A stretch of 64,000 bases of DNA from Cyanophora paradoxa CCMP329 (lineage: Eukaryota; Plantae; Glaucophyta). This document shows positions 1 to 64,000 of this stretch, piece after piece. Numbering within the stretch: position 1 is the stretch's first letter; every line of letters starts with the position of its first letter. The stretch spans positions 9,428 to 73,427 of the forward strand of contig QPMI01000125.1 of NCBI GenBank assembly GCA_004431415.1. The letters are read 5' to 3'. Both the position numbers and the translations under genes were made by a program. The notes beneath the pieces were generated by a model. That model was not told the DNA's origin. It saw only the letters and a list, made by a program, of their open reading frames with translations, and did no database searches.

Positions 1-3000
1 GACAAGGACGACGCGCACGACGCCGACTTGCTGGCGCTCATCGACCGGCTGCCCCTGTGCGAGCCCTGCGGGATCCTCTCTAATTTAGCGATCTACTTTA
101 ATCTCGAACCCCTCTCCAGGGTGGACCTACGTGGACTGCCGCCCCTCGCAGACCAGGAAGAGGACGAGGACCCTCAGACGGCCTGTGAAAGCCCCCCGCA
201 GGTTTTCGGCGATGCCGTGCGGGCTCTGGAACGCGTCTGCTCCGCCGCAGTATCGTGCGTGCATTTCGATCTTTGCGGTGTCCATAATGCTCATGCGTCT
301 GCTCACTGTGCGAGGACGCAGCCCCCTCGTTTCTTCCCCCGACATCGACGCAGCCACGAGCTCCGGATCCGGTTCCTCGCCCTATGCCCCGCCACCCCCC
401 GACAACCAAGGCGACCCCTTCGGTAATTATAAGTCGCGTGCGCGTCCTCGTGTACCCGCTTCCCTCAAGGGGGCGTAGGGGACGGCGAGGACGGCGCCGG
501 CCTAGGGTCGCGCCGCTGGTGCTCGATACTGGACGGGGACCCTTTGATGCCAGCCGAGGCAAGCATATATACCCGTTCCAGGGCTTTGCAACCTGGCTTC
601 CCTTGAAGATTATTCGCCTCAGGATTCCACCCCGGAGACGTCGACCCCCTCGGCTTGCCCCTCGCCTACCTTTCCGGGCGCCGTTCCCCCCTTCCCCGCC
701 AACACTCCTGAGGATGGCTACAGGTGCGCCAGTATTGCTTCCAGTCTCTTTTATGTTCAACGTTGCGGGTTATTTGACTTGCGCTCAATTTTAATTGATC
801 CGACAGCTTTGCGGACCCCATGATCCTTCGGGCCCCGGCTCCGGATCCGGTGTGCTGCGCATGTTGCGTCTTTGCTGCCGCGCGCGGGCGTGACGGTACG
901 GCAGCCTCGGCTGCCCCCGCCAACGGCCCCCGGGATTGTCTACCCTCTTTTCATTCAGGTAAGGGTCCCGATACCAGGTGGGGCCCTCGCCTCGCTGTCT
1001 CAAGTTGCGGGGGTACGCAGAATATGGAAGAGGCTGTATCCCCCGAACAGGCAGCGGCCCTCGCTGCCCGGTGCGCCCCCGCCACCCCACTCGCCCCCGG
1101 CCCCCACCTCCCCTCTCCCCCACCCCCCACATCGCCCCCCCCCCCCTCTTCTCTTCCTAATTGTCACTTTCCCCCCCTCCTTTCCTCCGTCTCCCCCTGT
1201 CCTGGCGCGCAGGTGCGAGGCCCTCGCGGCGGCTTGCATGCGGGAATGCGCAGAGGACAGTCGCAGGGAACTTGCCGAGGTCCGCGACAACAGAGATTTC
1301 CATAGAATTCCATCTCGCATCCGGCGTCTTTAGATTTGTACTGTCTAATCCAAGTAGTTCCCTCTAATAATTAGCTGGGGCATATCGTGGCCCCTCCCAT
1401 TCTCGGCCTCCCGCCCTGGCCTTTGGGGTTCACAGGGTCTCCCAAGCTAGTTCTTATCGTATATATAACACTTCGTTACGTAATTAATAATTGCGAGGCC
1501 ATCGGTGTCGTTTCGTATTCGCAACAAGACCATCCCGTTTTCAGAACGCCCTATGCAGGCGAATTGGCGTCGCCCTGAGTGGGTCGCCCCTGACCGGTAC
1601 CAACTTTTCTCCTCCCGGCCCGCAGAGCTTGCTGGACTTCCGGCTGCTGGCCACCGAGCTATACACGACCCCCTATGGCCGATTCCGTGCGTGCCCCGAA
1701 CTCATATGTAGAGCTCGAATGAGATCACTTCAGTAGAGTTTACTTGCTTGAAGTAAGCAATTCCCACCGAAGCTGAAATCGAGCGCCTGCCCCGCCGCGC
1801 CAGGCTTCCACCGTCTCCTGCACAGCCTCTACGATGTCGGTTGCCAGGACCTGGCGCGCCCAGCCTCCCGGCCCGCACCCCGTGCTGAAAGTACGGTCTT
1901 TACCCTGCGCCTTACACACGCTCGATCGCCGGCCTAGGTTGTCTCTTATGTATCGTCCCTGCACCGCGCCCTTCTGGCCCACTTCCCCCTGGGCCGGTGC
2001 GCGCGCTCTCGCATCCGAAGCTCGAACCGGCGGCCGCGGGGTACGCAGAAATACCTGCCAAATATCTGATGAATCACGCAGGGTCGACGTCGAAAACACC
2101 GCCCGCTCCATCTTGAATTTCATTCAAGTGCGCTGATTTTTTGGGGTTGAGAGATTCGGAGACCGTGGTCCCGCCGGCCGGGTTTCGGGCGCCACCCCCG
2201 ACGGCTCATCGTCGGCCTCGCCAGGTCATGACGGGGCCGATCAGCTCTGTCCCGATGGACTTCTGTGTGATTCCAGAGGAGAACGTTCTCCTGGCGAGCG
2301 CCCCGGAGCGCTGCCTGTATATATACGTAGCTATAGCTATGCATCAGCAAGAAATTTATGGCGGCGGTTGGCCATGGATTGACACGAACCGTTCGGCAGC
2401 TTCTGAGCAAGTCCCGCGCCCTCATCCATGGCCAGTCCGTCGCCGTCGGGGACGAGGTGCAACCGCCTACCCCACCCGCGCGCCGTCGGAACCTCGCCTC
2501 CTCGCTCACTTGAAAATAACTGAAATCAGCCGCCGTTGATCTACATTGAGTGGCTGCTGGAGAAGGGCATGGTCGACTTCAAGGTACCTAAATATTATAA
2601 AACATCGACGGCGGCAGCGCAATTCATGCGGGTTTTATTTTTCGCCTGATCTTCGAATGCAGTTCCAGCGACACAGCGACGCCATCGAGTGCCTGTGGCA
2701 GGCGTGGAGCGAAATCATCAGGAGGTGCGGCCGTCGGCGTCCCCGATGACTCTCCCCGGAACATTAATCGCGATTTCGACGCCGCGCGTGCGCCACAGGC
2801 AGCTGAGCCCGTGCCGACTGGAGGCACGGTGGCCGCCTTCCCCTCTCATCCCCCTTCCCCCCTCTTCCGCTTCGAAATTAATCATCTTTGACCATTGGAT
2901 TCAGAATCATCGCGAACTTGCTCAGCTTCGTCGGTCGGCGGAATTTGATGCTTGCGCGCTTTCTTCGACTGTGAGAGCCTGCTTAGACTGCGCAACTCGC

Positions 3001-4350
3001 AGCTCTTGTCCCCAACAACATTACAATGCTTCGGGACATGAAGAGCAAGGTCTACTGGTGAGGTGGAAACTCTCGGAAATTTGAGGAATATTGAAGAGAT
3101 TATCTAATTTTATAATCCCTGTCAGGTATGAGGAAACAATGGATGACGCTATGGACGAGGCCATGTGCTTACAGTGTTTCAGTGCGCTCTATTAATATTG
3201 CATAATTATAAATAAGCAAAACGCAAAAGCAAGAGAAATGGATAACAAGTTGTACTCCGTGACTCGCGCCCCGGGCCTTGGGGCATGTGCCTCCGTCTTT
3301 TTGTTGGCATTTCTTTAAATTCGCTCCCTGACCATGTATGTCAGGCGGCCTTGAAATCATGCGACACCGGTTTGCCGCGGCCGCGCAGTACGCGACTCGT
3401 TCGGTTGAAGCCTGGCAGGTACGCATGCTGTGAAAGCTTGTAATTGTTGACGAGAGGCTCCTGTATTTGTTTTCAGTTTCTGAAACCGTTGCAGCGGGCA
3501 TCCTCCGCAGGACCGGCTTACCGGCCGCTCGCGATCCGAGCGATCCAGTACCGGGTCCGCCTCGGCGTGGCTGTTGGAAGCCCTTCGGTCGCGCGCGCGA
3601 ATCTGACGATGAACGCGGCCGCCCGGCGGGGCCGGCGCCTCCGGTCCGCCCCCAGATGTATGCGAACATGCGGATGAACCGCCTGGCCTCCGCCGCGCAG
3701 GACTGGAAGGATATTTTCAAGCTCCTCAAGGTCCGCGGCGAGATCTTCGGAGTACTAATATTAATCGCAATCTCAATTCAAATCCTGCCGCTCTTCTGTG
3801 TTCACAGGAAACCTGCAGCGTTAACTCACACTACTGGTCCGCGCCACGCTTGCCTCTTCATAAAAATGCGGCGTCCCTGCCATGCTGATCCAATGCTGAT
3901 TCCACATGCGCAGGGACATTTTGTTCATTGCGAGGTCTCGACCCACGGCGCTGATCAATTTTACTGCTCATTCGTTTCCTTTATTGACCCGTTTTCACTC
4001 TTGGCTCTCGCGCACTGCGGCAGGTTTATGCGGGAGTCCATGCCGCAGTACCCGGGCCCTTCGCAAAGGGACATCGCGCGCCTGTTTCGAGCGATTTTTG
4101 TGTTTATGAAGGTGCACACTCGCTTATCGGCCTGCTAGATATTCTGTTTCTCGTCCCAGTTTCTAGTTTACCTCCCATCAAAGTAAAAGTAACACTAGAG
4201 CTTTAACGCGTTCCGCTCATATTGGTATTTACTCATTCGAGATATTCATGGATATCCCCCGCGGCCACAGATTACGGACGGAAACGACGAGACACCCCTC
4301 CGGGGGCACGCGCTCATGCGGCTTGGCGAGTTTTACTTTACTACAGGTGC
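1..4350 (+). CDS. Partial multi-exon gene of unknown function (5' end outside window; boundaries approximate)
   Basis: Series of short open segments bounded by (c)ag| and |gt(g/a)/gc sites, e.g. CEALAAACMRECAEDSRRELAE (~1213-1280), VMTGPISSVPMDFCVIPEENVLL (~2225-2293), YANMRMNRLASAAQDWKDIFKLLK (~3660-3730). No recognisable domain. Its 3' part has a diverged copy at ~18.3-19.9 kb. Confidence 0.35.
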
Positions 4351-5030
4351 GCGGCCATCGCTAATAAAAGCAGCTGTTAGAAATGGCTGACCGGGGCCTC
4401 TTCTGGCCGGCGCAGGCGAGAGGGAAAAAGCGGCTCAGTGCTTCGAAGAGTCCATCTCGCTCCTTCAGGTTCGCAAGCAGTCCGACACTCCCCGATCCGC
4501 GAAATCTTTATTCTATATCAATCTTTCTTCGTAGGGTCGCTTTCCGCTATGCTTCTCAGACGCCCACCCGCGGATCGTCTCGACGCGACTCTTGCTCGGT
4601 GTCGCGCGCGGTAGTCTGCACCCCTCCTCCATGCCCTCCATCACGCATTAGGTTGCAGTAGGTAGGGTTCTTGTCTGAACGTCAGCTTCAATTGCATTAG
4701 ATTATGAACTATTTTCGACGCATTCGATTGCATTATCATTACTGGGGCGATTTATCAAGTATGTAGATTTCATGTCCCTATGTAAATAGCAGACATTCCA
4801 CCAGAGTCGATCGCGTCTTCCTTGACTTCTGCCCGACCATCGGCCGGCGACAAGCTGCTATGCAAACGCGCGTAGAGACTGAACGCTACCTTTCAGATTT
4901 CGACGCGCGCACCTATATCTTGTTTGATTGAATCCGATTGTTCGACCTTCACGATCATTGATCAGTAATCGCGCCCGCGGGGAAAAGTTGCCAGCTGCTA
5001 CAACTGACGATCTAAAGCGCCCTGCTGCGC
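4075..5030. repeat. Dispersed repeat, copy A (uninterrupted)
   Basis: Segments 4075-4140, 4350-4760 and 4770-5030 align by eye with 18300-18365, 18459-18878 and 19626-19885 (e.g. cgcgcgcctgtttcgagcgatt; gattatgaactatttt; caagctgctatgcaaacgcgcgtagagactgaacg). Confidence 0.9.
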
Positions 5031-5699
5031 AATGTGGCACAAGGCCCGCCCAGGCCACCCTTTCCCCCCAAATGCTCGAGCTCTCTGCAGGGTCCGAACG
5101 CGAAACACAAAAATCTTTTTCGGGCAACCTCCTGCAGTTGGCAAAAAATGCGATAATATATAATGCTCTTGCAGCGCCACTGGTGCACTACTGACTTTTT
5201 AATTCCAGGACTGCTCCCGCTCCTCCAGGCCATTTTAATTTAATTAATGAAATGAATTCCAGGCCACTCCTACTCCGCCGCGACTCGTTTGTTGGACTGC
5301 TTGTAGGGGCAGGCGAGTCAAGTTATATATACCGATAGTGTTGCCAGCCTGGTTTCCACTGAGTCGAGCCACTCGTACCATGTACCCCAGTCAGTAGTCT
5401 TGCTGTACCCTCCGGGACCGCACCACGGCTCCCAATACAGCCCCACCACCCCTCGGGGCAATCTCGCGTGTAGCGCACGGGCTGGGAACACAGCTGGGCA
5501 GCCACAGCACAGCAGAGCGGGCCAACAAGACCAATAATAATAGCATGCACTGGACAGCATGTGCGTGATCGATATCGATCTCTGTTAATGAGAGCTGTAC
5601 GATATAGAGAATTGTAACATATTTGCATGCAAGCGCATATACGTTGGTAGCTGGCCTGCAATTGCAAGCGACGCAAGGGATCGATGTATAGCAATAAAT

Positions 5700-8600
5700 C
5701 TAGCGTTCAACGTGAAGGAGCCAGCGGTAAGCGGCCGCTTTGACGGCCTCAAAGACAAGCCAGTATGCAGGCATGACGGCCACGTTAGACCACGGCGAGA
5801 GGGCCTCGATGCCGTAATACTCTAGGGCGGCCGCTCCGTCCTCAAGGCAACGTCCCGCCGATGCCATTCTAACATCAAAATCAAAGCTCGCACCTCACAA
5901 TAACACATGAGTAGTGTCTACAAAAATGCGCACGCTGCTGGGCAGTCCACAAAAGAGAGATCGGCGAGTTCTGAGATGCAAAGTGCGGCAAACGGATACC
6001 TGCACATGCGCGTACATATGCGCAGCTCTTGCGGAAGTACAGCTAGTGCAACGTGAGCGTAAATGCACGCGCACCGGAAGAACAAGATATAGTGAAGCCA
6101 TCTCCACATTGCTGGGATTGAGGGAGCCGGCGGGAAGAAGCCGGCGAAAAAAGAACCCTGAGGGCGAATTCGAAGATTGATATTGAGATCTAATTATCAA
6201 AGTAGAAAAGTACATTTGAATGCGATCGCAAATCGCCTTCTCTACTCAGTACCCGTACGATCTCAAACATCCATCTCATATATGCAGTACACACCTGTGC
6301 GAGAACAGCGGAGGAGATAGCAAATGCGTCATTGACATTCTGTGCCAGCGTGAGGAGTCGTGCACATGGGTTACGGAAGCGATTCGGACACAATCGAACC
6401 TTCAGCAGCAAGACAAGCATTTCCACAAAGGACTCTGCGGTTAGAGTCCAGAGAATCAGGGCGATGCTTGCACTCCAGAGTCTCGAAGCGCTGCGCGTGC
6501 AATGCGTGGCGGAGAATTAACGTTGGTGCCGGAAAACGTCTCGGAGGCATGCACATGGATGCACAACGAACGCCCCTACCTGCCGTAGAACAACTTGCTG
6601 AGTGGAGAAAGTATTAGGAGACTACCAACGTGGATGAAGCATTTTAACGTCGTGTCAACGACGACGCTCGCAAGATGCCATGTTGCCGGCGTAGCCATCC
6701 CATGAGATCGCTCGCGATAGTACAGATTGCGATCGTTGAAAAATTGCACTGCGCCTCCCATCGCTCTGCGCACAAATTAAATGCCATAAGTGACAACTGA
6801 AAGTTTCCGAATATACAGCGGCAGTGCGGAAAAGACGTCGACTGCACCTAAAATAGACATACAAGAGCAAAATGTACATGAGCGAAAAACGAAGCCAAAT
6901 GGCATCTTGAGAGGCGGCTAATTGAAACCTATTCGCAGCAAGTCAGATTTCAAGATCGCCAGTAAATTCACGAATATTCCTGCTGTTGCGAATGTCAGTC
7001 AACCGAGCTTACCAGCACGTTCCGACGACGAGAGCCAGCGCCAAGTTGCTGCGCCCCCCGGGACGTGAACGCACAATCGTAAGGGATGCAAATTGCAGAG
7101 GCAGAAGGATCCCTAACGAACCTTAGCACGGCAGATACGAGCCATTCCTTCCTTCTCCACACGGTTTGCAGCCGGCGTTCCAAGTAAAGCTTCAGAAGTC
7201 GGCCGTTTGAAACGTGCCTGGGAGCTCGGAGTGTCGATCGAGAGGAGCTGTGGGCGAGGTTCATGACCGCGATCGCGTCAAGGGTCGCGATTTTCAAATC
7301 GCTTTCGTCATAAGCATCCGCAATGCAAATATCGTTGCAATTGCCGCCGTGGTCATTGGATCGGCCCACTTTCGATCTGACATAATCATTATAGTACTTG
7401 GCTAGAATTAGAAACTCTTTCTGTACCTACCGAGGCGGTCCGAATTCTCGACTTGCAATGGCAATGAGAAACTCAGCGGGGTTTGCGACCTGCGGTTTGC
7501 GGTATCCTAGCGCCCCTCCAATTAATGACGAGGCATGTGTGATAGAATTTGGTTGTGATAGAATATGGAAAGAATAATTTACCTAGTCTTTCGAAGTACT
7601 GTAAGACCTTCGAAGATTCTACGCCGACCTCCCCTGTAAATGTATCGATATTGAGTTTAGTATCTATGCTCCAGCTCCGCTCTAGATCTACGGTAAGCAG
7701 CAGCTATAACGCACCGAAATATGCGGTGCTACCGGCACTGTCCAGAAGAAGAAGATCGTCGAACATCTCGAACACTTGCCGCGACGGCTGGCTGCATATG
7801 CATATGGGCACACGCGCGGTGTCTTTGTCAGGCAAATTGAGCAAGCTCCGGGTCGGTCTCACTGTATTGTAGCCACGATTGCCTGTCTTCGACCTTGAGC
7901 GACAGATCGCAGAAGCTGGAAACAAACAGAAGAGAATCGGTTAAAGCAGCGGATATAGACACGTAAACGTAAAGCTTCCGAAGGCTCTTAGCAACATTGC
8001 ACGTGGCCTCGCCCTCACCTTTACGACTCGGAGGGCAGACATCGCGTCCAGCCCCGTTGTGGGCTGCGCATTGTATCTTAAGTTCGGCGGTGCGAACTCT
8101 CATTGCATAATGAAGAGGCCTGCTACTCATTATCAAGCTCACCTCGTCGAGGAATAGTACTTTTGGATCCTTGACAAGCTCAATTGCAATTCCAGTTCTC
8201 TTGCGCATCTGCAAGCGAGCTTAAGATCTCGAATACGATACATTTGGCCGTGCAGTTCTTGTCTCCCACCTCTGCTGTGATGCCGCCCGTCTCAAAACAA
8301 CCGATACGAAGATCTCCCTCGTTCAATAGGTCAAGCGCCGCGAGCGTTTGTTCGACCTTTTCCGAAGTTCAACACGCGCTGGCGATGTAAAGATCACCAC
8401 TGCTTACTCGATCGGAAATTTCGTGTGTCGAGGTGGACCTATCCAGACGAGTTGCAGCTGCGAATGCCACAGCCTCGCGGATCGTCTGCCGTGGCCATGA
8501 AAGTGATCAAGTCGCGAGAAACCGCTTTTGGATTCATCTTTGCCGAACTTACAGCAGTGGCTAAGAAAACCTCGCTTTGTTCCACGTATCCAATAAGACG

Positions 8601-11600
8601 TTCATGATTTTCGTGCTCGCCGAGTGGGAGTCCGCACAGCCTACAGGAGACTCAAAGCGCTGTCAAATGCAACTCTGCCAGAGCTTGCTGTCTTTTCCCC
8701 GCGCACCGTATCTCGCCTGAAGTTTTCCCAATTGTCTTCCGATCGCCAAGAATGTCTAAAAGCGTCTGGCAGCGCCATATATATAAGAGGACGACGATTA
8801 AAGCACAGGCCAATGATACATATATGCATAGGCACGCAAATGCGAATTAAATGACATACCGTTTTCCCTGCTCCAGACGCGCCAACGAGGGCTGTGAGAC
8901 TGCCGGATCTGTAGACAACACATTTTCCAATAAATATGTGGAGCGGCACAGTTCCATAATAAAACTGGCGAAGCGGACCGGACGTATCCGCAAGCATCAT
9001 GAAGAATGCGGAGAGGAGGCTGGCCTCTTCCCGCTCGAGGCAGCTGCGCTTATGAGCATGTGAATAAAAACTAAAACGAATACCGATCGCGATCGCAAAC
9101 ACCTCATAAGAAATTTGCTTCCAAGTCAGAGACACTTCCGGTTGTAATTGAGCACGAGAATGGACGGAATTCCCGCATTCACATGCACTGGATCCGGAAC
9201 CACATGTGCACTTCGGTGTGAAGTTGGGAAAATCATCCTGCTTCAAGTTCTCCTCGACGGCCGTTGCAAACTGGACTCTCAGCTGGATGCCAGCTCCCCC
9301 TGACGGGCCCTGTGGCGCTTGTGCAGGTCTTGATGCAATGGGCGCGCTGAGCGTGCACGAACAAACCGTTAGTTAGACTTGTGTTCGATTACATATAATA
9401 TACACAACTATGCGATCAGATCTAGAATTGTATTCGACAATACATATGCTGACCTGCAGGTGAACCTCGATGCTGGCGGCACATAGATCTTCGGTCGCAG
9501 GTACAGCGCGGCCAGGCAGGCCACCACCGCCCAGAAGAGCCAGTGCCCGAACAACATGAGAACGTTCCAGTAGAAGAAAGCGCCGTCAGTGTGCATGCCG
9601 AACTTTGCGAGCACTCCCGCGCCGCCCTCCGGATGGTCTTCGAGCTGGAGCGCTGCGAGCTCGCTGATCGCCAGCGCCTCGTGTGAAGAGGATAAATAAG
9701 ACAGTGGCAGCGCCCATTTCCACCAGCTCGGAAGCTGAGGGCGCGGCACCAGCATGCCCGAGAAGCAAAAACTTAGCGCGGGCACAGCCAGAGCCAGTGT
9801 AGATGTGACGTCAATGGAATCGATGGAAAGGCTGAACGCCCTGTTCATCGTCACATAGGAACAGAAAGAAAGCGAAGATGGTGGACTACGCACATAATGG
9901 ACATCTCGGACGTCGCGCTCTGTAAGAGCAATACGAAGACAAATCGTGCAAACTTTACAAATGATGCCGTTCTACGAAGCCCAGAGATCCAATAAGAAAT
10001 TATCGCGAAGATTAGCGCTTCGAAGAAGTAACGCCAGAACTCAACGAAAGTTTCCGCCAGAACCCACTGCAGCCGTGCGGTAATGAGAATCTTTGAGTCA
10101 TAACTGTTTGAAAGCACTGACCAGCACCGGGTGGTAGAGTTGTTGATCATTTTCGTGATGCATTATGCGCTTTCCATTATAAAGGTTTGTAATCTGCACG
10201 TGCACATCAAATTAAAAAATGACGATCGACAGTGATTACGTAGGCATTTAGGCAGTAGTCGCCTTGGGCTCTGGAATATATATAGCTAAATATACCACGT
10301 GTGCAATATATATTGGACACAGCCACACTGGCATGATCATGAGCTAACGCTTACCTTCGAGATTGGAAAAACGGCAAATGTGAGGAGGGAAAACTGCAAA
10401 AACGACAGGCTGTCGATAGCCCCCAAAACATGCGTTCCTCCAGCCTTTGATTTTTGATTAGCTTAAGCAGCCTTTTAAAGACACCAGAGCGCACGTTGAC
10501 GAAGAGCGAGCCGAGTAGGAGCGCTGCGGCTACCGCGTTCCCGAGCCTGTGCACCGCGAGCTGCTTCTGCTTGATTCCAAGACTCCAGGTCCGCCAACAG
10601 AGTAAGCGAAATGCATTGAAACAATTCGGATATCTGGCGGTAGAGTTTCGCTCCGAGTCCGTGCTTGAACCCCCGAATTCAAATCCCCTTTGGAAGATTG
10701 CGATCGGTGCATCGAATTGGGCGAACTGCGTTTGGTGGTTCACGTACGAGCATTCGGATTGACAGCCAATTTGATAGCTTATTGCCGGGAGAGACAAACA
10801 TTTTTCGCTCAGACACACTTCCAGCAGAAACTCCTTCGATTGACCAGCGTCGTGAGTTGCAGTGAATTGAATGTAATTTAAAAAAGAGGTTAGATTGCAA
10901 ATCAAATCACGAACTGTAGAAGAGAATGACGGGCTGCGCTTGAAGCTAAGTCCTTCGAAGTAGCGGCAAGCATCGTCTGCACTTGGACCCTGTAGGCTGT
11001 GAGTTCATCGTGACGCGCCGGAGGTTCAATCGACGTCACGCAAATTAAACTCGCACCCTGTAAACACAGCGACCAGAGGCCAGAACGATGATCTCGTCGA
11101 AGAATGAAACCATTTCCCTGCACGAACGCCATTGGATTTCGTTCCTTCGATGATAGTTACGCAAACATAAATATAGCCCACTCCGTGGGCTGCAAAAGTG
11201 TACAGCAGACGATCATCCCCCGAGAAGCCATTGACTTGAGTGCGGCAATTACGCTCAGCGCCGCGGAAGCGTCAAGCCCTAAATGAGCAGATTATGATTA
11301 GCCCCTTTTCGTCGCGTTTAAAGTTGGAAAGAGCTGAAGCTGAAGTTACCGTCAGTCGGCTGATCTAGCAGAATGACGTCTTTCCCGGCCTGTATCAGAA
11401 TTAATATTAGTCGACACGCAAGAACCTCATGCAGGCATTTAGTGACTGAATAATTTGAGTCCTTCACGCGCACCATGGCTAGACCTTGAGCAATCGTGAG
11501 TCGCCGCCGTTCGCCTCCGGAAATACCCCTCGTAATCGAATCGCCAACCATCGTTTGAAGCGCCCCCTTTAGATTGACGACGTCGGCAACAGCGTAGACC

Positions 11601-12852
11601 TGCAGAGACGCACATATAATAACATAAACATACATTTTCACGCATAGATGACCCTAACACCTCTGTGCGTACCCTCTCCTGGACCCGAGCCCGGTTCGCA
11701 TCCCGAATGGCCGCACTGAACTCGATCACCTCTTCACCACTTGAATGAGCTGTACGTATACAATGTCTAACATAAGTATGATCATGAGATCGCACAGTAA
11801 CCGCACCAGAAGTTATAGGCGTGCTTAAGATTATAACTATGCATGTTATGGCCGCACGCACGGAAGTAAAACTCATCGCTCTGGGGAACGAGGACAACCC
11901 GTCGCTTGAATTCTTCGAATTCGCCACGTGCACAACAGCGCGTGAATGAAACAAGCAATAGCGGCGTTATTGAAAAAGTGCTCGTAAGCACCCCACGAGT
12001 CGCTCCAAACCGAAGTCGAGCCGCTCTGGAGGCGGACGTTTCCGCGCACTTCTCCGTTGGTCCTCAGGGGCTCGGTCTGATTAGCGAGGATGCGCAACAA
12101 AGCTGACTGGGAGTTCGAAAATAAAAGGCATTAGCATAAATAAAAAAATGCGGATTCGTGGAAATTTCGTGCACATGCTCTATTGTATACTATTGTCTAT
12201 ATACATATATACAGAACTACGCATCGCTCGCACCTTCCCCGCCCTCGCTGGGCCGAGCACGAGGGTCATGGTTCCAGGCTGCAGGCGCAACAGCTTGTCT
12301 TAGCCAGCGCATGTAATTTGTAGGTGATTGCAATTGCTCTTGCTCGTTGAATGTATAGCTCGTTGCATATGTATGCACACAAGAAATGCAGAAAGAGGTG
12401 GAGGCACTAGCTCTAGATCTAGATTTGGCGATAAGGCTCGTTATGCGAAAATAAGCAATATCGTACGCACCTTCAAGCTGCCTGAGATGGGGTAAAGGAC
12501 TTGCTGGCCTGAGACCTGATACCCGCCTTCATCTGATCGCAACGACACCGATCGAAAGTCAAACTCATACGAAAAGCAGCTATATATCGTATGAAGTCAA
12601 AATCCGATGTATACATGCCTTAGCAAACTGAACACGTGCATGGTTATAAGCTTAAGGTCACAAACCATACAATAGAGAAGGAAGTTGGACTTCTTGCGAC
12701 CGCCCTTTGCCACCGACGTCGATCGCGACGAGGGCCTGTTTCTCTCTTTTGCCTTGGAGAATGCGTATGATAGGGTTTTCCACATGTTCAGGGGCGTTGC
12801 CCGCGACCGCGGTTGTTATGCGCGCAGCTGCGCAGACTGACTGTGGCTGCAT
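5700..12852 (-). CDS. Full-size ABCG / PDR-type ABC transporter (NBD-TMD-NBD-TMD), many introns
   Basis: NBD1: PGTMTLVLGPARAGK|S (~12235-12280), RGISGGERRRLTIA (~11490-11530), VILLDQPTD|GLD, CTLLQP. NBD2: LTALVGASGAGKT (~8860-8900), GGITAE|MRKRTGIAIELVKDPKVLFLDE|PTTGLD, QPSRQVFEMFDDLLLL. TMD motifs include FSGMLVPRPQLPSWWKWA. The last exon ends ...AYRWLLHVER-stop at 5700. The start codon is approximate. Confidence 0.93.
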
Positions 12853-15800
12853 CCGTCGCACGCCTTCCGGAGCTAGATCTAGATCTACATGCGCGTCTGC
12901 ACAGAGAAACGGTTAATTCGCTGAAACGTAGCACTTATATATAGCCCAGCTGCGGATGCCACCGTCGGACAACAAGCTGCACATGCAGTCGACGTCATAC
13001 ATGCGCACGCGACCATATGTGTATGCAGTCACTGACTTAAATTACAGTACCGCAGTACTCGTAGCCATGCCACTAGAGTCGACTAGACTAGCTGCACACT
13101 ACGGCAGCGCTATATACCTAGCCAAGTTTAAATTTCCAGCTATAGACTTTTTAACCAGGTAACTAGTAATTCTAACACCATGGCACACTTCTAGGAATCT
13201 AGGCTACCCCCGGTAGTCCTACGGTACTGGCTCGGGCCGCGCGTGATGAGTGCTACCGACTCAGCGAGGCCAGGCTAGTACTCAGAACTTCGGAAGTCAC
13301 AATTACGAGAACTGCTACTACTAGGCTATTATTTTATATCACAGAGCGACAATTGCAATACTATGATAATCAGAAGCTTACTGAGTCAGAACAATCACAG
13401 ACTATTTTTATATATGATTCACAGTATAGTATATTATATATATATATACGACCACGTCTTCTCGCGACTCCAGCACAAGCCGCTGAGCAGGAGTTCTTCG
13501 CGTCTGGCGAGTCAGTTGCGAGTCACTGGCGACGTACACGCGCGTTCAACCCGGGCAGGCCGGGGCAGCCCAGCGGGCCAGCGGCCCCGGCCAATTGCGC
13601 ATTTCGGCCCGGGATCATCGGATGGGTCGACGTCGGGACTCGGGAATCGCGGCGCCGAGTCGGGAGTCGGGACTGCCACGGTGACCGTCGGACGGTACCG
13701 TACGACGACCGTCGGACTCGTCGACGATCGCGAGTCAACACGGCTACGAGTCTACGACTCACTGAGTCACTGCCGTACGCATCGGACGGATTCGGACCCG
13801 GCGGACCATCGGCCCGGCGGTGCGCCGCGCGCGGGCCGGCGCCGCGGCCGCGCGTGCCGGCGAGTCACTGCAGCTGGGATCCCCGGACCGGTGGCGCACG
13901 GTGCCACGGACCCACGGTGGCGGACGATTACCGTATAACACTTATATATGACGCGCACTTTATTCTGTCATCCCCAAATTATGTCGCCGAAATTTTGCTA
14001 TAACGACATAATTTGGGAGCGTCATAATTCCTGGGCGCCATACAAAATTACCGCGCCCCAAACAAACCTCGAATTTCATAGCGACATACAGTCACATACT
14101 ACGATGATACTAGTAATCTGGGAGCGTCCGACGGTCTTATTTCACACACGGGTGTCCAGGTTTTATAAACGACATCACAGATGCCGTCATACTTAAGTGT
14201 TACACGTTAGTAACAGCAACTGACGCATGATCACTGAGCATTGATATCCAGCCAATCACACATTTCGGATCGGAGTGGTCCGAAAAGCCTAATTTTTGTG
14301 GGCAGCCAATTGCGCATTTCGGATTTCGTTGAGTCACTCAGCTCAGTCTGCCGGGACTCCTAGGACTCCCTGTAGCTGCGCCAGGAGACTCGGGGCCAGG
14401 AGAGCCATAATTATGATTAGCGGTACCGTAGTATACCAGTACGTACGTTTGTACTGTAAACGAACGAATATCCGCCAGCACTTAATTTATTTCGCCAAAA
14501 CCCGAAAATGTTGCACAATTGCAAAATTGTTTTGTCAAAAATATATTAAGACTTCGAATTCGCCGAACTGAGCGCTATAGCTACGTATACCGACTCTATT
14601 ACCGAGCGCCGCCGAAAACGAGGCGGGGGAGCAGACTCTCATAGTCTGAGAGGGCCTAGCCCTACCGAAACGAGCTCGAGATGAACACTACGTATATCTA
14701 TGCCTATGTACTGTACACGTTGAGAGCTCTAAACTGTATACTATGATACGTACGCAGAAGGCTATATATAGCTAGCTATTGCTACTGGCTACGTATACAG
14801 GCCTAGGCGCCGGCTGTCTAGTGCTCCGCCCCGCAGAGACACTTCTCCGCCGTGTACTTCAAGGCTTATACGCCGGGGCCTCGGTGTCCTGGTCGGACGA
14901 GTCCGGTCCGGCTCTGCGCTGCGATCGCGAGTTGGCACGTGCACGTGCACGCGTACGGGCCGGGGGCGGGGACTGCCTCCACGTGCACGTAGAGCCCGTC
15001 GCGGCTGAGGGGCTCGAGGAGGCCGGCAGTCCGTCAGGCGGACTGCAGCCACGCGCGCCGCTCAGGAGCTGCGAGCTCGAGCTCGCGCCAGATCTCGGCG
15101 ATCGATATCGCGAGCCAGCGACCCGCGGCCGGCCGCGGCCCGCCGTGCTCGTGGACGTGCTCGTTCTGCTTCTCTAGATCTACCGTGTCTGCATCAAGGA
15201 ATAGCCCTCCTTCTCGCACACAAGGATCTCGTGCGCCGTGGGCTCGAGGGGGCGGACGCCGGGCGGCAATATTAATGGCGCCTTCCCTAGCGACGCGCGC
15301 GCCAGGCCAAGGCTTGAATATGAAGGCGCCACGTGCACCGCCGATATCGATAAATTTGAAGCCTTCCAGTAAACGACGGAGAGCTTTGCGCCGCTGATGC
15401 TGCCGCTTGCTTTGAATTCGAACCGGGGACGCGTGCAGCTGCAGGACGCGTCTGCAGCTGAACGGACGAACTGGTCGAGCGACGAATTTAAGGGACGCAG
15501 GGACGGTACCCCCCAGAATTCTGCCAGCTTCAAATCATGAATATTAATATTCGCCGGCGTGAGGGTCTGGCGAATATAGTCGAAATTAAACGCTGGCGGT
15601 TATTCGCACGTATATCCGTGTACAGTACTCATCATGGCATGATCATTATCAGTGACTACTACACTGACTAGGCTATAGCTAGCTACTTGGAGCCTTCTCG
15701 CCAGGCTCGGCAAAGAGCACTATATGTATAGCTACAAGTAAGCTCAGCAGCTGCTAGAGGGAAGGCAGCTGCTAGTAGGTTTTATAATTATAAGCGGCGT

Positions 15801-15866
15801 CGGCGTCGATCTTCTGTCTCTTTCCATCGTCTTCTTAGGAAGCATTAGCATTTGCACCATCGCACG

Positions 15867-17791
15867 ATGTCGTCCTCGGAAAGCGCACAGCTCCAGACGG
15901 TGGCTCAGGCGTTCGATGTTTTTGCTGGCCTCTATGCGCGGGAGGTCCAGGCTGCTGGGCTGCAGGCGTCGCCGACTCAGCGCGCTCTTCTCATCAACAA
16001 CGTCCTGAAGGTAAGCTTTGTGAAGCTTTGTCATTGTGCATAATCGACCGAAGTCGCGCTGCAATGTCGACCGGGCAAATACAGTCGATAAATGAACATT
16101 TGCTTTACATTTGACATTCGCCGAGTCAATAAGTCTAGATCTGCAATTGATGATCATGATGAGCATTGCGATCAGGTCGTTGAGAAGCACCTGAACAGCG
16201 ATCCTTCAGAGGAAAAGTTCTTGCGTGAGCGTGTGTCGACCGAACAGGTCCGAATATGCAAGCATACGTCATGGCAGTCATGGCACTAGCTGCAGGCTAA
16301 TTTCGAATTGCATAGCGCTTTGATGATCATGATTACCTCTGAAGCTCGTTGTTCCGTCCGCAGGGTGTCCAGGACGTGCTCAAGGAGCTTGCTGTCCTAA
16401 TTACCAACGTGAGCGCGCACTCCGGATCCCCGGGCACTTCATGATCAGCTTATTGAAATAAAAAGCTCTAGAAAATGAATGCGGCAGAACTATAGCCATC
16501 ACCAAACGCCGTGAACGTTAACGCTGTTTCTGTTTCTACGTGTCTAGATTTCTAATTATAACCACCGGTTCACAGATCAAAGCGAGTGATGCCATGAATG
16601 ACATATACATGCGCTCCGCGAAAAGCACCACACTGGAGGAAGTCCTGGGAAAGGACGATTACGAAGTGAGCACTAATTATATAATATATATATAGGTTAT
16701 ACATAGATACCGCCCTCGAGCGAGCTCGAAATCCTGAAACAGTGAACTGGGATTCCTTGCGTATTTAATTTTGGATGCAGATGCTGGGTGACGTGATTGC
16801 TGAGGCGAGCGAAACATACTTGATCGATATTCTGCACCTCGCTGCGGTTTTGCCGAGGGAGCAAGGATCCGAAATCTTTAAGAATCTTCTTTTCGAAGGC
16901 GGCGCTGAGACCCAAGGCGACGAGCTTGTGACTGACGAGGTCAATCAGATTAATATTTTGTTTTGCTTAATTTGAGCATCGTTGAACGAAGTGTCAATTC
17001 CAATAGGAGTTCAACAAAGTGATCGCGGAACTGGACAGCAAGGCCGAGCTGGTTTGTTTTCTTCTTTTCATTCAAGCGATCGCGTGTTCGATTTCGCAAT
17101 CGCAGTATTTCAACGCCATGGAACTCAAAGACGAGCTTGTGTCCGCCGCGGCATCTTCAGAGGACTCCAATGTCATCAGCGAGGATGAGGCAAAGAAGAT
17201 CGAGCAGATTGTGGCTGTTACAGAGCAAACTGTCAAGGAAGAGGTCCGCATATGCATTTGGTTTCGTTTGGTTGATCGGATTTGACTCCCGATTGAATTG
17301 GAGACCCAAGTCGCACAATTCTGCTCTAGATGTAGGACGAGAGATAGAGGATGTCAGAGCTGATACGTGAGTCCCAGGTCCAAGAGATTGAGCAAGACAT
17401 CACATCATCGAGCACGAGCAATTCACAGGACAAGAAGGCGTGCTGGACGTTCTATTTTACCCTGCCGAGTTTGCCATGGAGCTGATTATTTCGAGTTCTC
17501 AGCTTGCCGACGAGCTCGAGCTCGACAGTCTTGAAAAGAGTGCTGAGAAGGTCATCGACGCAGGGTCTATCGTACAGTCTTCTATCGAAATCGCTCAAAC
17601 GGTTTCGGACTGCGAAGAAATGGCGTCAGACACGTACGGAATCTTCGAATTCGAGGATGAGGTGCGTGCGCATTGGCGACAACTGCAATGTGCTGCTGAG
17701 CTGAATTGAGGCGCAGTTCATGGACCAGTGGTCTTTCGAGGAGGGACTTCTGCAGGCAGAAGGAGTCATCGAAATCGATAGCGAAATGTAA
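15867..17791 (+). CDS. Multi-exon acidic (E/D-rich), probably helical protein of unknown function
   Basis: ATG at 15867 (MSSSESAQLQTVAQAFDVFAG...). Successive exons flanked by GT/GC..AG share the same acidic composition (MLGDVIAEASETYLIDIL..., YFNAMELKDELVSAAASSEDS..., LADELELDSLEKSAEKV...). Ends EGVIEIDSEM-TAA at 17791. Confidence 0.7.
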
Positions 17792-18299
17792 TGGGGCAGA
17801 GGAACAGAAAGATTGTTGACCCCACCCTTCGATGCGCACTTGCTGCGATGATTTATGGTCGTAATTTATAATCAGCGAGCGAGTCAGATTTCGCGCGAAT
17901 ACACAGCCAGTAGGCGTGCGTCTCAGTCTGGTCTCTAGATCTAATCGGATCATGTCAGGATGGTCTCCTGAACAGATCATGGAGCTCGCGATCGAGGCAG
18001 AAAAAATGGTAGAGAGGGCAGATCTAGATCTAGAGGCAGGCGGATGGAGAGGTGGACGGGTGTTGAGGCCCTCGAGGGTGCGGCTGCTGCCGATCGCGAG
18101 GGCTTGATTCAATTGCTCCGCTTCGCTCAGCCCGCTTGATTCAATGCGGCCTAGCAGTATATGATGCCGACCGTCCGACGCGCTAGCGACGGCCCGGCGT
18201 ATGGTTGTGCACGTGAGCCATGAATTCCGAAACAGCTTCTGAGCAAAGCAGTTCGCAGCTGCGCATGCATGCGCAGCTTTGGATCACGATCGTACGTAT

Positions 18300-19885
18300 T
18301 TCGCGCGCCTGTTTCGAGCGATTTCCGTCTTCATGAAGGTGCACGCTCGTTTCTCGGCCTGCTAGAAATTCTTTTTTTTCCCAGTAACATGAAATGAACA
18401 TTGATATTTGAGCTGTAGTGCATGACTGTGCATCCCGTTCATATTGGGAATTATTCATCCGCGGCCATCGCTAATAGGAGCCGCCGTTCCCAATGGCTGA
18501 CCGGAGCCTCTTCTGGACGGCGCAGGCGAGAGGGAGAAGGCGGCTCAGTGCTTCGAAGAGTCCATCTCGCTCTTTCAGGTTCGCAAACAGATCCGACACC
18601 CTCTGATCCCTGAATTCTTTAATCTAAATCAATCTTTCTTCGTAGGGTCGCTTTCCCCTATGCTTCTCTGACGCCCACCCGCGGATCGTCTCGACGCGAC
18701 TCTTGCTCGGTGTCGCGCGCGGTAGTCGACGTCTTCACCCCTCCTCCATGTCCTCCATCGCGCACTAGGCTGCAGTAGGTAGGGTTCTTGTCTAAACTTC
18801 AGCTTCAATTGCATTAGATTATGAACTATTTTCGACGCATTCGATTGCATTATCATTACTGGGGCGATTTCTCAAGTACTAGTGGCCCGGCCGCGATTTT
18901 CGCGCCGGGGGTGCAAGGGGGGAACCGGGATCTAATGAAAGAGTCCTAGTGGCACGCACATGCGCAGAGTCCTCCCCTCGGGGTCGCGCGAAGCGCGCGA
19001 CCCCTCGGCTCGGTCACGCGTGCTCGGCTGCGGGCGGCGGCACAGCTAGGCAGCGGCGCAAGCGGTTTTGCGGTGCAAGCTCAAGCACGAGTGCCGGGCA
19101 GCGTGCTCGGCTGCGGGCAGCGGCGCGTGCTCGGTAGGCGGTGCTGCGGTGCAAGCTTGATGCACTGCGGCAGTGAAAAGTAGTCCAGGCGGCACGGGTA
19201 CCGTGCGGCGTACGCGGCGCAGTGCGAGGAAGCGGAAATCTAGAGGAGACAGCTGGGGAGAAGTGGGTCCATGCCATGATGCAGAACCGCGCAAGGAACT
19301 TCGGAAGAGCCCGGAGTGAGAGAGAAGTTGGTTTTCCCCTCCAGAACCACTTTTCGCGAGTTCGAGCTCGAGAGAGCTCTCGCGAGCGCTAGCTCGAACA
19401 GACGAGAGCAGAGCTGTCGAGAGAGAAAACTGGTCTTCCCCCCGAAAACCGCTTTTTGCAATTGCATGGACGCCCGCAGCGACAAACACGTGTCGCAACC
19501 CAATTTCGACTCATTTTTGTTGCAGACTGGCCCTCGAAAACGGCCTCATAGAAAAACTTTTGGCTGAAGCGAGGGAACGGGAAGCAAGCTGGGAGAAGCC
19601 CTTCGGTCTTCGTCCCCCCTTGCAATTTAGAGTTCTTGTCCTTATGTAAATAGCAGACATTCGACCGGAGTCGATCGCGACAAGCTGCTATGCAAACGCG
19701 CGTAGAGACTGAACGCTACCTTTCAGATTTCGACGCGCGCGCCTATATCTTGTTTGATTGAATCCGATTGTAATCGATATGTAATCGCGCCCGCGGGGAA
19801 TATCACGATCATCGATATGTAATCGCGCCCGCGGGGAAAAGTTGCCAGCTGCTACAACTGACGATCTGAGCGCCCTGCTGCGCAA
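18300..19885. repeat. Dispersed repeat, copy B, interrupted by the 18879-19625 insertion
   Basis: Homologous to 4075-5030. The homology resumes directly after the insert. Confidence 0.88.
18879..19625 (-). mobile_element. Non-autonomous Helitron2-like element, family A copy 1
   Basis: On the minus strand it starts TTGCAAGGGGGG and ends with a subterminal inverted copy (CCCCCCTTGCA), a GC hairpin (CCCGGCGCGAAAATCGCGGCCGGG) and CCACTAG. It has no TSD longer than 1 bp, and the empty site is visible at ~4761. Confidence 0.8.
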
Positions 19886-20561
19886 GGTAGATGGGTACGG
19901 TTCATAGGTCAGCTTCGAATTCTGTTCATAAAATCGGCCTTGGGAAAAGGAGAGGCCCTTAGGTTGGGTCCTGGCATACTAGGTCTTCGGCTCGTTTTTT
20001 TTGGGGTAACACACTTAAGCTTGACAACAGTCCCCCGCTCCGCGCCTACCGGATACTGGGAAGCCAAGCTACACCGAGGAAAAAGGGCGAACTCTGTTCC
20101 ACAGCTTGTTGTCGTAGTCGAGCTGTTGCTGAAGCTGTAGCCGCCAGGTCACCCCCAGCACATAATATGCGCCGGTCCGCAAATAGGAGGCGTGGGCACG
20201 CTGAGCTACACGGTCCTAGATGCCTTCTTGCTGGCTCTAAAACGTGGCCGTGGGACGCACTAGGTTTTCGACTCGCCCCCGACCCCTGCTCGTCTCAGGG
20301 TGTGCAAGGTGGGGTCTATAGCTAAACAAACAAAGACGGCAGCTACAGGCTGCAGCTAGCGCTCGCTAGGCGTAGGCCTGGGCTCGAGGCCGCCAGGATA
20401 ATCGAAATAAACATCGAAAAAGAACAAAAAGGCCCGGCCCACGCGTCCGCCGCCCGCGGCCCGCCGCGCCTTCGCCCTACCCGGTGAGCCGAGCCACCGC
20501 CCCGCCCAGCGAGCCCCGCGGCCCCCGCCGCCGTCCGCCGTCCGGAGTTGCCAACTTGCCA

Positions 20562-21754
20562 TACTAAGTTATAACTTATTACTTAAGACGCAAGCGGACA
20601 CTTGCGAAAAAAATCGGGTTAACACGGCCGGCTGAGCTTGCAGTCTCGATTCAGTTCCCCGTTTTGTCGCACCCAATATGAACCCTCATGTGCGAACACG
20701 TCGAGTGTCGACATCGATATCGGCGTAGACCCGACTCACCCCGACAGCTGCCGCAGCCACTAGCTGCTGCAGCTGCATGCCAGCTGCAGCCTGCAGGCCT
20801 AGGTGGCATACTAAGTTCGAATCGGCCGCGGACCACAGACCACGGCGAGTCGACGTCGCGACTCGAGCTCGCGACTCGCGAATTCAAATCTCCACAAAAC
20901 GCTAGATTTACTAAGTTAATGTCGACGTCGACGTCGACTCGTCCCGCGGGCCGCGGCGTACGTGGATATCGATCGACGAACGTAGTTACCCAAAATGACG
21001 TCGTTCCCCAAAACGCTAGATTTTTCAAGTTTGACATCGTTTGCAAACGGAAACTACGTGGTGGGCCACTGGTGGCCATGGCTTATCCGCGGATAACGGA
21101 ACTTTTTTGAAAGTAACGGAAAATGGCGGATACTAGTAACGGAAAGTAACGGAAACACACCGTGACTGCAGTCTGCATGCAGCTAGCGCTGGACTAGTAC
21201 GTATACTGCTGATGTAGGCTTTATAAGCAGGCTTAAAAAGCTTAAGTTAACGCAGCTACAGCCCGCACTACGTATACGACATGCGCAGCCTGGCAGGCTG
21301 CAGAAGCGCAGCTGCAGCTGTCATGAACGTTGCGCTCCGAGAGGCTCAGCAACCGTGTACGCACTGCTCCTGCTGCATAGATAGCGTCTGTACACACGTA
21401 CGTGGCTAGCGCTAGCATAGGCGCTTGTCTTGAAGGAGCACATCAGCAGGCGAAGCCAACGCAGCGCTCGGCTATAGCTAGCGGAAGCAGCGAATATTTC
21501 GAAGCTTAAGGCTCGAGGCGCCCGCCTATTACTGATGAAATCGAAGTAGCGAGGCTATTTAAATTTGAAGACAAAGAAAGACCGCAGTGCCCTGAATTCG
21601 AAGTCTAGATCTGGCATTTTTTCTGAGATACTGCGAGTACGGGTATATATCGCGTTTCAAATGCATGCATGTTTAATTTCACGCACAGACAGAGACTCAG
21701 CTGCAGCTGGAATTATTAAATGGGGGGGTGCGGGGGGGCTTGCCCCCCTGCTTG
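20562..21754 (+). mobile_element. Non-autonomous Helitron-like element, family B copy 1
   Basis: 5' end TACTAAGTTATAACTTATTACTTA, internal GTAACGGAAA repeats (~21090-21155), 3' end GGGGGCTTGCCCCC hairpin + TGCTTG. It sits between A and T. Confidence 0.7.
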
Positions 21755-22573
21755 TTGCAACTTGCCAACTTATGCCATCTGTTCGGTTCGGCCCGATTAA
21801 ACTAGGGGGAGCGGTTGGCGAGAGACCGAAGCGCTTAACACGAGCTAGTACGCATCTTAATGCATATCTAATGCTCAGTCTCTCGCGGACGCGGTACAAA
21901 ATTTTCCTAGATGTATGGCCATATGCATACAAAGGCGACGAGGAAAAGGCCAGTTTCGCGGCGAGCTAGCCGAGCTAGCAGTGCGCCCGGCCGGCGTCTT
22001 ATTGCCCCAGCGTTCGAGTCCCGGGAAGGGCAGTTGGGGGGAGCGGGGGGGCCTGGGCGGGCCTTGAGCTGCCTTGAGCTGAGCTGAAGAGGGGGCCGGG
22101 GCGCAGCGACCTCCGAGGCCAACTTTCGCGCGGCGAGGTTCTGGCGGGAGACCAAAAATGTTTTTCATCTCGGCTGATCTAAAATACACTTCCTACCTGC
22201 CCGGTCTCCCGCCAGTCACTCGCTGTGCTCCGCTTTAATTTCGGCTGGACTTGTATGGCAAGTTGCGAAAGCTCGAAACTCGAGTCGATTAGGAAAACAA
22301 ACGAGCTGAGTGGCCAATTTGCCCGACGGTCCACCCAGTAAGCACCGAGAGTCCGAGAGATTGGCGACTCAGTGGCGAGAACTCGAATGAGTCGAATTTT
22401 TCTCGAAGGCTCGAAAACTCGAACTCGGCAATTTAATGACTCGCTGACTGAGCCGCCTGAGTCGGCAGTTTCGGCAATGCAACGACTCGCCGACGTCTGG
22501 CTCCGAGTGGCTCGGCCTGACTCATGATCAGTAAGGCCGGCTGACTCATGTCACGCACGGACCCCCGTACGTA

Positions 22574-23272
22574 CTAGTGGCCCGGCCGCGATTTTCGCGC
22601 CGGGGGTGCAAGGGGGGAACCGGGATCTAATGAAAGAGTCCTAGTACACGCACGCACATGCGCAGAGTCCTCCCCTCGGGGTCGCGCGAAGCGCGCGACC
22701 CCTCGGCTCGGTCACGCGTGCTCGGCTGCGGGCAGCGGCACAGCTAGGCAGCGGCGCAAGCGGTTTTGCGGTGCAAGCTCAAGCACGAGTGCCGGGCAGC
22801 GTGCTCGGCTGCGCATGCGGGCAGCGGCGCGTGCTCGGTAGGCGGTGCTGCGGTGCAAGCTTGATGCACTGCGGCAGTGAAAAGTAGTCCAGGCGGCACG
22901 GGTACCGTGCGGCGTACGGCGCAGTGCGAGGAAGCGGAAATGTAGAGGAGACAGCTAGGGAGAAGTGGTTCCATGCAGAACCGCGCAAGGAAGAGCCCGG
23001 AGTGAGAGAGAAGTTGGTTTTCCCCTCGAAAACCACTTTTCGCGAGTTCGAGAGCAGAGCTGTCGAGAGAGAAAACTGGTCTTCCCCCCGAAAACCGCTT
23101 TTTGCAATTGCATGGACGCCCGCAGCGACAAACACGTGTCGCAACCCAATTTCGACTCATTTTTGTTGCAGACTGGCCCTCGAAAACGGCCTCATAGAAA
23201 AAATTTTGGCTGAAGCGAGGGAACGGGAAGCAAGCTGGGAGAAGCCCTTCGGTCTTCTTTCCCCCCTTGCAA
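22574..23272 (-). mobile_element. Non-autonomous Helitron2-like element, family A copy 2
   Basis: Near-identical to 18879-19625 with the same termini and small internal indels. Confidence 0.8.
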
Positions 23273-23309
23273 CTAGTAGGTACCGGTATTGACAGTGATG
23301 AGTCTCTAA

Positions 23310-26300
23310 TACTAAGTTATAACTTATTACTTATGACGCATGCGGACACCCGTAAAAAAACTCAGTCTTCACGGGACGGCCGAGCCAAACTTTTTTGAAA
23401 AATCCTCGGTAGTTTGATTGAGGTCAGAAAACTTACCTTAGGGTTGTGTCAACGCATATGAGAACACAGTGTGGCATAACGTAAATTACATCACAATCAC
23501 AAATTAAATTTTGACTTCAGATTTACAATTAGGTACCGCGTTTATTCTCGAAAATCTGCTGCGATAACGCCAGACACATTACCCCAAGTGAAACTGAACT
23601 CAAAATGTCAGCACGTTAATTTAATTAAAAACCGCAATTTTAATTTTGCCCAGCCGCGCGCGGATCGAAATCGATCGATCGAAAACCGGTTCCAGTTTGG
23701 GTTTTAAAGAAATTTAATGCATGCCACATGGATTCGCAGTCGTAGTGCGCGCCAAATGCGTGCGGAGTCACTGCGGACCCGGGACGCGATCGTAGTACTA
23801 CGGTACCGTAGTACGTGCTACTACGTGGTACTACGTGCACGTGCTCGCAAATTGAGCCGATCGCGACGTACGTCGCAATCGCGAGCCCGGGCCGCGACGT
23901 CGACTTTGACTAGGACTCTTTCAGTGAGCTGTCGGGCAACTTCTATAAAACAAATTAAAATCGAATCGATCCGATCGACGGTCCGGTACCCCTCGGCCTT
24001 CGCCAGTACCAGACTACTACTACCGGTTCGATCCGATCGGACGTACCGGATTTTCCTTCACTCAGGTTGACGTGTCACAGTGTACATGTGTCACCGCGGG
24101 TACCGCGGCCGGTAGCGCCGCGCGCGCAGCGGCGCGCTGCGGCGCGCGCTGGCCGTGGCCGCCGCCAGTGCCCGCCACGCGGCGCCGTCGACGTCACGGC
24201 GTGGCGCGAGCCGCGCGACTGTCGCGTGAGTCGAGTTTTTCCCAGCAGTTTAAGCTGGCCAGTGGCGTGCATGGAAAGTGGCAGACAACGCCGTCACAAC
24301 GGAAGTAACGGAAAGTGGCGGATAATTATAACGGACGTTTCCGGAAAGTAACGGACAGCTTATATTAATTAAGTGGCGGATAGCGAAAAGTAACGGAAAG
24401 TAACCGAAACACACTGCAGTCTAGCTGCAGGCCCGCTGATCATGATTCATGAGCAGCAGCAGCAGCTGTCGGTGCTGCAGTTGCGCTTAGCAACCGCGTA
24501 CATACTAGTGCTGCTGCGCATGTAGCTAGCGCTGCTGCGCATGCTTAAGCTTGTGCAGACGACGGAGCACTGCGGCGCATCGATATCAGCAGGTGAATTC
24601 GAATTCGAAGTCAACGCACGCGAAAGCAGTGATCCTGATTTTGTCGAAGCCGCTGCTTATGAGCACCCGCTCCGGATCATGAAGTGCCCGGCGGCCGCGA
24701 CCGTATATTTGAAGACGAAGCCGAGGAAGATTATTCGAATTCTTTTGTCCTGAAAACGTCCGGCGTTCTGGCAAACTGCGCAAGATTCGAAATATATAAT
24801 AGCTAATTGTAACAGTTCCGATCTATAGCTAGATCTTCCGAAGCTCCGCTTCCGAAGCTCAAGATCTGAGAGTCTAGATCGAGGTCGGCGCGGCCGACGC
24901 GACGCGTATGGCGCTGACGTCAACGCTGCGCGTTTCTCGATTGGATTGAAGTTCAGCTGCAGCTGCAGATCTAGATCTACGTACAAGCAGGGGGGCAAGC
25001 CCCCCCGCACCCCCCCCATTTATTGAACTTGTATAATCTGCAATGTCAATGAATCGCAAATCTCGCAATTTCGCGAACGCGTACGTGAATCGCAGGGCTT
25101 CTCCAGTACTAGTCTCTGTGTGTGAAGTCTCTGTGTGAACGTGAATCGCGCCGCGGCACCATGAATTGTAATCGCGATATTCGCACTGCTGTCTCTGGTG
25201 GGCAGGTGCCACGGTGCGTTAATTATAATTTGCGCATGCGCTCTCATCGGAGCATGATTATAATTAATAACTGCACGTGCACATGTTGGACGCCGGCCTC
25301 GTCATTGATATATATCGTCACTATCGTGGCAGTCTGCCAGACATTCTCGTGGCAAAAGAATAATCACGATCCTAGGGCTCATGATCAGCTTCGTCTTCAA
25401 ATTGCTACAGCCGCGCTACTTCGAATTCAGGGAAGCGGGCGCTTCGCTCGAAAACTAGATTACTAGCAGCATGCGCAGCCCGTTCACGTGCACAGATCTA
25501 GAAGGTCCGGTGCAGCATGCGCAGTTGCAGCACCCAGTGCCTGTACATGTGTGTACGCGGTTGTTCAGCCAACGACAGCTGCAAGCTGTAGCTGCTGTAC
25601 AGCCCGTACGTATACTACGCCCGCGGTATATACGTAGTACGCCCCCGGCCATATGCATGCACGAATTCGAATGCAGCTGCAGCCTACAGGCTACAGCCTA
25701 CAGCCTGAGGCTACAGGCTACAGCTTATACCAGTGATTACTTGCCGGCGTTTCCGTTACTTTCCGTTAACGTTATCCGCCACCTTCCGTTACTTTCGGTT
25801 ATCCACCAGTGGCCGCCAGTGTCCGCCACTAGGACTTTCCGTGCACGTGCACACCAGTGACACCACTGGCCAGCTTAAAGCCTTGAACTGTTCGGAACTT
25901 CTTCGAAGTCGCAATTCCGGTACCTGGTACCGGACTCCGGGAGCAACTTCCGATGATAACAATGAACGTCATCGCCGACTCATCGGGATATTGGACCGAT
26001 TCGTACCGCATCGCGTGAACTTGTGAAGGATTCGCGTCGCGATCGATTTCAACTTGGCAACGACCGATCGGACGGATTCAGCCGCTGAGCTGGCCAGCTG
26101 GCCAGCGCCCGGGCGGCGCCGCTGCATGGCAGTGCATGCCGGCGCGCGCGGCCGCGTCGCCCGTTGCGGCGGTGCCAGCGCGCCGGCTGGCCATGGGCGG
26201 CGGGCGCGCGCGGGCGCGGCGCCGGCTGTGCGGCCGCCGCCGCCCGCCGGCCGGTTGTCACGTGCACAGTGTGGGCATGCGTGCGCTCACTGCTCATGAT

Positions 26301-27088
26301 CAGCTGCGCTGCGCATGCGCGTTCACGTGGCAGCCCACTGGCAGGCGCCGCCAGGCGGTGACAGCGGTGTTTTACTACTGGTCCGAACTCAAAGTGCCAA
26401 TTGAGTATGAGGTCGGGAGTTTGAATAGGGGCTCCGTCGCGTACCGTAGACTCCGTAGTACGCTACTGCCAGCCTACTGGTACAGTGGTACGTATACTAG
26501 GCTAGTACGGGGCCTCTATCCTCAGTAACTACAGCCGCCTACTACGGGCCGCTGTGCGGCCGTCCGTGGCCGGGCTAGGCAGCTGCGCAGCCTGCAGCTG
26601 GCATGCTGCCAGGCTGTCTGGTTAACGTTGTGCCAGCCTCTGCCAGCCCAGCTAGTGCCAGGCTGCCAGCGCAAGCTTAAGTCAAGTGCGTTGGCCAACG
26701 CATGCGCAGTCACGCGCGTGCGCTGCGCGTTCACATGGCAGCCCACTGGCAGTCGCCGCCACTGGGCCAGGCCGCGACAGCGGTCTTCTACTACTGGTCC
26801 GTACTCAAAGTGCCAATTGAGTATGAGGTCGGGAGTTTGAATAGGGGCTCCGTCGCGTTTTGGCTCGGCTGTTGCGTACTACTCGTGTTTTTTTACGTGT
26901 GTGCGCTTGCGTCATAAGTAATAAGTTATAACTTAGTATACATGCTTCGAATTCCAGATCGCGAAAAAATTCATTACTGCGTGTAAGTTTCTTTCGAATT
27001 CGCGTGCGATCGCTATAGCTATGTCCGACGGTCATGATATCGATCATCAGTTAATGGGGGGGTGCGGGGGGGCTTGCCCCCCTGCTTG
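23310..27088 (+). mobile_element. Helitron-like family B copy 2 (hosts nested copy 3)
   Basis: 5' end TACTAAGTTATAACTTATTACTTATGACGCA at 23310, GTAACGGAAA cluster at 24298-24410, 3' hairpin + CTTG at 27053-27088. Confidence 0.65.
24984..26938 (-). mobile_element. Helitron-like family B copy 3, inverted and nested in copy 2
   Basis: Reverse-complement 5' motif ends at 26938, TTTCCGTTAC cluster at 25749-25800, reverse 3' hairpin at 24984-25020. The reconstructed empty site is ...ctacgtA|Tacatg.... It contains an internal ~130-bp direct repeat (26318-26442 / 26726-26858). Confidence 0.7.
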
Positions 27089-27536
27089 TTTAGAATACAA
27101 AATAATCCTCATTATTATAATCGTTATTGCCAACTTATTGGGGAAGGGAAATTGACGGCGAAGTGAAGTGGGGCAGATCTAGAGGAACAGACTCGGAAAA
27201 TCGCGCATGCGATATTACCGGGAACATTAACAGTCTTTGGAGCCAGTGATGATGATTATTTCAGCGAGCGTTGGACTCAATAATCTCCTTCGAATTCGCT
27301 GCTCCCGGACTCCAGTCCCCCGAACCCGCTAGCGGTATTTGCCGCACCTTCGCCCCGCAGCGCAGGAGCTGACGAGGAGGTTCTCTTGTGATCGCGAACA
27401 GCTCTTGCAGACAAAAGAAGGGAAGCAGAGAGAGGGCTGGGGATAGAGGCGAGTGCAGGCAGATGGAGGGGCGAGCGGATGAGGCTCAGCTCAAAGCTTA
27501 AAGGGCGGAGGCGGGGCGGGGCGGGACGGGGCGGGG

Positions 27537-27989
27537 CTAGTTGAGGGTGCCGCGGCAGCGGGCGGCGCCGCAGAGGCACGGGATCTTCTCATCCTCGATC
27601 GGGAACTTGTAGTCGTACCTGCGGCGCGGTCGGTCGGACCAGAGAGGGCGGGAGGAGGAGGGTGGGGGGGTGAGGGGGGGTGGGGGGGGGGGGGGGGGGA
27701 CGGACGTGATCTCCTCGCCGACGGCGATGTCGCGCTTGGCGTAGATCACGATCTTCTTCGCGCCGTCCACCGTGATGATCTTCGCCACGCAGTTCGGCTG
27801 CGTGCCCGGCGCCGCAGCCGGCGCTCGTCAGGACGAGGATAGAGGGGGCGGTGGAGAAGGCGGGGCCGGGGGCACGTCGCAGCAGTGGTTGATGAAGCGG
27901 GCGGTGTTGCCCTTCTTCGTGGCGTCCACGATGCTGTCCTCGTCGATGCGGAAGAGGTACGAGCTCCCGATGCCCACCTGCGCCCCGGT

Positions 27990-28020
<31 letters not shown>

Positions 28021-31000
28021 AGGGGGGGAGGGCGGCGCGCCTTCTCGTAGGCCTTCTCGCGCTCGTCGGCGACCTTCTGGCGGATGACCTCCCCCACGTA
28101 CTGCGCGAGGAGCGTCAGCGGGGAGCGCAACGCCTACAAGAGGGACGAGTCCATCTTATAAATAAATAATGATGTATAGACTTGTCCATCCATCGTATGA
28201 TGCGATTATTGTTATTTTGAGAGGGACAGAGGGCGCGCCTCGATGACCATGTCGTCGCGGGAGATCGCCTCCAGCGCGAAGAGCCCTGCGGGGGAGTTGG
28301 AGCAGGCGGGGCGCGGGGCGCGGGGTCGGTCGGTCCGACGGGGGACGGACCCCACTCGTGGATGGTCGAGCGCTCGAACTTGAGGCGCTTCTTCCGCGAC
28401 TTGAGCTGTCGTTGGCGGTCGAGCGGAGCCCGGTCAGAGGGGCGGGGCGGGGCGGGGCGGGGCGGGGCGGGGTCGTCAGAAGTCTAGAGAAGAGGTTGGA
28501 AGTCTAGTCCAGTCTAGAGATCTCTCCGGGGCGGGCGGGGCGGACCGCGCTGAACTTGGCGGACTCGGTGTCGGCCGCCTCGGCAAAGCCGCCCGCCTGC
28601 CAGCGGCGCTCAGCGGGGGCCGTCCAGCGGGGCGGGGGGCGGGGCGGGGGCGGAGCGCGGGCGGGCGGGCGCGCCTGGCGGCGGTTCTGGACGCGCTGCG
28701 TGCGGGCCGACGCGGTGACGGAGCGGTCGATGTGGAGGGGCACCGAGGCGCTCCCGCTCGAGACGGCGGCCTTGGGCCCGACCCGCCGGCCCCGCCGAGG
28801 CCGCCGCCGGCCACCGCCGAGGCGAGGCGCGCGGCGTCGCGCAGGCGCGAGACGGTCCGGTAGCGCGCCTCCTTCTTCAGGCTCTGCCCCCGCCCGCCCG
28901 CCCGCCCCGGTCAGACGGAGGAAGCGGCGGCGGAGGCGCAGGTGGAGGCGGTGCGCACCCTGAAGGCCGTGTAGTCCTCGCAGCGGGCGCAGCCCGAAGG
29001 GTTGACCGGCAGCTCGGGCTCCGCTGACTCTGCCGCGGCGGCGGCGGCGGCGGCGGCAGCGGCCGCCGCCGCGAACTTCTGGCGGGAAAGGACCTCGGGG
29101 TCGACCAGGTTGCTGCCCAGGCGCCGGTCAGCCAGCGAAAGGGAGAAAGAAAGGGGGGGCGAGGAGGAGGGCGGGGCGGACAAGGAGGGCGCGGCGGGGG
29201 GCTCGTAGACGTCGGCCGCCTCGCGGAGTTCGCGGAGGACTTCGGCGCGCGAGAGGGGCGCCGGCGGGGGCAGCCCCGGGGCGGAGCCCTCGGCGAGCTC
29301 GATGGTCGCCTTGATCCGCTGGCCGGCGGCGGCGGCCGCCTTGCGGGGCCGCACGGCGAGGTCCGCCACGGCGCCGCCTGCGTTGAAGGCCGGGATGCGC
29401 GAGTTGAGCTTCTGCAGCTCCCGGTCCGCCTTCGCCGACCGGCTCTTCGCCGCCGGCAGCGACGGCGGCGGCGGCTCCGAGAGGGCGAGCGGCGGCGCCC
29501 GGGGCAGCGGGGGCGCCGGCGGGAGGGCGGGGGCGGGGCAGCGGGGGCGCCGGGGCAGGGGGCGGGCGGCTCGGGGGCCCGCGCCTTCTTGGCCGGCCGG
29601 CGGACCTCGACGGGGCCCACGCGGCGGGCGGGGGCCCCCGGGGCGGGCGCGGGGGCCTCCCTGGCCTTCCCGGCCGGCTGCTGCTTGCCCTCGTCGCCCC
29701 AGAGGGAGGAGAGGACGATGTCGGCGTCGGCGTCGCCGGCCTCCTCCTCGCCCTCGGCGGGGGCGCTGCGCGCGGGGCTGTAGCTCCGCTCCCCGCTGCT
29801 GATGCTCGACGACGAGCTCGAGCGCGCCGCGCGGCCCCGCTTCCGGCCCCGCCCGCCCCGCACCGCCTCCTCTTCCGACGACTCCTCCGACTCGCTGCTG
29901 CTTCTGCTGCTGCTCGCGGCGGCGGCGGAGGCGGCGCCCTCCGGCCCCGAGGCCTCGTCCTCCGAGCGCGCCGCCTGCCGCCGGACGCGCCGCCCCTCCG
30001 CCGCCTCCGCCTGCGCTTCCTCCTTCACGGCCGGCGCGGCCGGCGGCGAGGCCGAGGGGGCGGGGGCCGACGCCGGGCGGCGGCGGCGGGGGCGCGGCTC
30101 GAAGCCGGCCTTGACGGGGATGCGGCGCATGGCGGGCGGGGCGGGCCGCGCCGGCGCCGGCGCAGCCGCGCCCTCCTCCGCCATAGCCTCCCGGAAGCCC
30201 TCGGCAGCTGCACGCCCGCGATCGCCAACTCCGGCGCCTTCTGCTCCCCGGCGGGGCCTCCCGCCCGCGGCGGCCGCGGCGGATGCGGCGGCGGCGGCGG
30301 GGGCCTTTGCGGCGCGCTCGGCGGCCTGCGCCGCCTGCTGCTGCTCGCGACGATGGCGGCGAGGCCGGCGGCGGCGGCCGAGCCGGCGGCGGCCGCGACC
30401 GCCGCCGCGGCGGCCTCGCCGCCGGCCTCGGCGACGCGGGAGGACTGGGCGGCGAGCCAGCGCCGCAGCGTCTCGAAGATCGTCTGCTGCACCACCGTTC
30501 GCTGCACGTCCCTCACCACCTGCGCGGCGCGGTTTAAGTTTGAAATTCGAGAATGCCCTGCGCGGGCGAAAGAAAGACACAGGGCGGGGCGGGGCGCGCC
30601 TGCTCGCGGATCTTGTCGCGGAGGGCGGCGGCGGCCTTGCGCAGCTCCGGCTCGAGCTTGCCCTCCATCTCCCTGGCCTCCCGCAGCGCCCGCTCCTGCG
30701 CCGTCTCCCGCGGCCGCTGCTCCTCTCGTCTCGGCTCTCGCCTCCGGTCTCCGTCCGGCCCCGGCCCGCGCCCGGCGGCGGCGCGCCCGCGGCGGGGCGG
30801 ATGCGGCGGGCCCCAGCGGCTGAGCTGCGGCCGCGGGCCCCGCCGCTGGCTCCTGGACCGCGAGCGCGAGCGGGACCGGGATCGGGACCGGGATCGGGAT
30901 CGGGAGGACCGACCGCTGCGGCTGCGGCTGCTGCTCCTGCTCCGCCCGCGCTGCGGCTGCGGCTGCGGCTGCGGCTGCGGGAACGACTCCTGCTGCGCGA

Positions 31001-34000
31001 GCTCCGCGACCGGCTGCGGGAGCGGCTTCGCGAGCGGCTGCGGCCGCGGCCGCGGCGTGGGCGCCTGCGGGGGATGGGGCGCGTGGGGCGGGGGCGGAGC
31101 GCGTCCGGGGCGGAGGGCCGGCGGAGGGACAGAGGGGGCGGCGCGGGCCCCTGCCGGGCCTGCGCGTCGATGTGGGCCTGGAAGGAGGGCGGGTACCTGG
31201 GCGCCGGTCAGCGGCGCGGGGGGCATGGCAAAAACGCGCGACCGGCACGCACTGGATGGCGGGCGGGAGGGCGGCGGGGGCGGGCCGGGGCGGGGGGCGG
31301 GGGCCGGGCCGGGGCCGGCGCGGAGAAGCGCTCGCTGAGCTTGAGGCGGCGGATTCCGTACTGGGCGCCCTGGAGCATGGCGATGGCGCGGTCCCTGTTC
31401 TGGCGCGTCCCGAACGAGACGACGAAGCCGGCGCCCTCCTGGCGCGCCGCCGTCGGCCCGAACGTCTTGAAGAAGGCCACGACCTGAGGGCGGCGGCTCG
31501 GGCCTGGGGTCGGGCGGGCGGGCGGGAGGCGCGGGGGCGCGGGCGCACGTCGTAGGGCGGGGTGCTGGCCGGCATGCCGTGGACGTCAAGCTCGAACTGG
31601 GTGTAAGGGTTCGCGGCGGGGGGCGGCGGGGCGGCGGGGCGGGCGTGGGGGTGGCCGGGGCGGGGGCCGGGCGAGGGAGATGCCGGGGGCGGGGGGAGGA
31701 CGGCGGGGTCGACGAGGGGGCGAGGGCGAGGACGAGGTCGCGGGCGGGGATGCGGGCGGGAGGTCCTGGGCGGTCAGGGCCGCCCGCGGGCGCCCGGGCC
31801 GAAGCCGGCGGCGGCGAGGAGCGCCGGCATGCCCGGGATGGGGAGGATGTCGGAGAAGCGGATGTCGGCGTGCGGCGCCGACGTGAACGTCGCGTACATG
31901 ATCTGCACCAGCCCGAGCTCCGCGCCGGTCGCCGCCCGCGTCGGCGGGGCGGCGGCGGGCGCGGCGGGGGCGAGGCCGGCATGGCCGGGGGCGGGGAGAG
32001 GGAGGCGGCGGAGGAGAGGGGCGAGATGCGCGCGGCGAGGAGCGCCGCCTCGTCCTCCCGTCGGGGGAGCCGCGGGGCGGGGCCGGGGCGGGGGCGGCGG
32101 GGCGGCGGGGCGGGCTCGGGGAGGGGCGGGACTGGAGGGAGCGAGGGCGGCGGAGAAGGCGGCGGGGGCGTCCAGCGCGAGGAAGCCGGCGTCCGTCGAG
32201 GACTCGTCCACGTCGTACGGGCCCAGCACCCGCGGGGGCGCCTCCGCCTCCGAGTCCAGCTGCGCGGCGGCGTGGGCCGGGCGGGGCGGGGCGGGGCGGG
32301 CGTGGACGGACGGCGTCGCGGAGCTCGCGGATGTTGGCGCCGGCGAGGAGGCGCCGCCCCTCGAGGGCCGCCCCGTCGTCCTCCGCCCACGCGTCGTTTC
32401 CCCTGACGGTCGGCGTCGGCGGCGGCGGCGGCGGCGGCGCGGGGCGGGCGCGGGCGCGGTCGTCGGGGCGCGCACGGGGCTGCCTCCTCTTCCTCGGCCG
32501 GGGCGTGCGGCGCGGGGGCGGCGGCGTGCGCGGCCGGCTCGTTCCAGCCCTCGCTCGTTTGCGCTGCGCCGGCCGTCCCGCCCCGGATCAGGCTGGGCCC
32601 CGAGCGCAGCGGAGCGGGGCGGACCGTCGGCGATGCAGCGGACGGCGACCAGGACGGCGGAGAGGTCGCGCCCGCGGGGCCGCGTCGTCGCGTCGTACGC
32701 CATCTCATGCAGCCGCCCTGCTCCGGCTGCTCAGCGGGGCGGGGCGGGGTGGGGGCGGGCGGGCGGGGGAGGCGGGGGGCACCCTCGGAGTCGGGCACGA
32801 CGTCGATGCGCTGCCCGAAGATGCTCTGTCCGTGCATGCACCGCACCGCCTTCCCCAGGCTCTCCTCCGTCTTGTACCGGATCTGAGGCGCCGCGCCGCC
32901 CGCCTCAGAGCGCGCGCGCGATCCGGGGCGGGCGTGCGGCGGGCGGGCGGCACCCGCGCGAGGCCGACGTGGGGGGCGCCGTACAGCTGAACCAGCTCGA
33001 TCTGGGGGTCGGTATGAGGGGCCGGGCGCGGGGCGCGGGGAGCGGGAGGCGGCGCGGGGCGCGCACGGCGCCGTAGCGGCCGAACTCGTCGACCGCGAAG
33101 GCCTCGTCGACCTGGGGCGCCAGGTTCGTAACGAAGGCCGTCCGCCGCCGCTCCGCCGCCGTCCCCGCCGACGGGTACTTGCGCGCCTCCTGCCCCGCCC
33201 CGCGTCAGCCAGCCAGCCGCGGACGCCGCCGGGGCCGCCGGGGCCGCCGGGGCCGGGGAGGAGGAGGACGACGACGCCGCCGCACCTTGGCGGCGGCGGA
33301 GTTCTCGTCGTACTCGAAGGCTGGGACCTCCAGGGGCGGGATCCTCTGCGGCGAGGCGGCCCGCCGCACCGCCGCCGGCAGCCGCGCCTCCGGCCGCGGG
33401 TCGGAGACGGCCGGCTCCTCCTCCTGTTCGGGGGCGCCGTGAGCGAGCGAGGGGGCGGGGGCGGGGGGCGGGCAGGGGCGGGCGGACGCCGGGGCAGCGG
33501 CCGTCGACGCGGTAGACACGGCTGATGCCCAGCGTGTTGAGCAGCGGGTCCACCTCCGAGCGGTGCCCCGTGCTCAGGCTGCCGCCAGCGTCGGCAAGGC
33601 CAGCGGTCGGGCGGGGCGGGGCGGGCAGAACAGACCTGGGGTCGTGGAGCAGCTTCCAGTCGCCGCCGCGCTGGACGCAGGCGTAGCGCAGGCCGTCGTC
33701 GAAGGTGACGACGCGGTGGTTGGGCCGCTTGGGCCGGTCCTGCTCCCGCGGGTCCCACTCCGGCCCCGCCGCGCTGTTCGGCGAGTCCGGGGACGGCGAC
33801 CGAGGCGGCTGGCCCGTCGGCGAGGGCGAGGGGCCGCCCCCGGGCCGCGGGGAGCGCGGAGGGGTCGGCCGGGGAGGCGAGGCCGACGGGGGGGCGTCGG
33901 GCGAGCGCTGGGGCGGCCCCCCTGGGCTGGCTGCCGGCGCCAGCTGCGGCTGCCCCGCGTGGGCCGCGGGCTCGCCCTTTTCCTCACTCTTCGTCGGCGC

Positions 34001-36257
34001 GGGGGGGAACGCGTGCGGCCCTTCAGCGTGGGCCCCCCCGCGCCCATGAAAATCCGGCGGCCACCCGAGGGGCGGCGCTCCAAGCCCCGGGCCCGCCGGC
34101 CCGGGGCCGCCGCCCCATGCCGCGGCAGGGAAGCCGTACGGAGCGGGCGGGCCCATCTGTTGCCAGCCGAACGGGCCGGGCGGGCCCATGCCCGGAGGGC
34201 CCATGCCCGGAGGGCCCATGCCCATACCAGGAGGGCCCATGCCGGGCGGGCTCATGCCGGGAGGGCTCATGCCCGGAGGGCCCATGCCGGGCGGGCCCAT
34301 GCCGGGCGGGCCCATGCCTGGAGGGCCCATTCCGGGCGGGCCCATGCCGGGCGGGCCCATACCATGAGGGGCCATGCCGGGAGAGCCCATGCCCGGGGGT
34401 CCCATGCCCATGCCGGGCGGGCCCATGCCGGGAGGACCCATGCCGGGAGGGCCCAGAGGCTGGCTGGGGAAGGGGCCGGAGACGGGGATGGGCCCGGGGC
34501 CCGGCGCGTGGTCGGGAGCGGGGGCCGGAGCCGGAGCGGGCGGCGCGGCGGCGTTGCGGACGGCGATGGCTGCGGCCGCCCGGGCGAACTGAGCCGCCGT
34601 CGACTCGTCCCCGTCGATCTGCCGGCCCGGCGGCGTCGGCGGCGGCGTCGGCGGGGCGCCACGGGGCGGGGGCGGGCGGGCGGGCGGGGGGCGGGGACAG
34701 TACCTGCATGTCGTCGTCGGCCGGCAGCTCGCCCGACGACAGCTCTGCGGCGGCGGCGGCTCGGGCGCGGGCGCGGGCGCCAGCTCGGGGCGGGGCGGGG
34801 CGGGGGCCGGACCGGCGAAGAACTGGGCGGCGAGGGACTTGGCCCCTTGCCCTTGCCCTTGCGCCTGCGCGGCCTCGCCGCCCTTGGCCCACGCGGGAAG
34901 GGGCCCCGAGGCCACGGCGAAGGGCGGCTGGCCCCCGGGCCTCGCGGCGCCGGCCGGCCTCGGCTTCACCAGCTGGCCCTTCGTGTCGATCTTGAACGCG
35001 ATCTTTCTCTCCTCCCTCTGCTGCGCCGGCTCCTCTCTCGCTGGCTCGGGCGCCGCCGCGGCGGCCGCCAGCTCGGGCCCCGCCGCCGGCGGCGGCGGCT
35101 GAGGCTCCTGCACGCCCGACTCCGGAGCCTTAGGAGCGGCGTCCTCGTCGACCCGCCTCCGCTGCGGCTCCCGCTGCTTCTCCGCAGCCGCCGCAGCCTT
35201 GCGCGAGCCCGCCCCATTCTCCCCGTCGCCCTCCGGGGCCCGCCGCTTGCCCTTGCCCCCCGGGGGCGGCGCCCGCCCGCGGCCTGCAGGGCCGCCGCGC
35301 CTGCGCGAAAGGTGAGAAAAAGGAAGGAGAAAGGAAGGGCGGCGAAAGCGGGGCGGACCTCGCGGACGGAGCGGCGGCGCGGGGCGACCCTTCCTCGGAG
35401 GAAATGGAAGAAACGGGCGAGTACGTCCCCAGCGCCTTGGCTCCCTTGCGGTCACGGTCGCGGGAGGGGCTGCGCGAGCGCCCTCGGCTCCGGGAGCGCG
35501 AGCGGGATCGGGAGGAGCGCCGCCGGGGCGGGGAGCGAGAGTTCGGGCGGCGACCGGCGGGACGGGGCGGGGAGCGGCGCCCGGGCGGCCGGGGCCGGCC
35601 GCGCCCCGCGCCGGGCGGAGAGCGGGCGCGCGGCTCGGGAGGGGTTCGAGAGCGGACTCGGGGCGGTGGCGGGGAACGAGGACGCGGCGGTGGCGGGCTT
35701 CGGCCGCGCGGAGGCGGCCCGGGCGGCGGCGGCGAGATCCCGCGCTCCGGAGAAGCTATTGGAGAAGGCATATCCCGCCAATACGGCGGCGGCGGCGGGC
35801 GATCGTAGAAGCCCGGCCGCGCGTACGGGTCAGGCGGTGGCGGGGGCCTGTCATAGAAGCCGCGCGGCGGCAGCGGCGGGCCAGGAGGCATCGGAGGCGG
35901 AGTGAGCCTGTGGTATGGCTCGTAGCCGCGGCCGGGCGGACTGCGGTTGAGCGGAGATGCAGGTCGATGAAGGAAGGGCCGACCGCCGGGAGGAGGCCGG
36001 AAGCGCTCGTCGTTCCGGTCATCCCGCCACGCCGGTTCCGCGTCTCGCTTCGCCGGCGGCGGTGCGGGCACTTCGTCAGGCAACTCGCCCTCCTCCGCCT
36101 CGCCTTCTTCCCGTTCCGGCTCCGCGGGCTTCACGGCGGTTGTAGCTTGAGGAGGAGGGTTGATGGGTGCCGTTGCAGGCGCTGTTCTTGTAGGCGCGAG
36201 AGGCGGGGCGGCCTTCGCCTGGCCCTCGTCGGCCTCGCCCTCCTCAAAGTCCACCAT
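27537..36257 (-). CDS. SET1: Histone H3K4 methyltransferase SET1/SETD1 (COMPASS), multi-exon
   Basis: C-terminal SET/post-SET: [95 protein letters not shown]-stop. WIN motif NPSGCARCE (~28975-29005). N-terminal DWKLLHDP / RVYRVDG / [10 protein letters not shown] and RRM ([11 protein letters not shown]...[17 protein letters not shown]). Confidence 0.96.
34180..34450 (-). repeat. Coding 15-bp minisatellite encoding (GMGPP)n in SET1
   Basis: Repeated gggcccatgcc(c/g)gg(a/c) units. The translation reads [14 protein letters not shown]... Confidence 0.9.
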
Positions 36258-36718
36258 CGTTCGCGCTGAGAGGACGTTCCACGATAGATGTATCGCGCTT
36301 TGGACAACGTCGCTTGCGCCGATCGTACGCGCTGGCGCCGCTCGAAGATGAGCGAGGCGCGGTTGGGTCCAACTGGCGCAGAACCGCTGGACGGCCTCCT
36401 ACGCAACGTTCCGGCGCGTTCGAGGCGCGTTCCGGGCTTTGGCGCGCGGACCCGGGTACAGTGCGATATCGAACACCCCGCCCTCGTGTGAAAGCAGACG
36501 TCCGGGCGTTCGTCGTTTCTCAGTGCCCGCTCCCTGATCCCAGAGAGCGGTGACAGCGGAAGCGGCGCCTTGCGCACCCGATCTCCAGGTGTTGAAGGCG
36601 ATTGCCTCTGAGGCTCAGCGACCGCGCGCAACATCTGATATCGAAAGCACGGTGCGATATGAACCCATGCGGCGCCGCGCCCGCGAAGTCTTACGCGCGC
36701 GCGCGGTCTTTTGCAGCG
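36258..36718. promoter_or_regulatory. Probable bidirectional promoter between SET1 and SBDS
   Basis: The two start codons diverge with 461 bp between them. No specific motif was identified. Confidence 0.55.
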
Positions 36719-38069
36719 ATGAGCATCAACCAGCCAGTTGGCCAGAAGCGCCTTACGAACGTCGCCGTTGTGAGGCTGAAAAAGGGCGGTAAGCGCTTCG
36801 AGATTGCCTGCTACAAGAACAAGGTCGTCTCCTGGCGGCAGGGCGTGTGCGCGGCGCCTCGCGCGGCTCTGCTCAGTGGGAAGATGCCCTCGCCGACTGG
36901 TGCCGCAGTGAAAAGGACATCGACGAGGTCCTGCAGACCCACACGGTCTTCATCAACGTGAGCAAGGGCCAGTTTGCGACCAAGGAGGACATCGTGAAAG
37001 TGTTTGGCACTGAAGATCAGTCGAAGATCTGCCTAGAGGCGCGCTCTCCGACCGTCGCCGCGCCGGCGCCGGCCCTCCGCGCCGCCGCAGCTGAGGCCCC
37101 GCTCAGATTCTGGCCAAGGGGGAGCTGCAAGTGTCGGACAAGGAGCGGGCCGTGGAGCTGGACAGCCGCTTCCACGAGATCGCGACGATAGTCGCAGAGA
37201 AGTGCATAGACCGCACGACGCAGGCGAGCGAGCGAGCGGGCGCCGGGGGCGGGGGCCCTGGGCCGGCCGCCTGAGCTGACGCCGGCGGGCGATCGCGAGC
37301 AGAAGCCGATGCCGGTAACGCTGATCGAGAAGGCGATGCGAGACATGCACTACTCGATCAACCCCAACAAGAACGCGAAGCAGCAGGCGCCGCCGCCGCG
37401 CCGCCGCCGCGCCGCGCCGCCGGCGCCGCCGCGAACCCTGACCCGACCCGCGGCAGGCCCTGGATCTCATCAAGCTGATCCAGCAGAGGCTGCCCGACCT
37501 CCAGCGCGCCGAAATGCAGATCAAAGTTCGCCCCGCCCCGTCGTCGCCGCCCCAGCCTCCGCCCCCGCCCCGCCCCTCGGCCCCTGAGCGCGTACCCCCG
37601 CAGGTGATGATCCCCGAGGCACTGGCAAAGAAGGTGCCGCCGAAGCCGAAGCGCTCCGAGCCTCCCCCCCCCCCCCCCCCCCCCCCCCCTTTCCGAAACC
37701 GAGGGCGCCCGGCGCAGGTGAAGGCAGAGCTGCAGCCGCACGTGACGACGAGCCTGGGCGACAAGGTCGACGGGGGCAAGCTCCACTGGGTGCGTGCCTG
37801 CGGTCCCTGCGGCCTTCGGGGATCGGAGCACCCCCCGCTCACTCACCGCGCCTCGGGATCGCAGGTCTTCCAGATCGACCCGGGCAGCTTCCGGCAGGTG
37901 CGGGCCTCGCGGCGGGGCGGGGCGGGGCGCCGGGCGCCACGCGGCGTGGCCGACGATGCCGGCGGCCGCGAGCGTGCAGGTGGACGAGGCGGTGCGGGGG
38001 GCGGCGGGGGCCTCCCTCGAGATCCTCAACCTCGCCGCCCGCCAGGAGGGCGACGACGCGTTCGAGTAG
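36719..38069 (+). CDS. SBDS: Ribosome maturation factor SBDS/SDO1, 9 exons
   Basis: [43 protein letters not shown]|[23 protein letters not shown]...[14 protein letters not shown]...[21 protein letters not shown]|ALDLIK...IDPGSFRQ...EGDDAFE-stop. Confidence 0.97.
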
Positions 38070-38929
38070 CGCCGCCCCCGCCCCCGCCCCACCAGCGCTT
38101 TAGCTGGGGGCTGGGGCTGCCTCCGACGCCCGCACCCGCGCGCTGGCGCGCTGGAGGCACCCACTCCCCGTCCCCAGGCCCCGCCCACCGCCTTGTCGCC
38201 TCCGGTTCTCGAAGAGTACCACTACAAGCTCATATGACTGACTGCAGCGGAGTTCGAGGGTGCGCTAGCGTAGGGCGCCCCCCGCCGGGCCCCGGCCTGG
38301 CCCCCGCATGTGGCCGGCGCCGCGGCCGCGCGCGCGCGCCGCGTACGTATACTATAGCTAGTCGGTGCGACGGGTACGTATACGTTTATACGCAGTGCTA
38401 CGCATGCGCATCTAACTAGTAAGTTACTAACTAGCAAGTTAACGTTATATAATTAGAGTCGAGCAGCGGCCCGGCCCGCGGCCCTTGCAATTGCAATTGG
38501 CCAAGGGCGCGGCGCCGCCGCGCGCCGGCGCCGCGGCGCCCGCGGCCGGCCGCGCGGCCCGGCCGCGGCAGGCCCGGCGGCGGCCCGCCCCGCCGGCGGG
38601 CCCGGGCGCCTGCCTGCAGCTGCACTAGTACTTGCACGCTGGCTTGCGCGCGAGCCTCGGAGTCCAGAATCCAGATTCGGATCAAACCTTGAAGCCTCAG
38701 GGCCTTGAAGTACTAGTTGCACCGTACTTGCCAAGTTGCACGTCGCCGAGTCGACCCGGCCGGCCCGAGCCGCCCCGGTCCCGAGTCCCGACGGCTTGGC
38801 GGCCGGACCGTACGTATACGCCGTAGCGACAGAACGCTCATGTTAACTGATCTAGAGCAAAACTGTCCCCCGCGGAATCGATGTCGCGGCGCTGCCGGCC
38901 AGCCAGCCAGCCGGGCCTCCGGGGCCTCC

Positions 38930-39014
38930 TGAGCTTCCCTCTAAGTCTCCTGACGCTGGCTTCTGAGCTTCTCCTGAGCTTCCCCTGAGCTTCCTGAGCT
39001 TCCCCCTAAGCTTC
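38930..39014. repeat. Degenerate short tandem repeat (CTGAGCTTCC-like units)
   Basis: gagcttccct...ctgagcttctcctgagcttcccctgagcttcctgagcttccccctaagctt. Confidence 0.7.
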
Positions 39015-40917
39015 TACGACGGCGCAGGTGCAGCTGACGACGGCGAAGCAGCGGACGGCGGCGCGGGGCCTCTTCCAGTCCGGCGGCTTCGCCTCCGTCC
39101 TCCGATCGCGTGCCTCCACGGAGCCTCGCGGAGTCTCGACTCTCGAGTGCGCAAAAACTCCGGTGCCGATTCACACGTGCACTGCCGAACCACGCCATTG
39201 GCCAAGTTGGGGGAAAAAGATTCACTTGCGTGTTTTTTTTCAAAAAAATGCAATTGTCGAGTCAATGTCGACCTCGACGGCGAGTCGACGCGCGCGTACG
39301 TCACCCAGCTGTTAACGTTGCCCCGCCGCCGGGCCGCCGGCCCGGCGGCGGCCGCCGCTCAGCGGCTAGCTACAGCGCCGCCGCCGCCGCGGCGCTTGCC
39401 AAGTTGCCAAGTTGCCGGCTCTAGATCTGGCTGTTCACAGATCTAGACTCGCAGTCAGAGTCTCGAGCCTCGACTCATCAGAGACTCAGAGGCACCTTCA
39501 AAAGCTTAAATTCGGATTGTAAAAGAAGTTAATACAATCATGAGATGCGCTAATTAAGAAGCCTAATTTTTTAAAGATGAAGTCTAGTCTCTCAGAAAAA
39601 GTTCAGAAAATGGCAGTAATCTTCGCTGATCTTAACTTGTTACAATCTTTCCATTCACGCCGGCGCCACGCACAGGATTTGACTCATTTGAGAACTGCAG
39701 AGTCTGCAGCTGAGAGCCTGAGACTCCTGAGAGTCTAAATATGTGCAAGCAATCAATGATTGAGCGTCAGAGACGGCCGGACTTGATAATGATTCATGAC
39801 AAGGTTAACAATTCTCAATGACAATTAAGCTTGCGCCCGTTCAAAAAAAGACAAGCGTTTAATTTTGTCGACGTCGACGTCGATCGCGATATCGCCGAGT
39901 CGATCAGCGACTGTTGACGTCGACGTCAGCTGCATGCAGGATGCAGCTGCGCATGCCGCAGTGCAAGTTCAACGGTTGTACTGAACTTGTACATGTGCAA
40001 CCTTAACTTAGTAACTAAAATGCATTGTTTCTCACTGAGTCATGGACGTACTACGGTACGTCGACAACTTTCTGTTGATTATAAAAACAACGACTTCAAG
40101 AATTCGATATCGATCGAATGAAAACCGCGCCGTTTGGGCAACTTACCTTCGCTCAGCTGCATCATCCTGCCTGCAGGCTGGGAGCGGGCTCGCGATCGCG
40201 AGTCGCGAGTCTCGCGACAGCGGTAAAACATGCAATTATCCAGCGTGACTTTATTTCGGCAAAACCCGAAAAATGTGCCGAAATTGTGGTTCATCGGCAT
40301 CATATTTTCGTCAACACAGCCAGTCCGTCTAGGTGGCGGGTACTATGATCCCTCTTCTGCCTTACATCTGCACAATTCTGGCAGTTTCAAATATTCGGCG
40401 CCGCAACTTGGCAAGGCTATATATGCGGCCTAGGCGCCGGCCTCTGCCGAATAGCGCCGAATATTAACTTTTAGTAAGTGCCCGCCGGAGATTTCGTGTT
40501 TTAAAAATTTACAGTAACGTCGACGTACCTCGGTCGACGTCGACGTCGACGTCAGAGTTAAATATTTGCATGCGCATGCATATGCGCAGGCCCAGGTGCA
40601 GGGAATCGAAGAGCTCACGCGGCATGCGCACACTCGGAACCGACACAGGCTAGGCCGGTTGACGCCCAGCTGTTACACTTATGCTTGTACCCCCGGCGGG
40701 CCGCGCAAAACTTGCGGAAGCAGTACTAGTCATCAGCGGATCACGGTTGCGACATTAACGCCGAGCACGCGCGGCGACTCCCTAGCAGCGGTACAGCAAA
40801 CCAGCACCGCAAGCAGCCCGAGGACAGCGCCAGCAGTCATAACGCCGCTTCGTCGGACGTCGGCCTTGCTCATTCGGGCTCGCCATCGGCCGCCGCAGCC
40901 CAGCACAACGCAGCACG

Positions 40918-42705
40918 ATGTCCTCCGCAATTACAGACCGCAACCAGAGCCCAGTGCGTGCCGCCCGCGCGGCCCGTTGACTGAACCAAAATTCATCTGA
41001 CATGTGCGCAGCCAGCAGAGCCGGCCCCGCTCGAGGGCGAGCAGCTGCAGAACAAGCCCAGCGAGGTATACTTTCTGTAGCCGCGCCAGCTCGCCCGCCA
41101 GCCGCGCCCCCGTCTGACAGGTTATACTCACAGGTTGATCGCGACAAGCAGAAACGGCGGGCCCAGCCCGCAGCGCCCCGGTCGGCCTTCGTAATCTTCA
41201 GAACTGGTCAGTAAACCATGTTTATAGTTGTCTTGAGGCTCGCCCCAAGCCGAGCCTAGACCTCCCGCTTCGTCCCCTTCCTAGCCCGACCGAGGCAAAG
41301 TCTAGTCTAGCGGCTCGCGCAGACTGTGTTCTCGAGACTCACACGCTGTACGCAACGCGCAGCTGTCCGTCAGAGCATCCGCGCACAGGTACGCGTCGCG
41401 TCAGGTCCGGTCCGGTCCCGCGACGCCCTCGTTCTCACGAGTCACGACCGGCGGCCGCAGAACCCCAACTTGGGGTCAGAGGCCATTTCAAAGATCATCA
41501 GCGTTCACTGGCGCAAGTTGAGTGCTGCCGAGCAGAAGGTGCGAGCTGAACCTAGTCACGCGCCTCTTCCCCTCCGGACTTCGTCGCTTCGAAGTGGGCT
41601 GAACCCAAAGAAGAGCGTTTTTGAATAAAAACATCGCACTAGAATAGCACGCGTATTCTCTCGCCAGCGCTCAGTCGAACTGATCCGTTTCTCGCAGCCG
41701 TACTTCGAGGAGGCCGAGGAGGACAAGGTCCGCTACCAGCGGGAGGTGGCCGCATACGCCGCCAGCCTCGCCGTCGTTGCCGTCGTCTCTCCCAAGGAGG
41801 AGGTGCCTTCACTCCGGCCGGCCGCGGGGCGCTCCTTCGCTCGCACGCTGACACGCGGGGCAGTCACCGGGCGCCGCTGCGCCGGTCGGCGCCGACGGGG
41901 AGAGCAGCCGCCCGAAGCGCCGGCGCATCGCGTCGCGCCGCGGTGTGAACCCGCTCTTCATCGACTCGCCCGCCGAGGCGATCCCGGAGGTCAAGCGCGA
42001 GCCGGCGAGCGTGCCCCCGTCGTACGCGTCGGGCTCGGTTGAGAGCTACTCCTCCGACGACACGAGCCCGCGGCTCGACACGCCCAAGGCGCACGGCTCC
42101 CCGCGCGAGTCGTCCGCCCCTTTCCTTTTCGTTCCTTTTCCTCGCTTCTCTGAGCGTCCCCGAGCAGCGTCGTCTTCGACTTCGAGGACCAGGACAACGA
42201 GGTGGCGTCCCTGTCGGGCAAGCGGAGGAAGCGGGTCGGGGCGCGCTCGCACGCGCCGGGCTGCATGTGCCCCTTCCACCGCAAGGGCAGCGAGGGCGAA
42301 TCGGAGGAAGAGGAGTGCGCGGCGCTCGCGCAGCACGCTTCCGCGTCGGCGTCGGCGGGCCGGCGGATGGGCGTGCACAGCCACGGCCCCAACTGCAAGT
42401 GCAAGTATCACTGCGCGCAGCGCGGCGAGCGCTGGGTGCAGAAGGGCGCCACCGCCGGCTCCCCGCGCCGCCAGAGCGACGCCGGCGAGGGCTATGGGTC
42501 GGAGGGATCGTCCCGCCAGCAGCAGCAGCAGCAGCGGCGGCGGCGCCCGGAGGGCCGCGTCTGGGCCGACGAGGAGCGGAGCGAGGCCGAATCGGACGTG
42601 GAAAGCCTCGTGCCGGAGACGGACGAGAGCGACCAGGAGGAGCTCGAGGCCGCCTCGCTCCCCTGGGGCCTCGACACGCTCATCGCCGTCTCCTCCAAGT
42701 ACTGA
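40918..42705 (+). CDS. HMG-box DNA-binding protein, multi-exon
   Basis: The spliced HMG box reads QPAAPRSAFVIFRT|AVRQSIRAQ|NPNLGSEAISKIISVHWRKLSAAEQK|PYFEEAEEDKVRYQREVAAY. The protein ends WGLDTLIAVSSKY-stop at 42705. The start is approximate. Confidence 0.85.
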
Positions 42706-44425
42706 GCCGCCTCCACGCGTTCACCGTCTCTTTCATCGTTTTTGAAATCGCGGCCCTCCATAATTAATTCCAGACCCCCGCCTTCATTCACTCCGATCCT
42801 TACGTATAATATGTAGTAGTACCTTGATACGTATACCGGCATTCTCCGTCGCTCCTCGAGCGACTTCAAGCAGTCACGTGGCTGGCCTCAGTTCCAGCGT
42901 TGTTTAACGTAGGAAGCTTTGAAATCGACCATCAAATGCGCATACAGATCTAGGGTATACGTAGTAATAGAGATGTAGAGCACAGTGTCCTATTTTTCTA
43001 TTGCGTGGGCGGCTCGCTCGTTTAAGCCTAATGATGTTGCAGCTAATTGTTTAGAGATGTTTTCTGCCCCGCCTTGCAGTGGGTGGTCAGTAAAGGCCGG
43101 CTGCCGACAGTCACTGAGTAATTTTCTATGTGTGTAAGCTTGCATCGCTTTCTGAAGGCTAGCGGTTTGATCCATGATGTGGGGCTTCAAAGCGCCCCTA
43201 GTGTAGTGCACTGTAGTCTCCGAGGCTCTTAGTAACTCTGTGAAGTGTTCATTTTTTGTCGTTCGCATGTATGAGTGCTCCTAGGTCTAGTGCTAATCAT
43301 CGATTATTGGATAGTCAATCGCTTGTGTGTGTATTGCATTGCGTTCATGTTGCATTCGTATGATAGTATTAGTTCTCTATTTAATTATGACCTTGAACAC
43401 GAGCACGGCCCCAACTGCAAGTGCAAGTATCACTGCGCGCAGCGCGGCGAGCGCTGGGTGCAGAAGGGCGCCACCGCCGGCTCCCCGCGCCGCCAGAGCG
43501 ACGCCGGCGAGGGCTATGGGTCGGAGGGATCGTCCCGCCAGCAGCAGCAGCAGCAGCGGCGGCGGCGCCCGGAGGGCCGCGTCTGGGCCGACGAGGAGCG
43601 GAGCGAGGCCGAATCGGACGTGGAAAGCCTCGTGCCGGAGACGGACGAGAGCGACCAGGAGGAGCTCGAGGCCGCCTCGCTCCCCTGGGGCCTCGACACG
43701 CTCATCGCCGTCTCCTCCAAGTACTGAGCCGCCTCCACGCGTTCACCGTCTCTTTCATCGTTTTTGAAATCGCGGCCCTCCATAATTAATTCCAGACCCC
43801 CGCCTTCATTCACTCCGATCCTTACGTATAATATGTAGTAGTACCTTGATACGTATACCGGCATTCTCCGTCGCTCCTCGAGCGACTTCAAGCAGTCACG
43901 TGGCTGGCCTCAGTTCCAGCGTTGTTTAACGTAGGAAGCTTTGAAATCGACCATCAAATGCGCATACAGATCTAGGGTATACGTAGTAATAGAGATGTAG
44001 AGCACAGTGTCCTATTTTTCTATTGCGTGGGCGGCTCGCTCGTTTAAGCCTAATGATGTTGCAGCTAATTGTTTAGAGATGTTTTCTGCCCCGCCTTGCA
44101 GTGGGTGGTCAGTAAAGGCCGGCTGCCGACAGTCACTGAGTAATTTTCTATGTGTGTAAGCTTGCATCGCTTTCTGAAGGCTAGCGGTTTGATCCATGAT
44201 GTGGGGCTTCAAAGCGCCCCTAGTGTAGTGCACTGTAGTCTCCGAGGCTCTTAGTAACTCTGTGAAGTGTTCATTTTTTGTCGTTCGCATGTATGAGTGC
44301 TCCTAGGTCTAGTGCTAATCATCGATTATTGGATAGTCAATCGCTTGTGTGTGTATTGCATTGCGTTCATGTTGCATTCGTATGATAGTATTAGTTCTCT
44401 ATTTAATTATGACCTTGAACACGAG
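42382..44425 (+). repeat. Tandem duplication, 2 x 1022 bp (42382-43403, 43404-44425)
   Basis: Identical ORFs are offset by 1022 (42492/43514, 42990/44012). The junction is ...gaacacgag|cacggcccc. Confidence 0.95.
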
Positions 44426-45309
44426 TCGTTAAACGCTAATCGGATCTCGAGCACTGATCATGATCGTGAATCGCCGAGTCGCGCCGCGGCGAAACAAATG
44501 TGACTCAGTGTCACAGTGTTAAAGAACGGAAGCTGTCGAGGTTCGAATAATTTTGGATCATCATGGCATCATGGCATCTCAGCCTGGCCATGGCAGAGTA
44601 CTAGTCGACGTCTAGATTTGCATCAGCTGCAGGAGTTCTACATCGCCCAATTTATCTCTCCGACCATCATGGAATCGATATCCCTCGCTAGGCCTCCCTC
44701 CCTGCCCGGCCGGCGCTGGCGCGGCCCCGGCGCCCCCGGGGCCGGGCCGCGGCACGGTCATGATCACATTAACATTTGAGTTCGCTCAAGATGATACGGA
44801 TCATCTGCATACAGTGTCTCGCCTGAACGGCAATACCGAGCTGAATCAAACTGCTAGCTCATCAGCTATCTAAGAACACGGAAACTAGTCCTGCTGAGAA
44901 ATGAAAGGCCTGCTGAAACCTAACAGGGCGCGACGCGGGACTGGCCCCCGCGGTACACCCGGCCCCGGCCCTCGAGTCGAAGGGCAGGGGCGCTGAATCT
45001 CGGCCTGTGAAACTGGACTTGAAACCTAAGGGACGGTCCGAATGCAGGTAGCGAAACGAGCGAGCGAGGCGAGCGGAGGGGGTCGCCGCCGTGCCCCAGG
45101 CCCGGCCCATCACTGGGCCTTCTTGGGGTGGCCGGCGCTGGCGCCGCCGGAGGAGGGCGAGAGGGGCCCCCCGCGGGGCCGCGACGCGGCCGGGGGCGGC
45201 GTGATGGAGCCGGAGAGGTCGATGGGGCGGAGCGGGGGCGTGTGGGGCGGGGGCGCCCCGAGCCCGTCGGTGTCCGATCTGCGGAGGCGAGGGATCAGAC
45301 GGAGCCGAG

Positions 45310-45343
45310 CCGAGGCGAGCCGAGCCGGCTCGGCTCGGCTCGG
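45310..45343. repeat. 34-bp palindrome with one mismatched pair
   Basis: ccgaggcgagccgagcc|ggctcggctcggctcgg, centred at 45326/45327. Confidence 0.85.
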
Positions 45344-45360
45344 AAAAAAGGTCTATATAT

Positions 45361-45481
45361 GATATTTGATTCTCGATAATGGTCTTTTAAAAAGAGAATT
45401 TTCTAAAAATCTATACATACATATAAGATATTTGATTCTCGATAATGGTCTTTTAAAAAGAGAATTTTCTAAAAATCTATA
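45361..45481. repeat. Two identical 55-bp AT-rich direct repeats (period 66)
   Basis: gatatttgattctcgataatggtcttttaaaaagagaattttctaaaaatctata at 45361-45415 and 45427-45481. Confidence 0.95.
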
Positions 45482-45841
45482 TATATGAGGGCCATCAATG
45501 GGCCAAACGCGAAAAGTCAACTCCGAGAGCTCGAGACTCGGAAGTGACGCTTGGATTGCGGAGGTTCTTATAACCGCCGCAACAGCTGTGGGGGTACCCC
45601 CTCCGAGGCTGGCGATCGCGGCGATCACGACCCTGGCGATCGCGATTTTCTCCCGATCGCGACCCTTTTCGATCGCGATTTCGAGATCGGGGACATTAAT
45701 GCGATCGCGAGAAAGGAAAAATCGGAAAAGGCCGAAAAGTGCCGTTTTCACGCGTGAAATCGATCGAAAACGAGGGTTCGAATCCCGGGCCCGGATTTGG
45801 ACTTGGTCAGAATCTCGAGTCAAAATGGGAGAAAAATGTGA

Positions 45842-45925
45842 CCTGGGACTTGGGACTTGGGACTTGGGACTTGGGACTTGGGACTTGGGACTTGGGAAGA
45901 GTTGGAATCAGAGTCTGGACCCAAA
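45842..45925 (+). repeat. (GGGACTT)7 cassette 1
   Basis: cct-(gggactt)x7-gggaagagttggaatcagagtctggaccca. Confidence 0.95.
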
Positions 45926-45996
45926 AGCGGGGAAATTTTCGGACGGGGAGAAAAATGTCAGGCAATCTCTATTACGATTTTCCCTTTGAGTTGAAT

Positions 45997-46425
45997 ATGG
46001 CATTCGAGAGGTTGCGCGAGTTCTGGCGTTGGCACCTCACGGGACATGACATCCCCGACGTAACACCAGAGCCCAACACACAGGGCGTGCTTGAAGTCAT
46101 CCGTCAATATCCGCGTCGATTCAATGAATGGATTGAGTTCCACGCGACGAGCCGTTTCCAGAGCCTCCCCGAGGCCATACGCGAAAATTTCGTGAGGCTG
46201 GTGGGACCAGGCTACGACAACCCTAACAATCATAGACCACGCCCAGCTGGCGTGACACGCGAAGCTCGAGAAGACCGTAGACTTTTCCGCAGGGAATTGA
46301 GAGAGGATAGACGGAGGCTTTCAATGGGGCTCCCGCAGATTGTGAGGGGGTACAGCCCGGATTACGAGACTTACCAAGAATTGTACGGCTTCGAAAATCC
46401 CTTTGAGAGGGCACTACCAGGGTGA
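45997..46425 (+). CDS. Viral hypothetical protein (142 aa)
   Basis: MAFERLREFWRWHLTGHDIPD...FERALPG. The upstream extension in the ORF track is only the translated heptamer repeat. Confidence 0.7.
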   Translation: MAFERLREFWRWHLTGHDIPDVTPEPNTQGVLEVIRQYPRRFNEWIEFHATSRFQSLPEAIRENFVRLVGPGYDNPNNHRPRPAGVTREAREDRRLFRRELREDRRRLSMGLPQIVRGYSPDYETYQELYGFENPFERALPG

Positions 46426-46764
46426 GGGGCCAGGGGGGCCCCTGAGGGTGTACCCCCGGCCCGAGACTCGACCTTCGGCGGACGCACTCGGGCGATTTCC
46501 GTCAGGCCGGCTCCCTTTTTCTGCCTTCGGTCCAACGCTAAATTTGGCTTTTTTCAGGCCAGTTGGCAACGTTTTCCGTTGCGAACTAGACCGCGAAAAA
46601 AATCGCCCACAAAACCGCGGTCCGCCGCCATTTTGGCTCACTCTTGAAACGGGTTCGCCGCCTTCTCTCAGCCCAAGGAAACCCCGCCTCTCCGAATTTT
46701 CACAAGTCCGCCCTCACAGTCACCTCACGTTTTGCCTTTGCTGATTTCTTTTCCCTTTGCGCAG

Positions 46765-47832
46765 ATGTCGATTCCCGCTGAGCTTGCCGAGGACTTCGCC
46801 TTTGTCCAAGCAACGTGGGCTAACTCCGGTGGCACTCAAGGGGCTACCCCTGAGATGGAGCAGCGCGCCGACGCTCTGGGGTACATCTACAATTATGCCA
46901 TCTTACGCGCCACTGGCCCCGAAGTGCAACTTCTCCCCAAGTCCGCCTTCACGTCCAAGGCCAAGAAATCCAAGTCCAAGCAACCCAAGCCCGAGCCCCC
47001 CGTCGACGTGCCCCCGTCCCCGGCTGGGTCAAGACCGCCAACGGCTGGGGCGACCCCAAGCTTTTCGCCGAGTCTGCTGCCGAGACGCTCGCCTGGGCCT
47101 ACCCCCTCAAGTCTTCACGAATTACCCCCCTCCGTCATCGTCGTCATCTGCCCCTCAGCCCGTCGCCGAGCCCGCCCCGAGCCCGCCGATGACGCCAAGT
47201 CCGAGGCCTCTGACGTCGAGTCTGACATCAACGACTTCATCGACTTTGACGTGCCGATTCCATACGACTCTGAGTCGTCTTCTGACTCTGAAGGCGACAA
47301 CGAAAACCCGACTCGCAAGCGCCGCATTATCAAGACCAAGTCAATCGTCAAGAAGAAGTTCATGGAGACTACGTCATTCACCGACAACTCCGAGCGCGTC
47401 AAGGACCCCGCCAAGGCACACGAGAAGGACTTGAAGCTCGGCGCCGGCATTGCCCGTTCTCGCGTGACGTCACACTACAGCGAGCGCCTGACTCAGCACG
47501 TCAAGACCATTGAGAAGCGCGTCCTCTGCAACGAGCTCCGCAAGGAGTTGGAGCGCAAGCGGCGCCACGAGCGCCTTGTCCAGTACCAGATCAACAAGGC
47601 GCGGATCGCCGAGCGCAAGCAGAAGGAGGCGGCCGAGCTCAAGGCGCGCATCGAGGCTCAGCAGCAGCGCGAGGCAGAGGCGGCAGCGGCCTTGGCGGCG
47701 CAGCGCGAGCGCGAGCGGCAGGACTTGGTGCAGGCAGCGCAGTCCCTTCCCCGCATTCCCCTTAAGTCGGCGCCCGAGGGCCTCATTGAGTTGGTTTCCG
47801 ATGACGATGACTCTGACTTTGAGATGCTGTAA
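46765..47832 (+). CDS. Viral hypothetical protein with Pro-rich/acidic middle and C-terminal coiled coil
   Basis: Intron-less ORF of ~355 aa from MSIPAELAEDFAF..., with a coherent charged-helical C-terminus. Confidence 0.8.
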   Translation: MSIPAELAEDFAFVQATWANSGGTQGATPEMEQRADALGYIYNYAILRATGPEVQLLPKSAFTSKAKKSKSKQPKPEPPVDVPPSPAGSRPPTAGATPSFSPSLLPRRSPGPTPSSLHELPPSVIVVICPSARRRARPEPADDAKSEASDVESDINDFIDFDVPIPYDSESSSDSEGDNENPTRKRRIIKTKSIVKKKFMETTSFTDNSERVKDPAKAHEKDLKLGAGIARSRVTSHYSERLTQHVKTIEKRVLCNELRKELERKRRHERLVQYQINKARIAERKQKEAAELKARIEAQQQREAEAAAALAAQRERERQDLVQAAQSLPRIPLKSAPEGLIELVSDDDDSDFEML

Positions 47833-47903
47833 ATAGTATTGCGTCATTCCATTGTACATACTTGTAAAAATTGGCCGACTATTCAGTTACGACTTGGCGC
47901 GAT

Positions 47904-48022
47904 CCTGGGACTTGGGACTTGGGACTTGGGACTTGGGACTTGGGACTTGGGACTTGGGAAGAGTTAGACTCAGGGTCTGGGCCCAGAATCTCTCTGGATC
48001 TGAGAGTTTGCCGCGCCAAGTC
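47904..48022 (+). repeat. (GGGACTT)7 cassette 2
   Basis: cct-(gggactt)x7-gggaagagttagactcagggtctgggcccagaatctctctggatctgagagtttg. Confidence 0.95.
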
Positions 48023-48245
48023 CCTAACCACCGGGCAGACATGTAGAGGGGTACGGAAATCTGCATATGACGTTTCTGGTGACATTCCAGGTGAGATTTC
48101 AAGCGAGGTAGAGTCTGAACTGGTGTACGACTTGTAGCATGATACTGGACATGAAAGCTCACGAGAGTATGCAACCGAAAACGGATGTGAAGAGGGGTAG
48201 GAGTTTTCGTGTGAGATGTCGAGAGAAGGAGGGTACGAGATGGGA

Positions 48246-48292
48246 TACGAGTAAAAAAGACTACGAGTAAAAAAGACTACGAGTAAAAAAGA
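48246..48292 (+). repeat. 3 x 16-bp direct repeat TACGAGTAAAAAAGAC
   Basis: Read directly. A partial fourth copy lies at ~48309-48319. Confidence 0.9.
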
Positions 48293-48337
48293 GTATGAGG
48301 AGTGGTAGGAGTAAAAAAGTCGGTAGAAAAACTCACC

Positions 48338-48484
48338 TGACTTGTCTGACAAATTTCTGATCCTGGAGAAAGTCTGGGCCGGGACCTGGGTTTCAACTCT
48401 TCCCAAGTCCCAAGTCCCAAGTCCCAAGTCCCAAGTCCCAAGTCCCAAGTCCCAAGTCCCAAGTCCCAAGTCCCAAGTCCCAGG
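48338..48484 (-). repeat. (GGGACTT)11 cassette 3, inverted relative to cassette 2
   Basis: Reverse complement: cct-(gggactt)x11-gggaagagttgaaacccaggtcccggcccagactttctccaggatcagaaatttg. Confidence 0.95.
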
Positions 48485-48505
48485 TTTTTCTGAACCTAGG
48501 GCAAA

Positions 48506-48870
48506 ATGGCCCTGCTCCGGTGCACCGACTCGCAAGACGTCGCCTACAACGTCCTGGTCAACTCGGACGTACCCCGAGTGCCTTGGAGTTTCCCTGGAGA
48601 GTGGACAGGGACAGGGTGAGCAAGACGTTTGGAGGGCGCAAGCACTACCTCTCCCAGCTGATCCTCGGGAAGTCGCCACGTGGACGCTACGTGGAACACA
48701 TCAACGGCAACCCGCTGGACTACAGGAGGGAGAACCTGCGCTGGGCATCAATGTCGGAGATTCGCAAGAAGAGGAGGGGGTACGCCAATTTACAGGAGAA
48801 GAGCGAGGAGATTCGGGAGATGATGGAGGCGACACAGGTGCTAATGCAGCTTAGCCAGTCTAGACGCTAG
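48506..48870 (+). CDS. HNH-family endonuclease-like protein (one frameshift near the 5' end)
   Basis: YLSQLILGKSPRGRYVEHINGNPLDYRRENLRWASMSE resembles the phage HNH pattern VDHINGxxxDNRxxNLRW. The first conserved Asn is Tyr and the final His/Asn is missing, so it may be inactive. Confidence 0.75.
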
Positions 48871-49672
48871 TGGTGTGAATCTTGGTGTCGTACTCGCGAC
48901 CGACCGTTTCCCAGGCCACGTAAACTTCGGCTCCGGCGCCTGGCGCTGTCGAGTTGGTAGTCGCAGTCGTGTAGTCCGCCTCTGCCTCAATTAGTTCGGC
49001 CATGAGGGTAGAGCCCACGACCATTCCAGAGGTAGGCATTCCGGCGATGTTGTTGTACAATTTGAAAGTGAATTTCGTGAAGAGGAGCCGGGGCCAGACC
49101 TGGGTACGGGGATTCGAGGCGCCGTATGAATAATCGGTACCCGAGGCGCCGCCCGTGGTGGCATTCGTCATCATCTCCTTTGCGGTCATCTTCCAGAGGT
49201 TGTACATCTCAAAGGGAACGGCCTGCGTGGTCTTGTGTGTGGCATCGATGAGGGCGCCATCTAAATGCGTTTTGATGTTCGGATTCGCACCATTCCCGAA
49301 TTTGCGAGTGAGGGCGGTGTTAGCGGTGAACTTGAGTTCGAGCACGCGAATGGCGGGCCGATCAGGCACAGAGGGCTCTATCTTTTTCAGGAGGCCCGAG
49401 AGCCAGAGCGCCTCCGCCTCATCCGCGCTCACGCCCGAGTCGATGTCAAAGTACACGTACACGGAGCAGGAGGCGGGATTCTCGAAATCGTTGGAGGTGA
49501 CGCGCAACATGACGGGATTCTGGACCCTCACGGTGAGCGGGGTGGCGTAGTTTCCGTCCCACTCCACCTTGTCCGTCCCTGCGTTGGCCACGTTCCCAGC
49601 GTTGCCGTAGAAATCGGGGACGATCGAGCCGGCAGACACGGTCTTCACGATGGTGGCCGAGGTGGTCGGCAT
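48860..49672 (-). CDS. Viral beta-rich putative virion protein, paralog A (270 aa)
   Basis: Clean ORF that aligns in several blocks with the neighbouring gene. Confidence 0.8.
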   Translation of the reverse strand: MPTTSATIVKTVSAGSIVPDFYGNAGNVANAGTDKVEWDGNYATPLTVRVQNPVMLRVTSNDFENPASCSVYVYFDIDSGVSADEAEALWLSGLLKKIEPSVPDRPAIRVLELKFTANTALTRKFGNGANPNIKTHLDGALIDATHKTTQAVPFEMYNLWKMTAKEMMTNATTGGASGTDYSYGASNPRTQVWPRLLFTKFTFKLYNNIAGMPTSGMVVGSTLMAELIEAEADYTTATTNSTAPGAGAEVYVAWETVGREYDTKIHTTSV

Positions 49673-49695
49673 TTTGCGACCTCAAATGAGAAAGA

Positions 49696-50375
49696 TTATC
49701 CGTGAAAGAGGGTGATGTCGCCACCGATGTTCATGACGCGGGCCCCAGGCACAGAGTCAGCGTCGGTGCCGTACGCGTAGGAAATCGAGCACTCACGCAG
49801 CTCCGCGCAGAGGCTGGCGCCCGTGCTGAAGTGGGGCTGGTCGGCGGCGTAGGAGAGGGGGAAGACCTGGAACCTGAAAAAGGTGAAGGGGAAGCGGGGT
49901 AGAGTCGAGCCGCGTGGGTTGCCGCCCGTGTAGAGGGCCCCAGGGTCGCGGGACTTGGATTGAATTTCGTGAAGAGCACGTCGCCCTTGAGCGTACCCCT
50001 CATCTGGTAAGTTCCCGTACCCGGAAGATTCGAAGAACTGGGGTACCGGTTCACGGTGGGGCCGTACCCCGTCTCCCTGAACTTGACCTCGAGACAGCGC
50101 AAGACGTTGGCAGTGGCCGTGGCAGGTGCCACCTTTTTCACGAGTCCTGATTCGTGCAGCAGCTCGATAACCTCTGCGCTGAGGCTCAGAGGGTCGAAGA
50201 AGAGCTGGTAGGAATAAATCTTGGGCGTGGCGTAGGCGTTCTGAACGACCTGAATCACGACGGGATTCTGCAGAAAGACGTCGACGTAACTGCCGGAGGG
50301 TATGCGTGCGAAATCCTTGGTGTTGTTGCCAACGTCAAGTGAGCCGCTGAGGGTCTGGTACCAGTTGGAAGTCAT
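49696..50375 (-). CDS. Viral beta-rich putative virion protein, paralog B (frameshift at ~49898)
   Basis: Restoring one C in a C-run gives ...LYPRFPFTFFRFQVF...GASLCAELRECSISY...ITLFHG-stop, which matches paralog A. Confidence 0.78.
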
Positions 50376-50414
50376 TTACCCCGGGGCAGATATTTTTTCG
50401 GATCGTAGAGGAAA

Positions 50415-52555
50415 ATGCCCCGCTTCGTATTCGTGAAAAAGCAGGTGGTGCAGGCTCCGCAGTATGGCGTGGAGCCGATCTCGCTGACTGTGGGCAGGCC
50501 CCAGGTGCGATCGGGCTCCGTGCTCAACAACGGGAACAGTACGTACGGCTTTCAGCTGAACTGGGTCGCGGTCACCAACGCCGTCAAGTACAAGGTGTAC
50601 AGGGCGACCAGCATCAACGGCCCCTGGGATCTCGTGGCCACGGTGAATGCGCCAACCGTCACCTACACGGACTCTCCCTTTAGTTTGGGGGCCCAGCGAC
50701 TCTACCGCGTGGCGGCGGTTCGCGAACAGGGCAGCAGCAGCACGGGCTCTGATGGCAAAGCCCCGCCCACAACCTACGCACAGTCGCTTCTCTACACCCA
50801 CGAGGGTGCCATGAGCAATTACATTCTCTTCCAAGGCATAGGCGGCTTCAGCCCGCAGATCGAAGCCTACACCACGCTCACGACCGCCACGGCCCAGACC
50901 TACGGCGATTTTATTGCCGGGGGCGGCCCCGCGTCTTCGGGCTTCCCGAAACCCGCCATAGTCGTCACAATCAACTGGGTGGCCATGGAGGGCGCGGACT
51001 CGATTCGAATTTACAGGAACGGTACGCCAATCGGATTTGCGAGCAGTGCCCTGTCTACCTCGTACATTGACGATAGCACTGCTCTTACGTGGGGCACGGA
51101 ATACTCTTACCAGGTGGCCGGCATCGTGGGCGGTGTCGAATACGACAAGTCCGATCCGCTCCTGGTCTGGACTATGCCAAACGCCCCACGAACGTGACGG
51201 CATCAGCACCCAACGACCAGCAGCAGCCTGTCAGCCTCAGCTGGACTGCGTCCACGGGAGCGACGGGATACAAGATTTACAGAGACGGGGCCTACCTCAC
51301 AGACTCCGCGACCAACTCCTACAGCGACACGACCACCGTCTGGGGTACAGGGTACGAGTACCAGATCTCCGCGACGAACACGGGAGGGGAGGGGCCGAAG
51401 AGTATTGCGGCGTACGTCACCACGGACCCGGGGGCGCCCACTGGGCTCACTGCAACCCCCGCGGCGGGGGCAGCACAGCCTGTTGTGCTCGAGTGGTCGG
51501 TGCCGGTGACGGGCGTCACCGTCTCCTACAACATCTACAGGGGTGGCGTGTTCCTTGCCAGCGACACGAGCAGCCCCTTTTCGGACACAACGACCGTTTA
51601 CGGAACCACTTACACTTACACCATCAAGGGCGTCAACCAGATCGGCGAGGAAGGCCCTCAGTCCTCGTCTGCCAGTGCAACAACTGCAAACGCTCCTGTT
51701 TTGGGTACATTCTCCTACACCGGGGCCGACCAGACTTTCGTAGTACCAACGGGGACTGTGGCTGTGCGTGTCATCGTATGGGCGGCCGGGGGTGGAGGCG
51801 GAGAACGCGCAGGTACGGGGGTCCGTGGAGGCGCGGGTGCTTGCGTAGTTGGTACATTGGCTGTGTCCTCGGGGGAGACGCTCATCCTTGTTGTTGGATG
51901 CGGCGGCCCAAAGGGTGTATCGGGGACTGCCACTGCTACCGTCTACGGAGGTGGTGGAAGGGGCTGGAGCCATAGCGTCGATCCGGAGTACAAAAACGGC
52001 GCCGGTGGTGGTCGTTCTGCAATTCAGCGCGTTGCAGGGACCGACTTGGTTGTTGCAGGGGCCGGAGGTGGGGGTACATGTGATTCGAATGGCGGCGGGG
52101 GAGTAGGCGGGGGGTTGACCGGTGGTGCGGCTGGGTTGGTTGGAGTAACCGGAGAGATACCGGCTCAAGGAGGCACCCAAACCGCTGGCGGAGCCGGTGT
52201 TGTGGCCTCAGGGGCCAGGCCCAGCAACCCGGGAACTTTGCGCCAAGGTGGAGAGACTGGGCCTGATTCAAGCGGCTACAGGTTCGGTGGTGGTGGTGGT
52301 GGTGGTTACTTCGGTGGAGGCTCTGGGTCCAGCAGGAGCGGAGTGTCAGAGAACCCAATAGCAAGAATGTTTGGAGGTGGCGGTGGCTCGAGCTACATAG
52401 GAAACTTGACGGATGCTACGGTGTATCCTGGGTCCGGCCAGGTGGCAGGAAATAGCGGAGACGCTCACTACGCAGCAGGCATTGGTAGGGGCGGCAACGG
52501 TGGCTCGTCTTTCAGCGACGGTGGCAACGGTCGAATTGTGATACTCGCGGTGTAG
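50415..52555 (+). CDS. Fibronectin type III repeat + glycine-rich domain protein (ORFs 50415-51197 and 51089-52555 joined by a frameshift at ~51186)
   Basis: About four FN3 units (LSWTASTGATGYKIYRDG...YSDTTTVWGTGYEYQISATNTGGEGPKS), then FSYTGADQTFVVPTGTVAVRVIVWAAGGGGG...GGNGRIVI, a phage/virus-type glycine-rich domain. Confidence 0.88.
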
Positions 52556-52575
52556 TTATTCCTAGTTGTTCCAGA

Positions 52576-53634
52576 TCAGCTCGCCAGTGCCGCTACCTGG
52601 TCTTTGAGAGTTTGAACTTCTTGTGAAAGTTCCTGAATTGCCTTCAACGACAGGGAAATGAGCCTGTCGTAGTTTACCCCGAGAAATCCATCCGCGTTCT
52701 CGAAAACGAGACTCGGGAAGACGCCTTGGACTTCCTGTGCGATGAGACCGTAATCCGTTTTCGAACCCCCGAGGATGTGTTCTTCCAGGTGAACGACACG
52801 GGATTCAGCTGCAGCAGAAGAGGGAGAATGCCCGACATGCTCGCGACATTTTCTTTCAGGCGGCTATCGCTCGACGAGTTTGTCAGGTATCCTTGAGCAT
52901 CCGAATAAACGGCTCGGTTTCCATCGCCCGTGAGCGTCGAGACGATGAGCCGACCCGTGATGCCAACGCCGACGGTTCCGCACAGCAGTCGTTCGGTGCC
53001 GTTGTTTCTCAAGGATAGACCAGAGCTGACGCTTCCGCTATCAACGATTGAAGTGTTTGCTATGCTTAGGCCATTAGTAGGGCCTTCGATTGCCGAGGTA
53101 AATAGAGTACCTGTAACACCAACGCCAAGAGTCCCACAGAGGAGTCTATCGTTTTCGTTGTACTTTATAGCTACGCCTGAACCACCGCCATTTATGTACG
53201 GTGACGTTCCGGTAATTTGCAGCTTATCGTCCAATGTAACGATGCCCGCCAAGTTTGAAGCCCCGCTCACCCTAAGCCCCCCACCACGTTTGCTCCGCCT
53301 CCTTGCACATACAGAGCCGCATTCCCCTCCCCGTTCACAGTCCCATTAAAGGTCACCTGATTCGTGGTGTACCCGCTCCCGTCCCAGGCCCCGTTCGTGA
53401 CGGTGAGCCTCTGCGTCCTCACGCGCCCCGGCACGGCCGACCCGCCCTCCCGCGTGCGCATCTTGTCGCAGCGCAGCTCGCCGACGCGGACGAGGTCGGC
53501 CTCGGAAAAGGGGACGGCCGTGGCGTTGTAGGGGCCTCGGTGGCCTGGTTTCCGAGGGTGGTCTCCTTAATCGTGTGATCGCCCTTGTGATTCACGCTGG
53601 CAGCATAGGTAAATAGAGGGACAGCGACCGACAT
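52576..53634 (-). CDS. Fibre/spike protein with C-terminal peptidase S74 intramolecular chaperone (several frameshifts)
   Basis: SSDSRLKENVASMSGILPLLLQLNPVSFTWK...DYGLIAQEVQGVFPSLV...GVNYDRLISLSLKAIQELSQEVQTLK is the typical S74/ICA motif set. There are two internal repeats (ENDRLLCGTLGVGVTG / GTERLLCGTVGVGITG). Confidence 0.9.
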
Positions 53635-53658
53635 TTTTGGATTGCATCAGAAAATCGA

Positions 53659-56600
53659 TTACATAAGCAGCTTGCCGATCGCGGTCCAATGAATAAAAAG
53701 CTGGACAATTTGGGTGGGCGTGACCGTCATTCTGGGTTGGAATCTCACTTTAACTGTAAAGCCAGTGTGACTCACCGCCGTGACGTTGGCCCCGTAGAAA
53801 TCGACATCCGTGCTGCCGCCGGGATTGATGTCGAACGAGGGGGTTACGTTAATAACCGGCGTTGGGTTTGCTGGGGTCCCCAGTCCGCCTCCAGTGTCGT
53901 ACGCCTGTCCGAATGTAATGTTGAACGTCACCGTGTATGTTGAATTGATGTTAAACTCCGTGTACGCAGCGTAGGAGTGGAAGGACGTGCCGTGCGTTAT
54001 GTACGCATCCATGTTCACGTTTCTGTGCCCGTGGCTGGTGAGCGAGTACTCTGTGTGACTGTGCGTAGAGGGTGGGAAGGAAGTGGGTCGGTCGATGACA
54101 TTATCCCAGTACACATTGTGACTGTGTGTAGAGGGGGGAAGGTAAGTGGCTTGCCCGTTACGTTGTCCCAATCCACGGAGATGTTCGTCAAGTCCGGGGC
54201 CGTCCAGTCGCTGATCTGAGAGATGGTGTGCTGGTGGTCTGCGTGGGGATACGTACTCGGCTTCCCGTGATGCTATCCCACGCCCACGTTGTTGGTATCA
54301 CGGGTATCGTCGGCCTCCCGCTGAGATCTGCATACGCCCCCGTGTGTGCCACCGTCGCCAGCTGCGGCACGGCAACGCCCACGGTGCTCACGGCCTGGCT
54401 CGCCCCCGGCGCCATGTGCCACTCGTAGTTCTGCGATGCAAACACGGGCTGGCCTGGCTCGGGCGCCCAGTACTCGATGCCTTTGGCGATCTTCTTGGTG
54501 TATGGTGCTGCAGGCCTGTCAACCAATTTATCGACGTAGGCCTTGGGTACCAGCCAGTTTGCCTTGGGGCTCTGCGAATTGATCCCGTTGTCTATGAAGG
54601 CCCCGTAATTCCTGAAGGCCTCGGCCTCCCACCAATCCTGCATGCGGAAGGTCCCGGGAATCTCGAGGCGCGAGTTGGCGTCCGCCAGGCGGGCCACCTG
54701 CGCCCCTCCGTTCGACGAGACGCCCGAGTGACGGATGGCCGAGCCGAATTCGCGCCTTAGGGCTTCGATGTGATTGATCCTGTTGAGGCCCTCCTGGTAG
54801 ACGGCAATTAAGACGCGCTTCCGCCCCTTGGTCTCCTCCTTTATCATCTGCTTCAGGTCGCGCATAAGTCGACTCAGGGCGAGCGAAGTCGACCCGAAGC
54901 CCTCCTGCATTTTAACGGTGAGCTGGGAGAGGAAGAGCACGGTCGCGCGATCGATTTCGAGCAGGGTCTTCTGGTCCTTGGGGGTACGGTAATCGTTGAT
55001 GCTGTTGTCGAGCGCGCGAATGAAGGCCTGCAGCTCCTTCGGCTCCTTGATTTCGTTTAACCGCAGCTCCTGGGCCAAGAGCGAGGCCATTTCGCGCGCC
55101 TCCGAGGGGTCGTACACACCCAAAAATCCGGAGCCCAGCTCGCCCTCCAGCCGATTAATTCGGTTGCGCAGCTGGCTCGCCTCGTCGCCCCACGTCTCGA
55201 CGCCCCAGTCGTAGATCTGTTGCGAGAGCTCCGCGATGAACTGTATGGTGTCGGTCGCCCAGTCGACGGGGTACTTGAAAAAGTTCTTCACGATTTCTTC
55301 CGCGCTGCGCCCGTTGATGATATCCACGATCACCTGCGCGATGGCGCCCGCGAGGATGGACAGGCCAAGTCCGCCCACCGTGCCGATCCTCATTTTCGTG
55401 AGGGCGCTCAGGGCGGACGACATGCCCGTCTGAAGGCCAAAAGAGCCGACCGTCATGATCATCTGATCGCGGAACGTATCGAAGAACTCGGCCTCCCCTA
55501 TCTTGCCCTGCGAGAGCGCCTGGTAGGCCGAGAGCAGGCCGCCCGCCGTCGCCAGCCCAAGGCCGGCCGCCGCCGCGCCCGCCCGCCGCATGGCCCGCGA
55601 GCCCGTACCCCCCAGCCCGGCGCCCACCAAGTCGATGCCCGCCCCCTGAAATAAATCGGCTGCCCCGAAAGACATGCCGTCGTTGTTCGCCGTACCCATC
55701 GCGGAGAAGAGGGTCTCTGCGCTGAAGGCCTCCTTGGCCACCCCGGGCCGCCTGGCCCTCGGGCGCCCCAGGAAGGCGTCGCGCTGCTCTTTGGTGGTGA
55801 ATCGCTCGAGGTCGAAATCGGCAAGGGCGTCGGCGGTGGCGCGGTTCCAGTCGCCGTAGGGCATGAGGGCGTTGCGCAGAATAACGTCCGAGTCGCCCAT
55901 CACGCGCCTGTCGAGCGTCTGAAATACGCCCTCGGAGGGCAGGCGAGCCGTGCCCGGGCGCATTTCCTCTACGGAAACGTCGTCCCTTTCCGCGAGGGTG
56001 ATGTCGTCCGGGCTGGCCGAGCCCACGCCCGCGCCCTCGTCGGCGTAGGCCCTTCCCCTCCTTTTTAACAGTTGATTGGCCTCCCGTTTCAATGCTTGGT
56101 ACTCTGTCTCTACCTTGGTCTTTCTTGCCTCTTCCTCTGCCGCCTTGCGCTCTGCGATCTTCCGCCTCTGCTCTTCTATCTCGGCGTTGCGTCTCGCCGC
56201 GTTCTCCTTGGCTTGCTGCTTCCGCTCTTCGATCACCCTGTTTGCGTACTCCTTGTCCGCTTGGGCCTTTCTGTAGCGCTCCTCGATCTGACTCTTGGCC
56301 TCGTCTCCTCTCTTCCTTAGATCGCCCATGAATGCCGTCGTATCTATGTGAATCTTGTATTTGGCGGGTGGGTGCTCACGTTTGAAGGCCTCCAGATCGC
56401 GCACCATGGCATCGTACTGCGCGAGCCCCTCCGCTGGAATGATGGCTCTTCGCATTTCCCAAAATTTGCTCAGCTTGCCCACGTAATCGACCATGGAGAG
56501 GTACGCGCTCTGTGCGCCCGCGCTCACCGTTTTCGGATTGGCTCGCAGCTCTGCCAAAAACTCCCCCTTTTGTATCCGGTACAGTGACCATTCGAGGGCT

Positions 56601-58760
56601 CCCCGCCACAGGCTCGCTTCCGTCCGCAGTTCTCTGTGCATCTCCTCCACGTCGCCGTATGCTATCCAGATGGCATCGCTGATGGGCCTCTGAACAGCCT
56701 GACGCTCAAAGTTTTTCCACTTCTCATCGGCCATCTTTCTCCTCAGTTCTTCGGCGTCTTTCTGACCCCTTCCCGTCAGCTGATCCATAACGTAGCTAAA
56801 GTCGCGCATGTTCTCTTCCATGGCGCGGAGCCTGTCCCCCGATGCATTTCCTTCTTTCAGTCTTTTGAGCTCCGAGCGGTAAAAATCCATCTGCGCCCCC
56901 CTGAACGTCTCCAGTCGTCGCTTACGCTCCGCTACCTTCGGCTCCTCCAGCCGTGCAAATTCCTCGTCTGATGCAGTTTGCATTGCCTTCAGTCGTTCCT
57001 CTTCTGTCTTGGCAGCTGCCTCCTCGTCCGCCCTGCGCCGCTGCTCTAACGCGTCGAAGAGGGCCCTCTGATCCTCGAGCGTGAGGCCAATGAGCTCTTC
57101 CACCTGGTCGCTCCTACCCAGCCGCGCGAAGGGCAGCCTCTCGGCGGCCGGCCTTGGATCGGGCCTTGGCGTCGTCTGCGTCTCCATTGTGCCCCTTGGC
57201 ACAGCCGTCCCTATCCTCTGCAGCTCGGCCGTCAGCGTTTTCACTTGCTGCTCTAGGTTGAATCGTATGGTGGATGCGAGCCCCTCTGCCTTCTGCCTCT
57301 CCTGTTCTCGCAGTTCGAGCTGCCTTAAATCCTCCTTTGCTTTTCTGGCTTGCTCCTCCGCTGCCTTTCGCTCATCGTCCAGCATCTTTGTGCCCTCTTC
57401 GACCTCGTTTGCTATGTTGACCTTGTTTGCTATTTCCATGTCCAGTTTCTCCAGCTCGGTCCTTGCCTGCTCCTTTGCCTCCCTTATCGCGTTTTCCACG
57501 ATCCTATCGGCCTCTCTCTTCCGGATCTCGGCTTTCTCCTCGGCCTCCAGGGATTTCTCAATTCTATCGCTCGCCTCTTTCAAATCGTCCGCTATCTTTT
57601 CTCGGCCGCTGTCCTCATTTCGTTAAATTGCCGCTCCCTTGTCTTCAGCTCCTCTGCCAGTATTCTCACCTGCTCGTCTGAGTAAACGATCGTTTTGTTA
57701 TCTTTCTGCAGCTCTGCAATGTCCCTTTCGTACGCCTTCCGATCCCTGTAGTACTTTGCACCGCCTGCAATCAGGGCCGCGCCGAAGATTCCCGTTGTTG
57801 TACCAAGGATCGGCACGAGCGTACCCCCTCCGCCGCTCTCTCCGCCCGAGCCGCCGCCACCCGAGCCGCTGCTACCCCGCCCCCTCCACGGGCGTGCCAC
57901 TGGAGCCCCCTCCGCCCCCGTGCCTGTACCCCCACCCCGGTGCCTGTACCCCACCCCGGTGCCTGTACCCCCACCTCCCGTGCTTCCGCCGCCCGTACCC
58001 CCACCCGGAATCGCGCCCGGCACCTTGGGCCCGCCGATGATGTCGTCGTACAGGTGGCGGTGCGCCCAGTCCGTGATGTCGGCCTTCACATGCGGGTGCT
58101 TGACGAGGGCGTACCTCTCGTCGTGGAAGTGGTCCTTCAGCGCCCAGTTCTGCGTCTTCGCCCAGTCTGAGCGATCGGGGAGCACGTCGGGTGCCGTTGG
58201 GATGCGGCCCCCGCCCGTCGTCTCCGGCGTCTCGCCCGTCCTGTCGGCGCTCAGGGCGCGGATGTTCACCTTGAAGTGGTCGAACCACGCGAAAAACTCC
58301 TCCCTGTCGCGCCTGTACTGCTCGGGCTCCATGCTCGGCAGCGCCTGGCGGCTCCAGTAGATGTGGCGCAGGGGCCCGCGATGCGCTCGAGTGCGTTGTA
58401 CCCGGGCCTCACGTCCCCCTCTGCGCCCTTTAGAGTCAGTTTCACGAGGTTCAGGGTGGCGTCTTTCGCTGTAACGGAGTTTGCGATTTTCACGTCGGCC
58501 GCCCTCTTAATAATGTTCCAGTCCACGCCCGTCTCGGTCGTGACGCCCCAGAGCCCCTTGATAATTGCGGTGAGGTCACCGTAATCGTCCAAGGTACCGA
58601 CGGACGTCAGGAAATCGCTGTAGGTCGCGCCCTTGCGCAGCCTTATCTCGTCCGCGTAAATTCCCCTCACGCTCAGGCTCCCGTCTATCGCGAAGGCGCC
58701 GTTCAGCACCTCGTCCGGATTCGGGATGGCCATGCGCCAGGGGTCGTCGAGCATCGACAT
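53659..58760 (-). CDS. Very large (~1700 aa when rejoined) coiled-coil / fibre-like protein with tail-repeat and H-type-lectin-like C-terminus
   Basis: Abutting ORFs 58266-58760, 57592-58332, 54188-57583 and 53659-54171 can be linked by single-base indels. Features: long EKR-rich coiled coil, Gly/Ala hydrophobic segments, WDSITGKP / WDNVTGKP / WDNVIDRP..STHSH repeats, and a terminal VTF...PVINVT...VTAVSHTGFTV...IHWTAIG. Confidence 0.8.
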
Positions 58761-58784
58761 TTTATCCGCGAGAGAGAAAAATTA

Positions 58785-59259
58785 ACTAATGCTCCGCGTC
58801 CCACGTCCACTTCAGCTTGCCGCTCACCTCGCCCGTTGTCCAACGGCCCACGGGCACCTGCCAGAAAACGTCGGCGTAGGGGTAATCGGCCTGATAGTGA
58901 TCTGCTCGTCACGCAGCCAGCGGTAGGCCTCGGAGGCGTCGCGTATTTTCGGCTCCCAGTATTCCCCGCCCGTGCCGTTCGGCAGCGAGTACCCCTCCCT
59001 TGCTACCCGTACCCTGTAAACGTGCTCGCCCGTTAGCGTGTCTACCCCCTGTACTCGAATTCTACGATTAAGGCCAAGTCCTGCCATGCGCTCTCGCCGA
59101 GACGGATGTGACTGAGGCTGTGCAGCAGCCCGTATTTAATTGGACCAGAGGCGGTTACAAGATCGACTCTGTAAGTGAGGGGCGAGGGGTAGCCAGGCAC
59201 GCCCGTAAAGGTGCGCGTCTTGACGCCCGAGCCCTTTCGCGGAATATGATCAGGCGCAT
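58785..59259 (-). CDS. Viral hypothetical protein (frameshifted)
   Basis: ATG at 59259 with the shared upstream motif. Fragments GVKTRTFTGVPGYPSPLTYRVDLV... and VDTLTGEHVYRVRVAREGY... lie in adjacent frames. Confidence 0.6.
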
Positions 59260-59280
59260 TTAAGGGGGGCCTGCGAAAAT

Positions 59281-59730
59281 CTATTTCGCAAAGGCCCAGA
59301 GGCCGAAGTTCTTGACGATGAAGGCGTTGTTCTTCTTGGTGGCGCCCGTGATGTCGGTGAAGCGCACGCGCAGCTCCTGGAACTTGTCGTACGCGACGTA
59401 GTTCGGGCGCACGGCCATGGGCACCTCGAACCAGTAGAGGATGGTGTTCTCGAGGCCGTCGTGGCCCCACGTCGGGATCACGACCTTGTTGATGCACGTG
59501 TTGACGTTCGAGATGGTCGTGACGTTCAAGTCGGGCACGTCCATCAGCAGAACGTTGACGGTTTTCGCGGCGGTGGGGTCCGGAATCGCGGTCGTGTCCA
59601 GCTCCAGGTAGACGCCCTTGATCTGCAGCGTGTCGATGTCGGCGGGGATCTGGTTCAGCCTGAGGCGCCAGAAGCCCTCGGAATCCTGCGTCTCTCCGTT
59701 CGACTGGACGTAGAGGTTGACGCAGGACAT
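59281..59730 (-). CDS. Putative minor capsid / penton-like single jelly-roll protein (149 aa)
   Basis: N-terminal VNLYVQS...FWRLRL...IDTLQIKGVYLE and C-terminal FQELRVRFTDITG...FGLW follow the strand pattern I associate with polinton/PLV/virophage pentons. This is pattern recognition only. Confidence 0.55.
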   Translation of the reverse strand: MSCVNLYVQSNGETQDSEGFWRLRLNQIPADIDTLQIKGVYLELDTTAIPDPTAAKTVNVLLMDVPDLNVTTISNVNTCINKVVIPTWGHDGLENTILYWFEVPMAVRPNYVAYDKFQELRVRFTDITGATKKNNAFIVKNFGLWAFAK

Positions 59731-59752
59731 TATTTAGGAAGGGGCCTGAGAA

Positions 59753-59940
59753 ATTATGCCTTCCTCAGGCCGTTGAGGAGGTAGGGCCCACGAAGTAGTA
59801 GCCCGCGAACTGCGCGGCGAGGATCCGCACGAGGTAGTAGCGCGCGGGCGACATGTAGGCGACCGCGCCGAGGGTCAGCAGGCTGCCCAGGTAGCGGAAT
59901 CGCTGGTGATATCATCGAGGCTCGGGAGCATGGACGACAT
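59753..59940 (-). CDS. Small hydrophobic (membrane) viral protein, frameshifted
   Basis: MSSMLPSLDDI.. joined to RFRYLGSLLTLGAVAYMSPARYYLVRILAAQFAGYYFVGPYLLNGLRKA-stop. Confidence 0.55.
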
Positions 59941-59962
59941 TGTTAAGGGCCCATTCAGAAAT

Positions 59963-60317
59963 TTACTTGGGCATGAAGAAATTCCTGACGCGCTCTCCCT
60001 CCTCGTGCAGCGCCCACTGCAGCCGGTCGATGACGGCGGCCATCACGGGCGGGCTCGCGCGGGGTTCTTCGCGTACGCCCGGGCGTCCTCTGCCATCTGG
60101 GGTGGTACTGCTCGACGCGCTTGGCGTAGCTCGCGATGGCGCGGCGGGTGCACCGATCCAGGTCAGCCGCCATTTCCGCCGGTGCCTTCGGCTGCTGCTG
60201 CTTCTTTCGCGCGTAAGTCCTAAGAAGCCAAGGGTAGGCCGCGGTGCTGCTGCTGGAGTTGCTGGGCGCTGGAGCCTCTGCGCTGGGGGCTGGTGTCGCG
60301 GGAGTCTCCATTCCCAT
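59963..60317 (-). CDS. Viral hypothetical protein, frameshifted
   Basis: MGMETPATPAP...AIASYAKRVEQYHP.. followed by VMAAVIDRLQWALHEEGERVRNFFMPK-stop. Confidence 0.55.
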
Positions 60318-60322
60318 GTTCT

Positions 60323-60589
60323 CTAGAAAAAAACGGGTACCGGTTTGCGTCATCTGAATGTCGACGTGGTGCGGCCCTATGTTCTGCGTGCTCTCGCGCC
60401 TCTGCTGCTCCGGTGGGGGTTCGGGCTCGGGCTGTCCGCGGCGGACGACCCTAAGGGCCGCCGCCTTCAGGGCGCCCAGCACTGTGTTGGGGCCGACGCG
60501 CTCCGTGCCGCCCAGCAGCTCCGAGACCAGGAAGAGCGCGCCGCAGACGACGGTGATGATGTCCGAGTGGGTGCATTCCCCTGGAACAT
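60323..60589 (-). CDS. Small single-TM viral protein, frameshifted
   Basis: MFQ.. joined to SDIITVVCGALFLVSELLGGTERVGPNTVLGALKAAAL. The shared upstream motif is present. Confidence 0.55.
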
Positions 60590-60614
60590 TTTCGCGGGCC
60601 CGTCAGATTTATTA

Positions 60615-61630
60615 TCCGCTACCCTTCCCCTTCCGCGCCCCTTGCCTTTGCCGCGCCCTCGGCCCTGGCCCTCAGGTCGCCGATTTCCGCGGCCTGCGGC
60701 GCGAAGCGGGGATCGTCCGCCTGGCCGGCGTCCGCCTGGAAAATCGTGAAGAGGTACCCGTCCGTGTTGTTGTCGGTGTTGTTCGTGTTTCGCGCGTGCG
60801 ACCACTCTTTCAGTAAATCGCGCTCTGCTTGTCGGCAGCGTCTTTGAGAGTACTCCTGCAGCTTGCTCGCGTAATTTTCCTCTGGGATCAGCGACGCAAG
60901 GACGTGGGCGGATCTTTCCCCATGCCTATCTTCTCTTCCGTCAGCATGCGCTCGAGCTCTGCGATTTCCACCATCGTATCGATGCTCGGTTGAGGCCCTG
61001 CCTCTGCCTCTTCTGGTCTACGAGGCGCTGCCCGCCGCCGTGAATTTCGCGGACAGAATTTGGTGCAGCCGCTCGTACACCGTCGTGGTGCTCGGCTCCT
61101 TCTCCTTCAGCAGCACCACCCAGTCGTAATTCGCCCACAGCACCTGCAAATTCGATATGTGATCGATCGTCACCAGCACGTGGGCGTGCAGCGCGCCGTC
61201 CGTCGGCCCCACCTCCACGCCCCTTGCACGCGATTCCGATGATTGCGTTGCGTACGTGTCGTCCTTGTACTTGCCGTTCTCTTCTTCATATTGAAGCGTA
61301 TGAACTTGTAGAATTCTGCATCCGAGAGCACCTCTGCGAGGCTGTCGCGCAGCGCCGCCGCCTCGAATTCTCGCGCCTCTCCCAGGCGCTTGTGGGTGTT
61401 GAAGAGCACCAGTAGCGCGACTGGCGCGCCTGTCGTATGTCGTACCGCGTGCTTCCGTCGGGATTCTTTTTGTTGAGGATGAAGACCGACCGCCCCGTCT
61501 CGCTGATTTCCGTGATCACCTTCTCGAGCGCCTCCAGCCGTTTGCCTGCGCCGCCTGCAGTCCCGTTTCGCCTTCTCTATGTCTGCTTTACCTCTTGCGC
61601 GTCCGCGAAGGTTGCCATTAAATCTTCCAT
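60615..61630 (-). CDS. HUH-superfamily endonuclease, paralog 2 (multiple frameshifts; 3' end uncertain, 60810 or ~60615)
   Basis: Motif I-like SRY(L)VLFNTHK, motif II GVEVGPTDGALHAHVLVTIDH, motif III-like LIPEENYASKLQEY..K. Confidence 0.75.
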
Positions 61631-61681
61631 GCTCGGCGCCACGATTTTCGCCTTTCTGATTTTCGACTGCGCAGAGTTGGC

Positions 61682-62600
61682 TCGATGACGGACGATCCGA
61701 AGTCAGCGGCCGTATCCTTTGCCTTTTTCGTGGTCTTTGGTTCGGCCCGCCGAGCACGCTCTCGACCATGTGGTCGCGCGTCTGCTTGGAGACGGTGGCC
61801 GTGTCGCCCCTCTTTCGCCTCTGCAGCCCAAGATCACGAGCAGGCCCTTGTTGCCGAGCAGCGTGACGCACTTCTGCAGAGCCACGAGTTTCTGGGCGAC
61901 ACCGTGGGCACCTGCGCCGGCTTCTTGTCCTTGATGAGGGGGTACGGCTCCTGGCCCTTTTTCTTTCCTTGCCGTTTTGCTTGGCGCCCACGCGTTTGCC
62001 TTCTCTATGACCGCGACGTACTCTTCGTACACGCATCCTTCCTCGCCTGCGCTGCTCCCTCGCGGCGATTTTCTCTGGCGTGTTGGCCCCTTGGCGCTCG
62101 GCACGGGCGTGGCTCGTACATGAGGCGAGGCAGCGGTAGCAGATTGCGGATTTCTGCGCGCTCTGGTACGTGCGCGTATGGCGCGCAGTCGCTCCTCGGG
62201 GAGTTTATCGTACTCGATTTCGCTGTGGATGCTCCAGAGGGTCGCGGCTCGTGGTATGATTTCATCGAGCAGCATTGGAGCATCTTGAACTTCTTTTCGG
62301 TGCCCGAAGCTTGATGTAATCGCATATGCCTCTTCTGCTGCTGGACATATGCCGTCCTCGCCCTGAACCAGCACGTATCGCTTCGGAATCTCAACGACGG
62401 GCGTCTCGAGCTCGTCCACCCGGTATGCGGCGCGTTTCCTTGCCTTCCCTTTCCCTTCCCCTTGCCTTGCCCTCCGCTTAGGCTCCGGCTCCTCTCTCTC
62501 CTCCTCTTTCCTCCGACTCGGGACGGGGACGTGGGCTCCTCTTCCTCTGACTCGCTCGAGCTCTCTGGCTTCTTCTTGCGGCCTCGGGCTTCGGAGGCAT
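61682..62600 (-). CDS. Viral hypothetical protein with basic/acidic N-terminus (frameshifted)
   Basis: ATG at 62600 with the shared upstream motif. Reads MPPKP(R)GRKKKPESSSESEEEE...AAYRVDELETPVVEIPKRYVLV. Confidence 0.6.
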
Positions 62601-62631
62601 TTATTGGACACGAGAAAAATTTACACGAGCT

Positions 62632-63449
62632 TTACAGCGCCCGTCTCGAGGGCTCTACCGTCTTCGTAATGTACAGCTGCAGCAGATCCTTAAGGTTGCT
62701 CTGCGGCAGCATTTTACGTCTACGTGCATCTGCCTGGCGGTTTCTCGCTTCCTGTAGCCGTCTCCTTGCCCGTCCACTGCATGCCGAGGGCGTCCTTTCT
62801 CCGTATCGGCCGCACCGCGTCTTCTGGTACTCCTCCCGAACAGTCGTCCTTGTAGAAATTCGGCAGGCCGCCCTGCCCCTCCGTTTGCATGAACTTGATG
62901 AGGAAATCCGACGCCTTCTTGCCGTCGAATTGCACGCGCGAGTAGTGCACCAGCGTGAGCAGGATGTGCGCGTGGAGCCGCCCCGACCGCGGCCCGTACT
63001 CGATGCCGATGTTCGCGTTGCCCTTCTCCACGTGCGTGTCGTACTGGTCGGACTTGAAATCGAAGCCTTGGGGTTCGCCTTGTCGGGGTACACCCCATCT
63101 TTATGCACCGCGCCAGCTGCCTGTCGTCGTAGAAGAGGGCCTCCAGCCCCTGTGAAACGCGTCCTGCACCTTGGAGCCCTCTCCCCTGCTCCGCGGCTTG
63201 TAGTTGGTCTGGATGGTGATCATGAAATTCGACTCGCGCTGCGGCCGATCCTCCCCGTTCAGTTCCTCACGGGCGCCGCGTCAGCACCTTCTGGAACCAC
63301 GTCTTGTCGGGCGCCAGCACCTTGTCGTTGATGTTGCCCACCACGATGTGCGTCTCTACCGGGAGCGGCCGGAGGCGTCCATGCGGAGGTGAGGGTTCGG
63401 TGCCCGGCTTGCCTGTTTGCTGCCACGCCCTCGCGATGAGGTTGAGCAT
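62632..63449 (-). CDS. HUH-superfamily endonuclease, paralog 1 (multiple frameshifts)
   Basis: Motif I RESNFMITIQTN (~63205-63240), motif II GIEYGPRSGRLHAHILLTLVH, motif III LPQSNLKDLLQLYITK (YxxK). Confidence 0.82.
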
Positions 63450-63519
63450 GTCAGACCAAGGCCTAGAAAATTTCCGAGGCTGGGGTGAGCTTCCACGTGG
63501 GGCCCCGGGTACGTCCGCA

Positions 63520-63562
63520 CCTCACCTGAGCATCACCTGAGCCTCACATGAATCACCTGAGC
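63520..63562. promoter_or_regulatory. Four TCAC(C/A)TGA boxes in a divergent intergenic region
   Basis: cctcacctgagcatcacctgagcctcacatgaatcacctgagc lies between the HUH gene (-) and the Zn-ribbon gene (+). The regulatory role is inferred. Confidence 0.45.
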
Positions 63563-63678
63563 AACGCCTTCTGCAACAAGTGCTTCCTCACTTGCAAGTG
63601 GGACCCACTCTCCTCTGAGAAGCCAACCTGTTGGTTCTGCAGGGGAATAGCTCAGCTGCAGTACGAGGACTCAGAGGA

Positions 63679-64000
63679 ATGGCAGACTCTAACGAAATCG
63701 ATCTCCTCCTCCGAAACTTCGAGCAGATCCAGCGCTACGGCGCCATCCTTCACGACGAGGGGGACCCAGACTCGACACTCCGGCACCGTACCCGCGCGCC
63801 GCCGCCGCCATCGCCAACTCCTACCTCGGGCCGGAGAGCGCCCCCGCAAGCGCAACGCCGCACCCAAGGCCCCCAAGGCGAAGCCGCTGTCCCCTGCGGA
63901 AATTGCAGCTCTACCGCCCTCGTTGGTGTTCACCTGGATGGGGATCTGGTTTGCCAAGGCTGCGGTCTGGTCCTGGATCTTTATTATCCGGACCATCAAC
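63679..64000 (+). CDS. TFIIB-type zinc-ribbon protein, candidate VLTF3-like late transcription factor (partial, frameshifted)
   Basis: MADSNEIDLLLRNFEQIQRYG..., then in a shifted frame CGNCSSTALVGVHLDGDLVCQGCGLVLD (63895-63978). Not listed in the ORF track. Confidence 0.65.
   Translation, partial: MADSNEIDLLLRNFEQIQRYGAILHDEGDPDSTLRHRTRAPPPPSPTPTSGRRAPPQAQRRTQGPQGEAAVPCGNCSSTALVGVHLDGDLVCQGCGLVLDLYYPDHQ

Follow-up and report, generated by a model that had tools for sequence, protein, structure and literature searches.

A many-copy endogenous DNA virus with a mriyavirus-type HUH pair and a fixed left end at TA tracts in Cyanophora paradoxa

Results

Gene content of the locus

The window, a 64,000-nt stretch of the Cyanophora paradoxa genome, carries host DNA on its left and then an endogenous DNA virus that is present in many copies, of which this one is visible over its left 18.5 kb (Table 1). 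The element is at least 18.5 kb long, compared with 35–45 kb for mriyavirus genomes, and its right end lies past the window. Intron-containing host genes had been described in an initial annotation of the sequence, and these were recovered: positions 23–48 and 49–68 of the HMG_box model are split in register over 41461–41538 and 41698–41787 (E 5e-4 and 0.02), and an ABC-2 transporter exon is found in the left host DNA. The same annotation reported packed ORFs; gene spans account for 95% of the sequence from 48.5 kb onward but 88% of the element overall, with gaps and heptamer arrays in the first 3 kb. The 156-aa ORF has a third heptamer array upstream of it; the arrays are candidate HUH-binding iterons or an origin. 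An upstream T-tract motif was seen at 12 of 16 gene starts and at 34 of 367 other ATGs; this pattern was picked post hoc and, because it was selected after inspection, the comparison is unfair as a test. The proposed gene list was largely upheld, except that several of its "ORFs" are pieces of frameshifted genes and the penton is weak. Ancient decay of the window copy was considered unlikely because in-frame blocks of the short HUH gene are mostly 89–100% identical despite the frame changes, and the VLTF3 and 270-aa genes are intact elsewhere; the pattern would fit long-read indel errors better.

Table 1. Features at the locus (window coordinates)
Feature	Position	Strand	Remarks
Host HMG-box gene (flank)	41461..41787	+	Two box exons around an intron; outside the virus
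Host flank	44396..45477		Ends in two AT-rich units, 66-bp period, TA tract before each
Left end of element	45478..45488		(TA)4 then TGA; crossover somewhere within the tract
156-aa ORF	45955..46425	+	No family match
355-aa ORF	46765..47832	+	Acidic and coiled-coil stretches; no family match; gene model in host proteome
Two inverted heptamer arrays	47906..48482		7 and 11 units; non-coding spacer between them
HNH endonuclease	48506..48870	+	PF13392 (HNH_3) E 2.7e-7; PHROG HNH families; frameshift near start
β-rich 270-aa protein	48860..49672	-	15-member cluster with paralog in host proteome
Paralog of 270-aa protein	49699..50375	-	Frameshifted; 34–41% identity in blocks
FN3-repeat and glycine-rich protein	50415..52555	+	PF00041 (fn3) E 1.2e-7; PF12810 E 1.5e-9
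Fibre with C-terminal S74 chaperone domain	52576..53634	-	Frameshifted; PF13884 (Peptidase_S74) in consecutive pieces, E 5.8e-6 and 4.3e-4
Probable ~1,700-aa gene in several frames	53659..58760	-	1,083-aa open core
87-aa ORF	58824..59087	-	No family match
149-aa candidate minor capsid (penton) protein	59281..59730	-	Weak; 3 host copies
Three small frameshifted ORFs	59757..60589	-	Two with hydrophobic segments; no Pfam match
Long HUH gene, ~660 aa	60619..62600	-	Unrelated N-terminus, C-terminal HUH domain; frameshifted
Short HUH endonuclease, mriyavirus family	62621..63449	-	Motifs I, II, III; ~10 frame changes within 0.8 kb
VLTF3 (late transcription factor 3), 5' part	63679..64000	+	Truncated by window end

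Several products resemble virion proteins. By our own reading, the FN3 and glycine-rich frames probably belong to a single gene whose frame shifts near 51190, and the product is predicted to be a surface or attachment protein. This protein, the S74 fibre, and the HNH protein had all been named in the initial annotation, and each was confirmed by its Pfam matches (Table 1). The ~1,700-aa product comprises a coiled coil, a helical body, three tail-fibre-like repeats, and a C-terminal H-lectin-like domain; the H_lectin match (E 0.006) is under the cut-off, and the frame joins and the repeats, which have no Pfam match, were recognized by eye. For the 270-aa protein, 10 of the 12 members compared were 97.6–100% identical, with one at 89.6% and one spliced model at 74%. 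It is possibly a jelly-roll virion protein, a lead only, with Atlas scores below 0.9. The 149-aa protein scored 4.6 bits on the gamadvirus minor-capsid profile (2 of 1000 shuffles scored as high) and gave jelly-roll-like leads in Atlas with scores below 0.9, but hhalign against full-length profiles gave no match, leaving the earlier penton-like assignment with a weak score.

HUH endonucleases and VLTF3

Both HUH endonucleases proposed previously were substantiated. The short gene carries the three motifs of the mriyavirus HUH family. Against the HUH family profile, consecutive pieces of the long gene reached 38.7 and 7.8 bits, compared with no more than 1.3 bits for reversed controls; its product contains motif II and the motif-III Tyr, which is followed by Arg, versus Lys in the short HUH. 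The element thus has the duplicated (short and long) HUH that is a gamadvirus trait. All 10 IMG/VR loci found via the HUH alignment possess gamadvirus-type conserved genes, five of them with a complete short and long pair, and the one IMG/VR record that was searchable whole encodes an NCLDV-type capsid protein. The predicted fold of a 59%-identical relative (pLDDT 71) gave one strong but unnamed BFVD match (E 2e-13). Its best natural PDB match was SIRV1 ORF119 (2X3G), the published structural match for mriyavirus HUH, with IS200/IS605 transposases close behind; these PDB matches score weakly (E 0.04; Z 6.1, level with unrelated folds). A PDB sequence search with the HUH gave no match, nor did a phage collection searched with VLTF3 and HUH, and direct pattern scans of IMG/VR and JGI metagenomes found no close relatives.

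The zinc ribbon noted initially turned out to be the start of VLTF3: the TFIIB zinc ribbon match in the window (E 5.7e-5) corresponds to its N-terminus. Full VLTF3 copies elsewhere in the host proteome are 276 aa long and match Pox_VLTF3 in Pfam (E 8.9e-25), so this marker of Mriyaviricetes is present. Identity to the collected homologs is 30–41%, with gamadvirus-type loci ranking first. VLTF3 nevertheless fell outside the gamadvirus clade, and its placement inside gave AU p values of 0.013 and 0.002 (LG+G4; long branches involved) in a test on hand-picked rows (14 gamadvirus-type and 10 giant-virus), the labels being our own and based on contig size, GC, and gene content. The HUH tree also placed the element outside the sampled gamadvirus clades. 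The quick VLTF3 tree left out rows L001–L011, duplicates, and proteins <250 aa, the HUH tree left out HUH proteins <200 aa from the loci, and both were built without Yaraviridae or Zoravirus references. With both markers outside the sampled gamadviruses, these results agree with the earlier suggestion of a possibly new lineage.

In six-frame Pfam scans of the visible 18.5 kb, no pPolB, integrase, or DNA or RNA polymerase was detected. The same 18.5 kb gave no match to an MCP or A32-like ATPase (Pfam, profile, and BLAST) and no profile or BLAST match to VLTF2, RuvC, SF2/SF3 helicase, PD-(D/E)XK nuclease, or Mriya_48, and gamadvirus family profiles from 10 loci matched HUH and VLTF3 only. A search for the MCP of a host copy, in which the best 7,992 candidates were scored, returned seven proteins, all non-host.

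A fixed left end at many host sites

Contigs from short-read runs (X1, X2, X7, and X15), assembled independently and dated 2019 and 2024, were compared with positions 43500–45830. Loose contig ends stop before 45477–45479 (11 in X1, 8 in X2, 8 in X7, and 1 in X15; agreement 0.45–0.6), and all 28 loose-end contigs listed fall within 3 nt. Depth rises ~50-fold at this point (4005 versus 74 in X1 and 3341 versus 77 in X2), a ratio that corresponds to roughly 40–55 element ends in the genome. The host flank is represented by one 995-nt contig (depth 74, 77, and 28 in X1, X2, and X7), with 45361–45456 in one further contig, and is continuous up to 45456. Its AT-rich units begin at 45361 and 45427, and the unit beside the junction resembles the element end over about 9 nt, a possible microhomology. 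In three DNA runs, the same viral end is joined at a TA run to differing flanks, 194–255+ nt long. Two short single-copy pieces of the viral end (31 and 63 nt), each followed by a TA tract, were found in X2 and X7 and fit an element whose start is fixed and whose stop varies. Among the contigs listed, none spans the junction of the window copy by 31 nt to both sides. The viral block is therefore real and integrated at many host sites, and its left end is fixed and lies at a TA run. The depth step, loose ends, and many flanks at one viral end bear out the integrated virus beside host genes that had been proposed, but its start was placed too far left, at 45310: the end sits at 45478–45488, and 45310–45477 is single- or two-copy host DNA. 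The many-copy family with a fixed end behind the block had been overlooked.

The C. paradoxa proteome contains 11–15 near-identical copies of the tested genes (3 for the penton candidate). HUH gene models occur on 11 contigs of different names, and the VLTF3 cluster has 14 members. Gene numbers link HUH to VLTF3 on two contigs (g2055/g2056 and g753/g754); on a third, VLTF3 is five genes away from the penton candidate. The copies are recent and, going by published methylome data on viral insertions in C. paradoxa, likely silenced.

Discussion

Its marker genes place the element likely in or next to the class Mriyaviricetes. The closest comparison is with Gamadviridae (Pleurochrysis sp. endemic viruses, NDDV, and Phaglo-G; Yutin et al. 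2024), which have the same HUH family, a long protein with HUH at its C-terminus immediately after the short HUH, oppositely transcribed VLTF3, and no polymerase observed. Among them, Phaglo-G comes from an algal assembly as a viral-like scaffold with short tandem repeats at its flanks. In contrast to the element, the gamadvirus long HUH is 1,750–1,890 aa, gene order differs, other gamadvirus conserved families are unmatched in the visible 18.5 kb, and the element's VLTF3 and HUH branch separately. Membership stays at likely because its basis, the MCP and ATPase, is outside the window, and because some PLV-sized groups also have HUH and VLTF3. In the gamadvirus order, an ATPase stands right after VLTF3 and the MCP within about 10 kb. 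The mriyavirus-like identity proposed initially therefore stands as a dsDNA virus with mriyavirus-type HUH and VLTF3, and as a likely class assignment. Phage origin was rejected given the presence of VLTF3 and the location of copies in a eukaryote genome.

According to the available text of one preprint (10.64898/2026.06.19.733378), Zoravirus, VC218, and Zephyrvirus PLVs also have HUH and VLTF3, often with rve: HUH occurs in about half of Zoraviruses (VC102) and 28% of VC218, and VLTF3 in ~30% of two Zephyrvirus clusters. These groups and VC134 are 20–30 kb in size and mostly carry rve or a tyrosine recombinase. The HUH pair and VLTF3 together are undescribed for them in that text, and in the element 18.5 kb passes before any MCP or ATPase. 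The host itself is rich in PLVs, with 366 PLV-type MCP matches. By our own reading of the columns, rve is found in 85 of 156 C. paradoxa PLVs, HNH_3 in 40, and S74 in 37; one has the same repeat and H-lectin fibre type as the element (PMC10120064 Table S4; PMC12220804 Table S6). These PLVs share the element's host, high copy number, and HNH, S74, and H-lectin fibre modules, which weighs against a Mriyaviricetes assignment, but they are defined by PLV-type MCPs and often have rve and pPolB; the available table has no HUH or VLTF3 columns. HUH transposons (Helitrons, Replitrons, IS200/IS605, and IS91) resemble the element in their HUH enzyme and short, often AT-rich targets; Helitrons insert between A and T, and IS200/IS605 transposases show a weak fold likeness to the element's HUH family. 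They lack virion genes and VLTF3, whereas the element's HUH is of the mriyavirus family, and Replitrons were not found in glaucophytes.

From the family description, the virus would replicate in the nucleus by host polymerase, with initiation through HUH nicking and a rolling circle (itself a prediction for mriyaviruses); VLTF3 would aid late transcription, and a double-jelly-roll particle would bear the fibre and FN3 proteins. Insertion likely occurred through an enzyme-made join at TA tracts. Our leading, tentative proposal for this step is that the two HUH proteins nick the viral end and carry out strand transfer onto host (TA)n DNA, like Y1 and Rep transposases. The main rival, which is less probable, is that the same virus is inserted by an rve integrase whose gene lies in the unseen half or that is borrowed from the host's many rve-bearing PLVs, or that the element is a Zoravirus- or VC218-like mosaic of PLV capsid, HUH, and VLTF3. 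TG...CA ends are typical for rve integrases; TG follows the TA run at the start of the element, and in one short piece CA is the last dinucleotide ahead of a TA run. This two-letter match is weak, however, and the 63-nt piece has no CA end in the window sequence. HUH and rve are combined in Zoravirus and VC218 in the available text (10.64898/2026.06.19.733378), host PLVs have rve but tyrosine recombinase in 0 of 156 by the same column reading, and the element shares HNH, S74, and H-lectin fibre types with these PLVs. Against an rve route, no integrase lies within the visible 18.5 kb, a paired short and long HUH is a described gamadvirus arrangement, and the available text of another preprint contains a glaucophyte branch in the Mriyaviricetes MCP tree (10.1101/2025.04.19.649669).

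Passive capture, in which host repair ligates linear viral genomes with defined ends into TA-tract breaks with no viral enzyme, appears improbable. Accidental insertion was proposed for Nucleocytoviricota regions without mobility genes (10.1101/2025.04.19.649669), and mriyaviruses are said to be without integration genes (10.64898/2026.06.19.733378), both in the available text; the ~9-nt likeness beside the junction could also provide microhomology. The high copy number and the ≤3-nt spread of ends, which indicates little resection, argue otherwise, and in the yaravirus group the complete genomes have either a circular form or terminal redundancy, leaving no fixed end for capture. Fusion of a free virus to host DNA during assembly is very improbable: indel errors are frequent in the window and its junction lacks a bridging contig among those listed, but one viral end joins many other flanks in independent assemblies, the host flank is continuous almost to the junction, and copies lie on many contigs. 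Overall, we consider it reasonably probable that the element is a many-copy endogenous virus with a mriyavirus HUH pair and VLTF3, in or next to Mriyaviricetes, inserted by an enzyme-made TA join with HUH as the leading candidate. The bolder proposal of a deep new mriyavirus lineage spreading transposon-like, with its duplicated HUH acting as an integrase aimed at (TA)n and dozens of recent, partly intact copies, is speculative and, at present, doubtful.

Prior work already records insertions of mriyavirus relatives in a glaucophyte, which limits the surprise: a Glaucocystophyceae assembly contains embedded viral regions related to Mriyaviricetes (bioRxiv 10.1101/2025.04.19.649669, Fig. 5f). 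Host class and viral class are as here, and this is probably the same family; the available text suggests accidental insertion and is silent on termini, target site, copy number, and HUH analysis. No family that combines high copy number, a fixed end, and TA targeting with the lack of a visible integrase was found in the article texts searched. Mriyaviruses are proposed to be the closest small relatives of giant-virus ancestors and are almost solely metagenomic. The element adds a host among the glaucophytes and a lineage that falls outside the sampled gamadviruses; recent, precise-ended copies in an axenically culturable alga make mriyavirus replication and chromosome entry testable. If the proposed mechanism is true, this would be a dsDNA giant-virus relative using HUH chemistry to integrate in a culturable alga.

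A multicopy viral element with a fixed left end

Short-read contigs from 4 of 24 sequencing runs (X1, X2, X7 and X15) were placed on 43500-45830. In each of X1, X2 and X7 a single contig of single-copy depth represents the host flank, and at the left end of the element at least 11, 8, 8 and 1 contigs (X1, X2, X7 and X15, respectively) diverged into unlike sequence. Depth stepped there from ~74 in the flank to contigs of 3,000-4,000, a ratio that suggests roughly 40-55 element ends, although depth does not measure copy number directly, and both ends or free DNA could contribute to it. The common contig end and the depth step displace the block start from 45310, where the initial annotation had put it; a strong host hairpin is likely what was taken for the terminus. 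The proposed integrated state was confirmed at the level of the family: many flanks are joined to one fixed left end, showing that the element family is integrated in the host genome. Integration of the window copy at its own site is only likely, because none of the pieces listed bridges its junction.

The sequence common to the copies opens with (TA)4. This tract seems to derive partly from the host, because the consensus of flanks stopping at 45478 terminates in ATA. A TA tract occupies the corresponding position in the host repeat units next to the junction, and two isolated short fragments of the end, 31 and 63 nt long, precede TA tracts in X2 and X7.

Protein searches also recovered many copies. 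By their database accessions the near-identical proteins belong to Cyanophora paradoxa, as do the proteins that match the window exactly. Searching with the short-HUH fragment brought up 11 candidates, of which 7 were matches; these lie on 7 contigs and all come from this alga, and an HUH profile search added four further host models. For VLTF3, three clusters together contained 14 proteins; the 270-aa beta-rich protein and its adjoining frameshifted paralog accounted jointly for 15. Identity among copies was 96-100% for most; one 270-aa copy was 89.6% identical with its frame open. Judged by gene numbers, several contigs repeat the same gene linkage. The element is a real endogenous virus family.

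Gene content and host flank

Coordinates of features in the window
Feature	Position (strand)	Observation
Dispersed direct and inverted repeats	4350-4941, 18460-19771, 22650-23361, 25749-26939	50-220 bp, 90-100% identity; probably host transposon remnants
GC-rich host stretch	27500-38500	73-81% GC; long low-complexity frames; no Pfam match among frames scanned
Exact tandem duplication	42382-44425	1,022 bp; covers 3' part of HMG gene
Single-copy flank	44396-45390	
High-copy piece	44631-44663	33-35 nt within the flank, depth up to 2,800; part of a different high-copy repeat
Host hairpin	45305-45343	-26 kcal/mol; ~135 bp from viral end
Left end	45478-45488	Contigs diverge at 45477-45479
T-tracts before start codons	45955-63449	
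270-aa protein	48860-49672 (-)	
Second HUH gene	60619-62600 (-)	C-terminal HUH domain
Short HUH	62621-63449 (-)	
VLTF3, 5' part	63679-64000 (+)	

Left of the block lie intron-containing host genes, as first described, among them an HMG-box gene and an ABC-2 transporter. Short reads support the tandem duplication: they give a 1,022-nt contig whose depth is 1.7-2.8 times that of the flank, with a loop at 44425.

From ~45.5 kb to the window end gene density is high and introns are not apparent; gene spans occupy 88% of the element and 95% from 48.5 kb onward. Pfam bore out the HNH, FN3 plus glycine-rich, S74 and TFIIB-type ribbon assignments. Frameshifts affect many of the genes. In the short HUH the frame changes ~10 times within 0.8 kb, with in-frame blocks remaining mostly 89-100% identical to other copies, a pattern that fits long-read indel errors. 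A T-tract 10-25 nt upstream of many viral start codons (AAAATG/TAAATG contexts) is a candidate viral promoter, a pattern picked after inspection of the sequence.

Replication and transcription markers

Both predicted HUH endonucleases were recovered, the short one in the mriyavirus family; the second gene carries a C-terminal HUH domain, giving the element the gamadvirus HUH arrangement. A profile search of 1.84 billion proteins gave 24 matches, 17 of them other than host copies, with motifs I-III conserved. All 10 IMG/VR loci reached had gamadvirus-type conserved genes, 5 of the 10 had the complete short and long HUH pair, and the one record searchable whole contained an NCLDV-type capsid gene. 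The fold model of a close environmental HUH relative had one strong BFVD match, to a protein without a name, and a weak PDB match to SIRV1 ORF119, also the reported match for mriyavirus HUH (Yutin et al., 10.1101/2024.02.29.582850). In an HUH tree built without yaravirus or Zoravirus references, the host proteins clustered with a pair of environmental proteins (96/91) and lay beyond the gamadvirus clades. This pair (P0042 and P0043, intact proteins from JGI and Logan contigs) indicates that free relatives or other hosts exist, because it groups with the algal element.

The zinc ribbon forms the N-terminal end of VLTF3, which is 276 aa long in full copies (Pox_VLTF3, E 8.9e-25). In trees likewise lacking yaravirus and Zoravirus references, the host sequence took a position intermediate between gamadvirus-type sequences and those of giant viruses, and a tree test rejected placing it within the gamadvirus crown. 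Among the sequences in that test, the closest by path was from L015. This deep-branching gamadvirus-like contig (L015:3770-10666) differs in gene order, with MCP, RuvC-like, ATPase and VLTF3 genes all in one direction.

Of the suggested mriyavirus-like gene set, HUH and VLTF3 were borne out; the remaining gamadvirus families searched had no match in the window except a weak minor-capsid score. A search for an MCP of the host, scored on its 7,992 best candidates, yielded 7 proteins, none of them from the host. By these markers the family is mriyavirus-like in replication and transcription and falls outside sampled Gamadviridae; class membership is likely and would rest on the capsid module.

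Insertion and replication

Insertions are many, with a fixed left end and TA context. Pfam frame scans detected no integrase or polymerase in the visible 18.5 kb, three frames near the left end lying outside the scan. Going by the family description, replication would be nuclear and rolling-circle, HUH-primed and dependent on the host polymerase; heptamer arrays may be candidate HUH binding sites.

Helitrons and Replitrons transpose by means of HUH enzymes, at short targets such as A|T (PMC10288648). Insertion by the element's own HUH is our tentative preference, held at clearly less than even odds. An rve or recombinase of its own would have to be encoded in the unseen half, the visible half having yielded none; this is a little less probable. 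A preprint reports Mriyaviricetes-related regions inside a Glaucocystophyceae assembly and proposes accidental insertion (bioRxiv 10.1101/2025.04.19.649669). Insertion through host repair is unlikely here. Co-resident PLVs, of which 156 are tabulated for C. paradoxa (PMC12220804), could supply an rve in trans, the least probable route.

Relation to the published record

Mriyaviruses are described as including endogenous viruses and lacking integration genes, and related PLV groups as having HUH or VLTF3 (bioRxiv 10.64898/2026.06.19.733378); Phaglo-G is described in 10.1101/2022.07.28.501842. For C. paradoxa, at least 366 MCP hits are listed (PMC10120064) and methylated giant-virus-like insertions are reported (PMC12344493). 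The text of the Yutin supplements, as available, does not mention the genus Cyanophora, and a term search of PMC5294986 and 10.64898/2026.10.13.758929 found no mention of glaucophytes. No description of mriyavirus termini, a TA target or HUH-based insertion was found in literature mostly outside subscription journals and without preprint supplements. The family's existence was partly anticipated in print; what is new and testable is its high copy number, fixed end and TA targeting.

What the first reader, a model, noticed from the sequence alone, without database searches (positions are those of the whole stretch)
48490..63470. Shared WWWTC(T/G)-N12-18-ATG motif before most viral genes
Examples on the coding strand: ttttct-14-ATG (48506), ttttct-16 (49672), atatct-12 (50375), ttttcg-14 (50415), ttttct-14 (53634), ttttct-14 (58760), ttttcg-14 (59259), atttct-18 (59730), atttct-16 (59940), aaatct-15 (60589), ttttct-12 (62600), ttttct-15 (63449). 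An A-run usually precedes the ATG. This looks like a compact viral late promoter, comparable to the AT-flanked TCTA late motif shared by CroV and mavirus. It could be read by the element's own VLTF-like factor or by a helper giant virus (inference). It also independently fixes the true start codons.
Basis: partly seen in the sequence, partly recalled or inferred. Interest (0 to 1): 0.72.

Follow-up and report, generated by a model that had tools for sequence, protein, structure and literature searches.

The report
Shared gene-start box in algal virus
A short AT-rich TTTTCT box sits 12-18 bases before the start codon of each of twelve tightly packed genes of a virus-like element in a glaucophyte alga's genome; it likely acts as the element's own promoter signal, possibly read with the help of the viral transcription factor (VLTF3-like) encoded next door.

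Summary
A blind Gibbs search finds the same box, about AAWTTTTCT(G/C), in all 12 upstream regions, 12-18 nt before the ATG. It carries 10.2 bits, against 7.2±0.3 for shuffled upstreams. The bare hexamer alone is not specific: 121 sites in the element, 23 with an ATG at that distance.

The box marks gene starts, not gene ends. It heads four starts that have no co-oriented gene upstream, and it is absent at both convergent gene ends. It precedes replication-type (HUH-like) genes as well as fibre-type genes, so "late" is not supported. Only 1 of 12 sites has TCTA.

The neighbouring gene, at 63679 and running off the window, is VLTF3-like and lacks the box. The pair of a short and a long HUH-like gene beside VLTF3, in 60% GC DNA, suggests a mriyavirus-like virus of Cyanophora paradoxa. 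That is a lead, not shown.

Most frameshifts in 58.0-63.5 kb are assembly indels. Transcript 5' ends could not be mapped and the contig evidence conflicts. The likeliest reading is a compact promoter/initiator (about 0.6).

The parts
48482..48492 (+). Box AGGTTTTTCTG, 14 nt before ATG 48506 (HNH-domain gene). It lies directly after the (CCCAAGT)n array, with no co-oriented gene upstream.
49688..49698 (-). Box TAATCTTTCTC, 16 nt before ATG 49672 (270-aa protein, multi-copy family).
50387..50401 (.). Two overlapping boxes in a 39-nt divergent spacer: AAAAATATCTG (-), 12 nt before ATG 50375, and TATTTTTTCGG (+), 14 nt before ATG 50415.
53648..53658 (-). Box TCGATTTTCTG, 14 nt before ATG 53634 (fibre-like gene with Peptidase_S74 chaperone domain). 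The TAA of the upstream ORF abuts the box.
58774..58784 (-). Box TAATTTTTCTC (best score, 17.7 bits), 14 nt before ATG 58760. This is the start of a probably single gene of about 1,700 codons running to 53662, if three frame breaks are assembly indels (inferred).
59273..59283 (-). Box TAGATTTTCGC, 14 nt before ATG 59259. It starts with the stop codon of the 149-aa gene.
59748..59758 (-). Box CATAATTTCTC, 18 nt before ATG 59730 (149-aa protein).
59956..59966 (-). Box GTAAATTTCTG, 16 nt before ATG 59940 (small gene, about 61 codons).
60604..60614 (-). Box TAATAAATCTG, 15 nt before ATG 60589. One contig of a run guessed to be RNA ends at 60600.
62612..62622 (-). Box AAATTTTTCTC, 12 nt before ATG 62600 (long gene with a C-terminal HUH-like domain). 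The true TAA stop of the upstream gene (62621-62623) overlaps the box, leaving a 20-nt intergenic spacer.
63464..63474 (-). Box GAAATTTTCTA, 15 nt before ATG 63449 (285-aa HUH-like gene, first of the leftward block). It is the only site with TCTA.
63679..64000 (+). 5' part of a VLTF3-like gene with a TFIIB-type zinc ribbon; it runs off the window. No TTTTCT box lies upstream. A 4x TCACCTGAGCA tandem sits at 63522-63563.
60619..63449 (-). Two paralogous HUH-like genes: a short one (63449 to about 62621) and a long one (62600 to about 60619, with the HUH-like part C-terminal).
45932..45942 (+). Extra box GAAATTTTCGG, 13 nt before ATG 45955.

Best explanation
The AAWTTTTCT(G/C) box found 12-18 nt before each of 12 start codons is a real, non-random gene-start signal of a compact virus-like element, and it most likely works as a minimal promoter/initiator. 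On this reading (inferred), the AT-rich island in 60% GC DNA would set the transcription start in or just behind the box, so each gene would get its own very short leader, and transcripts probably run on into downstream genes because the spacers are only about 20-40 nt. The element encodes a VLTF3-like factor with a TFIIB-type zinc ribbon directly beside the block, under a different upstream region. I infer that this factor, together with the nuclear RNA polymerase II machinery, would read the box. The element is possibly a mriyavirus-like small relative of giant viruses; that group is described as lacking its own RNA polymerase. Shown: the motif, its spacing, its link to gene starts, the VLTF3-like gene, and the paralogy of the two HUH-like genes. 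Inferred: that it is a promoter, where the start site lies, which polymerase and factor read it, and the virus class.
For: 1. Statistics. A blind Gibbs search finds one box in 12 of 12 upstreams. Information is 10.19 bits against 7.20±0.29 (shuffled upstreams) and 6.19±0.32 (random-ATG upstreams). Position SD is 1.74 nt against 9.4. The association of WWWTCK with an ATG at 12-18 is 23 observed against 5.09±2.27.

2. Linked to starts, not ends. The box heads four starts with no co-oriented upstream gene: 48506, the divergent pair 50375/50415 that shares one AT core in a 39-nt spacer, and 63449. No box scoring 8 bits or more lies at the two convergent gene ends (about 48860 and about 52560).

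3. Compactness. With the short-read correction at 62652, the upstream HUH-like gene ends at the TAA that overlaps the box of gene 62600. The box plus its spacer therefore make up the whole 20-nt intergenic region.

4. Independent start codons. Gene models and 60-66% identical relatives begin at the motif-predicted ATGs 49672, 50375 and 63449.

5. A cognate-type factor. A VLTF3-like gene (Pfam PF04947, E down to 1.9e-23 in sibling copies) adjoins the block and has no box of its own.

6. Precedent. Class-specific AT-rich motifs close to the ATG are the rule in giant viruses, virophages and polinton-like viruses (PMC5294985 sections 3 and 8, read in full; passages of PMC8547959 and 10.1101/2022.07.28.501842).

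7. One weak hint on the start site. In run X1 (kind only guessed to be RNA) a contig ends at 60600 with no loose end. That is 4 nt behind the box and 11 nt before ATG 60589, and a contig of run X12 continues across this place.
Against: - No 5' ends were mapped.
- In run X3 (guessed RNA) a contig covering gene 63449 runs through its box to about 11 nt upstream of it. If that is mRNA, the box lies inside the leader of that gene.
- Contigs of X1 and X3 bridge gene junctions, boxes included, so read-through or longer transcripts exist.
- A distance of 12-18 nt to the ATG is too short for a TATA-type Pol II promoter.
- No relative with accessible DNA was found, so conservation of the box across diverged copies is untested.
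- The gene list is partly circular. Five of the 12 ATGs open only short frames in the window, because of indel errors.
Confidence: 0.6

Rival explanations
1. The box is the late promoter of a helper giant virus, so the element behaves like a virophage or polinton-like virus that is switched on only when that giant virus infects the alga.
For: It shares the general form of an AT-rich run plus a TCT core close to the ATG with the CroV/mavirus TCTA motif (PMC5294985 section 8; PMC8547959 passages). Polinton-like viruses and giant-virus insertions are reported for C. paradoxa (passages of PMC12220804 and PMC12344493).
Against: Only 1 of 12 sites has TCTA, and the 3' flank is G/C-rich. The element carries its own VLTF3-like gene. 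The box also precedes replication-type genes. Contigs of runs guessed to be RNA, labelled with the alga's own species, cover several box-bearing genes (the run kind is not on record). No capsid, packaging ATPase or integrase of the polinton-like kind was recognised in the window.
Confidence: 0.12
2. The box acts in RNA, inside the leader or inside polycistronic transcripts. It might work as a ribosome-positioning or reinitiation signal at a fixed distance from each AUG, or as a processing site.
For: The distance to the AUG is fixed at 12-18 nt. The X3 contig contains the box of gene 63449 and about 11 nt upstream of it. Contigs bridge gene junctions.
Against: In the 39-nt divergent spacer the two boxes overlap on opposite strands. 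That fits a shared DNA element better than two leaders that would each have to begin inside the other gene. The X1 contig stops behind the box of gene 60589.
Confidence: 0.12
3. The box is the 3'-end or polyadenylation signal of the upstream gene, and only seems linked to starts because the genes are packed head to tail.
For: The stop codon often abuts the box, and some sites read like AAUAAA (TAATAAATCT, AATAAATG). One X1 contig ends at 59241, 40 nt past the stop of the 149-aa gene and 18 nt past TTAAATG.
Against: The box is present at four starts with no upstream co-oriented gene, and absent at both convergent gene ends, where 3' ends must also form.
Confidence: 0.06
4. There is no function. 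The pattern is a by-product of AT-rich stop codons, an A-rich start context and composition.
For: The bare hexamer is common: 121 sites in the element. TAA or TAG stops supply part of the AT-rich 5' flank at tandem junctions.
Against: The TTTC core is near-invariant, with 11-13 of 13 aligned sites carrying the consensus base at each of its four positions. Information and positional clustering lie far outside both null sets. The box is present where there is no stop codon upstream.
Confidence: 0.03

Closest known systems
[quoted passage not shown]
   Same: A short core containing TCT, preceded by an AT-rich run, placed shortly before the start codons of many genes of a compact viral element (PMC5294985 section 8; PMC8547959 and PMC13196603 passages).
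   Different: Here the core is TTTC(T/G) followed by G or C; TCTA occurs in 1 of 12 sites. The downstream flank is G/C-rich. The element is 60% GC and has its own VLTF3-like gene. The box is not confined to structural genes. No helper virus is known.
Poxvirus late (and intermediate) promoters: T/A-rich core, spacer, TAAAT(G) initiator at the ATG, served by VLTF factors
   Same: A two-part layout of an AT/T-rich core, a spacer, then an A-rich stretch fused to the ATG (TAAATG at 50375, 59259 and 62600; AAAATG at 6 of the 12). A homologue of VLTF3 is encoded beside the genes (PMC5294985 section 3).
   Different: The core is about 9 bp, not about 20. The spacer to the A-run is longer than the 5-7 bp described. 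TAAAT is not universal. No viral RNA polymerase gene is seen in the window. The start site is unknown.
Mimivirus-type early motif AAAATTGA, also used by the polinton-like virus PgVV-14T
   Same: A virus-wide AT-rich octamer upstream of start codons, shared between a small element and the transcription system that reads it (10.1101/2022.07.28.501842 passages).
   Different: The sequence is different, and the distance to the ATG is much tighter here.
Mriyaviruses (Yaraviridae / 'Gamadviridae'), small relatives of giant viruses
   Same: For the element, not the motif: VLTF3 plus a HUH endonuclease, duplicated in gamadviruses as a short gene and a long gene with a C-terminal HUH domain; no RNA polymerase; unusually high GC (PMC11253617 passages; 10.1101/2020.01.28.923185 passages).
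   Different: Capsid protein, packaging ATPase, VLTF2 and RuvC were not seen in the 15.5 kb held by the window. The HUH motifs were read by eye only, with no Pfam or PDB match. For yaravirus the authors report no enriched intergenic motif, and the mriyavirus paper does not contain the word 'promoter'.

Membership tests
CroV/mavirus-type late promoter | TCTA tetramer core | tested here: not met
   1 of 12 sites (63449) has TCTA. The others are TCTG (5), TCTC (4) and TCG(G/C) (2).
CroV/mavirus-type late promoter | AT-rich flanks on both sides of the core | tested here: not met
   The 5' flank is AT-rich. Position +1 is G or C in 12 of 13 aligned sites, and the spacer is G/C-rich.
CroV/mavirus-type late promoter | Shared with the late genes of a helper giant virus | not testable with these tools
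   No giant virus of this alga and no host genome were available.
Poxvirus-type late promoter | TAAAT(G/A) initiator overlapping the start codon | tested here: inconclusive
   TAAATG at 3 of 12 starts and AAAATG at 6 of 12; the other three read AATAATG, AACAATG and TGACATG. The start site is not mapped.
Poxvirus-type late promoter | T-rich core of about 20 bp, 5-7 bp from the initiator | tested here: not met
   The informative core is about 9 bp. TC(T/G) to ATG is 12-18 nt.
Poxvirus-type late promoter | A VLTF3-family factor is encoded | tested here: met
   Pfam PF04947 at E 1.9e-23, 6.8e-15 and 1e-6 for P0037, P0036 and P0035. These are 60-74% identical to the window's ORF at 63679.
Mriyaviricetes (the element) | VLTF3 present | tested here: met
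Mriyaviricetes (the element) | HUH endonuclease with motifs I-III; in gamadviruses a second, long protein with a C-terminal HUH domain | tested here: inconclusive
   FMITIQTN, RLHAHILLT and LYITK were read by eye in P0026. The long gene's C-terminal part is paralogous (BLASTP E 3e-9 and 4e-4). There is no Pfam or PDB match, and the AlphaFold model is unusable (pLDDT 36).
Mriyaviricetes (the element) | Double jelly-roll capsid protein, packaging ATPase, VLTF2, RuvC; genome of 35-45 kb | not testable with these tools
   The element runs off the window at 64000. None of these was recognised in 48.5-64 kb.
Polinton-like virus / virophage (the element) | Double jelly-roll capsid protein, penton protein, A32-like ATPase | tested here: inconclusive
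   No family match for any candidate. Models of the 270-aa and 285-aa proteins failed. Only part of the element is held.

The most novel reading that the evidence does not exclude
The TTTTCT box is the DNA site through which a VLTF3-type factor steers the host's nuclear RNA polymerase II onto the genes of a small, polymerase-less relative of giant viruses that persists in many copies in Cyanophora. It would be the first promoter defined for the mriyavirus-like lineage, and a living model of how giant-virus late transcription worked before those viruses acquired their own polymerase. The roughly 20-nt junctions would serve as gene end and gene start at once.
Probability: 0.2. Interest if true: 0.75.

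Novelty: new member of a known kind. Interest (0 to 1): 0.5.

Why it matters
Conserved promoter boxes are how small DNA viruses and virophages plug into a transcription machine, so the box indicates who reads the genes. Here a GC-rich, multi-copy virus-like element of a glaucophyte has almost no relatives in public data, yet its genes look intact once assembly errors are discounted. One box precedes every gene of a 15-kb block, and a VLTF3-like factor is encoded beside it. If the element is mriyavirus-like, this would be a first candidate promoter for a group in which none has been reported in the papers I could read. It would also give a simple, testable pairing of one factor with one site. 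On the practical side, the box fixes the start codons in a stretch where gene callers invented introns to step over assembly frameshifts.

Tried and rejected
- Own genome: none is held, so other copies in the host could not be read.
- Relatives with DNA: none found. Searched IMG/VR with the 270-aa family, the 149-aa protein, the 1144-aa stretch and the VLTF3-like alignment, JGI metagenomes with two alignments, and phage records by tblastn.
- The two IMG/VR loci fetched with a back-translated pattern (L001, L002) are 31% GC chance hits. The best tblastn match was 34 aa at 38% identity, E 0.002.
- Protein relatives are confined to C. paradoxa gene models plus a few unnamed ENA/Logan contigs.
- Folds: both AlphaFold jobs gave unusable models (pLDDT 35.6 and 36.3), so no fold search was run.
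- The ESM Atlas gave only sub-threshold leads to tailed-phage hypothetical proteins (0.87-0.88).
- PHROGs, NCBIfam and PDB sequence searches added nothing beyond fn3, Gly-rich, Peptidase_S74 and HNH.
- RNA: no RNA holder is listed. Runs X1-X11 are only guessed to be RNA.
- In the second call the laid X1 and X3 contigs left 58000-59109 without cover. That is no evidence about expression. Contig depths cannot rank genes.
- No place was found where contigs of two studies stop together.
- Hairpins around the box were looked for by eye. They are present at 59259 and 59730 but not in general.
- An AT-island scan does not single out the boxes.
- A position-weight matrix alone is not specific in the AT-richer host part of the window.
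- Earlier notes of this scan held nothing on this genome or family.

Full report
THE REGION. Bases 48.4-64.0 kb of the window are about 60% GC and packed with genes. Most run leftward. The rest of the window looks like ordinary eukaryotic DNA, with an 80% GC stretch at 28-36 kb. No whole genome is held for the window. The 270-aa protein of 48863-49672(-) has 14 relatives in 5.8 billion proteins. Twelve are gene models of one protist and two come from unnamed ENA/Logan contigs. The sources name that protist Cyanophora paradoxa. Cluster sizes of 12-15 show a multi-copy family.

THE OBSERVATION. All 12 listed ATGs exist. Eleven carry WWWTC(T/G) at 12-18 nt; 49672 has CTTTCT instead. Aligned on the TC, the box reads about AAWTTTTCT(G/C)A. 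Each of the four positions of the TTTC core carries the consensus base in 11-13 of 13 aligned sites (the 13th site is 45955). A Gibbs sampler given only the 40 nt upstream of the 12 ATGs found the same sites in 12 of 12.

CHANCE CONTROLS.
- Information content: 10.19 bits, against 7.20±0.29 for shuffles of the same upstreams and 6.19±0.32 for upstreams of random ATGs of the element (100 sets each; no set came near the observed value).
- Site positions: SD 1.74 nt, against about 9 nt in both null sets.
- Without any gene list, WWWTCK followed by ATG at 12-18 occurs 23 times in the element on both strands, against 5.09±2.27 in 300 dinucleotide shuffles.
- TTTCK-N12-18-ATG occurs 41 times in the window, against 20.6±4.7.
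- The bare hexamer is not enough: 121 sites in the element, of which 98 have no ATG at that distance. In the rest of the window the association is weak (40 of 351, or 11%, against an 8.3% base rate).

WHAT THE BOX IS ATTACHED TO. It is tied to gene starts.
- Four sites head starts with no co-oriented gene upstream: 48506, directly behind a repeat array; the back-to-back pair 50375/50415, whose two boxes overlap in a 39-nt spacer; and 63449.
- No box scoring 8 bits or more lies at the two convergent gene ends near 48860 and 52560.
- At tandem junctions the upstream stop codon abuts or overlaps the box. With the extra C that short-read contigs carry behind 62652, the 285-aa gene ends, like its sibling P0026, at the TAA of GTGTAAATTTTTCTC. 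That leaves 20 nt between this stop and ATG 62600.
- Gene models and diverged relatives start at the predicted ATGs 49672 (MPTTS.., MPTTN.., MPATN..), 50375 (P0016, 95% identical over 146 aa) and 63449 (MLNLIARG..).
- By my map, the 12 boxes precede all recognisable genes of 48.5-63.5 kb. This holds only if the frame breaks inside 53662-58760, 52579-53634, 50415-52552 and 60619-62600 are errors (inferred). A possible 13th start lies at 60311.

THE FRAMESHIFTS ARE MOSTLY NOT REAL. I laid the contigs of four public runs on 58000-63520. All runs that cover a place agree on single-base insertions or deletions relative to the window. Twelve are listed and 59 more are not shown. One contig has 41 gaps but only 3 substitutions over 1.9 kb, and no contig supports the window's version at the listed places. 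For example, a C behind 60577 restores the frame just after ATG 60589. The genes are therefore probably intact, and T-run lengths inside the boxes may be off by one.

THE GENES.
- Family matches: Pfam finds an HNH domain (gene 48506), fn3 plus Gly-rich domains (gene 50415) and the Peptidase_S74 fibre chaperone (gene 53634).
- Large gene: the 1144-aa stretch 54191-57622 is rich in coiled-coil-like and Gly/Ala-rich segments. Its continuation carries KPxTFPPxxHxH repeats (weak PHROG hits).
- Unmatched proteins: the 270-aa and 226-aa proteins are paralogues. Neither they nor the 149-aa protein match any family.
- Gene 63449 (285 aa in P0026): it shows, by eye, the three HUH-endonuclease motifs (FMITIQTN, RLHAHILLT, LYITK).
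- Long gene 62600: its C-terminal part is paralogous to gene 63449 (E 3e-9 and 4e-4). No profile or structure search confirmed HUH.
- ORF at 63679(+): it runs off the window and is the start of a VLTF3-like protein with a TFIIB-type zinc ribbon. In other contigs its gene models sit next to the HUH-like gene (names g15773/g15774). It has no TTTTCT box. A 4x TCACCTGAGCA tandem lies 115-157 nt upstream instead.

WHICH VIRUS. Passages of the mriyavirus paper (PMC11253617) describe small relatives of giant viruses with the following traits:
- VLTF2 and VLTF3, which the authors consider diagnostic of kinship with giant viruses;
- a HUH endonuclease, duplicated in 'Gamadviridae' as a short protein and a long protein with a C-terminal HUH domain;
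- no DNA or RNA polymerase, hence an inferred nuclear replication.

The yaravirus preprint reports 57.9% GC, and up to 62% in that clade. The short-plus-long HUH-like pair beside VLTF3 in 60% GC DNA fits this picture. The capsid protein, packaging ATPase, VLTF2 and RuvC were not seen in the part of the element held here. I rate 'mriyavirus-like' at about even odds. Polinton-like viruses of C. paradoxa with phage-like fibres are also mentioned in print (PMC12220804 passages).

HOW THE BOX MOST LIKELY WORKS. It is an AT-rich island at a fixed, very short distance before each ATG. [quoted passage not shown] This is the layout of class-specific promoters of large DNA viruses and their satellites (PMC5294985 sections 3 and 8; PMC8547959; 10.1101/2022.07.28.501842). 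I therefore read it as a compact promoter/initiator, probably served by the VLTF3-like factor together with host Pol II (inferred). 'Late' is not justified, because the HUH-like and HNH genes carry the box too. The likeness to TCTA is slight, at 1 of 12 sites.

EVIDENCE FROM SEQUENCING RUNS. It is weak and mixed. No holder is on record as RNA. In two runs only guessed to be RNA, contigs cover 59241-60600 and parts of 61-63.5 kb and bridge gene junctions.
- One contig (X1) ends at 60600 with no loose end, 4 nt behind the box of gene 60589, while a contig of run X12 goes on.
- Another (X3) runs through the box of gene 63449 to about 11 nt upstream of it.

The first fits a start behind the box. 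The second would put the box in the leader. Contigs cannot prove either.

WHAT IS IN PRINT. I did not find this element or its box described.
- 'Cyanophora paradoxa' + 'endogenous viral' + 'virus' gave 5 papers.
- 'polinton-like' + 'Cyanophora' gave 3 papers.
- The species' genome paper has 0 occurrences of 'virus' or 'viral'.
- The mriyavirus paper has 0 occurrences of 'promoter'.
- The yaravirus preprint states that no enriched intergenic motif was found.
- A 2025 paper says giant-virus insertions of C. paradoxa were not yet well described (PMC12344493 passages).

These searches cover only the held library, and supplements were not read.

VERDICT. The motif is real and non-random, and it is a gene-start signal. 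It is most likely a promoter/initiator of a new, probably intact, multi-copy virus-like element that encodes its own VLTF3-like factor. The kind of signal is well known; the sequence, the host and possibly the virus class are new.

Noticed in passing
window 45842-45926 (+), 47904-47988 (+), 48366-48485 (inverted): Three copies of a (GGGACTT)n array (8-12 units), each followed by a conserved stretch of about 30 nt (GGGAAGAGTT...). The second and third form an 89-nt inverted repeat (89% complementary) around 371 nt that hold four ACGAGTAAAAAAG-like repeats. This is probably the element's terminus or a head-to-head junction of two copies.
   Followed up: partly
window 58000-63520: The window differs from short-read contigs of four runs by many 1-nt indels (12 listed, 59 more not shown; 41 gaps against 3 substitutions in one 1.9-kb contig). 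The apparent pseudogenes are therefore mostly consensus errors, and gene models here that call introns are suspect.
   Followed up: yes
window 63522-63563: Four tandem copies of TCACCTGAGCA (containing CACCTG) lie 115-157 nt before the VLTF3-like start codon. They may belong to a separate, box-less promoter for the factor gene.
   Followed up: no
window 60619-63449 (-): A short (285 aa) and a long (about 660 codons) gene share a HUH-like domain, adjacent to each other and to VLTF3. The mriyavirus paper describes the same arrangement for gamadviruses.
   Followed up: partly
window 53662-58760 (-): A probable single gene of about 1,700 codons. It has an N-terminal domain, a Pro/Gly-rich 20-nt tandem repeat (57915-57975), long charged helical stretches, Gly/Ala-rich hydrophobic segments and C-terminal KPxTFPPxxHxH repeats. 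It has no relatives outside this host.
   Followed up: partly
window 45955-47832 (+): Two ORFs between the first two arrays. The first has the TTTTCT-type box 13 nt before its ATG. GTGAGG at 46422 and a pyrimidine tract plus CAG at 46764 look like the borders of an intron joining them (read by eye only).
   Followed up: no
window 60324-60334 (-): GTTTTTTTCTA with ATGs 7 and 13 nt behind it, inside what I counted as gene 60589. If the T-run length is misassembled, TAG would end that gene here and a 13th box-bearing gene would start at 60311.
   Followed up: no
window 42990-43400 and 44012-44430: A direct repeat of about 400 bp, near-identical, about 1 kb apart. A 66-bp tandem pair at 45355-45485 also contains AGAATTTTCTA.
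   Followed up: no
window 28000-36000: A stretch of about 8 kb at 77-80% GC with very long open frames in several frames on both strands.
   Followed up: no
window 59241-59983: In two runs guessed to be RNA, the contigs with the highest word depth lie over the 149-aa gene and the small gene upstream of it. Contig depth cannot rank genes, so this is only a pointer for a proper expression analysis.
   Followed up: partly
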